In this document: one piece after another, positions 1-54,519 of the stretch
Position numbering within the stretch: position 1 is the first letter of the stretch
Layout of the letters: each line of letters opens with the position of its first letter
IMG/VR virus record: IMGVR_UViG_3300034022_000723
Location: 62,001 to 116,519 of that record
Reading direction: 5' to 3' (one strand)
Source of the DNA: an uncultured virus (IMG/VR IMGVR_UViG_3300034022_000723)
Taxonomy: Duplodnaviria > Heunggongvirae > Uroviricota > Caudoviricetes
DNA length: 54,519 bases
Notes under the pieces: generated by a model
The model's input: the letters and a program-made list of their open reading frames with translations, nothing else
What the model was told of the DNA's origin: nothing
Database searches by the model: none
Made by a program: the position numbers and the translations under genes

Positions 1-2
1 TT

Positions 3-1751
3 GAAGTTGCGGATAAGTTTGGTTGGCCGAGAGCAATTTATCATGAAATTTTTAATTTAAAAGATTATTATAAATTCCCCAATCAAGACAAACGAATATT
101 TGATGGAGATGTGGTAGTTGATTTAGGAGGAAACTTAGGTATCTTTAATAGATGGGCTTATAGTCAAGGTGCGTCTAAAGTAATTTCATTTGAACCAGAT
201 AGAAGGTATTTCCAATTACTTTCAAAAAATGCCGACCCACGTTCAATATTATATAATGGTGCAATTGCGGATGAGATGGGTGAATTGGTTTTATCCGAAA
301 CTGGACATTTAGGTGGATCTACATTATTGGAAACAAATGAAGTAACTAACACTTATGCTGTTAAAACATATACATTAAATCATTTGTTTGAAACAGGTGT
401 TGTAAATAAAATAGATTTTTTAAAGATGGATATTGAAGGTGCTGAACATCACGCATTTTTAGGTATATCGGATGAAAATCTATTAAAGGTTAGAAACATA
501 GCAATGGAATATCACCATAATTTATTAGGGTATAATGTTGAACTAAGAGAAAACCTTATCAAAAGAATGGCAGGATTAGGATTTGGTCATTTTACTTTAT
601 TTTGTGGAGGTAACGACAACTTACAAATGTTATATTTTGAAAGAAAGGTCGCATCAAATAGAAGAACAAATGTACATTTCGTAGATGGTCCATTTGTTGA
701 AATTAATGAGGATAATGAACACCAGTACAATGTTCAATTTATTGATGGGGATACGGGTGACATTGTCTATGAAACCAACATCAAGAGTAATCATTGGACA
801 AGAGCATCTAAAAAATATTATGTTAATTGGATTGTTAAGATTAAAGGTATTGATAATAATTTTTATAGAGAGGAGAAATTTAATCCTGAAGGTCAAAGAA
901 TTATGATATGTTTCGAATCTAAATCTTTGGGGGATAGTTTAGCGTGGATACCATATGTAGAAGAGTTTAGAATTAAAAATAAGTGTCATATTATATGTTC
1001 AACATTTAAAAATGATTTATTTAAAGGGCAATATCCTGAAATTGAATTTGTGGAACCTGGTGTTGGGGTGAATAACATTTATGGTCTATATAGATTAGGT
1101 TTATTTTATGATGATAAAAGAACAATTAGATATGATAATCATCCGTCCAATCCTAAAGTAGAACCATTGGGTAAAATGGCAACGGATATATTGGGTTTAG
1201 AATATAAAGAGATTAGACCTAAATTACCAACTTTTAGTAATAAGAAAAAGAAAAGAGTGTGTATTGCTGTCCATTCAACATCACAATGTAAGTATTGGAA
1301 CAACGCAACAGGATGGCAACAAGTGGTTAATCATCTTAAAAGGAAAGGTTATGAGGTAAGATTATTATCTAGAGAAGAGGATGGATATATGGGTAATAAG
1401 AACCCACAAGGGGTCGTACAACAAAAATCAGGACCAATCGAGAAGGTAATTCAAGTTTTAGAAGAGTCGGAACTTTTTATAGGTATTGGTAGTGGATTAA
1501 GTTGGTTGGCGTGGTCTGTGGGTATTCCTTGTGTCATCATTTCAGGTTTTAGTGAGGAATATAGTGAACCAACAATCGGAGTTTCAAGAATTATTAATAA
1601 AGATGTTTGTCATGGATGTTGGAATGTTTACGATTTTAACCCTGGAGATTGGAACTGGTGCCCTGTAAATAAAGGTACAAAACAACAATTTGAATGTTCC
1701 AAATCAATCACAGGTCAAGATGTCATAAAAGAAATTGATAAATTAATATAA
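3..1751 (+). CDS. FkbM-family methyltransferase fused to Aah/TibC-like (autotransporter heptosyltransferase, GT9-like) glycosyltransferase; 5'-partial
   Basis: Frame open from nt 3. FkbM motifs VDLGGNLG, FEP, KMDIEGAE. C-half has SLGDSLAWIPYVEEF, FIGIGSGLSWLAW and the Cys tail CHGCWN..WCP..FECSKSIT. Confidence 0.8.
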   Translation, partial: EVADKFGWPRAIYHEIFNLKDYYKFPNQDKRIFDGDVVVDLGGNLGIFNRWAYSQGASKVISFEPDRRYFQLLSKNADPRSILYNGAIADEMGELVLSETGHLGGSTLLETNEVTNTYAVKTYTLNHLFETGVVNKIDFLKMDIEGAEHHAFLGISDENLLKVRNIAMEYHHNLLGYNVELRENLIKRMAGLGFGHFTLFCGGNDNLQMLYFERKVASNRRTNVHFVDGPFVEINEDNEHQYNVQFIDGDTGDIVYETNIKSNHWTRASKKYYVNWIVKIKGIDNNFYREEKFNPEGQRIMICFESKSLGDSLAWIPYVEEFRIKNKCHIICSTFKNDLFKGQYPEIEFVEPGVGVNNIYGLYRLGLFYDDKRTIRYDNHPSNPKVEPLGKMATDILGLEYKEIRPKLPTFSNKKKKRVCIAVHSTSQCKYWNNATGWQQVVNHLKRKGYEVRLLSREEDGYMGNKNPQGVVQQKSGPIEKVIQVLEESELFIGIGSGLSWLAWSVGIPCVIISGFSEEYSEPTIGVSRIINKDVCHGCWNVYDFNPGDWNWCPVNKGTKQQFECSKSITGQDVIKEIDKLI

Positions 1752-1789
1752 AAATTTATAGATTTATTTCACAAATGTGATTTATAAAG

Positions 1790-1797
1790 TATTTATT
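1790..1797 (+). promoter_or_regulatory. Putative late promoter TATTTATT
   Basis: Variant of the TATTTAT(A) motif that recurs before virion-type genes. Confidence 0.45.
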
Positions 1798-1817
1798 AGG
1801 GTATAACAATATAACCT

Positions 1818-3629
1818 ATGAAAATATTTGACGCAAACATCTCGGGATCACTTAATGTATCGGGCGCAGCTCGTTTTTTTGGAGATCTTCAGGTAGACGG
1901 AACAATAAATGCCACCATAAGTGGTACCACATCAAACGCTTCGGCCCTAAACACAACAGGTTCCGCTCGTTTTGCAACCACAGGTAGTAACCTATTCACC
2001 GCAAATCAGACAATTAGTGGATCAATAATTCCTTCTGTTAATAATGCTTACGATTTAGGTGACGCAACACATTGGTGGAAGGACATCTACGTATCAACAG
2101 GATCTATCTTTATTGGTGGAATTAAAGCTATCAGTACAAACTCTGATGGTACAATACAAGTAGGTGCTCAAGTTGTACAAACTTCAGCGAGTTTGGCTTC
2201 AGTGGGTCTTCCAGTTCCTCCAACAGGTTCAGCAGGATCAAGTCAAAGTACATTAGTAGGTAGTCAAAATATTACAGGTAGTCAATCTATCACAGGTAGT
2301 ATGTCGGTTAGTGGTAGTATGGTTGTGACTGGTTCATTATTCATTAACGGAACATCATATACAGCAGCTTCTTCAGGAACATCAGGTTCTAACGGAACTA
2401 ACGGTTCATCAGGTACTAGCGGTTCTAATGGAACTGACGGTACTTCAGGTACAAACGGTTCTTCAGGAAGTAACGGAACAAATGGTTCTTCAGGAACAAG
2501 TGGTAGTAATGGTACGAACGGTTCATCAGGTTCTAATGGAACGAATGGTAGTTCAGGTTCATCAGGTTCCAATGGTACAAATGGTACTTCTGGTTCCAAT
2601 GGTACAAATGGTTCTTCAGGTTCTAATGGAACTAATGGTTCTTCAGGAACTTCAATCACAACATCAGGTACTAACAATAAAGTAGTTAAATTTACTTCTG
2701 CATCAACTGTGGGTGACTCATCAATAACTGATGATGGTACAACTGTAACTATTGGCGGTAATTTGGTCGTTTCTGGTACATCTACAACAGTCAACTCAAC
2801 AACCGTTGAAATTGGAGATAATATTATATCATTAAATGGTTCAGGAGCGGCAAATGCGGGTTTGGTTGTTAGAGACGCAACCGCAGCATCATTAGTATCA
2901 GGTTCGTTATTATGGAATACAACAACTGATAAGTGGATAGCAGGTCCTTTAGGATCTGAACTTGAAATTGCAACTATTAGTGGTACACAAACACTTACAA
3001 ACAAAACAATAAATGGTTCACAATTAGTTGATACATCCGTTGCAAATGGTAAGTTAACTAACTCATCAGTAACGGTTTCAGCAGGAACAGGTATGAGTGG
3101 TGGTGGTGCGGTATCATTAGGTGGTACTGTAACATTAACAAATGCGGGTGTAACTTCGGCAGTTGCAGGTACAGGTGTTGGTGTAAGTGCAGGAACGGGA
3201 GCGGTTACAATATCAATCGGTCAAGCGGTTGCAACATCATCAAACGTTCAATTTAACGCATTACTTGTTGGTGCTGGTACTCCACCAACAACCGCAGGTT
3301 TAATTAGAGCAACAAATGATGTTATTGCGTACTACGGTTCTGACGAAAGACTAAAAGAAAACATCACACCAATTGAAAATTCTTTAGATATCTTAAAACA
3401 AATAAATGGTTATTACTTCGATTGGAAGGAAATGCCAGGTATACATGAGAATGAAGGTCATGATATAGGGGTGGTTGCACAAGAAATTGGTGCAGTTTTA
3501 CCTGAAATCGTAACAACAAGAGAGAACGGTTATATGGCGGTTAAATACGAAAAATTAGTTGCATTGTTAATTCAAACAAACAAAGAATTATTAAATCGTG
3601 TTGAAGCTTTAGAAGCAAAAATAAAATAA
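1818..3629 (+). CDS. Tail fibre protein with C-terminal peptidase S74 intramolecular chaperone
   Basis: G/S/T-rich beta repeats and a GXX run; C-terminal SDERLKENI..GYYFDWK..IGVVAQEI..VKYEKLVALLIQ plus coiled coil. Confidence 0.85.
   Translation: MKIFDANISGSLNVSGAARFFGDLQVDGTINATISGTTSNASALNTTGSARFATTGSNLFTANQTISGSIIPSVNNAYDLGDATHWWKDIYVSTGSIFIGGIKAISTNSDGTIQVGAQVVQTSASLASVGLPVPPTGSAGSSQSTLVGSQNITGSQSITGSMSVSGSMVVTGSLFINGTSYTAASSGTSGSNGTNGSSGTSGSNGTDGTSGTNGSSGSNGTNGSSGTSGSNGTNGSSGSNGTNGSSGSSGSNGTNGTSGSNGTNGSSGSNGTNGSSGTSITTSGTNNKVVKFTSASTVGDSSITDDGTTVTIGGNLVVSGTSTTVNSTTVEIGDNIISLNGSGAANAGLVVRDATAASLVSGSLLWNTTTDKWIAGPLGSELEIATISGTQTLTNKTINGSQLVDTSVANGKLTNSSVTVSAGTGMSGGGAVSLGGTVTLTNAGVTSAVAGTGVGVSAGTGAVTISIGQAVATSSNVQFNALLVGAGTPPTTAGLIRATNDVIAYYGSDERLKENITPIENSLDILKQINGYYFDWKEMPGIHENEGHDIGVVAQEIGAVLPEIVTTRENGYMAVKYEKLVALLIQTNKELLNRVEALEAKIK
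2376..2654 (+). repeat. 31 consecutive Gly-X-X triplets (GTS/GSN/GTN/GSS) in the fibre
   Basis: Counted from the translation; codons vary synonymously. Confidence 0.95.
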
Positions 3630-3640
3630 TTACATTAAAC

Positions 3641-3678
3641 AATACTCACCGCGTCCTAAAAAAATGTGGTGAGTATTT
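3641..3678 (+). terminator. Hairpin after fibre gene, overlapping TATTTATA at 3674-3681
   Basis: aatactcaccgc ... gtggtgagtatt inverted repeat. Confidence 0.55.
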
Positions 3679-3710
3679 ATAACAAAGAACTTAGTTAAAA
3701 GAAATATATC

Positions 3711-3929
3711 ATGGGTACAGTACCAGCAACGGGAACCGAAGTAAGTATGGGAAGAATTAGTGTAGTTTTAGGACTGGCAGCTACTCCGGGTCAAGTACAA
3801 GTGGGGTTAAACTCAACTTTAGGTGTTGGACGTAATAGATCATATTCAGCAGTTGCAAGTATACCTTCAGGTTCAGCATCACAAGAAAGTTCAGATTTCG
3901 GTGGTTTATCAGGATCGGGCACATATTAA
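3711..3929 (+). CDS. Small Gly/Ser-rich putative virion protein
   Basis: 72 aa, follows the fibre gene, preceded by TATTTATA. Confidence 0.5.
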   Translation: MGTVPATGTEVSMGRISVVLGLAATPGQVQVGLNSTLGVGRNRSYSAVASIPSGSASQESSDFGGLSGSGTY

Positions 3930-3966
3930 TTTTACATTTTCACCTTTTTTTCTTATATTATAATGT

Positions 3967-4410
3967 ATGGATTTACGTTATAAAAACTACCCCTCAAAAT
4001 ACGAATTACAATACGTTAAATGGAATGGAATTAACTTTGATAGAGAAAGACTCATCAAGTTCATTAAACGTCTTAAATTGACCCGTTTCCTATCATTTAT
4101 CCCATCTTTCAAAGAAGAACATACCATACTTAATGAGATACTTACATCTTATGACGATAAAATTATAAAAGGTTTATTGGAAAATGATGAAAACATATCA
4201 AGGATATGTTTTATTGAAAAATGGGCAAGGATTGCATCCGTTGATATCCTCCTTACTAATGTTTATTCAAGATTAACATTTACAACAATTAGTAATTTAC
4301 CTGTGAGTGATTATCAATTGTTAACAAAAAGAGTTGAGGAATTAATTTCATTAGCACAAAATTTCACAACACAAAAAGATAAAATTACCGATAACATACC
4401 CGGCACATGA
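3967..4410 (+). CDS. Hypothetical protein
   Basis: 147-aa ORF coupled (ATGA) to next gene. Confidence 0.6.
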   Translation: MDLRYKNYPSKYELQYVKWNGINFDRERLIKFIKRLKLTRFLSFIPSFKEEHTILNEILTSYDDKIIKGLLENDENISRICFIEKWARIASVDILLTNVYSRLTFTTISNLPVSDYQLLTKRVEELISLAQNFTTQKDKITDNIPGT

Positions 4411-5054
4411 GTAAATCAATACAAAATAGTTCACTATGGGATAGTAAATCAACTAAACTTGCGATTTTAGTACCAACTAGAGATACTGTTCATTCACAAT
4501 TTGCTTATTGTTTAGCACAATTAATTAAAACAACATCTGAAGCTGGTATCGACACATATTTGTTTTTTGATTCCAGTACTATTCTTTTAAATCAAAGAGA
4601 AAAGTTAATAGAAAATGCTAAAGACATTAAATGTGATTATGTTTTGTGGTTAGATAGTGATATGATGTTCCCATCCACAACCGCATTAAGACTATTAGCA
4701 CACAATAAAGATATTGTTGCATGTAATTACATGAAAAGGTCTAAACCTTTAAAAACTGTCGCATATACCGATTTAAGAAATTGGGATAGTTGGTTACCAT
4801 TAGAACCTAAAGATGATTTAATAAAAGTTGAAGGTGTTGGAATGGGATGTATGTTAATGAAAACTGAAATCTTCAATTCATTACAAAAACCATATTTTGA
4901 ATTCACATACAAAGGAGACACTCAAGATTGGTATGGTGAAGATTTTATGTTATTAACCAAATTAAGATTAAATGAATTTAATGTTTATATTGATACAATT
5001 TTAAGTATGGATATAAAACATTTAGGAATATATGCCTTCGGAAATAACGATTAA
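4407..5054 (+). CDS. GT-A/GT2-like glycosyltransferase
   Basis: ILVPTRD, LWLDSD (DxD), GMGCMLMK, GEDF. Confidence 0.75.
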   Translation: MSKSIQNSSLWDSKSTKLAILVPTRDTVHSQFAYCLAQLIKTTSEAGIDTYLFFDSSTILLNQREKLIENAKDIKCDYVLWLDSDMMFPSTTALRLLAHNKDIVACNYMKRSKPLKTVAYTDLRNWDSWLPLEPKDDLIKVEGVGMGCMLMKTEIFNSLQKPYFEFTYKGDTQDWYGEDFMLLTKLRLNEFNVYIDTILSMDIKHLGIYAFGNND

Positions 5055-5055
5055 G

Positions 5056-6156
5056 TTATTTAATTTCCACAGATAAATTACCAATAGAATACATACCAGG
5101 TTCGTATTCCTGAATAATCATCTTCAATACTGTTATATTGTTAAAATCTTCTTGTGTTAAAACAGATGTTAATTTTACCATAACATCAACATCATCATAA
5201 TTTTCAAATTTAGTTTTTAAACTATATCGAGTCGTTGGTTGTTCAGCATCAATATAATCTTGAGGAATTATACCTAAATTAATTTTATTAAAAAATGGTT
5301 CTAACAAAATTAAATTACTATCATCATTTATTGTTAAACCCATATTTAAATTCTTATATGTAAAATCTTCTTTCTGTTGGTATTTCACTTGATTAAATGT
5401 TGAAATTACAGTACCCCATTTTCTTACGAAATTTCTGTTTGAAAATATCTCAATATTTTGTCTCTTATCTTTCATTTCATCACTGAATCTTGATGTTTGT
5501 GAAACAAAGTGATATGTGATTGCACATTCTGTTGTTTTTAGTTTATACCCTTTTAATTTTGCTCTAATTAAAAAATCGTCATCCTCACAAAAACATGGAA
5601 CAAAACTAAATCCATCAAACCCACCCAAATCAACAAACATATCTTTACGACCACTCATAAAGAAAACAGCACCATCGTAAAGTTCACATTTATCTTTGTT
5701 TTGTTTAACGTACTTATCAAACATTTTTTTATTAAAATTATCAAAACCAGTACCCATATCTAATATTACTTTACCAGGTCTTTGATGACCAGCAAATATT
5801 GGAGGTTCAATTGTTGTATATGATAACAATGTATTAGGATTCTCATCAATTAATTTATCTAAGTTCTCTAAAAAATGTTTACCGATAACCATATCATTAT
5901 GAATTAGAACTAATTTTTCTGTATCAACTAAATCAATACCAGCGTTATATGTTTCAGAAAATGTTAATCTGTCATCATCATGAAAGAAAGATAAGTTTTC
6001 ATCTTTTAAAGATTCTAACCATTCTTTAGTACCATCACTTGAACCACCACTACTAATTACTAATGGTGATTTAGGATAAATCTTACGTAGATGTTTATAA
6101 CATTCTTTTGTTAATTCTAATTTATTATAAACTGCTAATACAAAACTAATATTCAT
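5056..6156 (-). CDS. GT2 glycosyltransferase
   Basis: SFVLAVYN, IHND, GGFD, CEDDD. Confidence 0.8.
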   Translation of the reverse strand: MNISFVLAVYNKLELTKECYKHLRKIYPKSPLVISSGGSSDGTKEWLESLKDENLSFFHDDDRLTFSETYNAGIDLVDTEKLVLIHNDMVIGKHFLENLDKLIDENPNTLLSYTTIEPPIFAGHQRPGKVILDMGTGFDNFNKKMFDKYVKQNKDKCELYDGAVFFMSGRKDMFVDLGGFDGFSFVPCFCEDDDFLIRAKLKGYKLKTTECAITYHFVSQTSRFSDEMKDKRQNIEIFSNRNFVRKWGTVISTFNQVKYQQKEDFTYKNLNMGLTINDDSNLILLEPFFNKINLGIIPQDYIDAEQPTTRYSLKTKFENYDDVDVMVKLTSVLTQEDFNNITVLKMIIQEYEPGMYSIGNLSVEIK

Positions 6157-6159
6157 TTT

Positions 6160-7380
6160 TTATTTTTTAATTATTTCAAATTTAGGACAAGGTACAATTA
6201 ATTTTCCACCTTTATTTAAGTATTCTTCTTCTCTTTTTGTAAACTCGGATATAAAATGCCAAGGTAATATTAATAGATAGTCAGGATTCATCGACCTAAC
6301 ATCATCTTCGGATATCACTGGTATGTTTGTTCCAATTGTTTTATAACCATATTTGTATGGACTACGTTCGGCGATAGCATCAATTAATGTATTATCTAAA
6401 CCAAAGTATTGTAATAATGTGTTTCCTTTAGTTGATGCACCATAACCACAAATCCTTTTACCTTTTAATTTTTCTTCTTTAATAAAATCCACAGTTTGTT
6501 TTTTTAAATCTTCAATACCTTGAAAAAAATCTAACCACGTATCTAATGAATCTAAATATTGAGTCTCTTCCCATTTAAGTACAGATTCAATTCTAACATC
6601 GCAAACATCTCTATATGGTCTTGTTGCAAATTTAGTTATGTCGGAATTTTCTTTTTTAATGTATACTCTAAAACTACCACCGTTCAAATCATTTAGTTGA
6701 CAATCAACAATTTTTAATCCAGCATCAACCATTAATTTTTGTAAAGATGTTAATGACCAATAATATACGTGTTCATGACATATATTATCAAATGCCAATT
6801 GTTTAATCATCAGTGGTGTATAACTCATTTGAAGTACAAATATTCCATCATCATCTAATACTTCAATAATATCTTTTAAGAAATCAATCGGTTCATCTAA
6901 ATCATAAAACATCGCAATACAAGTTATAACTTTAGCTTTCTTTGATGAAAATTTAGAACGATTGAATGTTTCTAACGTGAAGTAATCTTGAATAATTTCA
7001 TCTGAAACTCTTCTAGATTCTATTGCAAACGTCTCGTCGGCTGGATCAATACCTAATTTAGATATGTGTTTAGGTACATAACTTAATAATGTACCATCAT
7101 TACATGCTATATCTAACCACAGGTCATCTTTTTCAAGTTTCTGTACTTTAACTATACTATCAACAATATCAGATAATTCTTTCTTCATAGTCGTATTAAC
7201 ACCACTACGATACCAATATTTACCAAACATAGAATGAATCGGTGTACATTTTTCTAATCTCGCCGCACCATATCTTTCATCGATTACTAATGATAAATCA
7301 TGTTTACCCGCTCTCGCATCTTCATCTTGTTTAATGAAGTCAGATACATATAATTCACCTAAACTAAATAATTTTTTCAT
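6160..7380 (-). CDS. NDP-sugar C-methyltransferase family (SAM-dependent)
   Basis: LDIACNDGTLL, FDNICHEHVYYWS, GYGASTKGNTLLQY, LILPWHF. Confidence 0.85.
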   Translation of the reverse strand: MKKLFSLGELYVSDFIKQDEDARAGKHDLSLVIDERYGAARLEKCTPIHSMFGKYWYRSGVNTTMKKELSDIVDSIVKVQKLEKDDLWLDIACNDGTLLSYVPKHISKLGIDPADETFAIESRRVSDEIIQDYFTLETFNRSKFSSKKAKVITCIAMFYDLDEPIDFLKDIIEVLDDDGIFVLQMSYTPLMIKQLAFDNICHEHVYYWSLTSLQKLMVDAGLKIVDCQLNDLNGGSFRVYIKKENSDITKFATRPYRDVCDVRIESVLKWEETQYLDSLDTWLDFFQGIEDLKKQTVDFIKEEKLKGKRICGYGASTKGNTLLQYFGLDNTLIDAIAERSPYKYGYKTIGTNIPVISEDDVRSMNPDYLLILPWHFISEFTKREEEYLNKGGKLIVPCPKFEIIKK

Positions 7381-7793
7381 TTCAATTTTTCTTTAATTAA
7401 TGTTGTGGATATGTTTTCAGTGTATGGTAAATAAACTAAAATGATTCCATTATCATCTAACCATTGTTGGGTAAAATTCATTTGTCCATAGTAATCTTTC
7501 TTTGCCCAATCACTACCTATTATAACGAATTTTGGTTTAATAGTCAATATTGCCGGTTTAGAATCTTCACCATCAGTATTTGGTATAACCTCATCAACGT
7601 ATCGACAACCTAATAAAACATCACGTCTTTCTTCGTAATTCATTATTGGGTATTTTCCTTTATATCTATAGATGAAATCGTCAGTATTTAATGACACAAC
7701 GATATAATCACCAATTTCTTTACATTGTTTCAAAAAATTCACATGTCCTCTATGGAATAAATCAAATGTTCCGCCAGTGTATACTTTCTTCAT
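7377..7793 (-). CDS. Cytidylyl/adenylyltransferase (TagD/RfaE-domain-II-like)
   Basis: GGTFDLFHRGH (HxGH), GSDW, ISTTLIK; start taken at MKKVY. Confidence 0.85.
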   Translation of the reverse strand: MKKVYTGGTFDLFHRGHVNFLKQCKEIGDYIVVSLNTDDFIYRYKGKYPIMNYEERRDVLLGCRYVDEVIPNTDGEDSKPAILTIKPKFVIIGSDWAKKDYYGQMNFTQQWLDDNGIILVYLPYTENISTTLIKEKLK

Positions 7794-8785
7794 TATTTTT
7801 TCCAAAAACTATAAATTCCCTTATCCACCTCATAGTTATCCCAAACAAATCTTTTACGATTCGGTTGTTTTTGAACCCATTCCCACATTTGAGATAAACC
7901 ATCATGTAATGTTGTTTTATGTTCAAACCCCAATATATCAATTGATTTTTGATATGTGGGAATTGAATGTTTAACTTCGTGTCTTCCTTCTTTTAAAACA
8001 ACTTCACCAGCCCCAATTACATTTCTCAGTACGGTATTTGCTTCTCTAATGTTATAACTTTGAATACCACCTAAATTAATAATCTCCTTAGACGCTTCAG
8101 GTCTAACAGAGGAATTCCATAATGGTTCAACAATATCGTCAATATAACTAAATGCTCTTGTTTGCAAACCATCACCAAAAATTGTCATTGGTTCACCGTT
8201 TAAATGTTGATACATCCAAATACCCAATACATTTCTATATTTGTCCCATATATTCTGATTACGACCATATACATTGTGAGGTCTAATGATACACCAATCA
8301 AGTCCATGCTGTTCACCAGCAATCTGTATATCCATTTCACAACCATATTTTGCAACTCCATATGGGTCAATTGGCTTTGGTACTTGGGCCTCATCAAATA
8401 TATTACCATTACCATGACCGTAAATTGCAAGTGTCGACGTGAAGACTAATCTTTTAACATCATGTTTAATACATTCATTTATGATACGTGATGTGGCAAC
8501 TAAATTGTTTTGGTAATTGTAACTTCTAATGAACGGTGACAATCCTTCGGCTGCGTAAGCTGCCATATGATAAACGTAATCAAATTGATGTCTTTCAAAA
8601 CATTCTGAAATGTTACCATTAACCAAATTCATTTGCCACAATTCGACTTTTGGATTAACATTTTCAATGTATCCACCACTTAAATCATCAATACCAACAA
8701 TTTGAACTTCTGGTTTATTTTCAATTATCCAATCAGATAACCTCGATCCGAGTAAACCGGCAACACCGGTAATTAGTATTTTCAT
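7793..8785 (-). CDS. NAD-dependent NDP-sugar epimerase/dehydratase
   Basis: TGVAGLLG, YGVAK, HNVYG, FGDGLQTRAFSYIDD. Confidence 0.9.
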   Translation of the reverse strand: MKILITGVAGLLGSRLSDWIIENKPEVQIVGIDDLSGGYIENVNPKVELWQMNLVNGNISECFERHQFDYVYHMAAYAAEGLSPFIRSYNYQNNLVATSRIINECIKHDVKRLVFTSTLAIYGHGNGNIFDEAQVPKPIDPYGVAKYGCEMDIQIAGEQHGLDWCIIRPHNVYGRNQNIWDKYRNVLGIWMYQHLNGEPMTIFGDGLQTRAFSYIDDIVEPLWNSSVRPEASKEIINLGGIQSYNIREANTVLRNVIGAGEVVLKEGRHEVKHSIPTYQKSIDILGFEHKTTLHDGLSQMWEWVQKQPNRKRFVWDNYEVDKGIYSFWKK

Positions 8786-8791
8786 ATTATT

Positions 8792-9367
8792 TTAATTATG
8801 TACATAAAGAACTTTATTTATTTTTTTTATAGTTCCATGAGGGTATTTTAATAAGTATTCTTCAACAAATAGACCATCAGCATCCCCTTTAGTAATGTTT
8901 ATTTTTAATTTATTTGAAAGTTGAGTTCTTGTCATAAAATTACCAATATCTATTGCACCTGCTATTGGTCTTGAATTAATAACTAAATATTGTTGTTGTG
9001 TCCAATTATGTACCATATTACAATAAACAAAATGAGTATTGTCATCAACTTCGTTTAAAAAATCTTGAACAAAAATTGGTACATAATAATTATCATCACC
9101 TGTCATCACTACCCATTCTTCAGTTGTATTTTGTAATCCATAATTTCTAGCGGTATGTCCCCAATCCATATGTGGACCATTTAATTCTGTAAATTTAATT
9201 CTTTCATCATTTTCAAAATAATCTTTTACTTTTTGATATCCATCGTAAAATGCGTCTGCAACAACATGTATTTTCCAATTGGATGATGTTTGGGAAAATA
9301 TAGAACATATTACACTCATTAATTGATGTGGTCTATTGTATGTTGGTATTACGAATTCTATCTTCAT
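8792..9367 (-). CDS. GT2 glycosyltransferase
   Basis: FVIPTYNR, RNYGL, GDDN. Confidence 0.8.
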   Translation of the reverse strand: MKIEFVIPTYNRPHQLMSVICSIFSQTSSNWKIHVVADAFYDGYQKVKDYFENDERIKFTELNGPHMDWGHTARNYGLQNTTEEWVVMTGDDNYYVPIFVQDFLNEVDDNTHFVYCNMVHNWTQQQYLVINSRPIAGAIDIGNFMTRTQLSNKLKINITKGDADGLFVEEYLLKYPHGTIKKINKVLYVHN

Positions 9368-9370
9368 ATT

Positions 9371-10216
9371 TTATTTATTTAAATAGTTTTTAATATAATC
9401 ACTTATATTTTTAGTTGGTTGCCATCCCAATATTAATTTTGCTAAATAATTTTCACATAAAGTTACTTGAGCCTCCCCTGGTTTATCTTTGCAGAAGATA
9501 AACTCACGATTAAACATTAAAGCAATGTCCTTTATTGAAAAGTTTATTCCTCTACCCAATTCAAAAATATGACCCCAAGCATTTTTTTCAAATATTTTTA
9601 CTAATCCATCAACAATATCGTCTATATGTGTAAAATCTCTTCTTTTTGTACCATCACCATAAATTGTCAATGGTTGGTTATTTTCAATTGATTTCTCCCA
9701 CGCACCAATTAAAGTACAATAGCCACCACTTTTTAAATGATATGGGCCATAGACATTATAAAAACGAGCAATGGATGCATTTAATCCAAAATGTTCTTGA
9801 TATAATGTAACAATTTCTTCTCCCACATCTTTACTGAAAGTATATGGATTTTTTAATTTACCACTATGATGTGAACTACTACCAGCGTAAACCAAAGGTA
9901 TATTATTCTTATAGCAATAGTTAACAACATTTAACGTACCATTCGCATTAGTTTCAAAGTATTCTACCGGTTGTTTAAATGATGGTTGTATTCTCGCAAT
10001 TGCCGCAAGATGATAAACCATATCAAAAGTACCATAAACATTGTAGTGTTTAATTTCTCTAACATCACCTGTAATGTATTTCGCACCTTCTTGGTGATTA
10101 CTTTCAAATCCTGTATTGTAATTGTCAATTGAGGTTACATTATGTCCTTCACTAATTAATCTTTTAATTAGATTTGTACCAACAAACCCTGCACCACCTG
10201 TTACTAGTACATTCAT
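9371..10216 (-). CDS. NAD-dependent NDP-sugar epimerase/dehydratase
   Basis: TGGAGFVG, YTFSK, RFYNVYGP, RDFTHIDD. Confidence 0.9.
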   Translation of the reverse strand: MNVLVTGGAGFVGTNLIKRLISEGHNVTSIDNYNTGFESNHQEGAKYITGDVREIKHYNVYGTFDMVYHLAAIARIQPSFKQPVEYFETNANGTLNVVNYCYKNNIPLVYAGSSSHHSGKLKNPYTFSKDVGEEIVTLYQEHFGLNASIARFYNVYGPYHLKSGGYCTLIGAWEKSIENNQPLTIYGDGTKRRDFTHIDDIVDGLVKIFEKNAWGHIFELGRGINFSIKDIALMFNREFIFCKDKPGEAQVTLCENYLAKLILGWQPTKNISDYIKNYLNK

Positions 10217-11337
10217 TATCTGTTATTTATAACATTAATTATTGTTTCCAAATCTTCATCAGTTAATCCTAAATGTAATGGTAATGTTAATTCATGTTTA
10301 TCATACCATTCCGCGTTTACTAAACCACCAACCTTTTTAAAGTCCTTGAATGGTTCGTACTTATCATTTCTTTTATAATGCATACCACAGTAAACACCAT
10401 TGTTTTTTAATAAATCATACACCTCATCCCTATCCTCAAAGAATAAAGGTAAGAAGTGTGATGAAGAGACTCTATCTGTATTATATTCAGGTAACATCGC
10501 ACCTTTAACATTATTTAAATAATATGACGATATTAATCTACGACGTAAATTATTTTGATTAATTGTTTCTAACCCAATAATACCCATAGTTGACGCGATA
10601 TCCGTTAAATGATATTTGTAACCAACTTCCTCTACTTCATAATCCCAATTGTATGTTGGTTTCTCTGTGTTCAAATTACTTCTAGATACTGTATCTTTAT
10701 TAATACCCAACCATCTTAATTTGTTTAATCGTGTATACAACTCTTCATTGTTTGTTGAGATTGCACCACCATCACCAACTGGTAAGTTCTTAACCGCTTG
10801 AAAACTCCACACACAAATATTATCTGTATCACCAATCATCTTACCATTGTACATCCCACCAAAGGAATGTGCACAATCCTCGATAACGGGAACACCATAA
10901 CGATTTGCAATTTCATTAATACGAATCATATCACAACTATATCCACCAATGTGAACTACCATGATTGCTTTTATTTCATTATCCTCTTGGAGTGCTTGTT
11001 CTATTGAATCGGCAGATATGTTACCTGTCATCTTTTCATTATCACAAAACACAGGAATATGACCTTCATACAAAATTGCATGATTGGTACTAACAAATGT
11101 ATTTGATGTTGTAATAATTTTAGAGTTAGGTGGCAAGTTTAAAACTTTAACCGCCAAGTGTAAACCAGCAGTTGCGCTGTTTAACGCAACAAAATATTTT
11201 GAACCAATATATTCGGATAACTTGGTTTCAAATTCTTTTGTTTTAGGACCTAACCCAATCCAACCAGAGTTAAGAATTGGTCTTAGTTCGTTTAATATTC
11301 TTTCAGTGTCTATTTGTGGTTTGAATACTTGTATCAT
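10216..11337 (-). CDS. DegT/DnrJ/EryC1/StrS PLP-dependent sugar aminotransferase
   Basis: NSATAGLHLA, IEDCAHS, SFQAVKNL..GDGG. Confidence 0.9.
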   Translation of the reverse strand: MIQVFKPQIDTERILNELRPILNSGWIGLGPKTKEFETKLSEYIGSKYFVALNSATAGLHLAVKVLNLPPNSKIITTSNTFVSTNHAILYEGHIPVFCDNEKMTGNISADSIEQALQEDNEIKAIMVVHIGGYSCDMIRINEIANRYGVPVIEDCAHSFGGMYNGKMIGDTDNICVWSFQAVKNLPVGDGGAISTNNEELYTRLNKLRWLGINKDTVSRSNLNTEKPTYNWDYEVEEVGYKYHLTDIASTMGIIGLETINQNNLRRRLISSYYLNNVKGAMLPEYNTDRVSSSHFLPLFFEDRDEVYDLLKNNGVYCGMHYKRNDKYEPFKDFKKVGGLVNAEWYDKHELTLPLHLGLTDEDLETIINVINNR

Positions 11338-11909
11338 AAATTTAAAAATTTTTCAGGTGTTATAAGGTTTAATATTTCTTTTCTGTTTTCATCTAATAAT
11401 TTAAAATTTAATACATCCGATTTAGGATATAATGTTTGTTTACCTTTTTTAATGATACCAACACCATGATCAGTATCAACAACACACATAGATAAATTTT
11501 CATCTGTCATTCTAAATTTAACATATGCTTTCCATGTTGTACCATTCCATGTTTTTCCAACAACATATTCCTCAACTTGATGTTCTTCTTTAATTGGACT
11601 ACAATCGTGCATAACAATAGTTCCACCCTGATTTAAATGTTTTAATGAGTTTGTTATGTCTTGTTCTACTTGATAGTCTAAATGTAAACCATCTATGAAA
11701 ATAATATCATATTTCACATCAATATCTAATTGATTAAAAAAATCATCAGATGGTATTGGGTAATTACAATTACCGGCAGGATCTACCCCGTCTTTATGTT
11801 CTACGGTAATTTTATTTAAATTCTCATCTGGATTTCTAACACCAATCTCAAGGTAACGTTTATAGTTATTCTTTTTGATTAGATGATTTATAATGTCAGT
11901 TCTTTTCAT
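11334..11909 (-). CDS. Class I SAM methyltransferase (Methyltransf_24-like)
   Basis: YLEIGV, DIIFIDGLH, GGTIVMHD. Confidence 0.8.
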   Translation of the reverse strand: MKRTDIINHLIKKNNYKRYLEIGVRNPDENLNKITVEHKDGVDPAGNCNYPIPSDDFFNQLDIDVKYDIIFIDGLHLDYQVEQDITNSLKHLNQGGTIVMHDCSPIKEEHQVEEYVVGKTWNGTTWKAYVKFRMTDENLSMCVVDTDHGVGIIKKGKQTLYPKSDVLNFKLLDENRKEILNLITPEKFLNL

Positions 11910-12421
11910 TTCTTTTTTGCTTTCATTATTAAATCACTATGTTCGTTATTGTGTTCACCAGTTTCATAGATTTCTAATATTTCAAAATCATCTTTAAAAA
12001 TATTTTCTAAATCCATTTTAGAATATCTTTTTTGATCAACAAAATCTTTATAGTTACTTGGTGATGTTGAATGATTATTTTTACATCTATCATTACACAT
12101 AGTTAAAAATAATAAACCTTCATCATATAGTAAATCAATAATTTGTTTTTTATATAAATTTGAATCTGGACAAAATTGAAATGAACTTATAGATGTAACT
12201 GCACCATATATTCCAATATGGTTTGGTGGAATTACACCTGGATTTATTACAACATCAACACCCTTACCTTCTAAAATATCAAATCCTGTTAAATTATTGA
12301 TAATATCTCTAGTACTCCCGTTAATATTAAAAGAACCTAAGTCGGCTAACTTTACGGAATTAATATATTCTTTATTTTTTTGATACCATCTTGTTAGATG
12401 ATTTTTAACACTATCATGCAT
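11906..12421 (-). CDS. Putative SAM methyltransferase
   Basis: DLGSFNINGS, GFDILEGKGVD. Confidence 0.55.
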   Translation of the reverse strand: MHDSVKNHLTRWYQKNKEYINSVKLADLGSFNINGSTRDIINNLTGFDILEGKGVDVVINPGVIPPNHIGIYGAVTSISSFQFCPDSNLYKKQIIDLLYDEGLLFLTMCNDRCKNNHSTSPSNYKDFVDQKRYSKMDLENIFKDDFEILEIYETGEHNNEHSDLIMKAKKK

Positions 12422-13325
12422 ATTGTTCTATTAATTTAATTAATTTTTTAGTTAAAACCTTGGTACTCAAACTGTTCAATATAAAAGGTTGAATGTCTCT
12501 TAAATATTTTTTTCTATTTTCAATATCGTTTAAAATGTTCAATGCGTTTTTTAAAGATAATGGGTCATTTGTGATTGAATAATCTAAATTAAATTCTTTA
12601 GCAAGTTCTTCATAACTTCTAGATGCATTAACTATACATGGAACTCCACAAGCAATGGAAGCAATCATCTTATTATTACTTTTTATACCGGCATCCGAAC
12701 CTAAATGAGATAGTGCACACACATTGGATTGTCTTAAATCACTAACAAACGTATCTAATCCCCATTCGGTTTTTCTAATTGGTAGTTGAACATTTATATT
12801 TTTAGTGTCGGTAATTAAATTTAATTCAAACTTCTTATCAATAATATGTGGAATCATCCATTGAATAGATTGCACATTAGGATAATTACCAAACCACGAT
12901 ATTTTATTTGAAACTGTAGGGGTATCCAATAAATCTACAATACCATAATCTAAACAATCCTCTATAACAATACATTCTTTACCGGTACCTAATGAATTAA
13001 AATGTTCTTTTCTACCTAACGTATCAGTCGTAACAATATCAACATAATCCATCATTTCCTTGAAATGTGGATTGTTATGCACTGGATCATCAAAATCAAA
13101 TACTTTAAAACCCTCAAATGCTTTAACATATGTAAGTGTTTGATTATCAATTCTTTTTTGAATAATCAAAATATTTGAATTGATATCAAATCCAATGTTA
13201 CTTTCATATTTATCTGAATGATAAGTATTGATTGAGTTATTAGGATAAAATAATCTTATTCTTGTTGATGCAAATGATGTTACATCAGAGTACATTGGTA
13301 CCCACGATATTTTTTTAATTGACAT
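12414..13325 (-). CDS. GT-B-like glycosyltransferase
   Basis: ASTRIR, FDFDD, WFG, KSNNKMIASIACGVPCI. Confidence 0.65.
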   Translation of the reverse strand: MSIKKISWVPMYSDVTSFASTRIRLFYPNNSINTYHSDKYESNIGFDINSNILIIQKRIDNQTLTYVKAFEGFKVFDFDDPVHNNPHFKEMMDYVDIVTTDTLGRKEHFNSLGTGKECIVIEDCLDYGIVDLLDTPTVSNKISWFGNYPNVQSIQWMIPHIIDKKFELNLITDTKNINVQLPIRKTEWGLDTFVSDLRQSNVCALSHLGSDAGIKSNNKMIASIACGVPCIVNASRSYEELAKEFNLDYSITNDPLSLKNALNILNDIENRKKYLRDIQPFILNSLSTKVLTKKLIKLIEQYA

Positions 13326-13911
13326 ATTCCCAATTGAATCTTAAACGTTTAGTAGGTTCATTACCTTTCTTTCTTATTAGTTCTAAATTGTGGTTACTAT
13401 CTCTTACACCTTCACTTGAACTTTCTTCGGCATATACTTTAGCTTTGATATGTCTTAGTTCGTGTACCTCAAGTAATTTAATACATTTATTATAAAAATG
13501 AATGTCATCATAACCATAGTTACCACAAAAATCTTCATCATACCCACCTATCTTTTCAAAATCATCTTTATGAATGAGATATATATTTACACTATTGGTA
13601 TCTTCCCTACCTAAATAATATACACATCCCTTTCTTAAATTAGTATTAACTAATTGTTCCATATTTTCTTTAGTGACAAGATGATCAATATCAGCACAAA
13701 GAATCCATCCCTCACATATATGAAATCCTAAATTTCTCGCACCCGGCTGATTCCATTTAATATCATCAGTTATTCTTGCCACTCTAATACCATCTACAGG
13801 ACCCAAAGGTTCTTTTGAACAATCATCTATTATAACCGTCTTTAACCCTTGATTAATAATACCTTGTATTCTTTCTCTTTGACCAAAATAGGTATATAGA
13901 ACTGTTATCAT
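13315..13911 (-). CDS. GT2/GT7-like glycosyltransferase
   Basis: IIDDCS, GARNLG, DID, GGYDEDFCGNYGYDD. Confidence 0.75.
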   Translation of the reverse strand: MITVLYTYFGQRERIQGIINQGLKTVIIDDCSKEPLGPVDGIRVARITDDIKWNQPGARNLGFHICEGWILCADIDHLVTKENMEQLVNTNLRKGCVYYLGREDTNSVNIYLIHKDDFEKIGGYDEDFCGNYGYDDIHFYNKCIKLLEVHELRHIKAKVYAEESSSEGVRDSNHNLELIRKKGNEPTKRLRFNWEYVN

Positions 13912-13912
13912 A

Positions 13913-14614
13913 TTAATACTTTAAATGTCTTCCTTGGTCCACAAAATATTCATTGTCTTTTTGTTCCCCTTGTAATGTAAATTTATTTGCATAACCTCTT
14001 AATTTTTTTATTTTGATGTTTTTTTCCATTCTCCATAAACAAAATGGAAAACTAATTTGGTCTCTAGAACTAAATTTAGTGATTTGTTCCCACCACATTA
14101 ATTGAAGTTCTTTAACTGAGTGCGTTGTTTTAACAATAAATGTACACATTTCATAAAGACCATATCCATCTGGCATACCTAATGATTTATATAAACTGAA
14201 TTGGTTTTGAATATTTTCATGAATATCTAAATTCCATTGAGCGCATGCCGTCATCTCTTGATATAAACATTTCCTATCAGGATGTTTAAATAAGAATATA
14301 TCCACACCATCACCATACTCATCTATAATTAATTGAGGGTCTTTTTTTAATTGGTGATTACCATCTTCCCATATAATGTATTCATATTGAGAAAAAATTA
14401 ACGACGATAAAATCTTATAAGTTTTAGCATCCCTTCTATTTTTATAATTATCTATAGTTGAGAATTTTAACACGTCTCTTTGTTCCCAAACCTTAACATC
14501 GTTTTCTTTTTTATCTACATATGCAATATAATCACAATTTTCAAAAACCATTGGAGGATCAATCAACTTATCTTTTCCGTTAGTGATTGCAGTTAATACT
14601 AAGAATTTTTTCAT
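13913..14614 (-). CDS. DUF616-like glycosyltransferase
   Basis: TAITNGKD, WEDGN, HPDRKCLYQE, RDQISF. Confidence 0.75.
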   Translation of the reverse strand: MKKFLVLTAITNGKDKLIDPPMVFENCDYIAYVDKKENDVKVWEQRDVLKFSTIDNYKNRRDAKTYKILSSLIFSQYEYIIWEDGNHQLKKDPQLIIDEYGDGVDIFLFKHPDRKCLYQEMTACAQWNLDIHENIQNQFSLYKSLGMPDGYGLYEMCTFIVKTTHSVKELQLMWWEQITKFSSRDQISFPFCLWRMEKNIKIKKLRGYANKFTLQGEQKDNEYFVDQGRHLKY

Positions 14615-14617
14615 ATT

Positions 14618-15181
14618 TTAAAATTTATATAAGATTAAAACATCGTCACTTCTATTTTTTATATGTCGATTATCAATTATTTCACTGTTGGGATGTAAAT
14701 TAATAAAATTTTGTTTTTTTGAATCGATGTCATTCACATCTTCAATGATATAAATTCCATCTGATTTCATTTTGTTCTTTAAAATCCCAAAAGATTTAAC
14801 TTGGTCATTAAATAAATGACTACCATCATCAATTATTATATCAAATTCATAATTTTTTAATTCTTCTAAAATATTCTCATCGGTAGCATCACCATGTATT
14901 ATATGTAATAAGTTTGTATTTTCATTAAATGGTACATCATTTTTCAATGTATTAATTGAATCAACACTTACTTCAATACCAACAATGTTAGAATTTATAA
15001 AATATTCATTCCACATTCTAATTGAATGACCATATCTAACACCAATTTCTAAAATGGATATACTATCTCTACGACCACTTAATAATTTTTCGTATTCGTC
15101 AATGTATGTGTGAGCAGTACCCTTATCTCCATGACCTTCTGGAAATTGATAATTTATGTATATTTCATTTAATGATTTCAT
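14618..15181 (-). CDS. Class I SAM methyltransferase
   Basis: DKGTAHTY, ILEIGV, DIIIDDGSH, GIYIIEDV. Confidence 0.8.
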   Translation of the reverse strand: MKSLNEIYINYQFPEGHGDKGTAHTYIDEYEKLLSGRRDSISILEIGVRYGHSIRMWNEYFINSNIVGIEVSVDSINTLKNDVPFNENTNLLHIIHGDATDENILEELKNYEFDIIIDDGSHLFNDQVKSFGILKNKMKSDGIYIIEDVNDIDSKKQNFINLHPNSEIIDNRHIKNRSDDVLILYKF

Positions 15182-15789
15182 ATCTTATAATAATTTTCTT
15201 TTAAATCGTTTTCATTAATGTATTTTATTTTCTTCATAATTACTTGATAACCAACGTGTAATATTTCAATGTATTTGTAGTAAGAATGGTTGAAAGAATC
15301 CACTGCGGTCCTAACCTGTAGATATTTTTCTTGTTCCCATCCACCACCATAGTCATCGAATATAATATAACCATTTTCTTTCAGACAATAAAATGAATTA
15401 ACAGAATCTTCCAAAACATAATTGGACATGTGATTACCATCAACATATATCAAATCTAAAAATTCCTTTGATTTACCATTATGTTTGAATTGTTTAAAAC
15501 TATCCGAGGACTCACCTAATAGATATGTTAATTTATCTTTATATGGATTAATATTATTTTCAATAAATTCGTTAGTATTAATATCCATAATATAGTGATG
15601 TGAACCTTCTTTTTTACAAAATTCTTCTAATATGTATACAGAAGATCCACCATATAATGCACCAATTTCTAAAGTAATGTTGGGTTTATCTTTTAATGAA
15701 CTAAGTATTTCTTCCCATATAGTAATGTGGTCGGTAAAGAACATTCTTTCTTCAGGATATTTGAAATGTTTTGGATATTGATAACTCAT
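15178..15789 (-). CDS. Class I SAM methyltransferase (Methyltransf_24-like)
   Basis: LEIGALYGGS, DLIYVDGNH, GYIIFDDY. Confidence 0.8.
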   Translation of the reverse strand: MSYQYPKHFKYPEERMFFTDHITIWEEILSSLKDKPNITLEIGALYGGSSVYILEEFCKKEGSHHYIMDINTNEFIENNINPYKDKLTYLLGESSDSFKQFKHNGKSKEFLDLIYVDGNHMSNYVLEDSVNSFYCLKENGYIIFDDYGGGWEQEKYLQVRTAVDSFNHSYYKYIEILHVGYQVIMKKIKYINENDLKENYYKI

Positions 15790-16406
15790 AATGTACTATA
15801 ATAATTGTTTTGTTTTTCTTGTCTTGATATTGTTTTATGATGTTGGATACAATATTCCTCGTCTAAAGGTAAAGATGAGAATTTTTGACCACCTATTACT
15901 CTTTCGTGGACCTTACCATACCAACTCATACCTTTACGAAATATACGTCCTTGTGCATCAGGGAAGTTAACCCATCCCTTATCGTTAACTCTCCATCCCC
16001 ATTTGTTTATGTGTTCTTGGGTTAAACCATCTACAGTGTTAATACGAGGAACAAATATTAAATCCACATCAGGATTCATTTCCAACATTTGATTTATATT
16101 TTTAACCATATATTCACTAATCATTTCATCGGCATCTATTTGATAGATGTAATCACCCGTACAATAATCATTTAATTTGTTTTTCCAATTGGCAAAGTTA
16201 CCTTCAAAATCAAACCCTCTCCACGTTTGAACGTGAGGGAATTTATTATATGGTAGTAAGAAATCCAATATTTCAGGGTTACCATTCTTTTCATCATATA
16301 AAATAACAATCTCATCTTCCTTTCTTTTATGTTCAAATAAAAATGAAACCAATCTTTTTATTTCTTCTAGTTCATTACAAACTGTAATTGCAAAACTTAT
16401 TTTCAT
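15786..16406 (-). CDS. GT2 glycosyltransferase
   Basis: AITVCNE, IDADE, FPDAQGRIF, VHER. Confidence 0.8.
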   Translation of the reverse strand: MKISFAITVCNELEEIKRLVSFLFEHKRKEDEIVILYDEKNGNPEILDFLLPYNKFPHVQTWRGFDFEGNFANWKNKLNDYCTGDYIYQIDADEMISEYMVKNINQMLEMNPDVDLIFVPRINTVDGLTQEHINKWGWRVNDKGWVNFPDAQGRIFRKGMSWYGKVHERVIGGQKFSSLPLDEEYCIQHHKTISRQEKQNNYYSTL

Positions 16407-16407
16407 A

Positions 16408-16650
16408 TTATGCTCTTTGTCCTCCGTTTATTCTACCCGTTAATATATTTACTACTTCGTTGTCTATTTCTTCCACAATTTGTTCCGACATTAATCTCGT
16501 TAATTCAGCCTCAGCATCAATTGAGTAAACGGTATTTAAATCATCAACCAATTCAGGTCTCCATTGAGCACGTAGTGTTCTAACAATATTCTGAATACCT
16601 TCCGATTGAATTGTTATCCCATGAAAAAATCTAAACTCTCTAACTCCCAT
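16408..16650 (-). CDS. 80-aa protein: N-terminal FRFFHG tag plus gp23-like major capsid fragment
   Basis: RTLRAQWRPELVDDLNTVYSIDAEAELTRLMSEQIVEEIDNEVV resembles the gp23 block R-x-L-[KR]-A..ELAQDL..DA[DE]AEL..EI..EI.RE. Confidence 0.7.
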   Translation of the reverse strand: MGVREFRFFHGITIQSEGIQNIVRTLRAQWRPELVDDLNTVYSIDAEAELTRLMSEQIVEEIDNEVVNILTGRINGGQRA

Positions 16651-16651
16651 A

Positions 16652-16897
16652 TTATTGTTTTGGTCTAGCATAAAACTTAAATGTTTTACCAGTGGTGCTG
16701 TCGGTAAAAGTCATTATTGATTGGTTTGTGTTAGGTATTGTAATAACAACTTCAGGTCTTTCTACCGTTTCATCTGCGGTTGCAAAAATCTGAGGTTCAT
16801 CATTATCAAATTGAACAACCCATTCACATGGCATGTACTTGATAATAGTGTTTTCAATTTGAACTTCCTCTTTTTTCTTTTTTGTTGACTTCGCCAT
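16652..16897 (-). CDS. Hypothetical protein
   Basis: 81 aa, coupled on both sides; ends TFKFYARPKQ. Confidence 0.65.
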   Translation of the reverse strand: MAKSTKKKKEEVQIENTIIKYMPCEWVVQFDNDEPQIFATADETVERPEVVITIPNTNQSIMTFTDSTTGKTFKFYARPKQ

Positions 16898-18148
16898 TTA
16901 TTTAACTCTATTTAATTTAGGTAGTATCAGTTTAGTTTGTTGTGGTATAGTAATGAATGGTGTTAATATACTTTTAAATTTTTCTATCATTTTACTTAAT
17001 GAAAAATTATTTTTATTTTCTTCTTTTAATATTTTAGATTTAGTTAAAAATTTATTATAATCTTTTTTAACTAATTTTAAAACCTCAACCACCTCATTGT
17101 AATTAGCGGTAAACCATTTAGAACCTTTAATTATAAAAGTATCAACCGCACTATCATCAACTTCAGTTAATTTACCACCAACCATGATTGAATTATTGAT
17201 AGACAAAAAATCTTTATGACCTGACCAGTTAGATGCGATTACAGGTTTACCAGTCATAGTGAACTCTAATAGAGGTCTACCGAATCCCTCACCTTTAGTA
17301 ATTGATACCATTGATTTAATTTTAGGATGATTATATAAATCGTTCATTTCTTTATTAGTTAAATCACCAAATAATAAATAAATAGAAGGTGGATTTTTTA
17401 TATCACCAACAATTTCTTTTATTTTTTTCCTAAATGATTCTCTCTCTTTTACTGAAAAATTAGCGGAAGATGTTTTAAGAACTAACGCGGGTTTATCTTT
17501 TTCATCTTTAAATGATTCCACAAAACATCTAATTAACATACCAACATCTTTTCTATCTTGACCAAGGTTACCCTTTAACCAATGACCAACAAAAAGATAA
17601 GCAAAATTTTCTTTGATATCTAATTTAAAATCTTTATTAATTACATCATTATAAATTGATATGTCCGCACCTTCAAATAAAACCTCAATAGGTTTTTCTA
17701 TTTTATGTTGTTTTAATAGTTTATCACTATCTTTTTCTTTTTCATCATATACTGTTGATAAAAGAACTTCTTTAGAAAAATTAGATGTTGCAATGATTAA
17801 ATCCATTCTATTACAACCATCAACCCAATCTTTAGGTGCAATGGTTGTTTCAATACCGGCAGTTATACCAATGTTAAATTTACCAAATCTTCTAAATTCA
17901 TTTGGTACTGTAACTTGAACGTAAATTTCGGGCAAACCCTCAAAAGAATTAACAATATTACTTTCAATCCACTGATGAAATAAATTGTCTTTTTCTAATG
18001 CGGTCATTGGTGTTGAACCCCACACACAACTATCAATTTTAATATCAAACATATTCATTTGATATAACGATTCTAATAAATCTCTTGAATGTGAACCATA
18101 TCCACTTCTTGTTTTAATTGGTCCTCTAAATAATAACGTTGGTTTCAT
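16898..18148 (-). CDS. GT4-like glycosyltransferase
   Basis: RSGYG, KGEGFGRPLLEF, PVIASNWSGH. Confidence 0.85.
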   Translation of the reverse strand: MKPTLLFRGPIKTRSGYGSHSRDLLESLYQMNMFDIKIDSCVWGSTPMTALEKDNLFHQWIESNIVNSFEGLPEIYVQVTVPNEFRRFGKFNIGITAGIETTIAPKDWVDGCNRMDLIIATSNFSKEVLLSTVYDEKEKDSDKLLKQHKIEKPIEVLFEGADISIYNDVINKDFKLDIKENFAYLFVGHWLKGNLGQDRKDVGMLIRCFVESFKDEKDKPALVLKTSSANFSVKERESFRKKIKEIVGDIKNPPSIYLLFGDLTNKEMNDLYNHPKIKSMVSITKGEGFGRPLLEFTMTGKPVIASNWSGHKDFLSINNSIMVGGKLTEVDDSAVDTFIIKGSKWFTANYNEVVEVLKLVKKDYNKFLTKSKILKEENKNNFSLSKMIEKFKSILTPFITIPQQTKLILPKLNRVK

Positions 18149-19506
18149 TAAACTATTTTATATAAATTAAATCTTTCACGTGGTGTGAATTTTTTTATTG
18201 TTGTCTCAATACCTTCACTCATAGCATCACACATTACTTTTGATGACAGGTTTTTAATTGCAAATTCCCTTCCTTTCAAACCGTTATGTTTTCTTAATTC
18301 TTTATCTGTCGTATATATTTCCATTATTTTACTCGCAACTTCTTCATCGTTAACTCTATCGTCAAATATGTAAGGAGTAATAGGTGAACCATTTATGTTA
18401 ATTGCTGATGGCCAAACTGGTAAAACCCATTCACCGTGTCGGGTATGGTTATGTTTCTTTTTATTACTTAATGTTTCAATATCAATATAATCATCTGCAG
18501 TATAATCAAATCCACATTGGTCTTGTAATCCACCAGTAATATTAACAATAATAGGTGTACCCGCCATTATACTTTCCGCAGTACCCAAACCAAATCCTTC
18601 ATTACTTGCAATGTTAACAGTACAATCGGCAATGTTATATAATTCATTTAACTTTTCGGCTTCAATTTTATTAGTTGAGAATACAACATTGTAATCAGGA
18701 CACAATTTATCTTTAACAGCATATAAATCAGTACCATTATTATCTATTGGTGTTGTATGTAATAACAAGACACATTTATCCGAATCTTCTTTTGACAATT
18801 TATCACAAAATAATCTATAAGAATAAATTAAATCTGATGTTTGTTTTCTTCTAATGTTTCTACTGTTATAAAATAACACGAAACTATATTCTTTATCACC
18901 AAACAATTGTTTCTTGGTTTCTGTTAAATCAATATCTAATGGTTTGAAAACGTTTGGATTAATTCCATGTGGAACATAACTAACTTGCCAATCTTCTAAT
19001 GGTTTACGAATACCATCGTCCATTTTACCCACACGATTAACAATACCATAAGTTAATTTAGAAATACATCCTAACCAATCACAACTTTCGTAGTAATCTT
19101 TATTATATGATGGATCAGGAAGATTATCCCAAATATGATAATAAAGAATTGGAACTTGTTGTCTAATCTCGTGTTCATTATCATACAACCATTGCCAATA
19201 ATGAGGGTCGGTGAAATGTAATATGGCGTCTATCTTTTCTTCTTTAAGAATTGTCCTTAAAACATTAATATCCCCATAACCATTATATGGTATGATTTTT
19301 AATTCGGCATCTTTAACACCAGTTCTTTTTCTCACATCATCATTACAATCAACAAATTTACCGGTTTCGGGGTGATTAATACCTGCGCCTAATTGTATCC
19401 AATTAAACCTATCAACGGTACCCATTACGAATTCTTTAGACATTGTTGAAATACCTGAAGTCATTCGTAAATCGTCCGATAATAATAATATTCTTTTTTT
19501 ACCCAT
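18148..19506 (-). CDS. GT4-like glycosyltransferase
   Basis: VPHGIN, NEGFGLGTAES, TGGLQDQ; start taken at MGKKRILL. Confidence 0.85.
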   Translation of the reverse strand: MGKKRILLLSDDLRMTSGISTMSKEFVMGTVDRFNWIQLGAGINHPETGKFVDCNDDVRKRTGVKDAELKIIPYNGYGDINVLRTILKEEKIDAILHFTDPHYWQWLYDNEHEIRQQVPILYYHIWDNLPDPSYNKDYYESCDWLGCISKLTYGIVNRVGKMDDGIRKPLEDWQVSYVPHGINPNVFKPLDIDLTETKKQLFGDKEYSFVLFYNSRNIRRKQTSDLIYSYRLFCDKLSKEDSDKCVLLLHTTPIDNNGTDLYAVKDKLCPDYNVVFSTNKIEAEKLNELYNIADCTVNIASNEGFGLGTAESIMAGTPIIVNITGGLQDQCGFDYTADDYIDIETLSNKKKHNHTRHGEWVLPVWPSAININGSPITPYIFDDRVNDEEVASKIMEIYTTDKELRKHNGLKGREFAIKNLSSKVMCDAMSEGIETTIKKFTPRERFNLYKIV

Positions 19507-19507
19507 A

Positions 19508-19711
19508 TTAATATTTTGATCCACTCACAGATAAATCTGTGTAATTATTTATTTTATTTCTAAATGATTCGTCTTTGACGTAAAGGTCTAATGTACGATT
19601 AACTAATTTTTGTAAGTTAATATTACCATCAATCGCATTTATCTTAAATTTTCTGTAAACGTCTTCCAATATATGGACACTCGTTAATTTTTTTTCTACT
19701 TTCATATTCAA
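19508..19711 (-). CDS. Small putative ribbon-helix-helix DNA-binding protein
   Basis: TSVHI strand followed by two helices; heads the glyco operon. Confidence 0.45.
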   Translation of the reverse strand: MNMKVEKKLTSVHILEDVYRKFKINAIDGNINLQKLVNRTLDLYVKDESFRNKINNYTDLSVSGSKY

Positions 19712-19786
19712 ATATATATTTATTGATATATACCATAATCAAAAAAATATCGTCAATAATAACGATATCTTAAATTATCGTCTATA

Positions 19787-19921
19787 TTATTGATTAGTGT
19801 TTGGTGTCTCTTCTTGTGTTACTGGTTCAGTAACCTCTGGTGTTTGAACTTCACTTAATCTAATGTTTACCGGTGGTTGAACCGGTGGTTCTTGTTTTTT
19901 ACCTTTACATCCACATCCCAT
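19787..19921 (-). CDS. 44-aa MGCGCK micro-protein
   Basis: Own translation MGCGCKGKKQEPPVQPP...; TATTTATA upstream at 19935-19942 (minus). Confidence 0.65.
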   Translation of the reverse strand: MGCGCKGKKQEPPVQPPVNIRLSEVQTPEVTEPVTQEETPNTNQ

Positions 19922-20005
19922 AGTTGTTGTTTTTTATAAATATTTTGGTTTATTGAAATTAATTTCTTATATTTTAATTATAAACAAAGAAAATTAAAAA
20001 GTCAA

Positions 20006-20842
20006 ATGGAAACCAACAAAATTTACAACGGAGATTGCTTAGAATTATTTAAAGAATTAGAAAATAATATGATAGATTTAGTGGTAACATCACCACCCTA
20101 TAATGTTGGTATTGAATATGATGTTCACGTTGATAATTTACCGATGGATGAGTACTTTGTGTGGGTAAAAACTTGGTTAACCGAAGTTTATCGTACATTA
20201 AAAGACGATGGTAGAATTGCAATTAATATACCATATGAAGTAAATGTTAGAGACAGAGGTGGACGTGTTTTTATGGTGTCTGAGTATTGGCAAATTATGA
20301 AGGAAATTGGATTTGGATTCTTTGGTGTTGTGGACTTAGAAGAATCGTCACCACATAGACATAAAACAACAGCATGGGGTTCTTGGATGTCACCATCGGC
20401 ACCATACATTTATAATCCTAAAGAGGCGGTTATTTTAGCATATAAGAAAGATTATATTAAAAAGGTTAAAGGTGTTCCGGAATGGGCGTATAATGACGTA
20501 GAGATTGAAAATGAGGACGGTACAAAGAAAATGAAGAGAATGTACGATGACCAAGATAAAATCGAATTTATGGAACTTGTATTCGGTCAATGGAAGTATT
20601 TTGCAGATACTAAGTCATTAACAAAAGCAACCTTTTCATTGGACATCCCAATGAAAGCGATAAAGATTTTAAGTTATAAAGGAGATATCATATTAGATCC
20701 GTTTTCTGGTTCAGGAACGACAGCATTGGCAGCTAAGAGGTTAGAAAGAAATTATATAGGATTTGAGTTATCGGAAAAATATGCTAACATTTCTAAACAC
20801 CGAGTTGGGATACAGGATTCTGAGGAGTCCCCAAATACATAG
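20006..20842 (+). CDS. Orphan N4-C/N6-A DNA methyltransferase (beta class)
   Basis: TSPPY precedes LDPFSGSGTT. Confidence 0.9.
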   Translation: METNKIYNGDCLELFKELENNMIDLVVTSPPYNVGIEYDVHVDNLPMDEYFVWVKTWLTEVYRTLKDDGRIAINIPYEVNVRDRGGRVFMVSEYWQIMKEIGFGFFGVVDLEESSPHRHKTTAWGSWMSPSAPYIYNPKEAVILAYKKDYIKKVKGVPEWAYNDVEIENEDGTKKMKRMYDDQDKIEFMELVFGQWKYFADTKSLTKATFSLDIPMKAIKILSYKGDIILDPFSGSGTTALAAKRLERNYIGFELSEKYANISKHRVGIQDSEESPNT

Positions 20843-21170
20843 CAACTTTATCACCCACTTTCCACCCATCACAGGTACCTGCGGGAAATTCAATAATATG
20901 ATCACCAATACCTGTGTAACGAGGTAAAGTCATCCTATGTGGGTCAGGAGCCTCACAGTTAGAATGTATACGATTAATACGGTTGTTAAGAACAAATAAA
21001 ATATCTAATGGTATTAAACAGTTCTTCATCCAAAATGAGTGGTGACCTTTACCCATCTTGAATACCATACAACCGTTTAGTTCTGTTCTACCCATCATAC
21101 CTTTTTGAATATCATCTGGTGATGAAAGGTATTCGGCGGGAAATGTTTTGTTATTGATGTGAACTGACAT
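20793..21170 (-). CDS. DUF192-family protein
   Basis: GMMGR, FWMKNCLIPLDILF, IEFPAG. Confidence 0.85.
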   Translation of the reverse strand: MSVHINNKTFPAEYLSSPDDIQKGMMGRTELNGCMVFKMGKGHHSFWMKNCLIPLDILFVLNNRINRIHSNCEAPDPHRMTLPRYTGIGDHIIEFPAGTCDGWKVGDKVAMYLGTPQNPVSQLGV

Positions 21171-21226
21171 ATCTATAATTATTTGGAAATTTCAAATTAA
21201 AAGGTTATATTATAAAAAACAAAGTT

Positions 21227-21406
21227 ATGCAAATAAAAATTAGAGAAATAATCTATATAATGATGATGATAACTGGTATCCTTATTGAAAAATACGGGTT
21301 GAATACGGGTAACCCTGAATTGGAAAAGATGTTTGGTTGGGGTATGATTAGTTTAGGACCAATCAATATGGTCATTGATTATATTAAGAAACCTAAAAAG
21401 AAGTAA
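21227..21406 (+). CDS. Small membrane protein (59 aa)
   Basis: Own translation MQIKIREIIYIMMMITG...KKPKKK; two hydrophobic stretches. Confidence 0.5.
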   Translation: MQIKIREIIYIMMMITGILIEKYGLNTGNPELEKMFGWGMISLGPINMVIDYIKKPKKK

Positions 21407-21407
21407 T

Positions 21408-21605
21408 ATGTTTAAGAATTATTATAAAGATTTCTTTGTTTATAAAAAGAAACATCATTGGTATATTTTACCTGCAATTATTTTCTATTACGATAAGGAT
21501 GAATATTATGAGGATGGTAAAACATCACCATCTTGGGGGTTAACTATTAGGTGGTTGACATATATGGTGGGGTTCCAAATACAAAAAAACCCTGATAATC
21601 AATAA
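21408..21605 (+). CDS. Hypothetical protein
   Basis: Start taken at MFKNYY just after the previous stop. Confidence 0.5.
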   Translation: MFKNYYKDFFVYKKKHHWYILPAIIFYYDKDEYYEDGKTSPSWGLTIRWLTYMVGFQIQKNPDNQ

Positions 21606-21631
21606 ATTACCAGGGTTAACAAGGGAGAGAA

Positions 21632-21757
21632 CTATCGACCTTGTCCACGATAGTTGTTTTCAGTTCTATCGTGTTTGTTGCGAGTTTTTGTTGCCGAACC
21701 TTTTTTTCTCTTACCAAAAGAGACCTTATTGTTACTAGCACTTTTTCCTTTAGCCAT
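21632..21757 (-). CDS. 41-aa basic micro-protein ending YRGQGR
   Basis: Own translation MAKGKSASNNKVSFGKRKKG...YRGQGR. Confidence 0.65.
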   Translation of the reverse strand: MAKGKSASNNKVSFGKRKKGSATKTRNKHDRTENNYRGQGR

Positions 21758-21822
21758 AAAATTTATTTATTAATAAGTATATCTGAAAATAGTTTTGTAT
21801 ATTTGATACCTAAACTTACTTT

Positions 21823-23751
21823 ATGGAGGAAATATTACTTTACCAAACATATACTTACGCGAGAATTACCCCATTTAAGAACTATTCTAAGTTCCCAAGA
21901 GTAGACACATCACATAGTGGTATACATAAACAAGTGTCATATGAAGACAAGTATGGTGGTAGTACGACCACTGAATATTATGATGGGGGTAGTGGGGTTC
22001 CAATATCACCACTAACAGATGAAATCAAAAAGAAAAAAACAAGATTTTTTTATTGGGACGATGAATATAAAAATGTTCCGATTATTATGTACGCTTCCAC
22101 TCATAAACTAAATGGAACACCGGGGGAGTTTTATACTACAAAGGATAGACACATCAAGAAATACTATAATGAACCCCTTAGTGAAATATCAGTTCACATA
22201 TTAGAAAGGTCAATAATAAAAAAAGGAGATAAGATTACAATTAAAACAAACAAATTCACAAAATTCAGAGGATTTAACTGTAAGTATTTTAAAACAAACA
22301 AATACACCACATCAGTTACTTTTGATATGGTTAAAGGGGATTTTTTATTTGTTGATAGTGGTAAACATGGAAAAACCAAAACCACACCTCGATTTAGAAA
22401 GAACGGGTTTCAACAACTTGACAATTTTTTAGATAGTAGCGATGGACCATTGAAGTTTTTAAGAAATCATATGGGTAAAAATAATCCATTGTACAAAGAA
22501 TTAAAAAATAATTTTAAAGATAAAGAATTTAACGACGTACTTAGTAAAGTGTTTAACATTAATTTTACAACAGATGGTTCATTTTTTAAAACTTTTTTTT
22601 ATGAAGAGGTAATGAGATGGTTTATTAATACCAAGAAAATAAAGATACCAAACGACTACAAAAAACTATTGGTTCATTATTACCCAACAGAAAAATACTT
22701 AAAGAAAAACGATAGAAAATTAATTGCGTCAGTATTAGATGTTTATCAAATAAAATCTAAAGTGACAATAAAACTATTACATGAGAAACCTAACATTGAT
22801 TTAGGTTCTTTATATATGTTATGTTATTTGTTTGGTAATAACTACCAAAAATATATCGGTTCCATAAATAAAGATTTATTTGGAACAACATCCGATAACG
22901 ATAAGGGACATTTAATTGGTGCATCATCATTAAAAATGATGGAAAATATACGTGACAGAATTAAAAATCACGGATATGACATATCTGATATTGAAAAAGA
23001 AAATTTATTATCGGTGTTAACAAGTGAAACAGAAAAAGGAATATCGGTAGATGAAAATTTTATGGGGTTAGTGATGGATCATTTTAGGATGTTGAGTAAA
23101 ATAAGAGAGTATGATCCTAATATTAGAATGAGAGCAAATACTAGAGTTAAGTTTCATAGTGAACACAATGAATTATCTAGAATGATATCTGCAATTAAAA
23201 AAGGTTGGGTCATTCAATATTTCTATCCTGAAGAAACGGTGAGACAAATTCAACAACCAATTAGTTGTGAGAAAAAAAGTGAGTTGTGGAAACACAGTAG
23301 TAATGGTAATAAAGAACTTATCACTACAATAAGTGACGGTGAGATAATGATACACCCATATGTTCTAACAAGAGAAGAGGAATACGTTGAAGAAGGTAGG
23401 TTTATGCATCACTGTGTTGCATCATACGCGGAGACAGACACATCAATTATTGTATCGTTGAGGACTGAAGATAAACAAGATAGAGTTACGTGTGAGTTTA
23501 AAATATCAGATGGAAGAATGGTGCAATCAAAATATTTCTCAAACTCACAACCACCAAAACATTATCAAAATGTGATAGATGATGTAAGTGATTTGATTAG
23601 AATGCACGCGAGATTTGGAACACTCAACTGGTTAAAGAAGGATAGAGTACCTGTTATGATAAATGGAGTTGAAATTGCTCCCGAAATGAGAGAACCGAGA
23701 AGATTAATAGATATTTTAAATTTAGATGACGCCGAACCACTACCATTTTAA
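21823..23751 (+). CDS. PcfJ-like domain protein
   Basis: C-terminal EEGRFMHHCVASY..IVSLR..Q..N. Confidence 0.7.
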   Translation: MEEILLYQTYTYARITPFKNYSKFPRVDTSHSGIHKQVSYEDKYGGSTTTEYYDGGSGVPISPLTDEIKKKKTRFFYWDDEYKNVPIIMYASTHKLNGTPGEFYTTKDRHIKKYYNEPLSEISVHILERSIIKKGDKITIKTNKFTKFRGFNCKYFKTNKYTTSVTFDMVKGDFLFVDSGKHGKTKTTPRFRKNGFQQLDNFLDSSDGPLKFLRNHMGKNNPLYKELKNNFKDKEFNDVLSKVFNINFTTDGSFFKTFFYEEVMRWFINTKKIKIPNDYKKLLVHYYPTEKYLKKNDRKLIASVLDVYQIKSKVTIKLLHEKPNIDLGSLYMLCYLFGNNYQKYIGSINKDLFGTTSDNDKGHLIGASSLKMMENIRDRIKNHGYDISDIEKENLLSVLTSETEKGISVDENFMGLVMDHFRMLSKIREYDPNIRMRANTRVKFHSEHNELSRMISAIKKGWVIQYFYPEETVRQIQQPISCEKKSELWKHSSNGNKELITTISDGEIMIHPYVLTREEEYVEEGRFMHHCVASYAETDTSIIVSLRTEDKQDRVTCEFKISDGRMVQSKYFSNSQPPKHYQNVIDDVSDLIRMHARFGTLNWLKKDRVPVMINGVEIAPEMREPRRLIDILNLDDAEPLPF

Positions 23752-23786
23752 CTACACATTTTCATTTAATCCATATATATTTCTAT

Positions 23787-25187
23787 ATGGATTTATTATT
23801 TTCGTACTCCCAACAAAAGAAGGATAAGAATAGAAAGAGAGATGAATCAATTAGTGAATGTTTAATTAGATTACACAAACACAATGATGAACTTACATAT
23901 GAAGGTATTTTTGATTTTGACTACGATAGATATGGTACACCAAGACATGTAACGTTCGAACACAATTTAATTGTTAATTTAATCACTGGTGATGTTTCGG
24001 TAAAGTATGAGATTAAAAATAATGTTAATATCGATGAAAAAATATTTAGAAGTACAGATCAAAACAAAAAGAATGATTTTAAACTGTTGTTTGATTTAAT
24101 TGAAAATGGAATTGCTCGAGGAGAAAAACGTAGAGGTTATTGGGGGGTCAAATATGAGAGATCAGTTGATAAAATATGTGACATTTTTATCCAACAAATA
24201 CAACCAAAATTTAAATCACAATTTCTTAAAGATAAGAACTATAAATTAAAACCTTTTTACAATACTATCTATGATATGTTAGTTGATTATCATTTAGACA
24301 TAAAAGGTATTAAAGGACACAACGCGGTATATTATGATATCCAAAATGATTACCCAAAAAAGAAATGGTTGGACAAAAACGATAATAAATTTCTACCGGC
24401 AGTTTTAGATTATTATGGTATTAAATCAAAATATCTAATAAAAGAATTGAGTCAGAACGTTAGACAAATTCAAATCAGTACATTAAATTATTTCTGTAAG
24501 TTATTCGGTGACAATCACGTTGAATACTTAAAGAAATTTATTTGGGAAATACATTGTTATGATACCCCACCCAACAAAAAAATACATTATTTAAAGAATG
24601 AATCTGAAAAAGATTTTTTAGTTAAAGTAATTAATGATTGGGAAATAGACACAATTAAAACAGATTCGTTAATTTATACATTAAATAAGTTATTTTCAAT
24701 TAGAGATTTGTTAGAACAAAGAGGAGTTAATCTTAAATTTAAGGCAAAAAACGATGTTGAATTTGATAATATTATGGAGACATGGTCAGGATTAAAATTA
24801 CATTTCGCACGTGGATATAAAGTAAGATATCTTATACCTGAAGATTTTGTGAAAGAAATGGAAGAAGATATTGTGATTGATGAATTAGTATTTAAACCCA
24901 AATTATTATTAACAGAAGATGATTTTAGAATTGAAGGATTTAATATGAAAAATTGTATGTCTAAACAATTTGCACACGGAGTCGTTTACATATTCGCATC
25001 ATTGCAACATAAAAGGAAAAGAATTAATTTACAATACAGAAAGGGTAATTTAATACAGTCCTATGGTAAGGCCAACACACCGGTTATTGAGATATTTGAA
25101 GAGGCTACCAATATTTTAACATCAAGGTTTAAGAAGTACCCAACGATAGAGTGGAAGAAAGACAAATATGATTTCATAACTTATTGA
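23787..25187 (+). CDS. PcfJ-like domain protein, paralogue of upstream gene
   Basis: EGFNMKNCM..Q..GKAN; shares KND.K....VLD.Y.IKSK block. Confidence 0.65.
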   Translation: MDLLFSYSQQKKDKNRKRDESISECLIRLHKHNDELTYEGIFDFDYDRYGTPRHVTFEHNLIVNLITGDVSVKYEIKNNVNIDEKIFRSTDQNKKNDFKLLFDLIENGIARGEKRRGYWGVKYERSVDKICDIFIQQIQPKFKSQFLKDKNYKLKPFYNTIYDMLVDYHLDIKGIKGHNAVYYDIQNDYPKKKWLDKNDNKFLPAVLDYYGIKSKYLIKELSQNVRQIQISTLNYFCKLFGDNHVEYLKKFIWEIHCYDTPPNKKIHYLKNESEKDFLVKVINDWEIDTIKTDSLIYTLNKLFSIRDLLEQRGVNLKFKAKNDVEFDNIMETWSGLKLHFARGYKVRYLIPEDFVKEMEEDIVIDELVFKPKLLLTEDDFRIEGFNMKNCMSKQFAHGVVYIFASLQHKRKRINLQYRKGNLIQSYGKANTPVIEIFEEATNILTSRFKKYPTIEWKKDKYDFITY

Positions 25188-25217
25188 TAATCAATGTATT
25201 TTTTTAATAAAATTTTT

Positions 25218-25248
25218 TTTGGTATATTCTAATTAATACCTATCTTTG
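25218..25248 (+). promoter_or_regulatory. Bacteroidota-type promoter
   Basis: TTTG-N19-TATCTTTG. Confidence 0.7.
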
Positions 25249-25269
25249 ATGTGAACTAAACTAAATCAA

Positions 25270-26244
25270 ATGAAATATCTATCAGTTTGTAGTGGTATTG
25301 AATCCGCTACAGTTGCGTGGGAACCACTTGGTTGGGAATGTGTTGGTCTATGTGACTTCGCATCATTTCCACAAAAAGTATTATCCCATCATTATCCAAA
25401 CACAACATTATTTACTGACATTACTAAACTAACTCAACATGAAAAGTACAAAAAAATTAAATTTGACTTATTGGTCGGCGGAACGCCTTGTCAATCTTTT
25501 TCCGATGCAGGACTCAACAAAGGAATGGATGACATCCGTGGTAGAATCTCCCTTGAATATGCAAGAATTCTTAAAGAAAAACGACCAAGATGGTTCATTT
25601 GGGAAAATGTCGAAGGGGTTTTTAAAAACAAACACAAAAAATCCTTATGTGAAATCATCTCCTCTTTCACTGGTGTTGACTTCAAACCAGAAGGTCTCGA
25701 CAAACAAGGTATTGTCCAAGGAGAAGAGTACTCAATCGCTTATAGGGTTCTCGACAGCCAATACTTCGGAGTTCCCCAACGACGCAAAAGAATCTATATT
25801 GTCGGATATCGTGGAAAAAACTGGAAAATCCCATTCTCAGTATTATTTGAGCAAGGATGTTTTGAAAGCGTTAAAGAAAAGAATAAAAGCAAGAGGGATG
25901 AGTACACCAAAAATATTCTCGGAGAAATTAAACTCGCTGGTACGATAACAAAATCATACGGACAAACCCAAACAGATGGAATGGGTCGTGTGTCAACATC
26001 TAATTTTTGGGTTGATGATAATGGTATAAGATGTTTCACTGAAAGAGAATTAGAAAGATTACAGGGGTTCCCTGATGGTTATTTAGATTTTGAAGTTGAT
26101 GGTAAGAAACCTGGTTATTCCGCTGTAAAGGGTGCTCTCGGTAATTCAATGACTGTAAACGTTATGTATTGGATTGGACAGAGAATTAATTTTATTGACA
26201 ATTATATTGAATCCAAAAAGATTTTGAAATTCAAGAAAATTTAA
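25270..26244 (+). CDS. Orphan C5-cytosine DNA methyltransferase
   Basis: CSGIE, GGTPCQSFS, WENV, PQRRKR, RLQGFPD, GNS. Confidence 0.92.
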   Translation: MKYLSVCSGIESATVAWEPLGWECVGLCDFASFPQKVLSHHYPNTTLFTDITKLTQHEKYKKIKFDLLVGGTPCQSFSDAGLNKGMDDIRGRISLEYARILKEKRPRWFIWENVEGVFKNKHKKSLCEIISSFTGVDFKPEGLDKQGIVQGEEYSIAYRVLDSQYFGVPQRRKRIYIVGYRGKNWKIPFSVLFEQGCFESVKEKNKSKRDEYTKNILGEIKLAGTITKSYGQTQTDGMGRVSTSNFWVDDNGIRCFTERELERLQGFPDGYLDFEVDGKKPGYSAVKGALGNSMTVNVMYWIGQRINFIDNYIESKKILKFKKI

Positions 26245-26256
26245 TTATATTACATT

Positions 26257-26421
26257 ATGCAAGAAAAAGAATCAAAGACATCGACACATTTTTGGATTAG
26301 TTTAGTTAAATCTTTTTTTAGAATTTGTGCGGGTGTTGCTTTAGTTGACGGGTCTTTAACGGATGCTGGTGGTTTATTAATCATAGCCGAAGCACTTGGA
26401 ATCGCCGAAGAAATATTTTAA
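26257..26421 (+). CDS. Small membrane protein (54 aa)
   Basis: Own translation MQEKESKTSTHFWISLVKS...AEALGIAEEIF. Confidence 0.55.
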   Translation: MQEKESKTSTHFWISLVKSFFRICAGVALVDGSLTDAGGLLIIAEALGIAEEIF

Positions 26422-26423
26422 TT

Positions 26424-27041
26424 ATGGTATTTGAAACAAACAATATTAAGATTTCTTACGAACCACATTTAGATGGTGGTGGCACTACATTTGGTATAAA
26501 CGCCTTAGATAGTGAAAAAGTAAAAAAATTCATTAAGAAAGGTAGAGTTATGGAAATGTGTTCAGGACCTGGTTTTATGGGATTTCATTTACTTGGACAG
26601 GGTTATTGTGATGAGTTATATTTGGTCGACATCAATCGAGAAAATCTTAAACATATAAATGAAACAATAAGTTTAAATAATTTAGATAATGTTAAATTTA
26701 TTGAATCAAATGGATTTAATGAATTAGTCGGTGAACCAAATATCGATGTTATCATTAGTAATCCACCTCATTTTAAAACATTAAGACCTGAAGGTTATAG
26801 ATTTGACAATGAGAAATTATTATCGTTAGACAAAGATATGAACTTCCATAGAGAATTTTTTAAAGATGTTAAAAAACATTTATCAAAAGATGGTATCATA
26901 ATTCTTGTTGAAAATTGCGATGGTGTAACCGAAGATGATATTAGAGAATTAACAAAAGATGATTTTAAAGTTGAATATGTGGAATACGATGATTATGGGT
27001 GGACAGGTAAATCAAAATTTTATACAATTGTTCTATCATGA
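26424..27041 (+). CDS. SAM methyltransferase, PrmC/MTS-like
   Basis: EMCSGPG, VDIN, ISNPPH. Confidence 0.75.
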   Translation: MVFETNNIKISYEPHLDGGGTTFGINALDSEKVKKFIKKGRVMEMCSGPGFMGFHLLGQGYCDELYLVDINRENLKHINETISLNNLDNVKFIESNGFNELVGEPNIDVIISNPPHFKTLRPEGYRFDNEKLLSLDKDMNFHREFFKDVKKHLSKDGIIILVENCDGVTEDDIRELTKDDFKVEYVEYDDYGWTGKSKFYTIVLS

Positions 27042-27328
27042 ATCATTACCAAACAATAGCATTTGCAAACAAATTATATTACGATAATATGAAAACATTT
27101 AAAGATTTAGTATTTGAAGAACATCCTTCAGGTACTGGAAAAATAGCAAGAATGGAATTTAAAAATGGACATGGAATTAGTGTTGTTCAAGGACATATAT
27201 TTTTAAATGAAAGTAATTTATATGATATGGCGGAAATTTTTAATAATGAAGTTGTTACATCAACTAATATTATGGAAGTTACTGAAGAAGAGATTACTAA
27301 TAAAATGATTGAGTTACAAGAACAATAA
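27038..27328 (+). CDS. Hypothetical phage protein
   Basis: F.NG.GISVV motif; start may be MKTFKDL. Confidence 0.55.
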   Translation: MNHYQTIAFANKLYYDNMKTFKDLVFEEHPSGTGKIARMEFKNGHGISVVQGHIFLNESNLYDMAEIFNNEVVTSTNIMEVTEEEITNKMIELQEQ

Positions 27329-27331
27329 AAT

Positions 27332-27643
27332 ATGGGAATAATAAATAAATCAGAAAATTGGTGGTTAAGATTATCATTAGTTTTATTTGCGTTAATCACA
27401 TTAGCATCGGCGTCAGTTATTAATAGAAGTGTAACTTCGGAAAGACAAATATTAATTGATAGCGTATCATACTTTAAATTACAAAATGATTCAATTAAAA
27501 TTAAATACGATAGTTTAAGAGATGAACATTTTATTTTAAATGTTGAATTAGGTAGAGACAAGTTGACGTGGGAATACCTAAAAGAAAATTTTCTTAATGT
27601 TTATAATAATGCAATGAAATATAAATCACATGAAACAGAATAA
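27332..27643 (+). CDS. Membrane-anchored coiled-coil protein
   Basis: N-terminal hydrophobic helix. Confidence 0.55.
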   Translation: MGIINKSENWWLRLSLVLFALITLASASVINRSVTSERQILIDSVSYFKLQNDSIKIKYDSLRDEHFILNVELGRDKLTWEYLKENFLNVYNNAMKYKSHETE

Positions 27644-27941
27644 AGACACAGAAATTAACTTAGGTAGTGGTAATAATATGGAAATGAAGTCGTCTAGAAT
27701 GGTAACAACTTATCAAGTACTTTATTTAACAACACCCGAAGATGGTACCATACCTATGACAGTTAAAATTGAAGCCGATTTTGATACGATTCCTGAAGAA
27801 TACCAAGAGGTGTTCATGAATATGATATCTGTAAAATACTTGGATAGAGTTTCATTTGGTGATAACCCATTCTCCCAATGTTTACCAGCACCTAAAAGAC
27901 GATGGTGGCAAATATGGAAATCTAAAACTATTGAAATATGA
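27630..27941 (+). CDS. Hypothetical protein with KRRWWQIWK tail
   Basis: ORF; amphipathic W/K C-terminus. Confidence 0.55.
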   Translation: MKQNKDTEINLGSGNNMEMKSSRMVTTYQVLYLTTPEDGTIPMTVKIEADFDTIPEEYQEVFMNMISVKYLDRVSFGDNPFSQCLPAPKRRWWQIWKSKTIEI

Positions 27942-28078
27942 TTTATTTTATAATTGGTATTGTCGGAACAATACTTTGGATGGCATTTGAAATGTGGAGA
28001 GCACCATTTATGGATGACAACGGTAGAATAACTAAACCAGGTAATAAATTATCAGATTTATTTAAAAAGAAAAGATGA
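27938..28078 (+). CDS. Small membrane protein (46 aa)
   Basis: Own translation MIYFIIGIVGTILWMAFEMW... Confidence 0.5.
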   Translation: MIYFIIGIVGTILWMAFEMWRAPFMDDNGRITKPGNKLSDLFKKKR

Positions 28079-28101
28079 TATTTATCATATAAACAACTAA
28101 T

Positions 28102-28512
28102 ATGGCGTATTCAGAAAAAGTTTTAGATCATTATTCCAATCCACAAAATGTGGGGACATTAGATAAGTCCAAATCAAACGTAGGTACCGGATTGGTTGGG
28201 GCTCCCGAGTGTGGTGATGTGATGAGATTACAAATAGAAGTAATTGATAATATTATTGTTGATGCAAAATTCAAAACATTTGGATGTGGTTCAGCAATTG
28301 CATCTTCATCTGTAGCAACTGAATGGTTAAAAGGAAAGAGCGTCGATGTGGCATTGACAATTGATAATATGGATTTAGTGGAAGAATTAAATCTACCACC
28401 GGTTAAGATTCACTGTTCAGTTTTAGCTGAGGACGCTATTAAATCTGCAATAAACGATTATAGGAAGAAACAAGGATTAGAGGAAATAATCTTTGACGCT
28501 TCACATGTATAA
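28102..28512 (+). CDS. iscU: Fe-S cluster scaffold IscU
   Basis: MAYSEKVLDHY, GAPECGD, FKTFGCGSAIASSS, LPPVKIHCS. Confidence 0.95.
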   Translation: MAYSEKVLDHYSNPQNVGTLDKSKSNVGTGLVGAPECGDVMRLQIEVIDNIIVDAKFKTFGCGSAIASSSVATEWLKGKSVDVALTIDNMDLVEELNLPPVKIHCSVLAEDAIKSAINDYRKKQGLEEIIFDASHV

Positions 28513-28525
28513 AAAAAAATAAATT

Positions 28526-28834
28526 ATGAGTTTTATTATTGGAAGTAGTTGTGTTGATTGTATGGATACCGCATGTGCAAATGCATGTCCGGTTGATTGT
28601 ATTCACGGACCAATAAATGTTGAAGGTTCAGGTTCAGAAGTGGGTGAACAAGGTAAAGATGCGTTCCCTGGTGGACAACTTTATATAAACCCTGACACTT
28701 GTATCAATTGTGGTGCATGTGTTCCTGAGTGTCCTGTTAGCGCTATCTATGAAGATGAAGATTTAGCAATTAAGGCTGGCGAAGAAGAATACGTTCATAA
28801 AAATTACGAGTTCTTTGGTTTAAAATACAATTAA
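28526..28834 (+). CDS. Dicluster ferredoxin
   Basis: CVDC..C...CPVDCI and CINCGACVPECP. Confidence 0.9.
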   Translation: MSFIIGSSCVDCMDTACANACPVDCIHGPINVEGSGSEVGEQGKDAFPGGQLYINPDTCINCGACVPECPVSAIYEDEDLAIKAGEEEYVHKNYEFFGLKYN

Positions 28835-28835
28835 A

Positions 28836-29165
28836 ATGGTTACAGTTTCGGACAAAGCACTTGAACACGTTGTTGAGTTGATGACGGAAAAAGGAATAAC
28901 ACCTGACACCCATTTTCTTCGTGTTGGAGTTAAAGGAGGTGGATGTAGTGGTTTATCTTACGCTATGGATTTTGACGATAATGTAACAGATATGGATGAA
29001 GTCGTTGATTTAAACGTATTGAGGGTGATTATAGATAAAAAATCACTTTTATATCTATATGGCACTGAATTAGATTATTCTGATGGATTAAACGGAAGGG
29101 GTTTTAATTGGATTAATCCGTCGGCGAGCCGCACTTGCGGATGTGGAGAAAGTTTTGCTCTCTAA
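28836..29165 (+). CDS. iscA: A-type Fe-S carrier (IscA/SufA/ErpA family)
   Basis: GGGCSGLSY, CGCGESF. Confidence 0.9.
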   Translation: MVTVSDKALEHVVELMTEKGITPDTHFLRVGVKGGGCSGLSYAMDFDDNVTDMDEVVDLNVLRVIIDKKSLLYLYGTELDYSDGLNGRGFNWINPSASRTCGCGESFAL

Positions 29166-29201
29166 TTTTTATTTTTCATTTATTTTTATTATATTATACC
29201 T

Positions 29202-29816
29202 ATGAAGGTATTAGAATTATTTGCGGGAAGTCGTTCAGTAGGTAAAATTGCCGAAAAACTTGGTATGGAAGTTTTTTCTTCCGACCTTATTGACTTTGAA
29301 GGTATTAACTACGCGGTTAGTATATTAGATTTTGATTATAAGAAAGTTCCATTTAAACCAGATGTAATATGGGCATCACCACCCTGTACTGGGTTTAGCG
29401 TTGCCGCAATTGGTCACCATTGGACAGGTGGTAAAGGGGCTTATATCCCTAATACAGATACCGCTCGATTAGGTATAGAACTCGTAAAGAAAACGTTAGA
29501 GATTATTGACCACTATAAACCCCAACATTGGTTTATGGAAAATCCACGAGGATTACTTCGTAAAATGGATTTGGTTCAAAATTTGAAACGCCAAACGGTT
29601 ACCTATTGTCAATATGGTGATGAACGTATGAAACCAACAGACATATGGACTAACAGTGATGTGTGGGTTCCTCGTAAGATGTGTAAGAATGGTGACCCTT
29701 GTCACGTTGCGGCACCAAGAGGATCAAGAACTGGCACACAAGGTAGAGCTAATGCTTATGAAAGAAGTAAGATACCAGAAGACCTATGTTATGAGATATT
29801 AAAAAGTTGTTTATAA
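29202..29816 (+). CDS. Short C5-cytosine methyltransferase-like protein
   Basis: LELFAG, WASPPC, MENP; only 204 aa. Confidence 0.7.
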   Translation: MKVLELFAGSRSVGKIAEKLGMEVFSSDLIDFEGINYAVSILDFDYKKVPFKPDVIWASPPCTGFSVAAIGHHWTGGKGAYIPNTDTARLGIELVKKTLEIIDHYKPQHWFMENPRGLLRKMDLVQNLKRQTVTYCQYGDERMKPTDIWTNSDVWVPRKMCKNGDPCHVAAPRGSRTGTQGRANAYERSKIPEDLCYEILKSCL

Positions 29817-29833
29817 ATTAAAAATTAAATAAT

Positions 29834-29935
29834 ATGGAAATGTTAATTATAATCGGTTACGTTGCATTTGCAACATTATCCGTTTTTTCGTTAGTAAATA
29901 TGCTTAGACAAATTAATAAAATTAAAGATGATTGA
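29834..29935 (+). CDS. Micro membrane protein (33 aa)
   Basis: Own translation MEMLIIIGYVAFATLSVFSLV... Confidence 0.4.
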   Translation: MEMLIIIGYVAFATLSVFSLVNMLRQINKIKDD

Positions 29936-30146
29936 ACTATTGGGTTGGATGTCGTCAGTAGTTGTGTTAGTGTCTATGACATTTAAAACAATGTGGAAAT
30001 TAAGATTGATGAATAGTGTTGCTTGTGTTATGTGGATATGTTATGGTTATTTTATATCAAATAACCCAACGATGTTTGTTAATTTAGCTATATTAATAAC
30101 ACATATAATTTGGTTTGTTAAAAATAAAAGGTATGAAAAAAATTAA
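29928..30146 (+). CDS. YgjV/PQ-loop-like small membrane protein
   Basis: Three hydrophobic segments, KLRLMN, WICYG. Confidence 0.6.
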   Translation: MIELLGWMSSVVVLVSMTFKTMWKLRLMNSVACVMWICYGYFISNNPTMFVNLAILITHIIWFVKNKRYEKN

Positions 30147-30816
30147 ACATCCTTTAGTTAAAGGTGTGGTTAAAGAGATTGTTCCACAAATATATTGTGC
30201 CCAAATTGATGATGATTATGATCGTGCAATGTTATTCTGTCGTTATCAAGAATATTATGAATCACCATATAAAAAGTTTAGAGGTAAACGTTTTACTTGG
30301 ATGGAATATATGAGACATTATAAAGATATGTGGAAGAAAAGAACATTTACATATCCCGATGATTGGGCTGGTTATAATATCCCATCAAATATATTGGACG
30401 GAGGAGTTGATGCGTTTTATAAAGAAACCGAGTATGATGTAATAATGAATGACATTTATTATTATTGTGCAATTGATTCACAAAATAAAAATAATGGAAC
30501 AAGATGTGATTGGTATTTGATTGGTGCAAGTTCTAAAGATAAAGGAACTATGAATCACGAAATTGCTCATGGACTATATTTTACCAACAAAGATTATAAG
30601 AAAAAGGTAAATGAACTGATTGGTAATATTAAACCAACTCATTACGATAAGTTGAAGAAGAAACTCATTAAGATGGGTTATGTTAATGATAAGAAAATTA
30701 TCGACGATGAGATTCAAGCGTTCATGTCAACAGGATTATATAATGGATTGAACACAAAGGAACTAAAAGTGTACGAAAAGGAATTTAAAAGTAATTTTAA
30801 AAAATTAATTAAATAA
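30133..30816 (+). CDS. Hypothetical protein with HExxH motif
   Basis: NHEIAHG..DEIQAF. Confidence 0.6.
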   Translation: MKKIKHPLVKGVVKEIVPQIYCAQIDDDYDRAMLFCRYQEYYESPYKKFRGKRFTWMEYMRHYKDMWKKRTFTYPDDWAGYNIPSNILDGGVDAFYKETEYDVIMNDIYYYCAIDSQNKNNGTRCDWYLIGASSKDKGTMNHEIAHGLYFTNKDYKKKVNELIGNIKPTHYDKLKKKLIKMGYVNDKKIIDDEIQAFMSTGLYNGLNTKELKVYEKEFKSNFKKLIK

Positions 30817-30819
30817 GTT

Positions 30820-30981
30820 ATGGGATACGTAATTGGTATTGGATGTAGTTTTGTTTTAGCGGCAATAGTCTCTTTCTTTTGGGTTAGAGGTATTGATTAT
30901 ATGAAAGAGAATCATCCTGATTACAAGGGAGACGACCTATTTGGTAAATTTGACGAGGACGATAAGAAAAACATAGGATAA
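30820..30981 (+). CDS. Small membrane protein (53 aa)
   Basis: Own translation MGYVIGIG...WVRGIDYMKENHPDYKG. Confidence 0.5.
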   Translation: MGYVIGIGCSFVLAAIVSFFWVRGIDYMKENHPDYKGDDLFGKFDEDDKKNIG

Positions 30982-30996
30982 AACGACTATTTAGGA

Positions 30997-31004
30997 TATT
31001 TATA
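30997..31004 (+). promoter_or_regulatory. Putative late promoter TATTTATA
   Basis: 5 nt before ATG; same motif at 32977, 36301, 38677, 45580, 47371. Confidence 0.55.
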
Positions 31005-31009
31005 TTCGT

Positions 31010-32476
31010 ATGAAGAAAAGAACCTTACAGGAAGAAATTGATAGAATACATACCATAACGTATGGTAAAAAGGTTTTATTTGAAGATGAGTTATTAGATA
31101 AACTTTTACAAGGTGACTCTTCACCCAATCCAGTATCTAAAATAGACGACCCTACCAAAGCGGATTTAGTTTCTAATGACGTTCAAGATTTTTATAATAC
31201 CATCCAAAAATCGATAGAAAATGGAGGATTAAAACAACAAAGTTTAGGTTCAATGACTTATCAAAAGGAAGTTGAATCGATGCAAATAGGTTTAATGTTA
31301 CTTAGTTACGATTTACCAAAACATGGTGTGGACGGGTTATTTGGACCCGAAACTTCAAGTGCGGTGTCAAAATTCATTGACGATAATCAAATTCAATCAA
31401 CTAATGAATCAAAAATTACGATAAAAAGTTTAATGGAGGCTTTATTAGACTCACCATTAAGTTCAACCTCAATCAATTCTAGTTTTGGTCAAAGAGGTGC
31501 TCGTAACCATCCAGGTGTTGATTTAGCCGCCACATCAAACAGTGATGTTAAATCACCCGCAAGTGGTAAGGTTATTGATGCAGCCATAAGGAATGATGCA
31601 TGTGGAGGAACGTTATTTATTGACCACGGAAATGGTTTTAAGAGTAGATTTTGTCATTTAAAAGAATTGTTAGTTCAAAACGGAGATAGCATAACCCAAG
31701 GTCAACTTGTTGCAAGGAGTGGAGGTGACCAAACTGCAGAAGAAGGTAGAGGACGTTCAAATGGTGCTCATTTACATTTTGAACTTTATAAAGATGGTCA
31801 ACTAGTTGACCCAATTGATTATATTGATAATAATGGTATCAAAGCAACATCGGGTGGTTCGACAGTTAGAAATGTTAATGCTAGTCCTGAAATGTTAACA
31901 AAATTATTGGAGTTATTGAAAGAAAAAAACATTACATCCGAACAATTAAAACAATATATTGATAAAGTAGTAACAGGTGGAGGTAATCAATTTACTGATT
32001 TGGATTTAACTAAATCAGAAGGTGTTGAAAAATATGGTAAAATTTGTCAAAGATTTATAGATACGAGAAAACCTAACTTACTAAACATCACAGGTACAAT
32101 GATGGCCACAGCAGCAAAACAAGCATTTGATAGGTATCAAAAATTTGTACCTGCGGAATTGGCGTTAGCACAATTAGCAACAGAAGGTGGTATTGGTAAC
32201 AATAACCCAAATAGTAGACCAATTAAGACACGTAATCCATTTAATGTGGGAAATACTGACAATGGTGGTAATGTTTTTCATAACGATGTCCAATCGGGGA
32301 TTAACACGTATTATAATTTAATTGCAAAAAGTTACTTAGGTAAGGGTAAAACGGCCAATGATTTAGTTAGTAACTTTGTAAACCATTCCGGTTTAAGGTA
32401 TGCCGGACCTGATTACGAGAAATCAGTAAATTCGATAGCTTTACAAGCTAACAAAATAGCCAAAACAGTATCGTAA
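31010..32476 (+). CDS. Modular murein hydrolase: PG-binding + M23 peptidase + lysozyme-like C-terminal domain
   Basis: GVDGLFGPET; HPGVD and HLHFE; ALAQLATEGG..NPFNVGN. Confidence 0.8.
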   Translation: MKKRTLQEEIDRIHTITYGKKVLFEDELLDKLLQGDSSPNPVSKIDDPTKADLVSNDVQDFYNTIQKSIENGGLKQQSLGSMTYQKEVESMQIGLMLLSYDLPKHGVDGLFGPETSSAVSKFIDDNQIQSTNESKITIKSLMEALLDSPLSSTSINSSFGQRGARNHPGVDLAATSNSDVKSPASGKVIDAAIRNDACGGTLFIDHGNGFKSRFCHLKELLVQNGDSITQGQLVARSGGDQTAEEGRGRSNGAHLHFELYKDGQLVDPIDYIDNNGIKATSGGSTVRNVNASPEMLTKLLELLKEKNITSEQLKQYIDKVVTGGGNQFTDLDLTKSEGVEKYGKICQRFIDTRKPNLLNITGTMMATAAKQAFDRYQKFVPAELALAQLATEGGIGNNNPNSRPIKTRNPFNVGNTDNGGNVFHNDVQSGINTYYNLIAKSYLGKGKTANDLVSNFVNHSGLRYAGPDYEKSVNSIALQANKIAKTVS

Positions 32477-32541
32477 CATTTCTTAATTTTCTTTTGATTT
32501 ATCAAATATATTATGTAAATTAGTATTCTAAAACTTAATTT

Positions 32542-32961
32542 ATGCCAAACGAAATTTGTATCCTTTGTGGAAAAGAAACTAATGTAGACATTAACACACA
32601 CATAGACCATAGATATGGTTATGTAGAAGGTGCTGGTCAATGTTGTAAAGAATGTTATAATAAAACCTCAAACATAGAAGAGGATTATGTAACCAGTACA
32701 ATGAGAAATCGTACAACCTTACTTACAATTTCAGCTGAAGATATTTTAGGAACACCTAATGATATGCAATTGGGCGCAAAAGTTAGACAACAATATTGGG
32801 ATACCTATGGTAAACCTGAAAAGGTACCTAACCCATGGGTATGTGGTTTATGTGGTAAAGACACATCTAACGTTGATTATGATTACTTAATGGGTGTGGA
32901 CCATATCGAATGCCATTTAAAGGAAGAAATGAAGAATGACCCGTCTTGGAACGTGAACTAA
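32542..32961 (+). CDS. CxxC-containing hypothetical protein
   Basis: CILC..CKEC, CGLC..HIEC. Confidence 0.6.
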   Translation: MPNEICILCGKETNVDINTHIDHRYGYVEGAGQCCKECYNKTSNIEEDYVTSTMRNRTTLLTISAEDILGTPNDMQLGAKVRQQYWDTYGKPEKVPNPWVCGLCGKDTSNVDYDYLMGVDHIECHLKEEMKNDPSWNVN

Positions 32962-33005
32962 ATTAAATAATTGGAGTATTTATATACACATAGAAGTATA
33001 CTCAA

Positions 33006-34238
33006 ATGAAAGAAATATCAAAGAAAGATTTATTAGTTCAATTACAAGAACAATCTGATGTAGATGAAATGGCCTATAATCCAAAAGGGACTCAAGACAC
33101 ATCTGATAAAGTTGTTGCGTTCAGACCAATTTTTAAAGACGGAAATACATCTGAAATACCTGACGGGTTTCAACTTAATAAAATAAACACTACTGAAGAT
33201 CCTAACACAGGTAAGAAGAAAAAAGAACTTGTGGCAGGTGAAGAACGTATTTGGGTTCCTTTAGATGGGGTCGAGTTAGAGGCATTTAAGGAAGCTAATC
33301 AAGAATGGTTAGATTCTTTAACTGACAAATTTGGTAAAGAACCTGAATTGGTTTCAGGAAAGAAACTTAAATACCCACCAAGAAATGCTCAGGTTGGAAC
33401 ATCTTATCAACATTCTGGAGTTAATAAACCAGCAACAACAAAGATTAAGATTGAATTAAATCGTTTGGTTGAAGAATACTTAGGTAATCCTGAAGTATCG
33501 GCTCGTTTAGAAAGATTGAGTATTCCTGAGGTTAAATCAAGAGATAGAAAACACTTAAATAGATATGGTAGAGTTGATAATGATCAAATCAATTATCAAA
33601 CACACACATTCAATTCTTATTTATCATCAACTCAGTTCTTAAAGTTTGTAACGGCAAGAATTAGTGGTAAGAAATTAGAAGATGAATTTAAATCATATCA
33701 CTTGGCTCGTCAGTTCAACCAAAACTATATGAATTGGGAGGAGACGAAGAAGAACAGTAAGAGATACGTGGGTAAAACCGCATCATATATGTTGGACGCA
33801 TATGGTTTTGATGAGGAGAACTTGGATGTAACAGTTAGAATGGACTTATCAATTAAAGGAACGATGCTTGATAATCAATATCGATGGACCGTTAAGTTCC
33901 AAACTAAATTCGGTAGAAAACTTAAAGAAGATAGATGGGTTAATGGTTTAACATTGGACAAAGAACTTACAATCAGAAAGACAGCAGAATTAGAACCAGG
34001 AACTCAATTTGATGATAAAATGACGGTTATGGATAGTTTACCAATTAAAACCTCATTGATTGAAGCGTTAGATGAATTAAGAGATACTATAATGACTAAA
34101 TATAAACCAATTGAGACATTGAAACTTGCTAACGTTAAACAATATGACATCACCAAAAAACCTACTGTAAACGAAGGAGTTGAGATTGCTAAAGAAGTTA
34201 TTAAAAGAATAGACAAACTTAAAAAGTTAAAAAAATAA
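33006..34238 (+). CDS. Hypothetical putative head-associated protein
   Basis: TATTTATA upstream; N-terminal LQE leader. Confidence 0.55.
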   Translation: MKEISKKDLLVQLQEQSDVDEMAYNPKGTQDTSDKVVAFRPIFKDGNTSEIPDGFQLNKINTTEDPNTGKKKKELVAGEERIWVPLDGVELEAFKEANQEWLDSLTDKFGKEPELVSGKKLKYPPRNAQVGTSYQHSGVNKPATTKIKIELNRLVEEYLGNPEVSARLERLSIPEVKSRDRKHLNRYGRVDNDQINYQTHTFNSYLSSTQFLKFVTARISGKKLEDEFKSYHLARQFNQNYMNWEETKKNSKRYVGKTASYMLDAYGFDEENLDVTVRMDLSIKGTMLDNQYRWTVKFQTKFGRKLKEDRWVNGLTLDKELTIRKTAELEPGTQFDDKMTVMDSLPIKTSLIEALDELRDTIMTKYKPIETLKLANVKQYDITKKPTVNEGVEIAKEVIKRIDKLKKLKK

Positions 34239-34292
34239 AGAGCCCCTCCTTGGACAGTATCCATGGACTGACACACGTACGTGTTTCGCTAT

Positions 34293-34322
34293 AATCCTCA
34301 CAGAAATGTGGGGATTTTTTTT
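34293..34322 (+). terminator. Intrinsic terminator
   Basis: aatcctcaca-gaaa-tgtggggatt plus T run. Confidence 0.8.
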
Positions 34323-34329
34323 GTATTAT

Positions 34330-34360
34330 TTTGTATATTCAAAAACATTTCATATCTTTG
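34330..34360 (+). promoter_or_regulatory. Bacteroidota-type promoter
   Basis: TTTG-N19-TATCTTTG, ATG 5 nt later. Confidence 0.7.
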
Positions 34361-34365
34361 TTGGT

Positions 34366-34779
34366 ATGAATATATTACTAATAATTTTTCTAATATTGGT
34401 TTGGGCAACCTCATCAGTATATGTGATGTATTATCATAATAAACATTACACATTAGGTTTGGATATGGTAATAGGTGCAATATTGTTAGGACCAATATTG
34501 GCTTTAATAGTAGGAAAGGATGTTGAAGAGAAGAAGAAATATTATGGGGTAATGGAACAGGAGAGTAATAATAGACATAGAGGATGGTTTAGAACAATGT
34601 CAGAAATTAATAGACAACGAATGACAAGTTTTGGTAGATCCATTCCACCTCCACCACCTATATCACGAATTGAACGAGCACAATTAGAAAGAGATGAAGC
34701 AATTAGGTCAGCAAGAGAAAGAGTAGATAAAAATAAATTAAAAGACTTCAAATTTTTGAGGAGTAATGTTAAAGATTGA
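34366..34779 (+). CDS. Two-TM membrane protein with C-terminal FKFLRS tag
   Basis: Start MNILL; poly-Pro; ends DFKFLRSNVKD. Confidence 0.65.
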   Translation: MNILLIIFLILVWATSSVYVMYYHNKHYTLGLDMVIGAILLGPILALIVGKDVEEKKKYYGVMEQESNNRHRGWFRTMSEINRQRMTSFGRSIPPPPPISRIERAQLERDEAIRSARERVDKNKLKDFKFLRSNVKD

Positions 34780-35419
34780 TAACGATAGAAAAGTATGGGT
34801 GACTTCGGACACACATTATTCACACACCAACATATGTCGTGGAATAACTAATTGGAGATTGCCTAATGGTGATGTGCCTGAGAAACAAACACGCCCATTT
34901 GAAACATTGGATAAGATGAATGTTGCAATTGTAAATAACATCAATGAGGTCGTTGGTCAGGATGATGTGTTGATACATTTTGGTGATTGGTCATTCGGTG
35001 GATTTGAAACTATTGAAGAACTTCGTAATAGAATATGGTGTAAAGAAATTCATTTAATTTATGGGAATCATGATCACCACTTGGTAAACAATAGAGAGAA
35101 CTGCCAAAGACTATTCGCATCAACACAGTGGTTCCTACAATTGAATTATATGGGTGAGACAATTGAATGTATGCACTTTCCTATCCTGTCATGGAATGGA
35201 CTGGGTAAGGGTCGTATACACCTTCACGGACATTCTCACCTCAGTAATGAAAAAAAAATATCATTTCGGAGAATGGATGTTGGTATGGATGGACACCCTG
35301 AATTTAGACCTTATGATTTACACAGGGAGATAATGAATCCAATGAAGAAACAACCAATAGGTTCTGAACTTGGAGATGACGAACATCATATTGATAAATT
35401 GAAAAATGTTGTGGGATAA
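34766..35419 (+). CDS. Calcineurin-like metallophosphoesterase
   Basis: SDTH, GD, GNHD, HGHSH. Confidence 0.9.
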   Translation: MLKIDNDRKVWVTSDTHYSHTNICRGITNWRLPNGDVPEKQTRPFETLDKMNVAIVNNINEVVGQDDVLIHFGDWSFGGFETIEELRNRIWCKEIHLIYGNHDHHLVNNRENCQRLFASTQWFLQLNYMGETIECMHFPILSWNGLGKGRIHLHGHSHLSNEKKISFRRMDVGMDGHPEFRPYDLHREIMNPMKKQPIGSELGDDEHHIDKLKNVVG

Positions 35420-35474
35420 TTTTTTTATATCACAATTTTTATTTATATTGTATTGAAATTTAAAATTATATTAT

Positions 35475-35759
35475 ATGATGTTATTTGTGGTTATTTTATT
35501 AGTGATTTTTGTTGTAGTACCAGGTGTCATTTTTTTTAAGATGGAGATAGACATAACAAACGATAGACTACAATGGTTAGAGGAAAGGCTAACTAAATTA
35601 GAAAAGGATGCTGTTAAGATTACATTCACAGGTAAACCAAATCCAAAACAATTTCCTGAAATTAAAAGTGAAGAACCATTTGTTAAAACCAGAACAAAAC
35701 GTAAACCCAAATCAGTAAAAGATTGGGAGGATGAATTTGATATAGGAGGGAACCAATAA
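35475..35759 (+). CDS. Membrane-anchored hypothetical protein
   Basis: N-terminal TM helix. Confidence 0.55.
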   Translation: MMLFVVILLVIFVVVPGVIFFKMEIDITNDRLQWLEERLTKLEKDAVKITFTGKPNPKQFPEIKSEEPFVKTRTKRKPKSVKDWEDEFDIGGNQ

Positions 35760-36298
35760 TGAAATTTAATAAGACAGATGTAGAAGGTTGTTATGTAATA
35801 ACCTACGACACATATGTTGATGAACGTGGTTACTTCGGGGTACCGTACAATAAAGATATATTCAATCAAAATGTGGGGTATGAAGTGGAGTTCATTCAGG
35901 ATAATATGTCATATTCTCATTTAGGGACCATTAGAGGACTTCATTTTCAAACTGGTAAGTATGAACAGGCTAAACTTGTTACGTGTATCACCGGACGAGT
36001 ATTGGACGTTATCGTTGATATTAGAAAGGGTTCCCAAAGTTATGGTAAGGTTGTTGAGGTTGAACTTGGTTGGGGGAAAAACAAACAAGTGTTCGTACCA
36101 AGAGGATGTGCTCACGGATTCTCAGCATTAAGTGATAATACAATATTCCAATATAAAGTTGATAACCCATACAACAAAGAAAGTGAAGGTGGGATTATAT
36201 ACAACGACCCAACTTTGAATATCAAATGGAGAGTGAGTGGTTACTTAGAAAGAATATCTGAAAAGGACTTGGAACTACCCACCTTTTTATCATTATAA
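35759..36298 (+). CDS. rmlC: dTDP-4-dehydrorhamnose 3,5-epimerase
   Basis: DERGYF, RGLHFQ, QAKLV, AHGF, YKVD, SEKD. Confidence 0.92.
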   Translation: MKFNKTDVEGCYVITYDTYVDERGYFGVPYNKDIFNQNVGYEVEFIQDNMSYSHLGTIRGLHFQTGKYEQAKLVTCITGRVLDVIVDIRKGSQSYGKVVEVELGWGKNKQVFVPRGCAHGFSALSDNTIFQYKVDNPYNKESEGGIIYNDPTLNIKWRVSGYLERISEKDLELPTFLSL

Positions 36299-36321
36299 GG
36301 TATTTATATAAAAAGAATGTT

Positions 36322-36537
36322 ATGTCAAAAGTGGTAAAAATTAAACAATCGGATATTGAACGTATTGTTGAGAATATAGTTTCAAATGAAATGGATCAAG
36401 AAAATTCAATTGCGAAGGAAGAAACAACAGAAGATGTTGATAATCAAGGTAGTGAACAATTTATGGTGGCTAAAAGTGAAGATGGTAAGTTCGCAGTGAT
36501 TAACATAAAAACAGGTGAAGTTTTAGGGATGAAATAA
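36322..36537 (+). CDS. Small putative head protein
   Basis: TATTTATA upstream; KIKQSDIERIVENI leader. Confidence 0.5.
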   Translation: MSKVVKIKQSDIERIVENIVSNEMDQENSIAKEETTEDVDNQGSEQFMVAKSEDGKFAVINIKTGEVLGMK

Positions 36538-36557
36538 AGAATATAGAGTTTTATATT

Positions 36558-36583
36558 AACCCCAAAGAAATTTGGGGTTTTTT
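36558..36583 (+). terminator. Intrinsic terminator
   Basis: aaccccaaa-gaaa-tttggggtt plus T run. Confidence 0.8.
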
Positions 36584-36594
36584 ATTGCTATTTT

Positions 36595-36626
36595 TTTGGA
36601 TATCCGAATTAATTTTTATATCTTTG
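36595..36626 (+). promoter_or_regulatory. Bacteroidota-type promoter
   Basis: TTTG-N20-TATCTTTG, ATG 4 nt later. Confidence 0.7.
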
Positions 36627-36630
36627 TGAT

Positions 36631-36948
36631 ATGAGTTATATTATAGGTAGTAAGTGTGTTAGTTGTATTGATGGGTCTTGTTTAAAGGTTTGCCCTGTTG
36701 ATTGCATTAACGGACCTATCGATGTAAAAGGTATGGGTAAGGAATCTATTGGTATGACTGAAGAAGAAAAAGTTGGTAAACAATTATATATTAACCCTGA
36801 TGTGTGTATTGATTGTGGTGCATGTGTTCCTGAATGTCCTGTGGGTGCCATTCATTCAACTGAAGAATGGGCGATTAAGGATGGTGAGTTAGAGTATGTA
36901 CATAAGAACTATGAATTTTACGGACAAACATACAAACATAGAAAATAA
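36631..36948 (+). CDS. Dicluster ferredoxin, paralogue of 28526
   Basis: CVSC..C...CPVDCI; CIDCGACVPECP; YVHKNYEF shared. Confidence 0.9.
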   Translation: MSYIIGSKCVSCIDGSCLKVCPVDCINGPIDVKGMGKESIGMTEEEKVGKQLYINPDVCIDCGACVPECPVGAIHSTEEWAIKDGELEYVHKNYEFYGQTYKHRK

Positions 36949-37148
36949 TGAAACTACTAACTTACTACAAAGGACCAGAGATATTCTGGTTCAGAATCTT
37001 TGGATATGGATTATCCTTTAGATCCCTCAAACATGGATTCGTACCATTTTCAATTAGATATGGATACCGAAAAACCTTAAATCTATTTGGTTACCGAATA
37101 GAGTTTTTAAAACGAGAAAAAAGAAACAAATGGCAAAAGCAACGTTAG
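36948..37148 (+). CDS. Hypothetical protein
   Basis: Coupled ORF. Confidence 0.45.
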   Translation: MKLLTYYKGPEIFWFRIFGYGLSFRSLKHGFVPFSIRYGYRKTLNLFGYRIEFLKREKRNKWQKQR

Positions 37149-37375
37149 AGTTTGATTTAAATGAACCAGATGATATAATGGCACATAAACGAGCGGTTAA
37201 ATCTCTTGATATGGCAATTGCGTTGTGGGAAATTACACACAACACAAAGAAAGGATTGGAGTGGTCTATGGAGGGTAAAGAGTTAGATAAGTATGATGCT
37301 TTAGAATTAGTATTTGATAAGATTTATGAAATATTAAAAGAACATAATGTTTCTGTGGACGAATTAATGGATTAA
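37130..37375 (+). CDS. Hypothetical phage protein
   Basis: MAKATLEFDL..D. Confidence 0.6.
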   Translation: MAKATLEFDLNEPDDIMAHKRAVKSLDMAIALWEITHNTKKGLEWSMEGKELDKYDALELVFDKIYEILKEHNVSVDELMD

Positions 37376-37426
37376 ATTTGGAATTACAAATAAAAATATT
37401 TATATTTTAGAATAAAACAATACACC

Positions 37427-38476
37427 ATGTCGAGAATTAAAGATTTAAGAACAAATGAAGATTACAACCTAAACATCGTTTCAATATTGGAAATGTTTAG
37501 TCCTGAAGGTAAATCAAAGTACACGGAGACATTACTTCGTATGATGAAGAACACACCAAATTTAAAAGACCACTCCAAAGAAATTAAATTGGTATTGATT
37601 GATAAGTTTCCATTCATGGAAAAGAGTAAGTTAGATTTAATGAGCGATGTCCAATTAATGTTGATGTATAAATTCATTGATGGATTCTTTAATTTAGAAG
37701 ATTTGCAGAAGTATAGAAAGTTTTGCGAATACAATGAAAGAAATTTAATTGAAGAGAATGATTTAACAAAATATAAATCATTTGACCAAATGATTGCCGC
37801 GATGGGTGTTGCAGAAATGAAATCAGAAGAGAAAGAATTAGAAACACAAGTTATAAAAATACATGAAGATGGTGAGTGGTTATTGATTAGACCTTTAACA
37901 TTTAAATCATCTTGTAAGTATGGTGCGAATACTAAATGGTGCACAACTACAGAACACAATCAAGAATACTATAACAAATATGCGAAGAGAGGTGTGTTAG
38001 TTTATTGTATCAACAAGAAGACCGGTTATAAAGTTGCGGCATTTTATTCGTTAGATAAAAACGAACCTGAGTTTTCATATTGGAATCAAAAAGATACTCG
38101 TATTGATTCAACTGATTCTAATTTACCATTAGAACTAATTGGTTTTATTCGTGATTATGTTAAAGATCCAAAGGTTAAATCAAACACCGCAATGTTGAGT
38201 GGAGATCAAAAAAAGAAAGAATTGGGAAATGGAAGAAAGGCAGCAATTAGTGAAAGAGTTGCATCGGCGGTAAGAAGAGCACAAGAAGAGATTGAAGTAA
38301 GTGAACCAATGGAAGAATCTGTAATGGAACAACCTGAATTACCATTTTACGATGAGAGAGGTGATGAAACGGAGGTAGATGAAGAGGTAACAAGTTACCG
38401 AATTCCTGAACAACCCGAAACTCCAATTGATAGAATGATGTGGTCATCAACAAACAGAAGTTCAGAAACTGAATAA
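37427..38476 (+). CDS. Hypothetical phage protein with acidic tail
   Basis: SCKYGANTKWCTT motif. Confidence 0.65.
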   Translation: MSRIKDLRTNEDYNLNIVSILEMFSPEGKSKYTETLLRMMKNTPNLKDHSKEIKLVLIDKFPFMEKSKLDLMSDVQLMLMYKFIDGFFNLEDLQKYRKFCEYNERNLIEENDLTKYKSFDQMIAAMGVAEMKSEEKELETQVIKIHEDGEWLLIRPLTFKSSCKYGANTKWCTTTEHNQEYYNKYAKRGVLVYCINKKTGYKVAAFYSLDKNEPEFSYWNQKDTRIDSTDSNLPLELIGFIRDYVKDPKVKSNTAMLSGDQKKKELGNGRKAAISERVASAVRRAQEEIEVSEPMEESVMEQPELPFYDERGDETEVDEEVTSYRIPEQPETPIDRMMWSSTNRSSETE

Positions 38477-38477
38477 T

Positions 38478-38675
38478 ATGGATGCGGTTAAAATAGACAG
38501 ATTACAACAGAAATTAAAAAAACTCAAGGAGGATTTCCACTATTGGAATGTTGAATTCCAACCTTCGGGTAATATGGGTAAATGGGGTAGAAGTGTTAGA
38601 ATAACCACTTTAAGTCAAAAAATAAAGAATGTTGAGGATAAGATAAGGGAAGAATTAAAAAAGGGATATATGTAG
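38478..38675 (+). CDS. Hypothetical coiled-coil protein
   Basis: ORF. Confidence 0.5.
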   Translation: MDAVKIDRLQQKLKKLKEDFHYWNVEFQPSGNMGKWGRSVRITTLSQKIKNVEDKIREELKKGYM

Positions 38676-38688
38676 ATATTTATAGGTT

Positions 38689-38922
38689 ATGAAGGTAATT
38701 TTAACCGAAGGTCAATATAACAAACTCATCTTGGAATTTTACGATAGAGATAAACTATATAGTAGAGAACGTATTGTGAATAGTTTAAAATCTGCACCAA
38801 AATATATTAAACAATATATTAAAAAATTACCACATATAGATGTGACTGATGACCAAGGTAATAAGAAGGTTTTAACTAAAATACCCGAAGTTCTTTACCA
38901 ATATCTCCACGGAAATTTTTAA
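38689..38922 (+). CDS. Small putative head protein
   Basis: TATTTATA 4 nt upstream; MKVILTEGQYNKLILE leader. Confidence 0.55.
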   Translation: MKVILTEGQYNKLILEFYDRDKLYSRERIVNSLKSAPKYIKQYIKKLPHIDVTDDQGNKKVLTKIPEVLYQYLHGNF

Positions 38923-38927
38923 ATATA

Positions 38928-38959
38928 TTTGGAATATCCCAAATGTATTCTTATCTTTG
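38928..38959 (+). promoter_or_regulatory. Bacteroidota-type promoter
   Basis: TTTG-N20-TATCTTTG. Confidence 0.7.
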
Positions 38960-38978
38960 AACTCTAAAATTAAAAAAT

Positions 38979-39353
38979 ATGAGTATCAGTCCTTATTCGT
39001 TCCCTGGTCTTAAACTTGACCAAAAAGACAAACAACAAATTAAAAACAACACCAAGTTATTAAAATATAAAATAACTAAAGAAGAGATTTTAGAAATTAT
39101 TGCAGATGAATGTGGAATAACTGTCAGTCAAATTTTGGATAAAACAAGAAAAAAAGAGGTCATAAATGGCCGTTTTATTTTTTGTGGTGTTATGAATGAC
39201 TATTTTAGTTACACATTGAAAAGAATTGGCAATGTTGTGGGTAGAGACCATACAACTGTCATTCACGCAGTTAGAAAATTTAAAGATAGAATTCGTAACG
39301 AAGATGATTTTAGAGATTTAGTTAACGGAGTTTATAATAAAATAGGAATATAA
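38979..39353 (+). CDS. Stand-alone DnaA C-terminal (domain IV) HTH protein
   Basis: TRKKEV..R..LKRIG..GRDHTTVIHAVRK. Confidence 0.85.
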   Translation: MSISPYSFPGLKLDQKDKQQIKNNTKLLKYKITKEEILEIIADECGITVSQILDKTRKKEVINGRFIFCGVMNDYFSYTLKRIGNVVGRDHTTVIHAVRKFKDRIRNEDDFRDLVNGVYNKIGI

Positions 39354-39355
39354 TT

Positions 39356-39901
39356 ATGAAAACATTAATAATACATCCAGCAGACCCAAGCACAACTTTT
39401 TTGGATATTGTCTATACACCGATTAAAGACAAAACAATTGTTACAGGTGGAATAAGTAAATCCGAAGTCCAACAATTAATTCGTGAACACGATAGAGTTA
39501 TGATGATGGGTCACGGCAGTCCGGGTGGACTCTTCAATGTTGGTAAGTTCACAAATTGTGGGGCATATGTTATCGACCAACAAATGGTACCATTATTAAA
39601 AGAAAAAACTGATAATGTATTCATTTGGTGTAACGCTGATAAGTTCGTTGATGTATTTGGTTTGAAGGGTTTTTATTCTGGAATGTTCATCAGCGAAGTT
39701 GGTGAGGCATATTATTGTGGATTACCTGGCACTGAACAAGACCAAGTGGATGAATCAAATTATGGATTTTGTAACATTATTGCGAAGTATATCAATCAAG
39801 ACAAAAATTTGATACATGAAAATGTTAAGAAAGAATATGGAATGATTGCCGAAAACAATCCCGTGGCATTTTATAATAATAATCGACTATATAAATCTTA
39901 A
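39356..39901 (+). CDS. Hypothetical protein (GHG..WC, possible caspase-like fold)
   Basis: MMGHGSP, FIWCNA. Confidence 0.5.
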   Translation: MKTLIIHPADPSTTFLDIVYTPIKDKTIVTGGISKSEVQQLIREHDRVMMMGHGSPGGLFNVGKFTNCGAYVIDQQMVPLLKEKTDNVFIWCNADKFVDVFGLKGFYSGMFISEVGEAYYCGLPGTEQDQVDESNYGFCNIIAKYINQDKNLIHENVKKEYGMIAENNPVAFYNNNRLYKS

Positions 39902-39905
39902 TAAT

Positions 39906-40133
39906 ATGAATAGATACCATTGTTTTTTAATTGTTGGAAGTGAATTAAAACCCATCACAGTTGATGCCGATACGGTTCATCTCGATTCAACATGTGCAAC
40001 AAGATTTCATAAAAAAGTAAAGGTCATAGGTCTTTATGGAACACCTGAAACAGGTTTTCAAATTGTCGGACAATACCCAACCGATAAATTTATAATTGAA
40101 TCAATTGAAGAAAATATTGAAACCCCTGAATAG
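39906..40133 (+). CDS. Hypothetical protein
   Basis: Start taken at MNRYHC. Confidence 0.5.
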   Translation: MNRYHCFLIVGSELKPITVDADTVHLDSTCATRFHKKVKVIGLYGTPETGFQIVGQYPTDKFIIESIEENIETPE

Positions 40134-40143
40134 GGGTTTTTTT
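40120..40143 (+). terminator. Intrinsic terminator
   Basis: aaacccct-gaat-aggggttt plus T run. Confidence 0.7.
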
Positions 40144-40170
40144 ATTGGACAATTTTAGTTATATTTCAAT

Positions 40171-40518
40171 ATGGATTATAGTAAAATAATGTTGGGAATA
40201 ATATTTGGAGCTTTAGGTCAATTAGGTACGTTTATGCAATTACAAGGATCTTACAAATATGGTTGGTATGAAAAATACTATTGGGTTGTCATATTTGCCA
40301 GTGTACCGTTAGGATGGTTATATATTAAATCCGTTAATTACTTTATTGAAGGGTTTGGAGGTCAAATATGGCCCAGCCGTCTTGTTGGATTTGGTGTTGG
40401 GGTAATCATATTTACAATTATGAGTATATATCTTTTTAAAGAACCATTAGACATGAAAAATGGTATATGTTTATTTCTTGGATTTTGTATAATTTTGGTA
40501 CAATTATTGGTAAAATAA
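40171..40518 (+). CDS. Four-TM membrane protein (SMR/DMT-like)
   Basis: Four hydrophobic helices, FKEP near C-terminus. Confidence 0.6.
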   Translation: MDYSKIMLGIIFGALGQLGTFMQLQGSYKYGWYEKYYWVVIFASVPLGWLYIKSVNYFIEGFGGQIWPSRLVGFGVGVIIFTIMSIYLFKEPLDMKNGICLFLGFCIILVQLLVK

Positions 40519-40519
40519 T

Positions 40520-40550
40520 TTTGTGATATACTAGAATATACATATCTTTG
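40520..40550 (+). promoter_or_regulatory. Bacteroidota-type promoter
   Basis: TTTG-N19-TATCTTTG. Confidence 0.7.
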
Positions 40551-40569
40551 TAGTCTAATATACAAATTT

Positions 40570-42000
40570 ATGAAATATTCTTATTGTCTTTTATTTTTAT
40601 TTCTTTTTTCCTGTAAAAAAGATATCACAACAGAGGTTGTAATTACCCCAATTGAAAATACTGTAATTAAAAAAGATACGGTTAATGTTTTTATGGGGTA
40701 CAAGATTGACCCCAACGCAAAACAATTAGGTATTGATTATTGGAAAAATATTCCAGTGTTAAGTGACTTAATATCAATTTATTTTCATGAAATTTCACCA
40801 GGTCGTAGTCATATCGGTACTGGATTGAACACCGTATGTGGTGATTTCAATAATGACGGATATGTTGACGTATTTGCACCTGGTAATGTATATAATGGAA
40901 TTTTAGATAATGGGGTTGGATTTTTAATTTGGGACACCGTCACAAAAAAATTCGATGACAAAAACTTATTTAATGACAAATCTAAAATGTCAATAATATG
41001 GGGAGCCAATCAAGTGGTTCCAGTTTATTTAAATAATGATAATTACGTTGATTTAGTTATTTTTGGATATATTGATGAGGGATTAAAAAATGCGAAACCC
41101 AATCCTGTTAGTTTAGCTATCAGTGATGGTAAAGGTGGATATGATTTAACACCTTTAATAACTGAAACACCAACATTCACACACGAAGGTGGAACAATTG
41201 GAGATTTAAATGGTGATGGTATAGTTGATATGGTAGTAAATTATGGTTTGATGATGAAAATTTTATGGGGGAATAAAACCTTTCCATATTTTAATAGTGA
41301 TAATTCTGCAACGTTCTGCCCTCCGTTTACTTACGTAGATGATATATCGTTAAGTTATAAAAGTGATAATGGTTTTGGTGAGGATTGTTACGAATGTGCA
41401 TATGATGCTGGACGAAGTGTTATCGCCGACGTAAATAAAGATGGTAAAAACGATATCATTACATCTTCAGCCGAAGACAACTTTAGCTCAACAATAGGAC
41501 CTAAAATTTCTAAAGTATTAATTAATCAAGGTAACGGTAGATTTAATAAAAATAGTATAATTGAACTTCCATATTCAAACGGAGGATCCTTCCCTATGAG
41601 AGCAAATTTAGATTACGTTGTTGATGATATTAATGGGGACGGAAGGAACGATATTATAACACTTAACGAAGTTGAATATAGTACATGGAACATATTTGTT
41701 TATATACAACAAACAGATGGTTCATATAAAATTGATAATAACATATTTCAATATACAATAAACAATCCTAGATTGGCGAGAGATTGGAAATCTAAATTAA
41801 TTTATAATGATTTTAATGGAGATGGGAAAAAGGATGTCGCATTTTTAGATGGTGCCGCAGGTAATATTCACCTTAATGACCCACTTAATATTATGATTAA
41901 AAAAAGATCAGTTTTTATAAGGACAGGTAATCAATTCATAGAACAAGATTTTTATCAATTTGACCCGTACATGAAAAGTTTACTTGTTAATGTAAAATAA
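40570..42000 (+). CDS. FG-GAP/VCBS-repeat lipoprotein
   Basis: Lipobox LFSC-KKD; repeats DFNNDGYVD, DLNGDGIVD, DVNKDGKND, DINGDGRND, DFNGDGKKD. Confidence 0.85.
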   Translation: MKYSYCLLFLFLFSCKKDITTEVVITPIENTVIKKDTVNVFMGYKIDPNAKQLGIDYWKNIPVLSDLISIYFHEISPGRSHIGTGLNTVCGDFNNDGYVDVFAPGNVYNGILDNGVGFLIWDTVTKKFDDKNLFNDKSKMSIIWGANQVVPVYLNNDNYVDLVIFGYIDEGLKNAKPNPVSLAISDGKGGYDLTPLITETPTFTHEGGTIGDLNGDGIVDMVVNYGLMMKILWGNKTFPYFNSDNSATFCPPFTYVDDISLSYKSDNGFGEDCYECAYDAGRSVIADVNKDGKNDIITSSAEDNFSSTIGPKISKVLINQGNGRFNKNSIIELPYSNGGSFPMRANLDYVVDDINGDGRNDIITLNEVEYSTWNIFVYIQQTDGSYKIDNNIFQYTINNPRLARDWKSKLIYNDFNGDGKKDVAFLDGAAGNIHLNDPLNIMIKKRSVFIRTGNQFIEQDFYQFDPYMKSLLVNVK

Positions 42001-42014
42001 GTATATTTAAAATT

Positions 42015-42944
42015 ATGGAGGTATTAATACAACACAATGTACACGCAGGATTAGGGGACTATACTCATTCTATTTATAGATATTTTTATTTGGTTGAAGA
42101 GTTAAAAAAAATAGGATTTAGACATATAACTTTATACGTTAATATGGAAAGAACCTCGATGTTTAATAAAGATTATTTTTTTGTTTTATACGATAGAAAA
42201 GTATTTGAAGAATTGTTTGATAATATTATAATTTCAGATAATAAAATTGGGACTGAAAATTATGATAATTTAAAATTATTTTATGTTAATGGACATGAAG
42301 AAATTGGAATGAATCAATTTGATATATTCATTGATTATAATGATGAGAAATTTGAATTATTTAAAATAAATTTACATAATTTTTTTGTACCTAACACACT
42401 TAAAAAATATAGATATCTTTTTAGTGAATATATTATGAACAAATATAGAGAAACTAATGTTCATAAAAATGAAGAATACGTTGCAATTCAATTTAGAGCA
42501 GGGGATAGTAAAGACAATGAAGATTTATATAAAAATCATGAAGAACAATTTAAAAAAATAATATCTGAAGAAAATAAAGTTTTTGTTTGTTCTAATTCAT
42601 ATAAATTCAAAGAATACATTAAAAGTTTTAATTATGATAATGTTTTTATGTTTGATTTTCCATTTGAAAAAGAATATGGAAATCATTTAGGTGCAATCCC
42701 TTTTACAGAAAATTTTAACCATAATGAATATCAAACAAGGACTCTACATGCTGCAATTGATATGTTAACTTTATCACAATCTAAAGAAATTTACTCTTTT
42801 AATTATTTTGGGTATGTAGACTCAAATTTTATAAAATTGGCAATATCTAAAAATGTTAAATTTAATATTATTCCATTAATAGGTGGTATGATGTGGAAAC
42901 CCGAAAATTTTATAAACGATGAAGATATTAATAGGTGGGGATAG
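42015..42944 (+). CDS. O-fucosyltransferase/NodZ-like glycosyltransferase
   Basis: AGLGD, AIQFRAGD, FVCSN, AAIDMLTLSQS, SNF. Confidence 0.65.
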   Translation: MEVLIQHNVHAGLGDYTHSIYRYFYLVEELKKIGFRHITLYVNMERTSMFNKDYFFVLYDRKVFEELFDNIIISDNKIGTENYDNLKLFYVNGHEEIGMNQFDIFIDYNDEKFELFKINLHNFFVPNTLKKYRYLFSEYIMNKYRETNVHKNEEYVAIQFRAGDSKDNEDLYKNHEEQFKKIISEENKVFVCSNSYKFKEYIKSFNYDNVFMFDFPFEKEYGNHLGAIPFTENFNHNEYQTRTLHAAIDMLTLSQSKEIYSFNYFGYVDSNFIKLAISKNVKFNIIPLIGGMMWKPENFINDEDINRWG

Positions 42945-43578
42945 TTGGGGACTTGGTGAATGGCCACAAGAAACAAATCATAGAGGAATATGGCAATACT
43001 TTGAAGAAGATGGTCATGAAGTGACAATAAAGGCCGTACCTGGTGAATCAAATAAAACATCCATATCACATATGTGTAATTATGTAAATGGAAATTACGA
43101 TTATGTTTTTTGGTTTCAATCAGACCCATTAAGAGATTTAAGACCTTATGATGATTTTGGGAACACAATAAAAAATTACAATGATTTAATAGAACAATCT
43201 AATTTTTTATTAGATGAAAGTTATAAAGAATTAAATAATAGAACAAATTGTAAAATTTATTGTATCGGAGGATGTTCTAAATTAAATGTTGATTTAATTT
43301 CAAAGTATAAAAATTTAATACCTTTTGTTGAAAGTTTGACGGAGTTAATACTTGTTGATTACAAACATCCCGAAATATGGCACAGCGATTGGATAAACTA
43401 TGTGGAAAGATTAGACGAAAGTATAATTGATTTTTTGTTACCAAATAAAATGAAACAAGATTCTTTATCTGAAGTTGAAGAATATAGAAAATATTTTTGG
43501 CCCGATGGAAGTCACCCAAATAGACACGGACATAAAGTTTTATATGATTTTATTCTTAAAAATTGTGATATTTTTTAA
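42919..43578 (+). CDS. SGNH/GDSL-like protein
   Basis: GDSW, PGESN, DGSHPN. Confidence 0.7.
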   Translation: MKILIGGDSWGLGEWPQETNHRGIWQYFEEDGHEVTIKAVPGESNKTSISHMCNYVNGNYDYVFWFQSDPLRDLRPYDDFGNTIKNYNDLIEQSNFLLDESYKELNNRTNCKIYCIGGCSKLNVDLISKYKNLIPFVESLTELILVDYKHPEIWHSDWINYVERLDESIIDFLLPNKMKQDSLSEVEEYRKYFWPDGSHPNRHGHKVLYDFILKNCDIF

Positions 43579-44350
43579 GATACTCATAAAACATTTCCGA
43601 TTGTATTCTATGTCCACTTTCACCTAAATGTGAGTCAGGTATTTCATCATTTGTTTCTTGTTTAATATTTTTTCCTCCTCTTTTATATACTTCTCTAAAA
43701 ATGGTAAAATGGTGATCCCAATTTGGTCCACCGTTACCAACTTCAAAATTACCAGCATATTGATTACAAATATATTTTTTTTGGTTTAAAATTTCTATTG
43801 GTAATGTATTGATAATTTTATGATCTGCCGACCAATAGTACACATGACAACCTATTTTTTCACATAACGTATCTATAATTTTTTCATAATTATATATTTC
43901 ATCAACATAAAACGGATGTTCTGATATTTTTACCGCTATTTCCATTTGTGTCGATTCAGTTATATGATGTTTAAAATGGTCTGCTTTATTCGCCCCCATC
44001 CTTACCCATGTGTTAATTGGTTTTCCCATATACATACCTTCATTACCATCTGTATCATAAAAAGTACTGGCCCACCTAAATCTATTCAAATACGACCAAT
44101 TTATTATAATGATATCATCTTTTTTAAATAAATCACAATTTTCACATATTGTATGAAATGTCTCATGATTGGAAGAACCACCAATAGCTTTAACATTAGT
44201 CTCCATACCAAGTTTTTCAGATAATATTTCATGCCAAACAGGAGGTAAATTCCCACCTCTCCATTCTTTCCAAACCTTATACCAAGGAAATGATTTATCT
44301 AAATTGTGTCCCTCAGTAAAACTATCTCCAAATAAATGTAACGTATTCAT
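43556..44350 (-). CDS. SGNH/GDSL-like protein
   Basis: GDSF, GGSSN, DSHLG. Confidence 0.7.
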   Translation of the reverse strand: MNTLHLFGDSFTEGHNLDKSFPWYKVWKEWRGGNLPPVWHEILSEKLGMETNVKAIGGSSNHETFHTICENCDLFKKDDIIIINWSYLNRFRWASTFYDTDGNEGMYMGKPINTWVRMGANKADHFKHHITESTQMEIAVKISEHPFYVDEIYNYEKIIDTLCEKIGCHVYYWSADHKIINTLPIEILNQKKYICNQYAGNFEVGNGGPNWDHHFTIFREVYKRGGKNIKQETNDEIPDSHLGESGHRIQSEMFYEYLKKYHNF

Positions 44351-44429
44351 AGTAATTAAATATAATTAATTTTCTTTGTATTTTAAATAAAAATTCATAT
44401 ATTAGTCATATATATTAGAAAGGACTAAC

Positions 44430-44822
44430 ATGAAAAGATTTGTATTCTTCCACGGATATCAAGAATTACATCCACTATTGGATATTGATTGGGATGCAAT
44501 CAACAGATTGAATAACATCAATACTATTCTTACTCCAAATTGGGGTGGAATAACGTATACACCTACTTGGGTTGTTAATCCAGGTCTCATTCAATACACA
44601 CCACCAAACTATACTATAACCACAACACCCGGCACTGGTACATTTACAATTCCATACAACGGTACAATTAACACAGCAACAGGGTATAGTTTAACAACAT
44701 CAAATCCAAACGGAACAACATATACAACAACAGGAACAGTTACAACAGGAGGAATAGGAGGAACTTTAACAACTGGTACTGCAACATTTAGAAGTGGAGC
44801 ATTTACCTCAAAATTTATGTAA
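44430..44822 (+). CDS. Thr/Gly-rich protein with N-terminal FVFFHG tag
   Basis: ORF translation. Confidence 0.65.
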   Translation: MKRFVFFHGYQELHPLLDIDWDAINRLNNINTILTPNWGGITYTPTWVVNPGLIQYTPPNYTITTTPGTGTFTIPYNGTINTATGYSLTTSNPNGTTYTTTGTVTTGGIGGTLTTGTATFRSGAFTSKFM

Positions 44823-45262
44823 TGACTAAATTCAAGTTTTTCAGGGGGTATATTGGAACGTTAGATATAATGGACGGACAAACATATGCGACAGCATCAT
44901 TATATTACCCAAGATTAGATTCCAATAATGAAATGGAAAGATGGTTTGCCGAACGTGATTTACAAACTATAACTCATGAACAATACATGTTGAATAGAGA
45001 CATGTTAATTGAACAAGAAAGAATAAGAAGATTAGGAATGATAAATCATTCAAGGGAAACTGATAATCAAATTAGATTGTTTCAAGCAACAACAACGGTA
45101 ACCGTAAATCCAACACCATGGACTAAGGTTAAGATATTTGGAACAAGAGTTAAATTGGTTTTAATTGAAACTTGGAAGTTGGAACCTATCGGTGTTGTGG
45201 TGATGACACTGTTAGTGTCAGTTGTTACATTCATAGGTGTAATGAAATTATTCGGAACATGA
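44822..45262 (+). CDS. Protein with N-terminal FKFFRG tag and C-terminal TM
   Basis: ORF translation. Confidence 0.65.
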   Translation: MTKFKFFRGYIGTLDIMDGQTYATASLYYPRLDSNNEMERWFAERDLQTITHEQYMLNRDMLIEQERIRRLGMINHSRETDNQIRLFQATTTVTVNPTPWTKVKIFGTRVKLVLIETWKLEPIGVVVMTLLVSVVTFIGVMKLFGT

Positions 45263-45579
45263 TAAAACCATTCAAATTTTTGACGGATAATGATGATGAT
45301 ATGTCAGAAGGATATATCAATTTAGAAAATGTAGAGATAGCTTCTTGGATGTGGGAAAGTCTAATGGAACCATCAGATGCGACGTACGATATTGTTTCGG
45401 TGGACACTAACGGTATTATTGAATTTTTAAGAATGTTTCCATCACAAATGGTAATTCCTGTGAGTTCTATCGTTGGTCCAAATGGTGTGGTTCATAATAG
45501 CGAAAACGAAGGAAATGGGTGGGGATTTAACATTCAAACAGACCCAATTCATATTACATATTTAAGTTACACCCCATAA
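45259..45579 (+). CDS. Acidic protein with N-terminal FKFLTD tag
   Basis: ATGA-coupled start MIKPFKFL. Confidence 0.65.
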   Translation: MIKPFKFLTDNDDDMSEGYINLENVEIASWMWESLMEPSDATYDIVSVDTNGIIEFLRMFPSQMVIPVSSIVGPNGVVHNSENEGNGWGFNIQTDPIHITYLSYTP

Positions 45580-45598
45580 TATTTATAAAATAAAAACC

Positions 45599-45721
45599 AT
45601 GAGTTCAAAATTTTTTAACAATTCACAACAACCTAAGGCGGTTAAAGGAGATAAGAAACCTATCCCTACCAAACCTATCAAGAACAACACACAGATTAAA
45701 AAGACAGGAAGAGGTAAATAA
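45599..45721 (+). CDS. 40-aa basic micro-protein ending TGRGK
   Basis: Own translation; TATTTATA at 45580. Confidence 0.55.
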   Translation: MSSKFFNNSQQPKAVKGDKKPIPTKPIKNNTQIKKTGRGK

Positions 45722-45722
45722 A

Positions 45723-45753
45723 TTTGGTATATACGAAGATTGTTGTATATTTG
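45723..45753 (+). promoter_or_regulatory. Bacteroidota-type promoter
   Basis: TTTG-N19-TATATTTG, ATG 4 nt later. Confidence 0.7.
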
Positions 45754-45757
45754 CTTT

Positions 45758-45931
45758 ATGAAAGTAAAAATAACAATTAAATACCACATAGAGGTTGGTA
45801 ATGAGGTCATTGAGTGTGATTCACTTGAACAGGCTGAACGTAAGATGAAACATATGTCAGATGTTGATAAGTTTCTTATTAAGACGGAACTAAAGGGAGA
45901 TAAAGTATTAAATCAATATTTGTTAGGTTAA
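45758..45931 (+). CDS. Hypothetical protein
   Basis: Start MKVKIT after promoter. Confidence 0.5.
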   Translation: MKVKITIKYHIEVGNEVIECDSLEQAERKMKHMSDVDKFLIKTELKGDKVLNQYLLG

Positions 45932-45976
45932 CAATTTCTTAACATATACCCAAGGCAACTTTTTCTATTTATGTAG

Positions 45977-46663
45977 ATGAAAATAGAAGCGTTATTTATC
46001 TCCGATGTTCATTTAGGTTCTAAAGGTTCAAATGCCGATATGGTATTAGATTTACTCAAACAGTATCAACCTGAATATCTATTCTTAGTTGGTGACATAA
46101 TAGACGGATGGTTACTTAAACGTAAGTTCCGTTGGCCTCAATCACATACAAATGTATTAAGAAAGATAATGTCTTATTCCAAGAATGGAACCAAAGTAAT
46201 TTACATACCAGGAAATCATGATGATTTTTTGAGGGAGTATGGTGAGTTTTCTTTTGGTAATATAGAAGTACATAACGAATATGTATGGAACAATACTTTT
46301 ATTACACACGGGGATTTATATGATGGTGTGGTTAAACTTAAATGGTTGGGAGTATTAGGTTCAATAGGTTACGATATGGCGATATCCATAGATAGAAAAT
46401 TAAAGAAATTGGGAATGAAACGTTCATTATCTAAGTTCTTAAAGGATAAGGTAAAGGAAGCGGTTAAATTCATTACACAATTTGAGGTGGAATTAACTAG
46501 ACAAGCAAAGAAACATCATTGTACATCCGTTATATGTGGTCATATTCATCATCCTGAGGATAGAGATATTGATGGTGTTAGATATTTAAATTGTGGGGAT
46601 TGGATTGAGAATAATTCCTACATCATCTACAACGACAATGAATACACTGTTATTAAAGGATAA
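45977..46663 (+). CDS. UDP-2,3-diacylglucosamine hydrolase-like (LpxH/YbbF) metallophosphoesterase
   Basis: SDVHLG, GDIIDGW, PGNHD, HGD, GHIH, NCGDW. Confidence 0.85.
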   Translation: MKIEALFISDVHLGSKGSNADMVLDLLKQYQPEYLFLVGDIIDGWLLKRKFRWPQSHTNVLRKIMSYSKNGTKVIYIPGNHDDFLREYGEFSFGNIEVHNEYVWNNTFITHGDLYDGVVKLKWLGVLGSIGYDMAISIDRKLKKLGMKRSLSKFLKDKVKEAVKFITQFEVELTRQAKKHHCTSVICGHIHHPEDRDIDGVRYLNCGDWIENNSYIIYNDNEYTVIKG

Positions 46664-47354
46664 GTTAACCATAGTAATCCCATGTAAAAATGAGGGGGTA
46701 AACATCTACGAGTGTTTGGGTTTCATATCTAAACAAAGAGGGATTGCAGGTACACGAGTAATCATTTCAGATAATTCAGACGATGAGGAATCATTGAGGT
46801 GGATATATCAAACAGAATCAGATTACAAATACTCATTAAAAATAGAAGTAATAGAGGGCGGGTTTCCCGCTCAAGCAAGGTTAAACGGATCAAAGTTAGT
46901 TACCACACCTTATATGTTATTCTTGGATGCTGATATAATGTTGTTTAAACAAGGTTTGTTGGAAACGGTGGTAGAATATGAGAAAGACCTGGTGACCGTC
47001 CCATTTGAGACGGAAACAGGGTTTAATTGGATTTTTAGGATGTTTGATGTTACCCAAAGATTGTCAGTGTTTCTTGGAACACCATTTGCGGTTGGTGGAT
47101 TTCAGTTATTTAAAACAGAATCATATTGGAACATCGGTGGATATAACCCAAATGAAAAGTTTGCCGAAGATTATTCTTTATCACAAAAGATTAATAGTCA
47201 GAACTTTAAGATACATAAAACTGGTGGTGTGTGGACATCAGCAAGAAGATTTAAGAATAAGGGGGTTTTTTATATGATTAAGATATTGATTAAATCTTAT
47301 TTTAACCGAAACAATCCTGAGTTCTTTAAGAAGTCCCACGGATATTGGGATTAA
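46638..47354 (+). CDS. GT2 glycosyltransferase
   Basis: IVIPCKNE, FLDAD, AED, TSARRF. Confidence 0.85.
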   Translation: MNTLLLKDKLTIVIPCKNEGVNIYECLGFISKQRGIAGTRVIISDNSDDEESLRWIYQTESDYKYSLKIEVIEGGFPAQARLNGSKLVTTPYMLFLDADIMLFKQGLLETVVEYEKDLVTVPFETETGFNWIFRMFDVTQRLSVFLGTPFAVGGFQLFKTESYWNIGGYNPNEKFAEDYSLSQKINSQNFKIHKTGGVWTSARRFKNKGVFYMIKILIKSYFNRNNPEFFKKSHGYWD

Positions 47355-47382
47355 AACCAATATAATAGGGTATTTATACCTA

Positions 47383-47703
47383 ATGAATAGGAAAGAGTAT
47401 AGACGTTTATTACAAGACCCGAAGTGGAAGATTAAAGCGTCATTTATAAGAAAGAGAGATAACCACACCTGTGTTAGGTGTGGAAAGAAATCACACAGAT
47501 TACAGGTACATCATACCAAATACGAAGATGGTCTTATGCCGTGGGAATACGATAACAGCACATTGGAATCATTATGTTCATATTGTCATAAGAAGGAACA
47601 TAATATTAAACCAAAGAATAAAAGATTACCAAGAAAGAAAAAGAGTGTAAAAGAACCACAACCTATTAGTAGAGTTATTAAGGTTAGAAAATTAGATGAA
47701 TAA
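47383..47703 (+). CDS. HNH endonuclease
   Basis: RDNHTCVRCG..LQVHH..LCSYCHKKEH. Confidence 0.85.
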   Translation: MNRKEYRRLLQDPKWKIKASFIRKRDNHTCVRCGKKSHRLQVHHTKYEDGLMPWEYDNSTLESLCSYCHKKEHNIKPKNKRLPRKKKSVKEPQPISRVIKVRKLDE

Positions 47704-47741
47704 TATTTGGATTATTCGTTAATATTTTTTATATTATACAT

Positions 47742-48584
47742 GTGGAAAATATTTGTAATAAGAAAATAATTAATTTTACTCCGACAGGTACGCAAACTAC
47801 TCGTGAAAATTCATACGCTCCATTATTACCAAATGAGATAATTGAGGATGTTCATGAGGCAAATGAATTAGGAATTTCAATTGTTCATTTACACGCTAAA
47901 GATGAGGAAACATTAAAGAATACATATAAAAAAGAAACCTATCAAAAAATAATAGAAGGGATAAAAAAACATTGTCCTGAATTGTTAATTTGCGTTTCAT
48001 TAACTGGTAGAAACTTTCCCGAGTTAGAGAAAAGATCTGAGGTGTTGCAATTATATCCTGATATGGGTTCTTTAACAATGTCATCATTAAACTTTCCAAC
48101 TGGTACGGCAATTAACGAACCTGAGATGATTTTATCATTGATAAATGAAATGGAAAAGTATGGAGTACAACCCGAAATAGAATGTTTTGATTCTGGTATG
48201 TTAAATTATACAAATTATTTAATATCAAAAAATATATTAAATCCACCGCATCACATCAATGTTATATTGGGAAATATTTACAACGGACAATGTGATTTGA
48301 ATACACTTTCATCAATTAAAAATAAGACACCAAATAATTCATATGTATGTTTAGGTGGAATAGGTTCGCAACAATTAAAGAGTACAACATATGGTCTGTT
48401 AGATTTTGACGGAATAAGGATTGGACTTGAGGATAATCTTTATTATAGAGACAAAGAAAAAACAACAAACATAGAGTTGTTAAAACGAACACATAGGATA
48501 ATGGATGAATTAGATATGTTTCACTACACATCAAAAGAATTAAAAGAAAAAGGATATGGAAACAGACATAGTAATATTAGGTAA
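47742..48584 (+). CDS. Beta-keto acid cleavage enzyme (BKACE/DUF849, Kce-like)
   Basis: PTG, VHLHAKD, PEIECFD, RIGLEDN. Confidence 0.88.
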   Translation: MENICNKKIINFTPTGTQTTRENSYAPLLPNEIIEDVHEANELGISIVHLHAKDEETLKNTYKKETYQKIIEGIKKHCPELLICVSLTGRNFPELEKRSEVLQLYPDMGSLTMSSLNFPTGTAINEPEMILSLINEMEKYGVQPEIECFDSGMLNYTNYLISKNILNPPHHINVILGNIYNGQCDLNTLSSIKNKTPNNSYVCLGGIGSQQLKSTTYGLLDFDGIRIGLEDNLYYRDKEKTTNIELLKRTHRIMDELDMFHYTSKELKEKGYGNRHSNIR

Positions 48585-49191
48585 AGGAGATGCAATTGTT
48601 TGCATGATTTTAGATAACTTAAATTCCAATGGTATTTACGGTAATATATCAATCTACAATAATTTATCATTACCCATATTGAGAGAAATAAGTCATCCCG
48701 ATTTTAATTTAGATGTTCGTGAAGATGTTGACATTAAACAATTTAAGAAATATGTTTTAGGTGTTTATGACCCTAAACATAAAATTAAAATTATTGAAAC
48801 ATTAAATCCTGAAATAAAAAAATTTCAAAGCATTTTATTTAATGATTTAGTAATTTCTAAAACATCTACAATAGGTATAGGATGCTTAATTGATGCAAAT
48901 ATTTCAATTGCGGCACATACTAAAATCGGTGATTTTGTTTCAATAAACAGAAATGTATCAATTGGACATCATTGTAATATTGGAAAGTTTGTTTCAATAA
49001 ATCCTGGCTGTAATATCGCCGGAAATGTTAACATAGGTGAAGGGACATTAATTGGTATGGGAACTAATGTTTTAAACACAGTTCAAATTGGTAAAAATAC
49101 AATAATTGGTGCGGGATCAAACGTAACAAGAGACATTCCTGATAATGTTGTTGCATATGGTAACCCATGTAAAATAATAAGAAATAATTAA
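48556..49191 (+). CDS. PglD/NeuD-like sugar acyltransferase (left-handed beta-helix)
   Basis: Hexapeptide repeats; IGAGSNVTRDIP..AYGNPC. Confidence 0.88.
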   Translation: METDIVILGKGDAIVCMILDNLNSNGIYGNISIYNNLSLPILREISHPDFNLDVREDVDIKQFKKYVLGVYDPKHKIKIIETLNPEIKKFQSILFNDLVISKTSTIGIGCLIDANISIAAHTKIGDFVSINRNVSIGHHCNIGKFVSINPGCNIAGNVNIGEGTLIGMGTNVLNTVQIGKNTIIGAGSNVTRDIPDNVVAYGNPCKIIRNN

Positions 49192-49192
49192 T

Positions 49193-49846
49193 ATGGCACA
49201 AGGAGTACATAAAATAACTGAAGATTTTGAAAAGTCACTATGTGACTACACAGGATCCCCACATGCAATTGCGTTGGACAATATGAGTAATGCATTATTT
49301 TTAGCATTATATTATGAAAAAAATATAAAAAAAACATTAACAAGTGACAGTGTAGATTGTCCATCTAAAACATATCCATCTGTTCCTTGTGAAATAATTC
49401 ATGCTGGACTTAAAGTTAATTTTATTCCTGTGGAAGGAAAAACAATTAAAGGTTCATATAGATTATCACCATCTAATGTTATCGATTCGGCATTAAGTTT
49501 TACCGCTAATATGTATCAATCAGGAACACATATGTGTTTATCGTTTACTGGACCATATAAAACCTTAAAATTAAGTAAAGGTGGTGCAATTTTAACTGAT
49601 GACTATGATGCAATGTTATGGTTTAAAAGAGCAAGATTTAGTGGTAGAAGAGAATGTTCTTACCATGATGATAATTTTGATATGTTAGGTTGGAATTTTT
49701 ATATGATGCCAGAACTTGCGGCAAGAGGGTTATTAATGATGAGTCAATTTTATAACTTGGATGGAACAAAAAAACAAAACGAGGATTTGGAATTACCATA
49801 TCCTGATTTATCTAAATTTGAAATATATAAAAGTAAAAAAATATGA
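49193..49846 (+). CDS. Short DegT-like aminotransferase
   Basis: DSA, LSFTGPYKTL..GGAILT, GWNFYM; only 217 aa. Confidence 0.75.
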   Translation: MAQGVHKITEDFEKSLCDYTGSPHAIALDNMSNALFLALYYEKNIKKTLTSDSVDCPSKTYPSVPCEIIHAGLKVNFIPVEGKTIKGSYRLSPSNVIDSALSFTANMYQSGTHMCLSFTGPYKTLKLSKGGAILTDDYDAMLWFKRARFSGRRECSYHDDNFDMLGWNFYMMPELAARGLLMMSQFYNLDGTKKQNEDLELPYPDLSKFEIYKSKKI

Positions 49847-50595
49847 GAGTTGACCAAGTTTATGTATCTAATTCAATAAGGTTTTTCAAAGACGGTTTAT
49901 TAAAAAGATATAAATTAAAAGAATATTATGACATAAATAAACCGGCTTTGTTTTTCGGACTTTCGGAAAGTAGCAACTTAATTAAAGAACACCAAGGAAT
50001 TAAAATACTTTTACCGTGTACACCAAATGATTATCCTAATATTAGTAATTATGAAAATACTTTTTTTATATGTTCGGAGAATTATAATTTACCTTATAAT
50101 GTTGTTAGGAAAAGTATCACTCCCGAGATTAAAGATTATAGTATGTTTACTCCAAATGTTTTGGGGGATAAAGTTTATTATTATAGTGGATTTAAACACG
50201 GATGGAATTGGAAAAATAATATTATAGACGAAATACAGAAAAATATTAATTTTGAAATAATCACAACATCACATGAGAATTTAAAAGATTATTATGATAT
50301 AAAACATCTTAAAGATAATTTTTATGATAAATGTTTTTTAAATTTAAATTTTAGTGGTGGCAATGGTTTAGCAACTGTAAAGGAATTAGGATTAATGGGT
50401 AGAAAAACTGTCTTTAAATCAGGACATAAAAATAACATACAGAGGTTGGAATTTCCCAATTTCATTAATTATTCTTCAATTGAAGATGTTATTGAAATTA
50501 TTGAAAACGAAAGTAAAAAAATTGGAACAATACAACCTTCCATAGATGCGCATAATGTTGGTGATGAATGGCTTAATTTAAATTATTGGTTATAA
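49843..50595 (+). CDS. Hypothetical, possibly GT-B-like
   Basis: GNGLATVKELGLMGRKT resembles a GT-B donor-binding segment. Confidence 0.5.
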   Translation: MRVDQVYVSNSIRFFKDGLLKRYKLKEYYDINKPALFFGLSESSNLIKEHQGIKILLPCTPNDYPNISNYENTFFICSENYNLPYNVVRKSITPEIKDYSMFTPNVLGDKVYYYSGFKHGWNWKNNIIDEIQKNINFEIITTSHENLKDYYDIKHLKDNFYDKCFLNLNFSGGNGLATVKELGLMGRKTVFKSGHKNNIQRLEFPNFINYSSIEDVIEIIENESKKIGTIQPSIDAHNVGDEWLNLNYWL

Positions 50596-50605
50596 AATTA
50601 AAAAA

Positions 50606-51556
50606 ATGAAAGATTTAATTGTAATAACGGCACATTGCCCAACTGAAGAACAAGAATTAGAATTGGAAAAATGTATCAACTCAGTAGTTGGTATGGACGC
50701 ACATATCCTATTAATTTCACACACTCACATTCCAATACATATACAGAAAAAATGTAATTATTATGTGTATGATTATAATAACGAGACATCAACTGACCAT
50801 AATTTAATTGGATATAAACATTACAGATTTGACGGTAAAATAATTCAATCAAAATTTTTTCATAAAACATTTTATGGGTTTGCTATTTATAGAATGTTTT
50901 GTATTGCCAGTCAAATTGCAATAAATTTTGGTTATGAAAATATACACTACATTGAATATGATTGTGAGTTATTAGATAAAAATTTAATTAATGAAAATAG
51001 TAAATTACTTGAAAATTATGACTCGGTAATTTATACCGATAATGGAAAAGAAAATGGGTTTTTATTTGGTTCATTTAAATCATTTAAAGTTAAAACGTTA
51101 CCTGAAAATTTTAAAAATTATAACAAATCATTTATTGAAGATGAAATAAAGAAATCTGAAATTAAACATTTGGAGTTTTTTAGTAAAAATCTTTTCACAA
51201 ACTCAGGTAAAGTTTTTTTCGGTAATGAACCCTCAAACGAAAGATTTAAAAGAGGTAAATGGTTTTATAATAGAGATTTACATTATACTTTTTTTTATAA
51301 TCCATTAGATAAAACTTTAAATATTTTTTATAATTCACAAAAAGATAAAATTGAAAAAATTTTTGTGATGGTTAATAATCAAAAAACAGTAAAGATTGAA
51401 ATACAACCAAATTGTTGGTATATTAAACCATTGGGTATTTTTGATGAAATAAACAATGTTAGAATAGATAATTCAGAAAAGATAATTTATGAGTTATCTT
51501 TTGATAAAGAATTTAGAGATTTTTTTAAAATAAATTCATACATTTCAAATGAATAA
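50606..51556 (+). CDS. Hypothetical, possibly GT-A-like
   Basis: LIVITAH, LISH, YIEYD. Confidence 0.5.
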   Translation: MKDLIVITAHCPTEEQELELEKCINSVVGMDAHILLISHTHIPIHIQKKCNYYVYDYNNETSTDHNLIGYKHYRFDGKIIQSKFFHKTFYGFAIYRMFCIASQIAINFGYENIHYIEYDCELLDKNLINENSKLLENYDSVIYTDNGKENGFLFGSFKSFKVKTLPENFKNYNKSFIEDEIKKSEIKHLEFFSKNLFTNSGKVFFGNEPSNERFKRGKWFYNRDLHYTFFYNPLDKTLNIFYNSQKDKIEKIFVMVNNQKTVKIEIQPNCWYIKPLGIFDEINNVRIDNSEKIIYELSFDKEFRDFFKINSYISNE

Positions 51557-51584
51557 ATTCAAATTTTATAATTAAAAAATTAGA

Positions 51585-51821
51585 TTAACCATTTTCATTT
51601 AATCGTTGAGTCAATTCATTAGTTAATATACGAATCCATTCGTCTTTTGTTTTCCCATTGTATGGGTCGGGTATTTCGGTTAGACCCACGCCACGTAAAC
51701 ATAAAATAGTGTTCTGAATGTGACTAGAGGTCATATAAAAAATAGGTGTATCCCGACCATTTTGAGACCTCCAACAGACATTCCTATCAAATATTTCCCC
51801 CCTTAAGAATTTAAACTCCAT
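51585..51821 (-). CDS. Small protein with N-terminal FKFLRG tag
   Basis: Start MEFKFLRG 3 nt after a promoter -7 box. Confidence 0.65.
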   Translation of the reverse strand: MEFKFLRGEIFDRNVCWRSQNGRDTPIFYMTSSHIQNTILCLRGVGLTEIPDPYNGKTKDEWIRILTNELTQRLNENG

Positions 51822-51824
51822 AAA

Positions 51825-51872
51825 CAAAGATAAGATTAATTTTGTATATTCCAAATAATATCCTTATCTTTG
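51825..51872. promoter_or_regulatory. Overlapping divergent Bacteroidota-type promoters
   Basis: Minus TTTG-N19-TATCTTTG (51855-51825); plus TTTG-N20-TATCTTTG (51841-51872). Confidence 0.7.
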
Positions 51873-51979
51873 TTATATGAATATATCAATAACTTTATCG
51901 TTGGTTCTTTTACTTCTCCCTTATGAGATGGAAAAAACCATAAACAAATTAAATTAAAAGATATAAAAATTTATAAAAT

Positions 51980-52231
51980 ATGATATTCATTTTATTCTAC
52001 ATAATAGGATTTATCCTAACACTAACATTCTTAAAGTTATTCGGTAAGAAGATGGAGATTGATTATGACCCACCACACGATGAGGATTATGACGACTATA
52101 AAAATAATGCTGAGGCCTATCTATTCTTTTCATTGAGTTGGTTTGTAACGGCACCAATGTTTATTGTTGTTGCAACGATTCAGTTGTTATATAAATTCAC
52201 CCAATGGTTTATGAAATACCCAAACGTTTAA
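51980..52231 (+). CDS. Two-TM membrane protein
   Basis: Hydrophobic ends, acidic loop. Confidence 0.6.
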   Translation: MIFILFYIIGFILTLTFLKLFGKKMEIDYDPPHDEDYDDYKNNAEAYLFFSLSWFVTAPMFIVVATIQLLYKFTQWFMKYPNV

Positions 52232-52232
52232 T

Positions 52233-52433
52233 ATGATACTACTAATATACTGGATACTAACAACAATATATGGAACATATTGGTTGGTTAAACACCCATC
52301 AGACAGAAGATACGAGGATGATGATGAATTTACATTATTGGAAGTTATTGCTAAGACCGTTCCTGCCGCATTATTATCGTGGCTATTTGTCCCAATGTTT
52401 TTATTACATCAAATTAAATTTAAAAGAAGGTGA
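52233..52433 (+). CDS. Two-TM membrane protein
   Basis: Same architecture as upstream gene. Confidence 0.6.
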   Translation: MILLIYWILTTIYGTYWLVKHPSDRRYEDDDEFTLLEVIAKTVPAALLSWLFVPMFLLHQIKFKRR

Positions 52434-52603
52434 TTGAATTTAAATTTCTTAATGAGAACACAGACAATCGACCCAAAACAAGGGACGAGGTACTTATTAT
52501 AGTTAGAGATAACCTAAACATACTATTCGATGGGAATTATAGAAATCATGTTGATATAGACGACATCGTTGAACAAGTGTGTAGAAATTTAAGAATAGAA
52601 TAA
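52430..52603 (+). CDS. 57-aa protein with N-terminal FKFLNE tag
   Basis: Own translation (GTGA-coupled) MIEFKFLNENTDN... Confidence 0.6.
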   Translation: MIEFKFLNENTDNRPKTRDEVLIIVRDNLNILFDGNYRNHVDIDDIVEQVCRNLRIE

Positions 52604-52604
52604 A

Positions 52605-52793
52605 ATGGATGTATTAGAACAATACGAAAGGTATAATAAAATATATCAGATTGAATTAAGAGAAGTTGCGACACCATATCATTTACAACTTATGAAAGAG
52701 ATTGATATGTTGGAGAAATTAACAATAGATGAATTTAAAGAAAAGTTAAACAACCCTGAATTTAAAAAGAAATATGGGACTCTCAACATTTAG
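52605..52793 (+). CDS. Hypothetical protein
   Basis: ORF. Confidence 0.5.
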   Translation: MDVLEQYERYNKIYQIELREVATPYHLQLMKEIDMLEKLTIDEFKEKLNNPEFKKKYGTLNI

Positions 52794-53223
52794 ATTTTTA
52801 AGGGGAATAATCAGTGCAAGAATAGTTAACATAGAAGAAAGATTAACATTAGCACAACCAAGATATCCAAGGATACCTATGGGTCAAATTCCATATCCTG
52901 AAAATTGTGAAACACCAGGAGAAAAAAGAACATTTAGATTAGGATGGAGAGCTTGTGAAAGAGGTATGGAGATACATGAAAACCTATACAGTAATCAAGA
53001 AAATTTAATTTATTCATTACATAGAATATGGGAAAGTGGATATCTTGAATGTTTTCTTCACCACCCATCAAGACAAATACAACCAACCGATGAGGAGTCT
53101 TATCAGGAGGGATGGGCAACCGCTCAATTAGGTCTCCCATTAAACGAAAACCCACATACATACGGGTCACATCAATTTAATATGTGGTATGTGGGGTGGA
53201 ATGACTTTGTGGATAACCATTAG
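52774..53223 (+). CDS. FRFLRG-tagged protein with two Rmf/CrpP-like repeats
   Basis: GWRACERG..ENLY..WESGY and GWATAQLG..ENPH..WYVGW. Confidence 0.6.
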   Translation: MGLSTFRFLRGIISARIVNIEERLTLAQPRYPRIPMGQIPYPENCETPGEKRTFRLGWRACERGMEIHENLYSNQENLIYSLHRIWESGYLECFLHHPSRQIQPTDEESYQEGWATAQLGLPLNENPHTYGSHQFNMWYVGWNDFVDNH

Positions 53224-53263
53224 AATATTTCGTATATTCAAACTAATATCTTATATTTGTATC

Positions 53264-53725
53264 ATGACCGACGCTCAAATAGTAATATCAGTAATTTTTG
53301 CTGTGATATTTTTCGTAATTCTTATCTTTAATGTGGTTTCATACCCAAACGTGAAATTATATAAAAAGAAATATGATGAGTTGGAACGCGGTGTGTATAA
53401 GTATGAACCAGCAGAACATACTGAATCAAATTATTTTTATCTATACAGTTATGATATTACTACCTTAACATTTACTCGCACCGATGTTGCTATTATATTC
53501 TTTTTAGATGGTGATATAAAACTAACGGATAATTCATACATACACAAAAGTCATTTGTTTATGTCGTTTGTTAAATGGTATCATTGGAGAAAGTTTCAAA
53601 AGTTAAAAGATGAGTTGGTTGAGACATATAATATTAGAAATCAAAGAGGTCGTTATGAACAATCCCATCAGGAACGATATATGAAACAACAGAACAAATT
53701 AGATTTTAAATTTTTTAGAGGATGA
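53264..53725 (+). CDS. Membrane-anchored protein ending FKFFRG
   Basis: Start MTDAQ 4 nt after TATATTTG; N-terminal TM. Confidence 0.65.
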   Translation: MTDAQIVISVIFAVIFFVILIFNVVSYPNVKLYKKKYDELERGVYKYEPAEHTESNYFYLYSYDITTLTFTRTDVAIIFFLDGDIKLTDNSYIHKSHLFMSFVKWYHWRKFQKLKDELVETYNIRNQRGRYEQSHQERYMKQQNKLDFKFFRG

Positions 53726-54186
53726 TAAAACCATTTAAATTTTTTGAAGGTAGAATAAAAAGGTTGTATCATTATAATGCTCCGTACATATCATTGCTAC
53801 GAACTCCGCCAGGTAGTTATTACGATAGAACAATTAATCCAGATTTGTATGGTGGAGTAAGATTGAGTGAGTTATCAGATAGAGTTCAACAAATAGTGAG
53901 AAGTCCAGAATATATACCAGCAGGTTATGTTCAAGTGCCAATACCACAAACTTTTTATGATGGATTTGTTATCAGTCGTGTAAGAACTAAAATGAGACGA
54001 AATATAAGTTGGAGAGGGTATGAAACTTCTATACAAGAAAGAAATGGTGAGGTAATAATATTAAAGATTGTAAGTGGAATTAATATTGGTGGAATGTTTC
54101 ACATAGTTTATTTAATTACAAGAGACGGGAATACTGAAAATTATAGAGTAAGTGTCCCATTAGTCAATTTACAAAGAAGAGGATAA
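53722..54186 (+). CDS. Protein with N-terminal FKFFEG tag
   Basis: MIKPFKFFEGRIKRLYHY. Confidence 0.65.
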   Translation: MIKPFKFFEGRIKRLYHYNAPYISLLRTPPGSYYDRTINPDLYGGVRLSELSDRVQQIVRSPEYIPAGYVQVPIPQTFYDGFVISRVRTKMRRNISWRGYETSIQERNGEVIILKIVSGINIGGMFHIVYLITRDGNTENYRVSVPLVNLQRRG

Positions 54187-54187
54187 T

Positions 54188-54451
54188 ATGGCAAAAGCAA
54201 GAAAGATTTTATCAAACACTATAAGTGAATTGTTAAAAGAAACATCGTTGGAAACAAGAATTAAAATGTCATGTTGGTTTATGATTAACAATCTTATTCA
54301 TGAATCAGGCGCAAGAGAAGAAGCTGCGTGGGATGAAACAAATCCAAAAGACATTGAGATGATGAAACTATTGGATGATAAAACAAAAGAACTAACGGAA
54401 ACAATATTAAGAAATATTAAAGAATGGGAAGAAGATGGTAAACCAATTTAA
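54188..54451 (+). CDS. Hypothetical protein
   Basis: ORF. Confidence 0.55.
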   Translation: MAKARKILSNTISELLKETSLETRIKMSCWFMINNLIHESGAREEAAWDETNPKDIEMMKLLDDKTKELTETILRNIKEWEEDGKPI

Positions 54452-54519
54452 ATTTTTTGAGGGGAGACCAAAAAGATTATATCACTACGACCTATTGGTT
54501 GGAGGTGTACCTGTTGAGG
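54435..54519 (+). CDS. 3'-partial protein with N-terminal FKFFEG tag
   Basis: Own translation MVNQFKFFEGRPKRLYHYDLLVGG... Confidence 0.6.
   Translation, partial: MVNQFKFFEGRPKRLYHYDLLVGGVPVE

Follow-up and report, generated by a model that had tools for sequence, protein, structure and literature searches.

A short peptide with the core F-K-F-F, carried at one end of many small proteins with unrelated bodies, is very probably a real functional terminal tag (we put the probability at about 0.85), and its bearers belong to an abundant yet uncultured phage lineage. The tag was analysed in a stretch of 54,519 nucleotides, hereafter the window, covering positions 62,001 to 116,519 of contig IMGVR_UViG_3300034022_000723. 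This 116.5-kb contig is 35% complete and lacks the head-gene region. G001, a complete 335-kb relative, was used for comparison, and the tag statistics draw on 136 tagged genes from 9 sources. All gene calls are crude ORF calls made in the present analysis. The tag occurs in a single subclade of uncultured phages, which are about 330 kb in size and have T4-type head genes. No cultured relative was found; the nearest capsid proteins from cultured phages are 41-42% identical, and the tag is absent from those phages.

Tagged genes of the window

The initial annotation had listed 12 terminal copies of the motif, 9 N-terminal and 3 C-terminal, and all of them were recovered in frame and in place. 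The C-terminal copy attributed to a gene starting at 34366 is present, but this position is one among several possible starts of ORF 34306-34779. The carriers are the following.

16408..16650, minus strand: 80-aa gene, MGVRE-FRFFHG at the N-terminus of a body matching a fragment of the gp23-type major capsid protein
16652..16897, minus strand: 81-aa gene with a weak C-terminal copy, ..TFKFYARPKQ*
34306..34779, plus strand: TM2, a membrane protein with N-terminal hydrophobic helices and the C-terminus ..KNKLKDFKFLRSNVKD* (tag codons 34747-34758)
44430..44822, plus strand: 130-aa gene, MKR-FVFFHG, Thr/Gly-rich body
44822..45262, plus strand: 146-aa gene, MTK-FKFFRG, C-terminal hydrophobic helix (tail-anchored)
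45259..45579, plus strand: 106-aa acidic gene (pI 4.05), MIKP-FKFLTD
51585..51821, minus strand: 78-aa gene, ME-FKFLRG, body matching phrog_16964 (function unknown)
52430..52603, plus strand: 57-aa ORF with a GTG start, MIE-FKFLNE, a singleton
52774..53223, plus strand: 149-aa gene, MGLST-FRFLRG, two RMF-like G-W-x-A...N-P...W-x-x-G-W repeats (sub-threshold)
53264..53725, plus strand: TM1, a single membrane helix at the N-terminus followed by a conserved domain (probably cytoplasmic), a long helix and the C-terminus ..NKLDFKFFRG*; the stop codon and the start of the tagged gene that follows overlap (ATGA)
53722..54186, plus strand: 154-aa gene, MIKP-FKFFEG, a tail of about 43 residues, then a helix and four-strand domain
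54435..54519, plus strand: gene start cut by the contig end, MVNQ-FKFFEG

The capsid fragment noticed at the outset was confirmed with Pfam, where the body of ORF 16408-16671 scored 45.4 bits against Gp23 (PF07068; cut-off 24.4). The match of the 16408..16650 gene spans only profile positions 135-194 of 376, and its body aligns with T4 gp23 residues 251-310. Judged from the sequence, the body is a capsid-protein fragment and itself no capsid protein; in our own reading it would correspond to the second E-loop strand and the spine helix. Capsid-protein pieces were seen in two tagged proteins, and a resemblance to the N-arm region of gp23 (PF07068, E 0.0011) was noted among the bodies. The Thr-rich tract of 44430..44822 and the presence of membrane proteins among the carriers were likewise visible in the sequence, the 44822..45262 protein having its hydropathy maximum (2.61) at residue 123. 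The label "Rmf-like" given to 52774..53223 stood in part: its repeats resemble RMF, but below threshold, the best score against PF04957 being 23.9 bits in the orthologue L004:9053-9502 (cut-off 27.9), with no match for the window protein itself at E up to 0.01. The profile of this family found no match in the PDB.

Carriers amount to two dozen or more small proteins per genome (about 25), encoded in tandem arrays in which many genes overlap, and their bodies fall into 20 multi-member families plus singletons. At least three families are membrane proteins, in which the tag would lie on the cytoplasmic side. Almost no body has a Pfam or PHROG family, and among 101 tagged proteins of relatives no Pfam family exceeded its cut-off. 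A literature search found no paper on the FKFF motif or on FKFF in phages, so that the initial remark that the motif has no named family holds.

For both families that were modelled, the tag is located on a terminal stretch predicted to lack confident structure. In the AlphaFold2 model of the 53722 family pLDDT is below 50 at residues 1-43 and the helix plus four-strand domain is confident; the C-terminal end of TM1 has pLDDT 29-38, in a model that is of low confidence throughout.

Terminal excess and selection on the peptide

When the residues of each protein of the 116.5-kb contig were shuffled 1000 times, F[KR]F[FL] was found in the first 10 residues with a mean of 0.06 and a maximum of 1, against 8 copies seen, and in the last 12 residues with a mean of 0.06 and a maximum of 2, against 2 seen. 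Internal copies were at expectation (1 seen, 1.53 expected); the excess is at the termini. G001 has 23 N-terminal copies compared to 0.16 in within-protein shuffles. Nine permutations of the motif unable to overlap FKFF gave no N-terminal case in this contig, compared to 6 for the motif itself, when only ATG starts with at least 50 codons downstream were counted. A chance origin of the terminal tag is excluded.

In its fuller form the tag reads [K/R]-x-F-[K, rarely R/N/V/I/T/M]-[F, rarely L/M]-[F/L]-x-[G/K], with 2-3 basic and 3 aromatic residues in 8. The first F, which is nearly invariant, lies 2-5 residues after Met in the N-terminal tags of the 136 genes. Three families carry the tag at the C-terminus, 2-6 residues from the end and in the same N-to-C order. 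Position 2 is K in 124 cases and R in 5, compared to a genome-wide K:R ratio of about 2.5:1.

The tag accompanies its carriers across related phages. For seven tagged window genes, 38/38 body homologues retain it or a one-residue variant, including all homologues of 44822..45262 (8/8), 45259..45579 (7/7) and 51585..51821 (3/3, one of them as YKFF); those of 44430..44822 have FVFF, FIFF, FKFF or FKLL at the equivalent position. No homologue of 52430..52603 was found among the relatives examined. The C-terminal F-K-F of TM1 does not vary among 7 homologues with identities as low as 39%. The 53722..54186 family has 399 metagenomic homologues; in 75 of its sequences F5 is invariant and K6 and G10 are conserved at 90% or more, residues 11-35 being indel-rich. 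The G001 orthologue of 16408..16650 keeps its tag, that of 16652..16897 is tagged at both ends (starting MNFKFFKG and ending ..VFKLFTRERQ*), and that of the truncated 54435 gene is complete, with 113 aa (G001 9673-10014). The TM2 tag, ..DFKFLRSNVKD* in the window, corresponds in G001 to the ending ..KLKDFKFLSGGK*, followed by an extra tagged gene absent from the window contig. The tag survives in orthologues at 31-39% identity despite a changed adjacent linker.

Codon usage within the tag is at least as variable as the background. The first F is encoded by TTT/TTC in 99/37 of the 136 tagged genes (81/19 genome-wide), the Lys by AAA/AAG in 98/26 (80/20 genome-wide), and Leu at position 4 uses six codons. 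Because codon variation reaches or exceeds background rates, 38/38 homologues have the tag or a one-residue variant and C-terminal copies persist at 39% identity, selection acts on the peptide, as the initial annotation had argued from synonymous codons. That annotation had also proposed a portable docking or address signal. The tag is indeed under selection as a peptide, strictly terminal and portable across unrelated bodies; that all carriers dock through it to one common partner is what we infer. If it is an address label, its four-residue core gives access to about 25 proteins of unknown function in each genome; one peptide would suffice to fish out the partner, after which any protein could be directed to that site.

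Possible docking to the prohead core

Our first, tentative choice for a full mechanism is that the tag, in the manner of the T4 capsid-targeting sequence (CTS), docks its carriers to some component of the prohead core. Fast-changing accessory proteins would be loaded by the tag into, or onto, the assembling head, and membrane-anchored carriers would tether the assembling head to the membrane. According to published accounts, T-even internal proteins are diverse and have in common only a conserved CTS that directs them to the scaffolding core (PMC3012670; PMC9026906), T4 prohead assembly takes place on the membrane, C-terminal propeptides are used as well, and Alt has propeptides at both ends (PMC9026906). 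As in IPI, IPII, IPIII and Alt of T4, a short terminal peptide is found here on unrelated, fast-changing small phage proteins, and G001 shares the T4-type prohead protease (Peptidase_S77, 72.8 bits), capsid protein and head gene order: portal, p245, p141, protease, scaffold-position gene and Gp23-type capsid protein. The order was kept in 65/68 and 67/67 loci.

The prohead core is put first because p141, a conserved head-module protein, has a similar F-x-F-aromatic tail. It ends ..KLFNFYKSKK* and its family has the terminal consensus Y-F-[T/K/N]-F-[Y/H]-K-x-K-K, with a terminal F-x-F in 64/99 diverse representatives compared to 8/877 internal windows. In length (141 aa) and in its place immediately upstream of the protease, this protein matches T4 gp68. 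On the other side, no sequence similarity to gp68 was seen (hhalign probability 0.25%), position and length being all that agrees. The two tagged proteins with pieces of the capsid protein also speak for the head.

Several observations count against docking to the head. At the position where F/L stands in the tag, the p141 tail favours Y/H, and p141 also occurs in relatives without tag arrays. T4 internal proteins are basic, whereas pI is below 7 in 23/33 tagged proteins; the CTS motif appears to differ from F-K-F-F, and at least three of the carrier families are membrane proteins, unlike T4 internal proteins. T4 has a handful of carriers, compared to about 25 per genome here. Some 100 kb separate the arrays from the head genes, and the carriers are outside late-type units: a late-type TATTTATA box is located just upstream of 46/442 G001 genes, including terminase, portal and protease, and within the arrays it precedes untagged genes only. 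The L/I-x-E cleavage site that accompanies the CTS is absent after the tag. [L/I]-x-E was found in the first 25 residues of 21/135 tagged compared to 54/194 untagged proteins, at scattered positions, and Glu directly follows the tag in only 10/135 tagged proteins.

Another N-terminal tag, M-K-I-I-I-T-E-x-Q-L, is present in the same genomes, where 10 body families carry it. Because it contains an I-T/S-E site and mostly comes with the TATTTATA box, it is a better CTS candidate than F-K-F-F. If F-K-F-F is an address label, terminal tags that address fast-changing accessory proteins of phages would not be a peculiarity of T-even phages, and a single genome may have two such systems side by side.

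Other partners, or none

It is possible, though rather doubtful, that the carriers dock to some other single hub having a groove that binds peptides, either a phage protein not recognised as such or a host protein (the beta sliding clamp, the ribosome and the division machinery are candidates), where many takeover or anti-defence mini-proteins would be concentrated at one site. The strict residue specificity (K:R 124:5 at position 2, a nearly invariant first F) and a motif functioning at either end in a single orientation agree with such a hub, as do the bodies resembling RMF (sub-threshold) and the gp23 N-arm region. Clamp-binding motifs, such as the bacterial QL[SD]LF type and the T4 gp45-binding tails, are 5-6-residue hydrophobic peptides by which many clients bind one hub; their pattern, hydrophobic-x-hydrophobic-hydrophobic, resembles the tag, which like them occurs on N- or C-terminal tails of varied proteins. 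However, their conserved Gln is absent from F-K-F-F, and no phage clamp was found in G001 with PF02916 or PF00712. Large replication or core proteins of G001 are untagged, none of its proteins of at least 150 aa outside the arrays having the tag at an end, and about 25 proteins on one host site are hard to explain.

An unlikely alternative is recognition by an AAA+ protease, first of all the phage's own ClpC with ClpP, or else host FtsH, ClpXP or Lon. Tagged early proteins would be substrates cleared at a set time, or adaptors delivering the targets bound to their bodies. AAA+ pore loops grip aromatic residues well, and known tethers and degrons (the ssrA tag, the ClpX-binding tail of SspB, N-terminal ClpX motifs) are very short and located at the free end of an unstructured tail. 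The F-K-F-F tag is similarly found 2-6 residues from a free end, in a region predicted to be unstructured, on the probable cytoplasmic side of membrane carriers, and in arrays without the late-type box. G001 encodes an unfoldase and a peptidase: a 670-aa ClpC homologue, read as lacking the N-domain because it aligns only to ClpC residues 153-794, and ClpP (193.7 bits), together with Hsp20. Tag-bearing G001 and G002 both have the ClpC homologue and ClpP, but the three genes also occur in tagless G004 (78%, 79% and 54% identity, respectively) and the ClpC homologue in tagless LR756508; no link of the tag to Clp components was found at the sequence level. Threading from an end is a poorer fit than a binding groove to a tag that keeps one N-to-C order at either terminus, and we know of no degron with the F-K-F-F sequence.

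In a more elaborate and improbable form of recognition by Clp, the tagged mini-proteins would be an adaptor library, each body binding a different host or rival-phage target that F-K-F-F hands to the phage ClpC/ClpP. RMF-like bodies would bind the ribosome, and capsid-protein fragments would bind capsid protein or EF-Tu. If this were true, it would be a virus-encoded, modular system of targeted degradation, and a partner in the phage's own Clp machine rather than in the head would make this an as yet undescribed type of system.

There is similarly little chance that the tag acts without a protein receptor, as a short cationic-aromatic membrane-binding end or as a self-pairing strand joining soluble carriers to TM1/TM2. 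Its 2-3 basic and 3 aromatic residues would suit the former; MinD, FtsA and MreB have membrane-targeting ends at one or the other terminus, and TM1 lies directly upstream of a tagged gene in 6/7 sources with a TM1 homologue. Lipid binding would, however, allow K/R and F/L/I/W/Y swaps, which are rare in the tag, and membrane-spanning carriers have no need for a lipid-binding tag.

Absence of any common function, the tag being a relic of tandem duplication or a translated nucleotide-level signal (translation start, coupling or recombination), is very improbable: the arrays are tandem and overlapping, in several genes the upstream stop (TAA) falls within the TTT-AAA codons of the next tag, which is why four G001 genes end ..ETI*, and the contig does have one terminal "motif" that a DNA signal produces (16/119 plus-strand ORFs end ..L-I* or ..I-I*, overlying TTAATATAA/TGA beside the following ATG), but the synonymous positions of the tag are not more conserved than background, its position-4 Leu uses six codons, the distance from ATG varies from 2 to 5 codons, the tag occurs at C-termini too, in one case (L010) without an overlapping tagged gene, and it is kept at 31-39% identity where the adjacent linker has changed.

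The terminal tag and the selection acting on it

All tag copies listed by the initial annotation were found, each in frame. The window, the last 54.5 kb of a 116.5-kb IMG/VR virus contig (G000; 30% G+C, no end repeats, CheckV completeness 35%), holds nine ORFs that start M-x(1-4)-F-[K/R/V]-F-[F/L] and three with the motif 2-6 residues ahead of the stop codon; all gene calls are our own crude ORF calls. Residues were shuffled 1000 times inside each protein of G000 and of G001, a complete tag-bearing relative (335,630 bp, CheckV 100%), and the pattern F[KR]F[FL] was counted. The first 10 residues contained 8 copies in G000 (shuffled mean 0.06, max 1) and 23 in G001 (mean 0.16, max 3), and the last 12 residues 2 copies in each genome (means 0.06 and 0.19, max 2 in both). 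Internal copies numbered 1 in G000 and 5 in G001, against shuffled means of 1.53 and 3.78. When only ATG starts with at least 50 codons downstream were considered, the true motif gave 6 N-terminal cases in G000 and 24 in G001, against 0 and 0-3 for nine permutations unable to overlap FKFF. These counts indicate that enrichment is terminal only and that composition is not its cause.

G000 and G001, together with seven loci of 16-20 kb in relatives, yielded a set of 136 tagged genes; L008 (a duplicate of L007) and evident non-coding ORFs were left out. The first phenylalanine comes 2 residues after the initiator methionine in 11 genes, 3 in 61, 4 in 58 and 5 in 6. Residue counts at the following positions (K 124, R 5, N 4, V 3 at position 2; F 129, L 7 at position 3; F 83, L 53 at position 4) reflect the search pattern, with its fixed first F and the short list of residues admitted at the next three positions. 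Codons vary freely: TTT/TTC counts for the tag phenylalanines are 99/37 and 91/38 and AAA/AAG counts for lysine 98/26, the background in long G001 genes being 81/19 and 80/20, and six different codons are used for leucine. The argument from synonymous codons made in the initial annotation therefore extends to all 136 genes, and on this free variation a nucleotide-level signal was rejected.

In contrast to F-K-F-F, another recurrent ending is evidently the product of a nucleotide-level junction signal. Between contig coordinates 28759 and 63751 of G000, 16 of 119 plus-strand ORFs, the last being window ORF 3-1751, end in ..L-I, ..I-I or ..L-T directly before the stop; these endings are encoded by ..TTAAT(A/T)TAA or ..ATATGA, directly ahead of or overlapping the next ATG.

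Seven tagged window genes were stripped of the tag and their bodies searched in relatives. The true capsid protein aside, all 38 homologues carried a tag at their start, 33 fitting the pattern and five being one-residue variants (FIFF, YKFF, FRMF, FTFF and FMFF). The family of window gene 53722-54186(+), with 399 metagenomic homologues, showed in an alignment of 75 sequences an invariant F5, K6 and G10 conserved at 90% or more, and an indel-rich stretch at residues 11-35. The initial annotation had proposed a docking or address signal to one hub, and had named as fatal to it either a lack of terminal enrichment over an AT-rich background or a motif less conserved in orthologues than its flanks; given the enrichment and the conservation, the proposal therefore survived both. 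F-K-F-F, carried at a terminus by a large, fast-changing set of accessory proteins, is a genuine peptide-level tag with overwhelming statistical support.

Gene arrays and tagged bodies

Tagged genes of G001, about 23 of them, follow one another head to tail in arrays between 3.3 and 17.5 kb; a few stand elsewhere, and many array neighbours overlap by 8-14 nt. At 12628-14037, four successive tagged genes terminate in ..N-E-T-I because the TAA stop falls within the TTT-AAA (F-K) codons of the next tag, 13 nt past its ATG. These stop-within-tag overlaps suggest translational coupling along the array.

The bodies are diverse. After removal of the tag, 158 pattern-positive ORFs formed 55 BLAST clusters, 21 with at least two members; evident non-coding ORFs account for one multi-member cluster and for several of the singletons. 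None of the 101 tagged proteins of relatives reached the Pfam cut-off, and a PHROGs scan of 30 G000 and G001 proteins (28 tagged, two untagged array neighbours) gave one tagged match, to a PHROG of unknown function. Beyond these, Pfam and PHROGs returned for tagged proteins only a Gp23 fragment, plus RMF and Gp23 matches that stayed below threshold. The view that the tag belongs to no named family was upheld by the Pfam result and by the lack of a match in open-access print. The capsid fragment reported earlier was also confirmed: the gene at about 16408-16671(-) encodes a 60-residue capsid protein piece (Pfam Gp23, 45.4 bits) aligning to T4 gp23 residues 251-310, which we read as the second E-loop strand and spine helix. 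As for the RMF-like repeats, the repeats themselves were seen, but their Pfam matches were sub-threshold and the family profile found no match in the PDB.

Small genes containing segments of the phage's own major capsid protein were observed both at window 16408-16650(-) and at G001 12980-13453. The latter holds a gp23 N-arm-like piece (E 0.0011, under the Pfam cut-off) with the stretch R-R-x-x-G-R-T-I-A-Q-D-L-V-P-V-Q-P, the region called Gol in T4.

The tag is C-terminal in three families, with N-to-C order unchanged, represented in the window by:

16652-16897, an 81-aa protein whose G001 orthologue is tagged at both ends
34306-34779(+), membrane protein TM2
53264-53725(+), membrane protein TM1, with F-K-F invariant in 7 homologues at identities down to 39%

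No tagged gene overlaps the end of the TM1 copy in locus L010 of a relative. Membrane helices are N-terminal in TM1 and TM2 and C-terminal in the family of window gene 44822; from helix position and the adjoining basic residues we infer that the tag of each membrane carrier is on the cytoplasmic side. The AlphaFold2 model of TM1 was of low confidence (mean pLDDT 48.7, 7 sequences), and co-folding its cytoplasmic part (residues 30-153) with a neighbouring tagged protein scored 0.00 in a run without controls, which speaks neither for nor against an interaction. For the 53722 protein, AlphaFold2 (75 sequences) left residues 1-43 without structure (pLDDT below 50) and folded residues about 76-150 confidently; this model had no Foldseek match in the PDB at E up to 0.001 and none of 0.9 or more in the ESM Atlas.

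The tag in relatives and the head module

Of 2.9 million IMG/VR contigs, 14 matched a DNA pattern for M-I-K-P-F-K-F-[F/L], 17 times in all, and several of these contigs measure 316-335 kb. Searched at two offsets, tag patterns gave 9 and 3 matches in G001 and 7 in G002, another tag-bearing relative. They gave none in Microcystis phage Mel-JY01 or Flavobacterium phage immuto, the cultured phages nearest by capsid protein (identity only 41-42%), and stayed at control level in huge phage LR756508 (1 match vs 1). In the tagless relatives G004 (286.8 kb, 86% complete) and G005, whose capsid protein is about 74% identical, matches were scattered and again at control level. A tblastn check of G004 matched neither TM1 nor TM2, and of the tagged genes only the capsid-fragment gene, whose match was to the true capsid protein of G004. 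The tag system is therefore confined to one subclade. G001 and G004 have 180 of the 442 G001 ORFs in common, a comparison too coarse to single out a partner.

F-K-F-F is an address tag of the type of the T4 capsid targeting sequence (CTS), the closest known system, and is absent from Pfam, PHROGs (apart from the one body PHROG) and open-access print. According to two sources, T-even internal proteins are diverse and have only a conserved CTS in common, which places them in the scaffolding core; T4 propeptides measure 10-19 residues and are cleaved after L/I-x-E, and Alt is processed at both ends (PMC3012670; PMC9026906). The F-K-F-F tag would likewise address its carriers to the head, a tentative reading to which we give a probability of about 0.3.

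G001 encodes a Gp23-type major capsid protein, a Peptidase_S77 (gp21-type) prohead protease, portal, terminase, sheath and tube, together with a family-B polymerase, many glycosyltransferases and DNA methyltransferases, a sigma-70-type factor, ClpP, Hsp20 and a two-ring Clp ATPase. Its head module includes:

G001 122449-122874 (L021:2449-2874), also in loci L058-L137 of relatives: p141, a 141-aa head-module family

The gene lies in G001 between portal/p245 (a neighbouring head-module gene) and the S77 protease; across loci, the start of the protease is at most 600 nt downstream in 65/68 and the portal is upstream in 67/67. In place and length p141 matches T4 gp68 (T4 order 20-67-68-21-22-23). 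The G001 protein ends in ..KLFNFYKSKK and all 120 close homologues in LFNF[Y/H/F][K/R][S/T]KK. F-x-F falls within the final 14 residues of 64 out of 99 near-full-length proteins, each representing a 50%-identity cluster, whereas only 8 of 877 windows inside the proteins contain it. The tail consensus is Y-F-[T/K/N]-F-[Y/H]-K-x-K-K. The family numbers at least 600 IMG/VR loci (343 representative clusters); it has no match in Pfam or cultured phages, nor did PHROGs match any of 46 p141 relatives. A tblastn search of p141 and two tagged proteins against 50,697 phage records gave no match. The p141 tail is the sole sequence-level link of the tag to any machine and points to the head. This link is only moderate because Y/H is preferred where the tag has F/L, p141 is present in tagless relatives, and neither similarity to gp68 nor a PHROG was detected.

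The TATTTATA box, a second N-terminal tag and other partners

The T4 late promoter word TATAAATA was sought, and its reverse complement TATTTATA was met before genes instead. This box stands 4-5 nt or little more 5' of the start codon in 46 of 442 G001 genes, among them terminase, portal, prohead protease and several genes in a region with baseplate matches; in the form (G/T)ATATTTATA it is likewise the reverse complement of the T4 word. It occurs in the window just 5' of 38689 and of 45599, for example, and within tag arrays ahead of untagged genes only. The box is, we infer, a late promoter, and it could mark late transcripts nearly devoid of a leader. A scan of 43000-54519 for sigma-70 promoters and terminators stayed at shuffle level (85 vs 76.8).

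A second N-terminal tag, M-K-[I/V/L]-[I/L]-I-[T/S]-E-x-Q-[L/Y], heads 12 genes of G000, G001 and G004 with 10 unrelated bodies of 77-392 aa:

Window 38689-38922 (MKVILTEGQY..)
G001 42979, 45693, 59156 and 328162
G004 113836-131271

Eight of the 12 have the TATTTATA box in front, the tag includes an I-T/S-E site resembling the cleavage motif of T4 gp21, and in tagless G004 an unbiased scan for enriched words picks this tag out too. As a T4-type CTS or head-loading signal it is a stronger candidate than F-K-F-F, and it counts against the head as destination of F-K-F-F. So do the restriction of the box to untagged array genes, the failure to find a prohead-protease site after the tag (site in 21/135 tagged vs 54/194 untagged proteins) and the 23 of 33 tagged proteins that are acidic or neutral by isoelectric point, although this last comparison is not discriminating.

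Docking to another hub, such as a host protein with a binding groove, is a doubtful alternative: the motif pattern and its use at both ends resemble the clamp-binding consensus, but neither a phage clamp nor a tagged replication protein was found. Recruitment to a Clp-type protease, as degron or adaptor tether, would suit a tag that sits at the end of an unstructured tail, faces the presumed cytoplasmic side in membrane carriers and lies in units without the late-type box. The genes concerned are:

G001 109705-111717(-), ClpC homologue without N-terminal domain
G001 111814-112230, adjoining Hsp20
G001 212530-213207, bona fide ClpP, distinct from the S77 prohead protease

The Clp ATPase aligns to ClpC residues 153-794 and therefore lacks the N-domain, which in ClpC binds adaptors. 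Against this, the Clp genes belong to the core set and occur in tagless relatives also (ClpC homologue, Hsp20 and ClpP in G004, the ClpC homologue in LR756508 too), and we consider such a partner unlikely. Generic membrane binding agrees with the composition of the tag but not with its strict residue preferences, and is improbable.

Many SGNH/GDSL-type paralogues with N-termini ..FG(D/C)S(F/W) were also observed (window 42919-43578 and 43556-44350(-); G001 330951-334676), and their 'GCS' tops the N-terminal word enrichment in G001.
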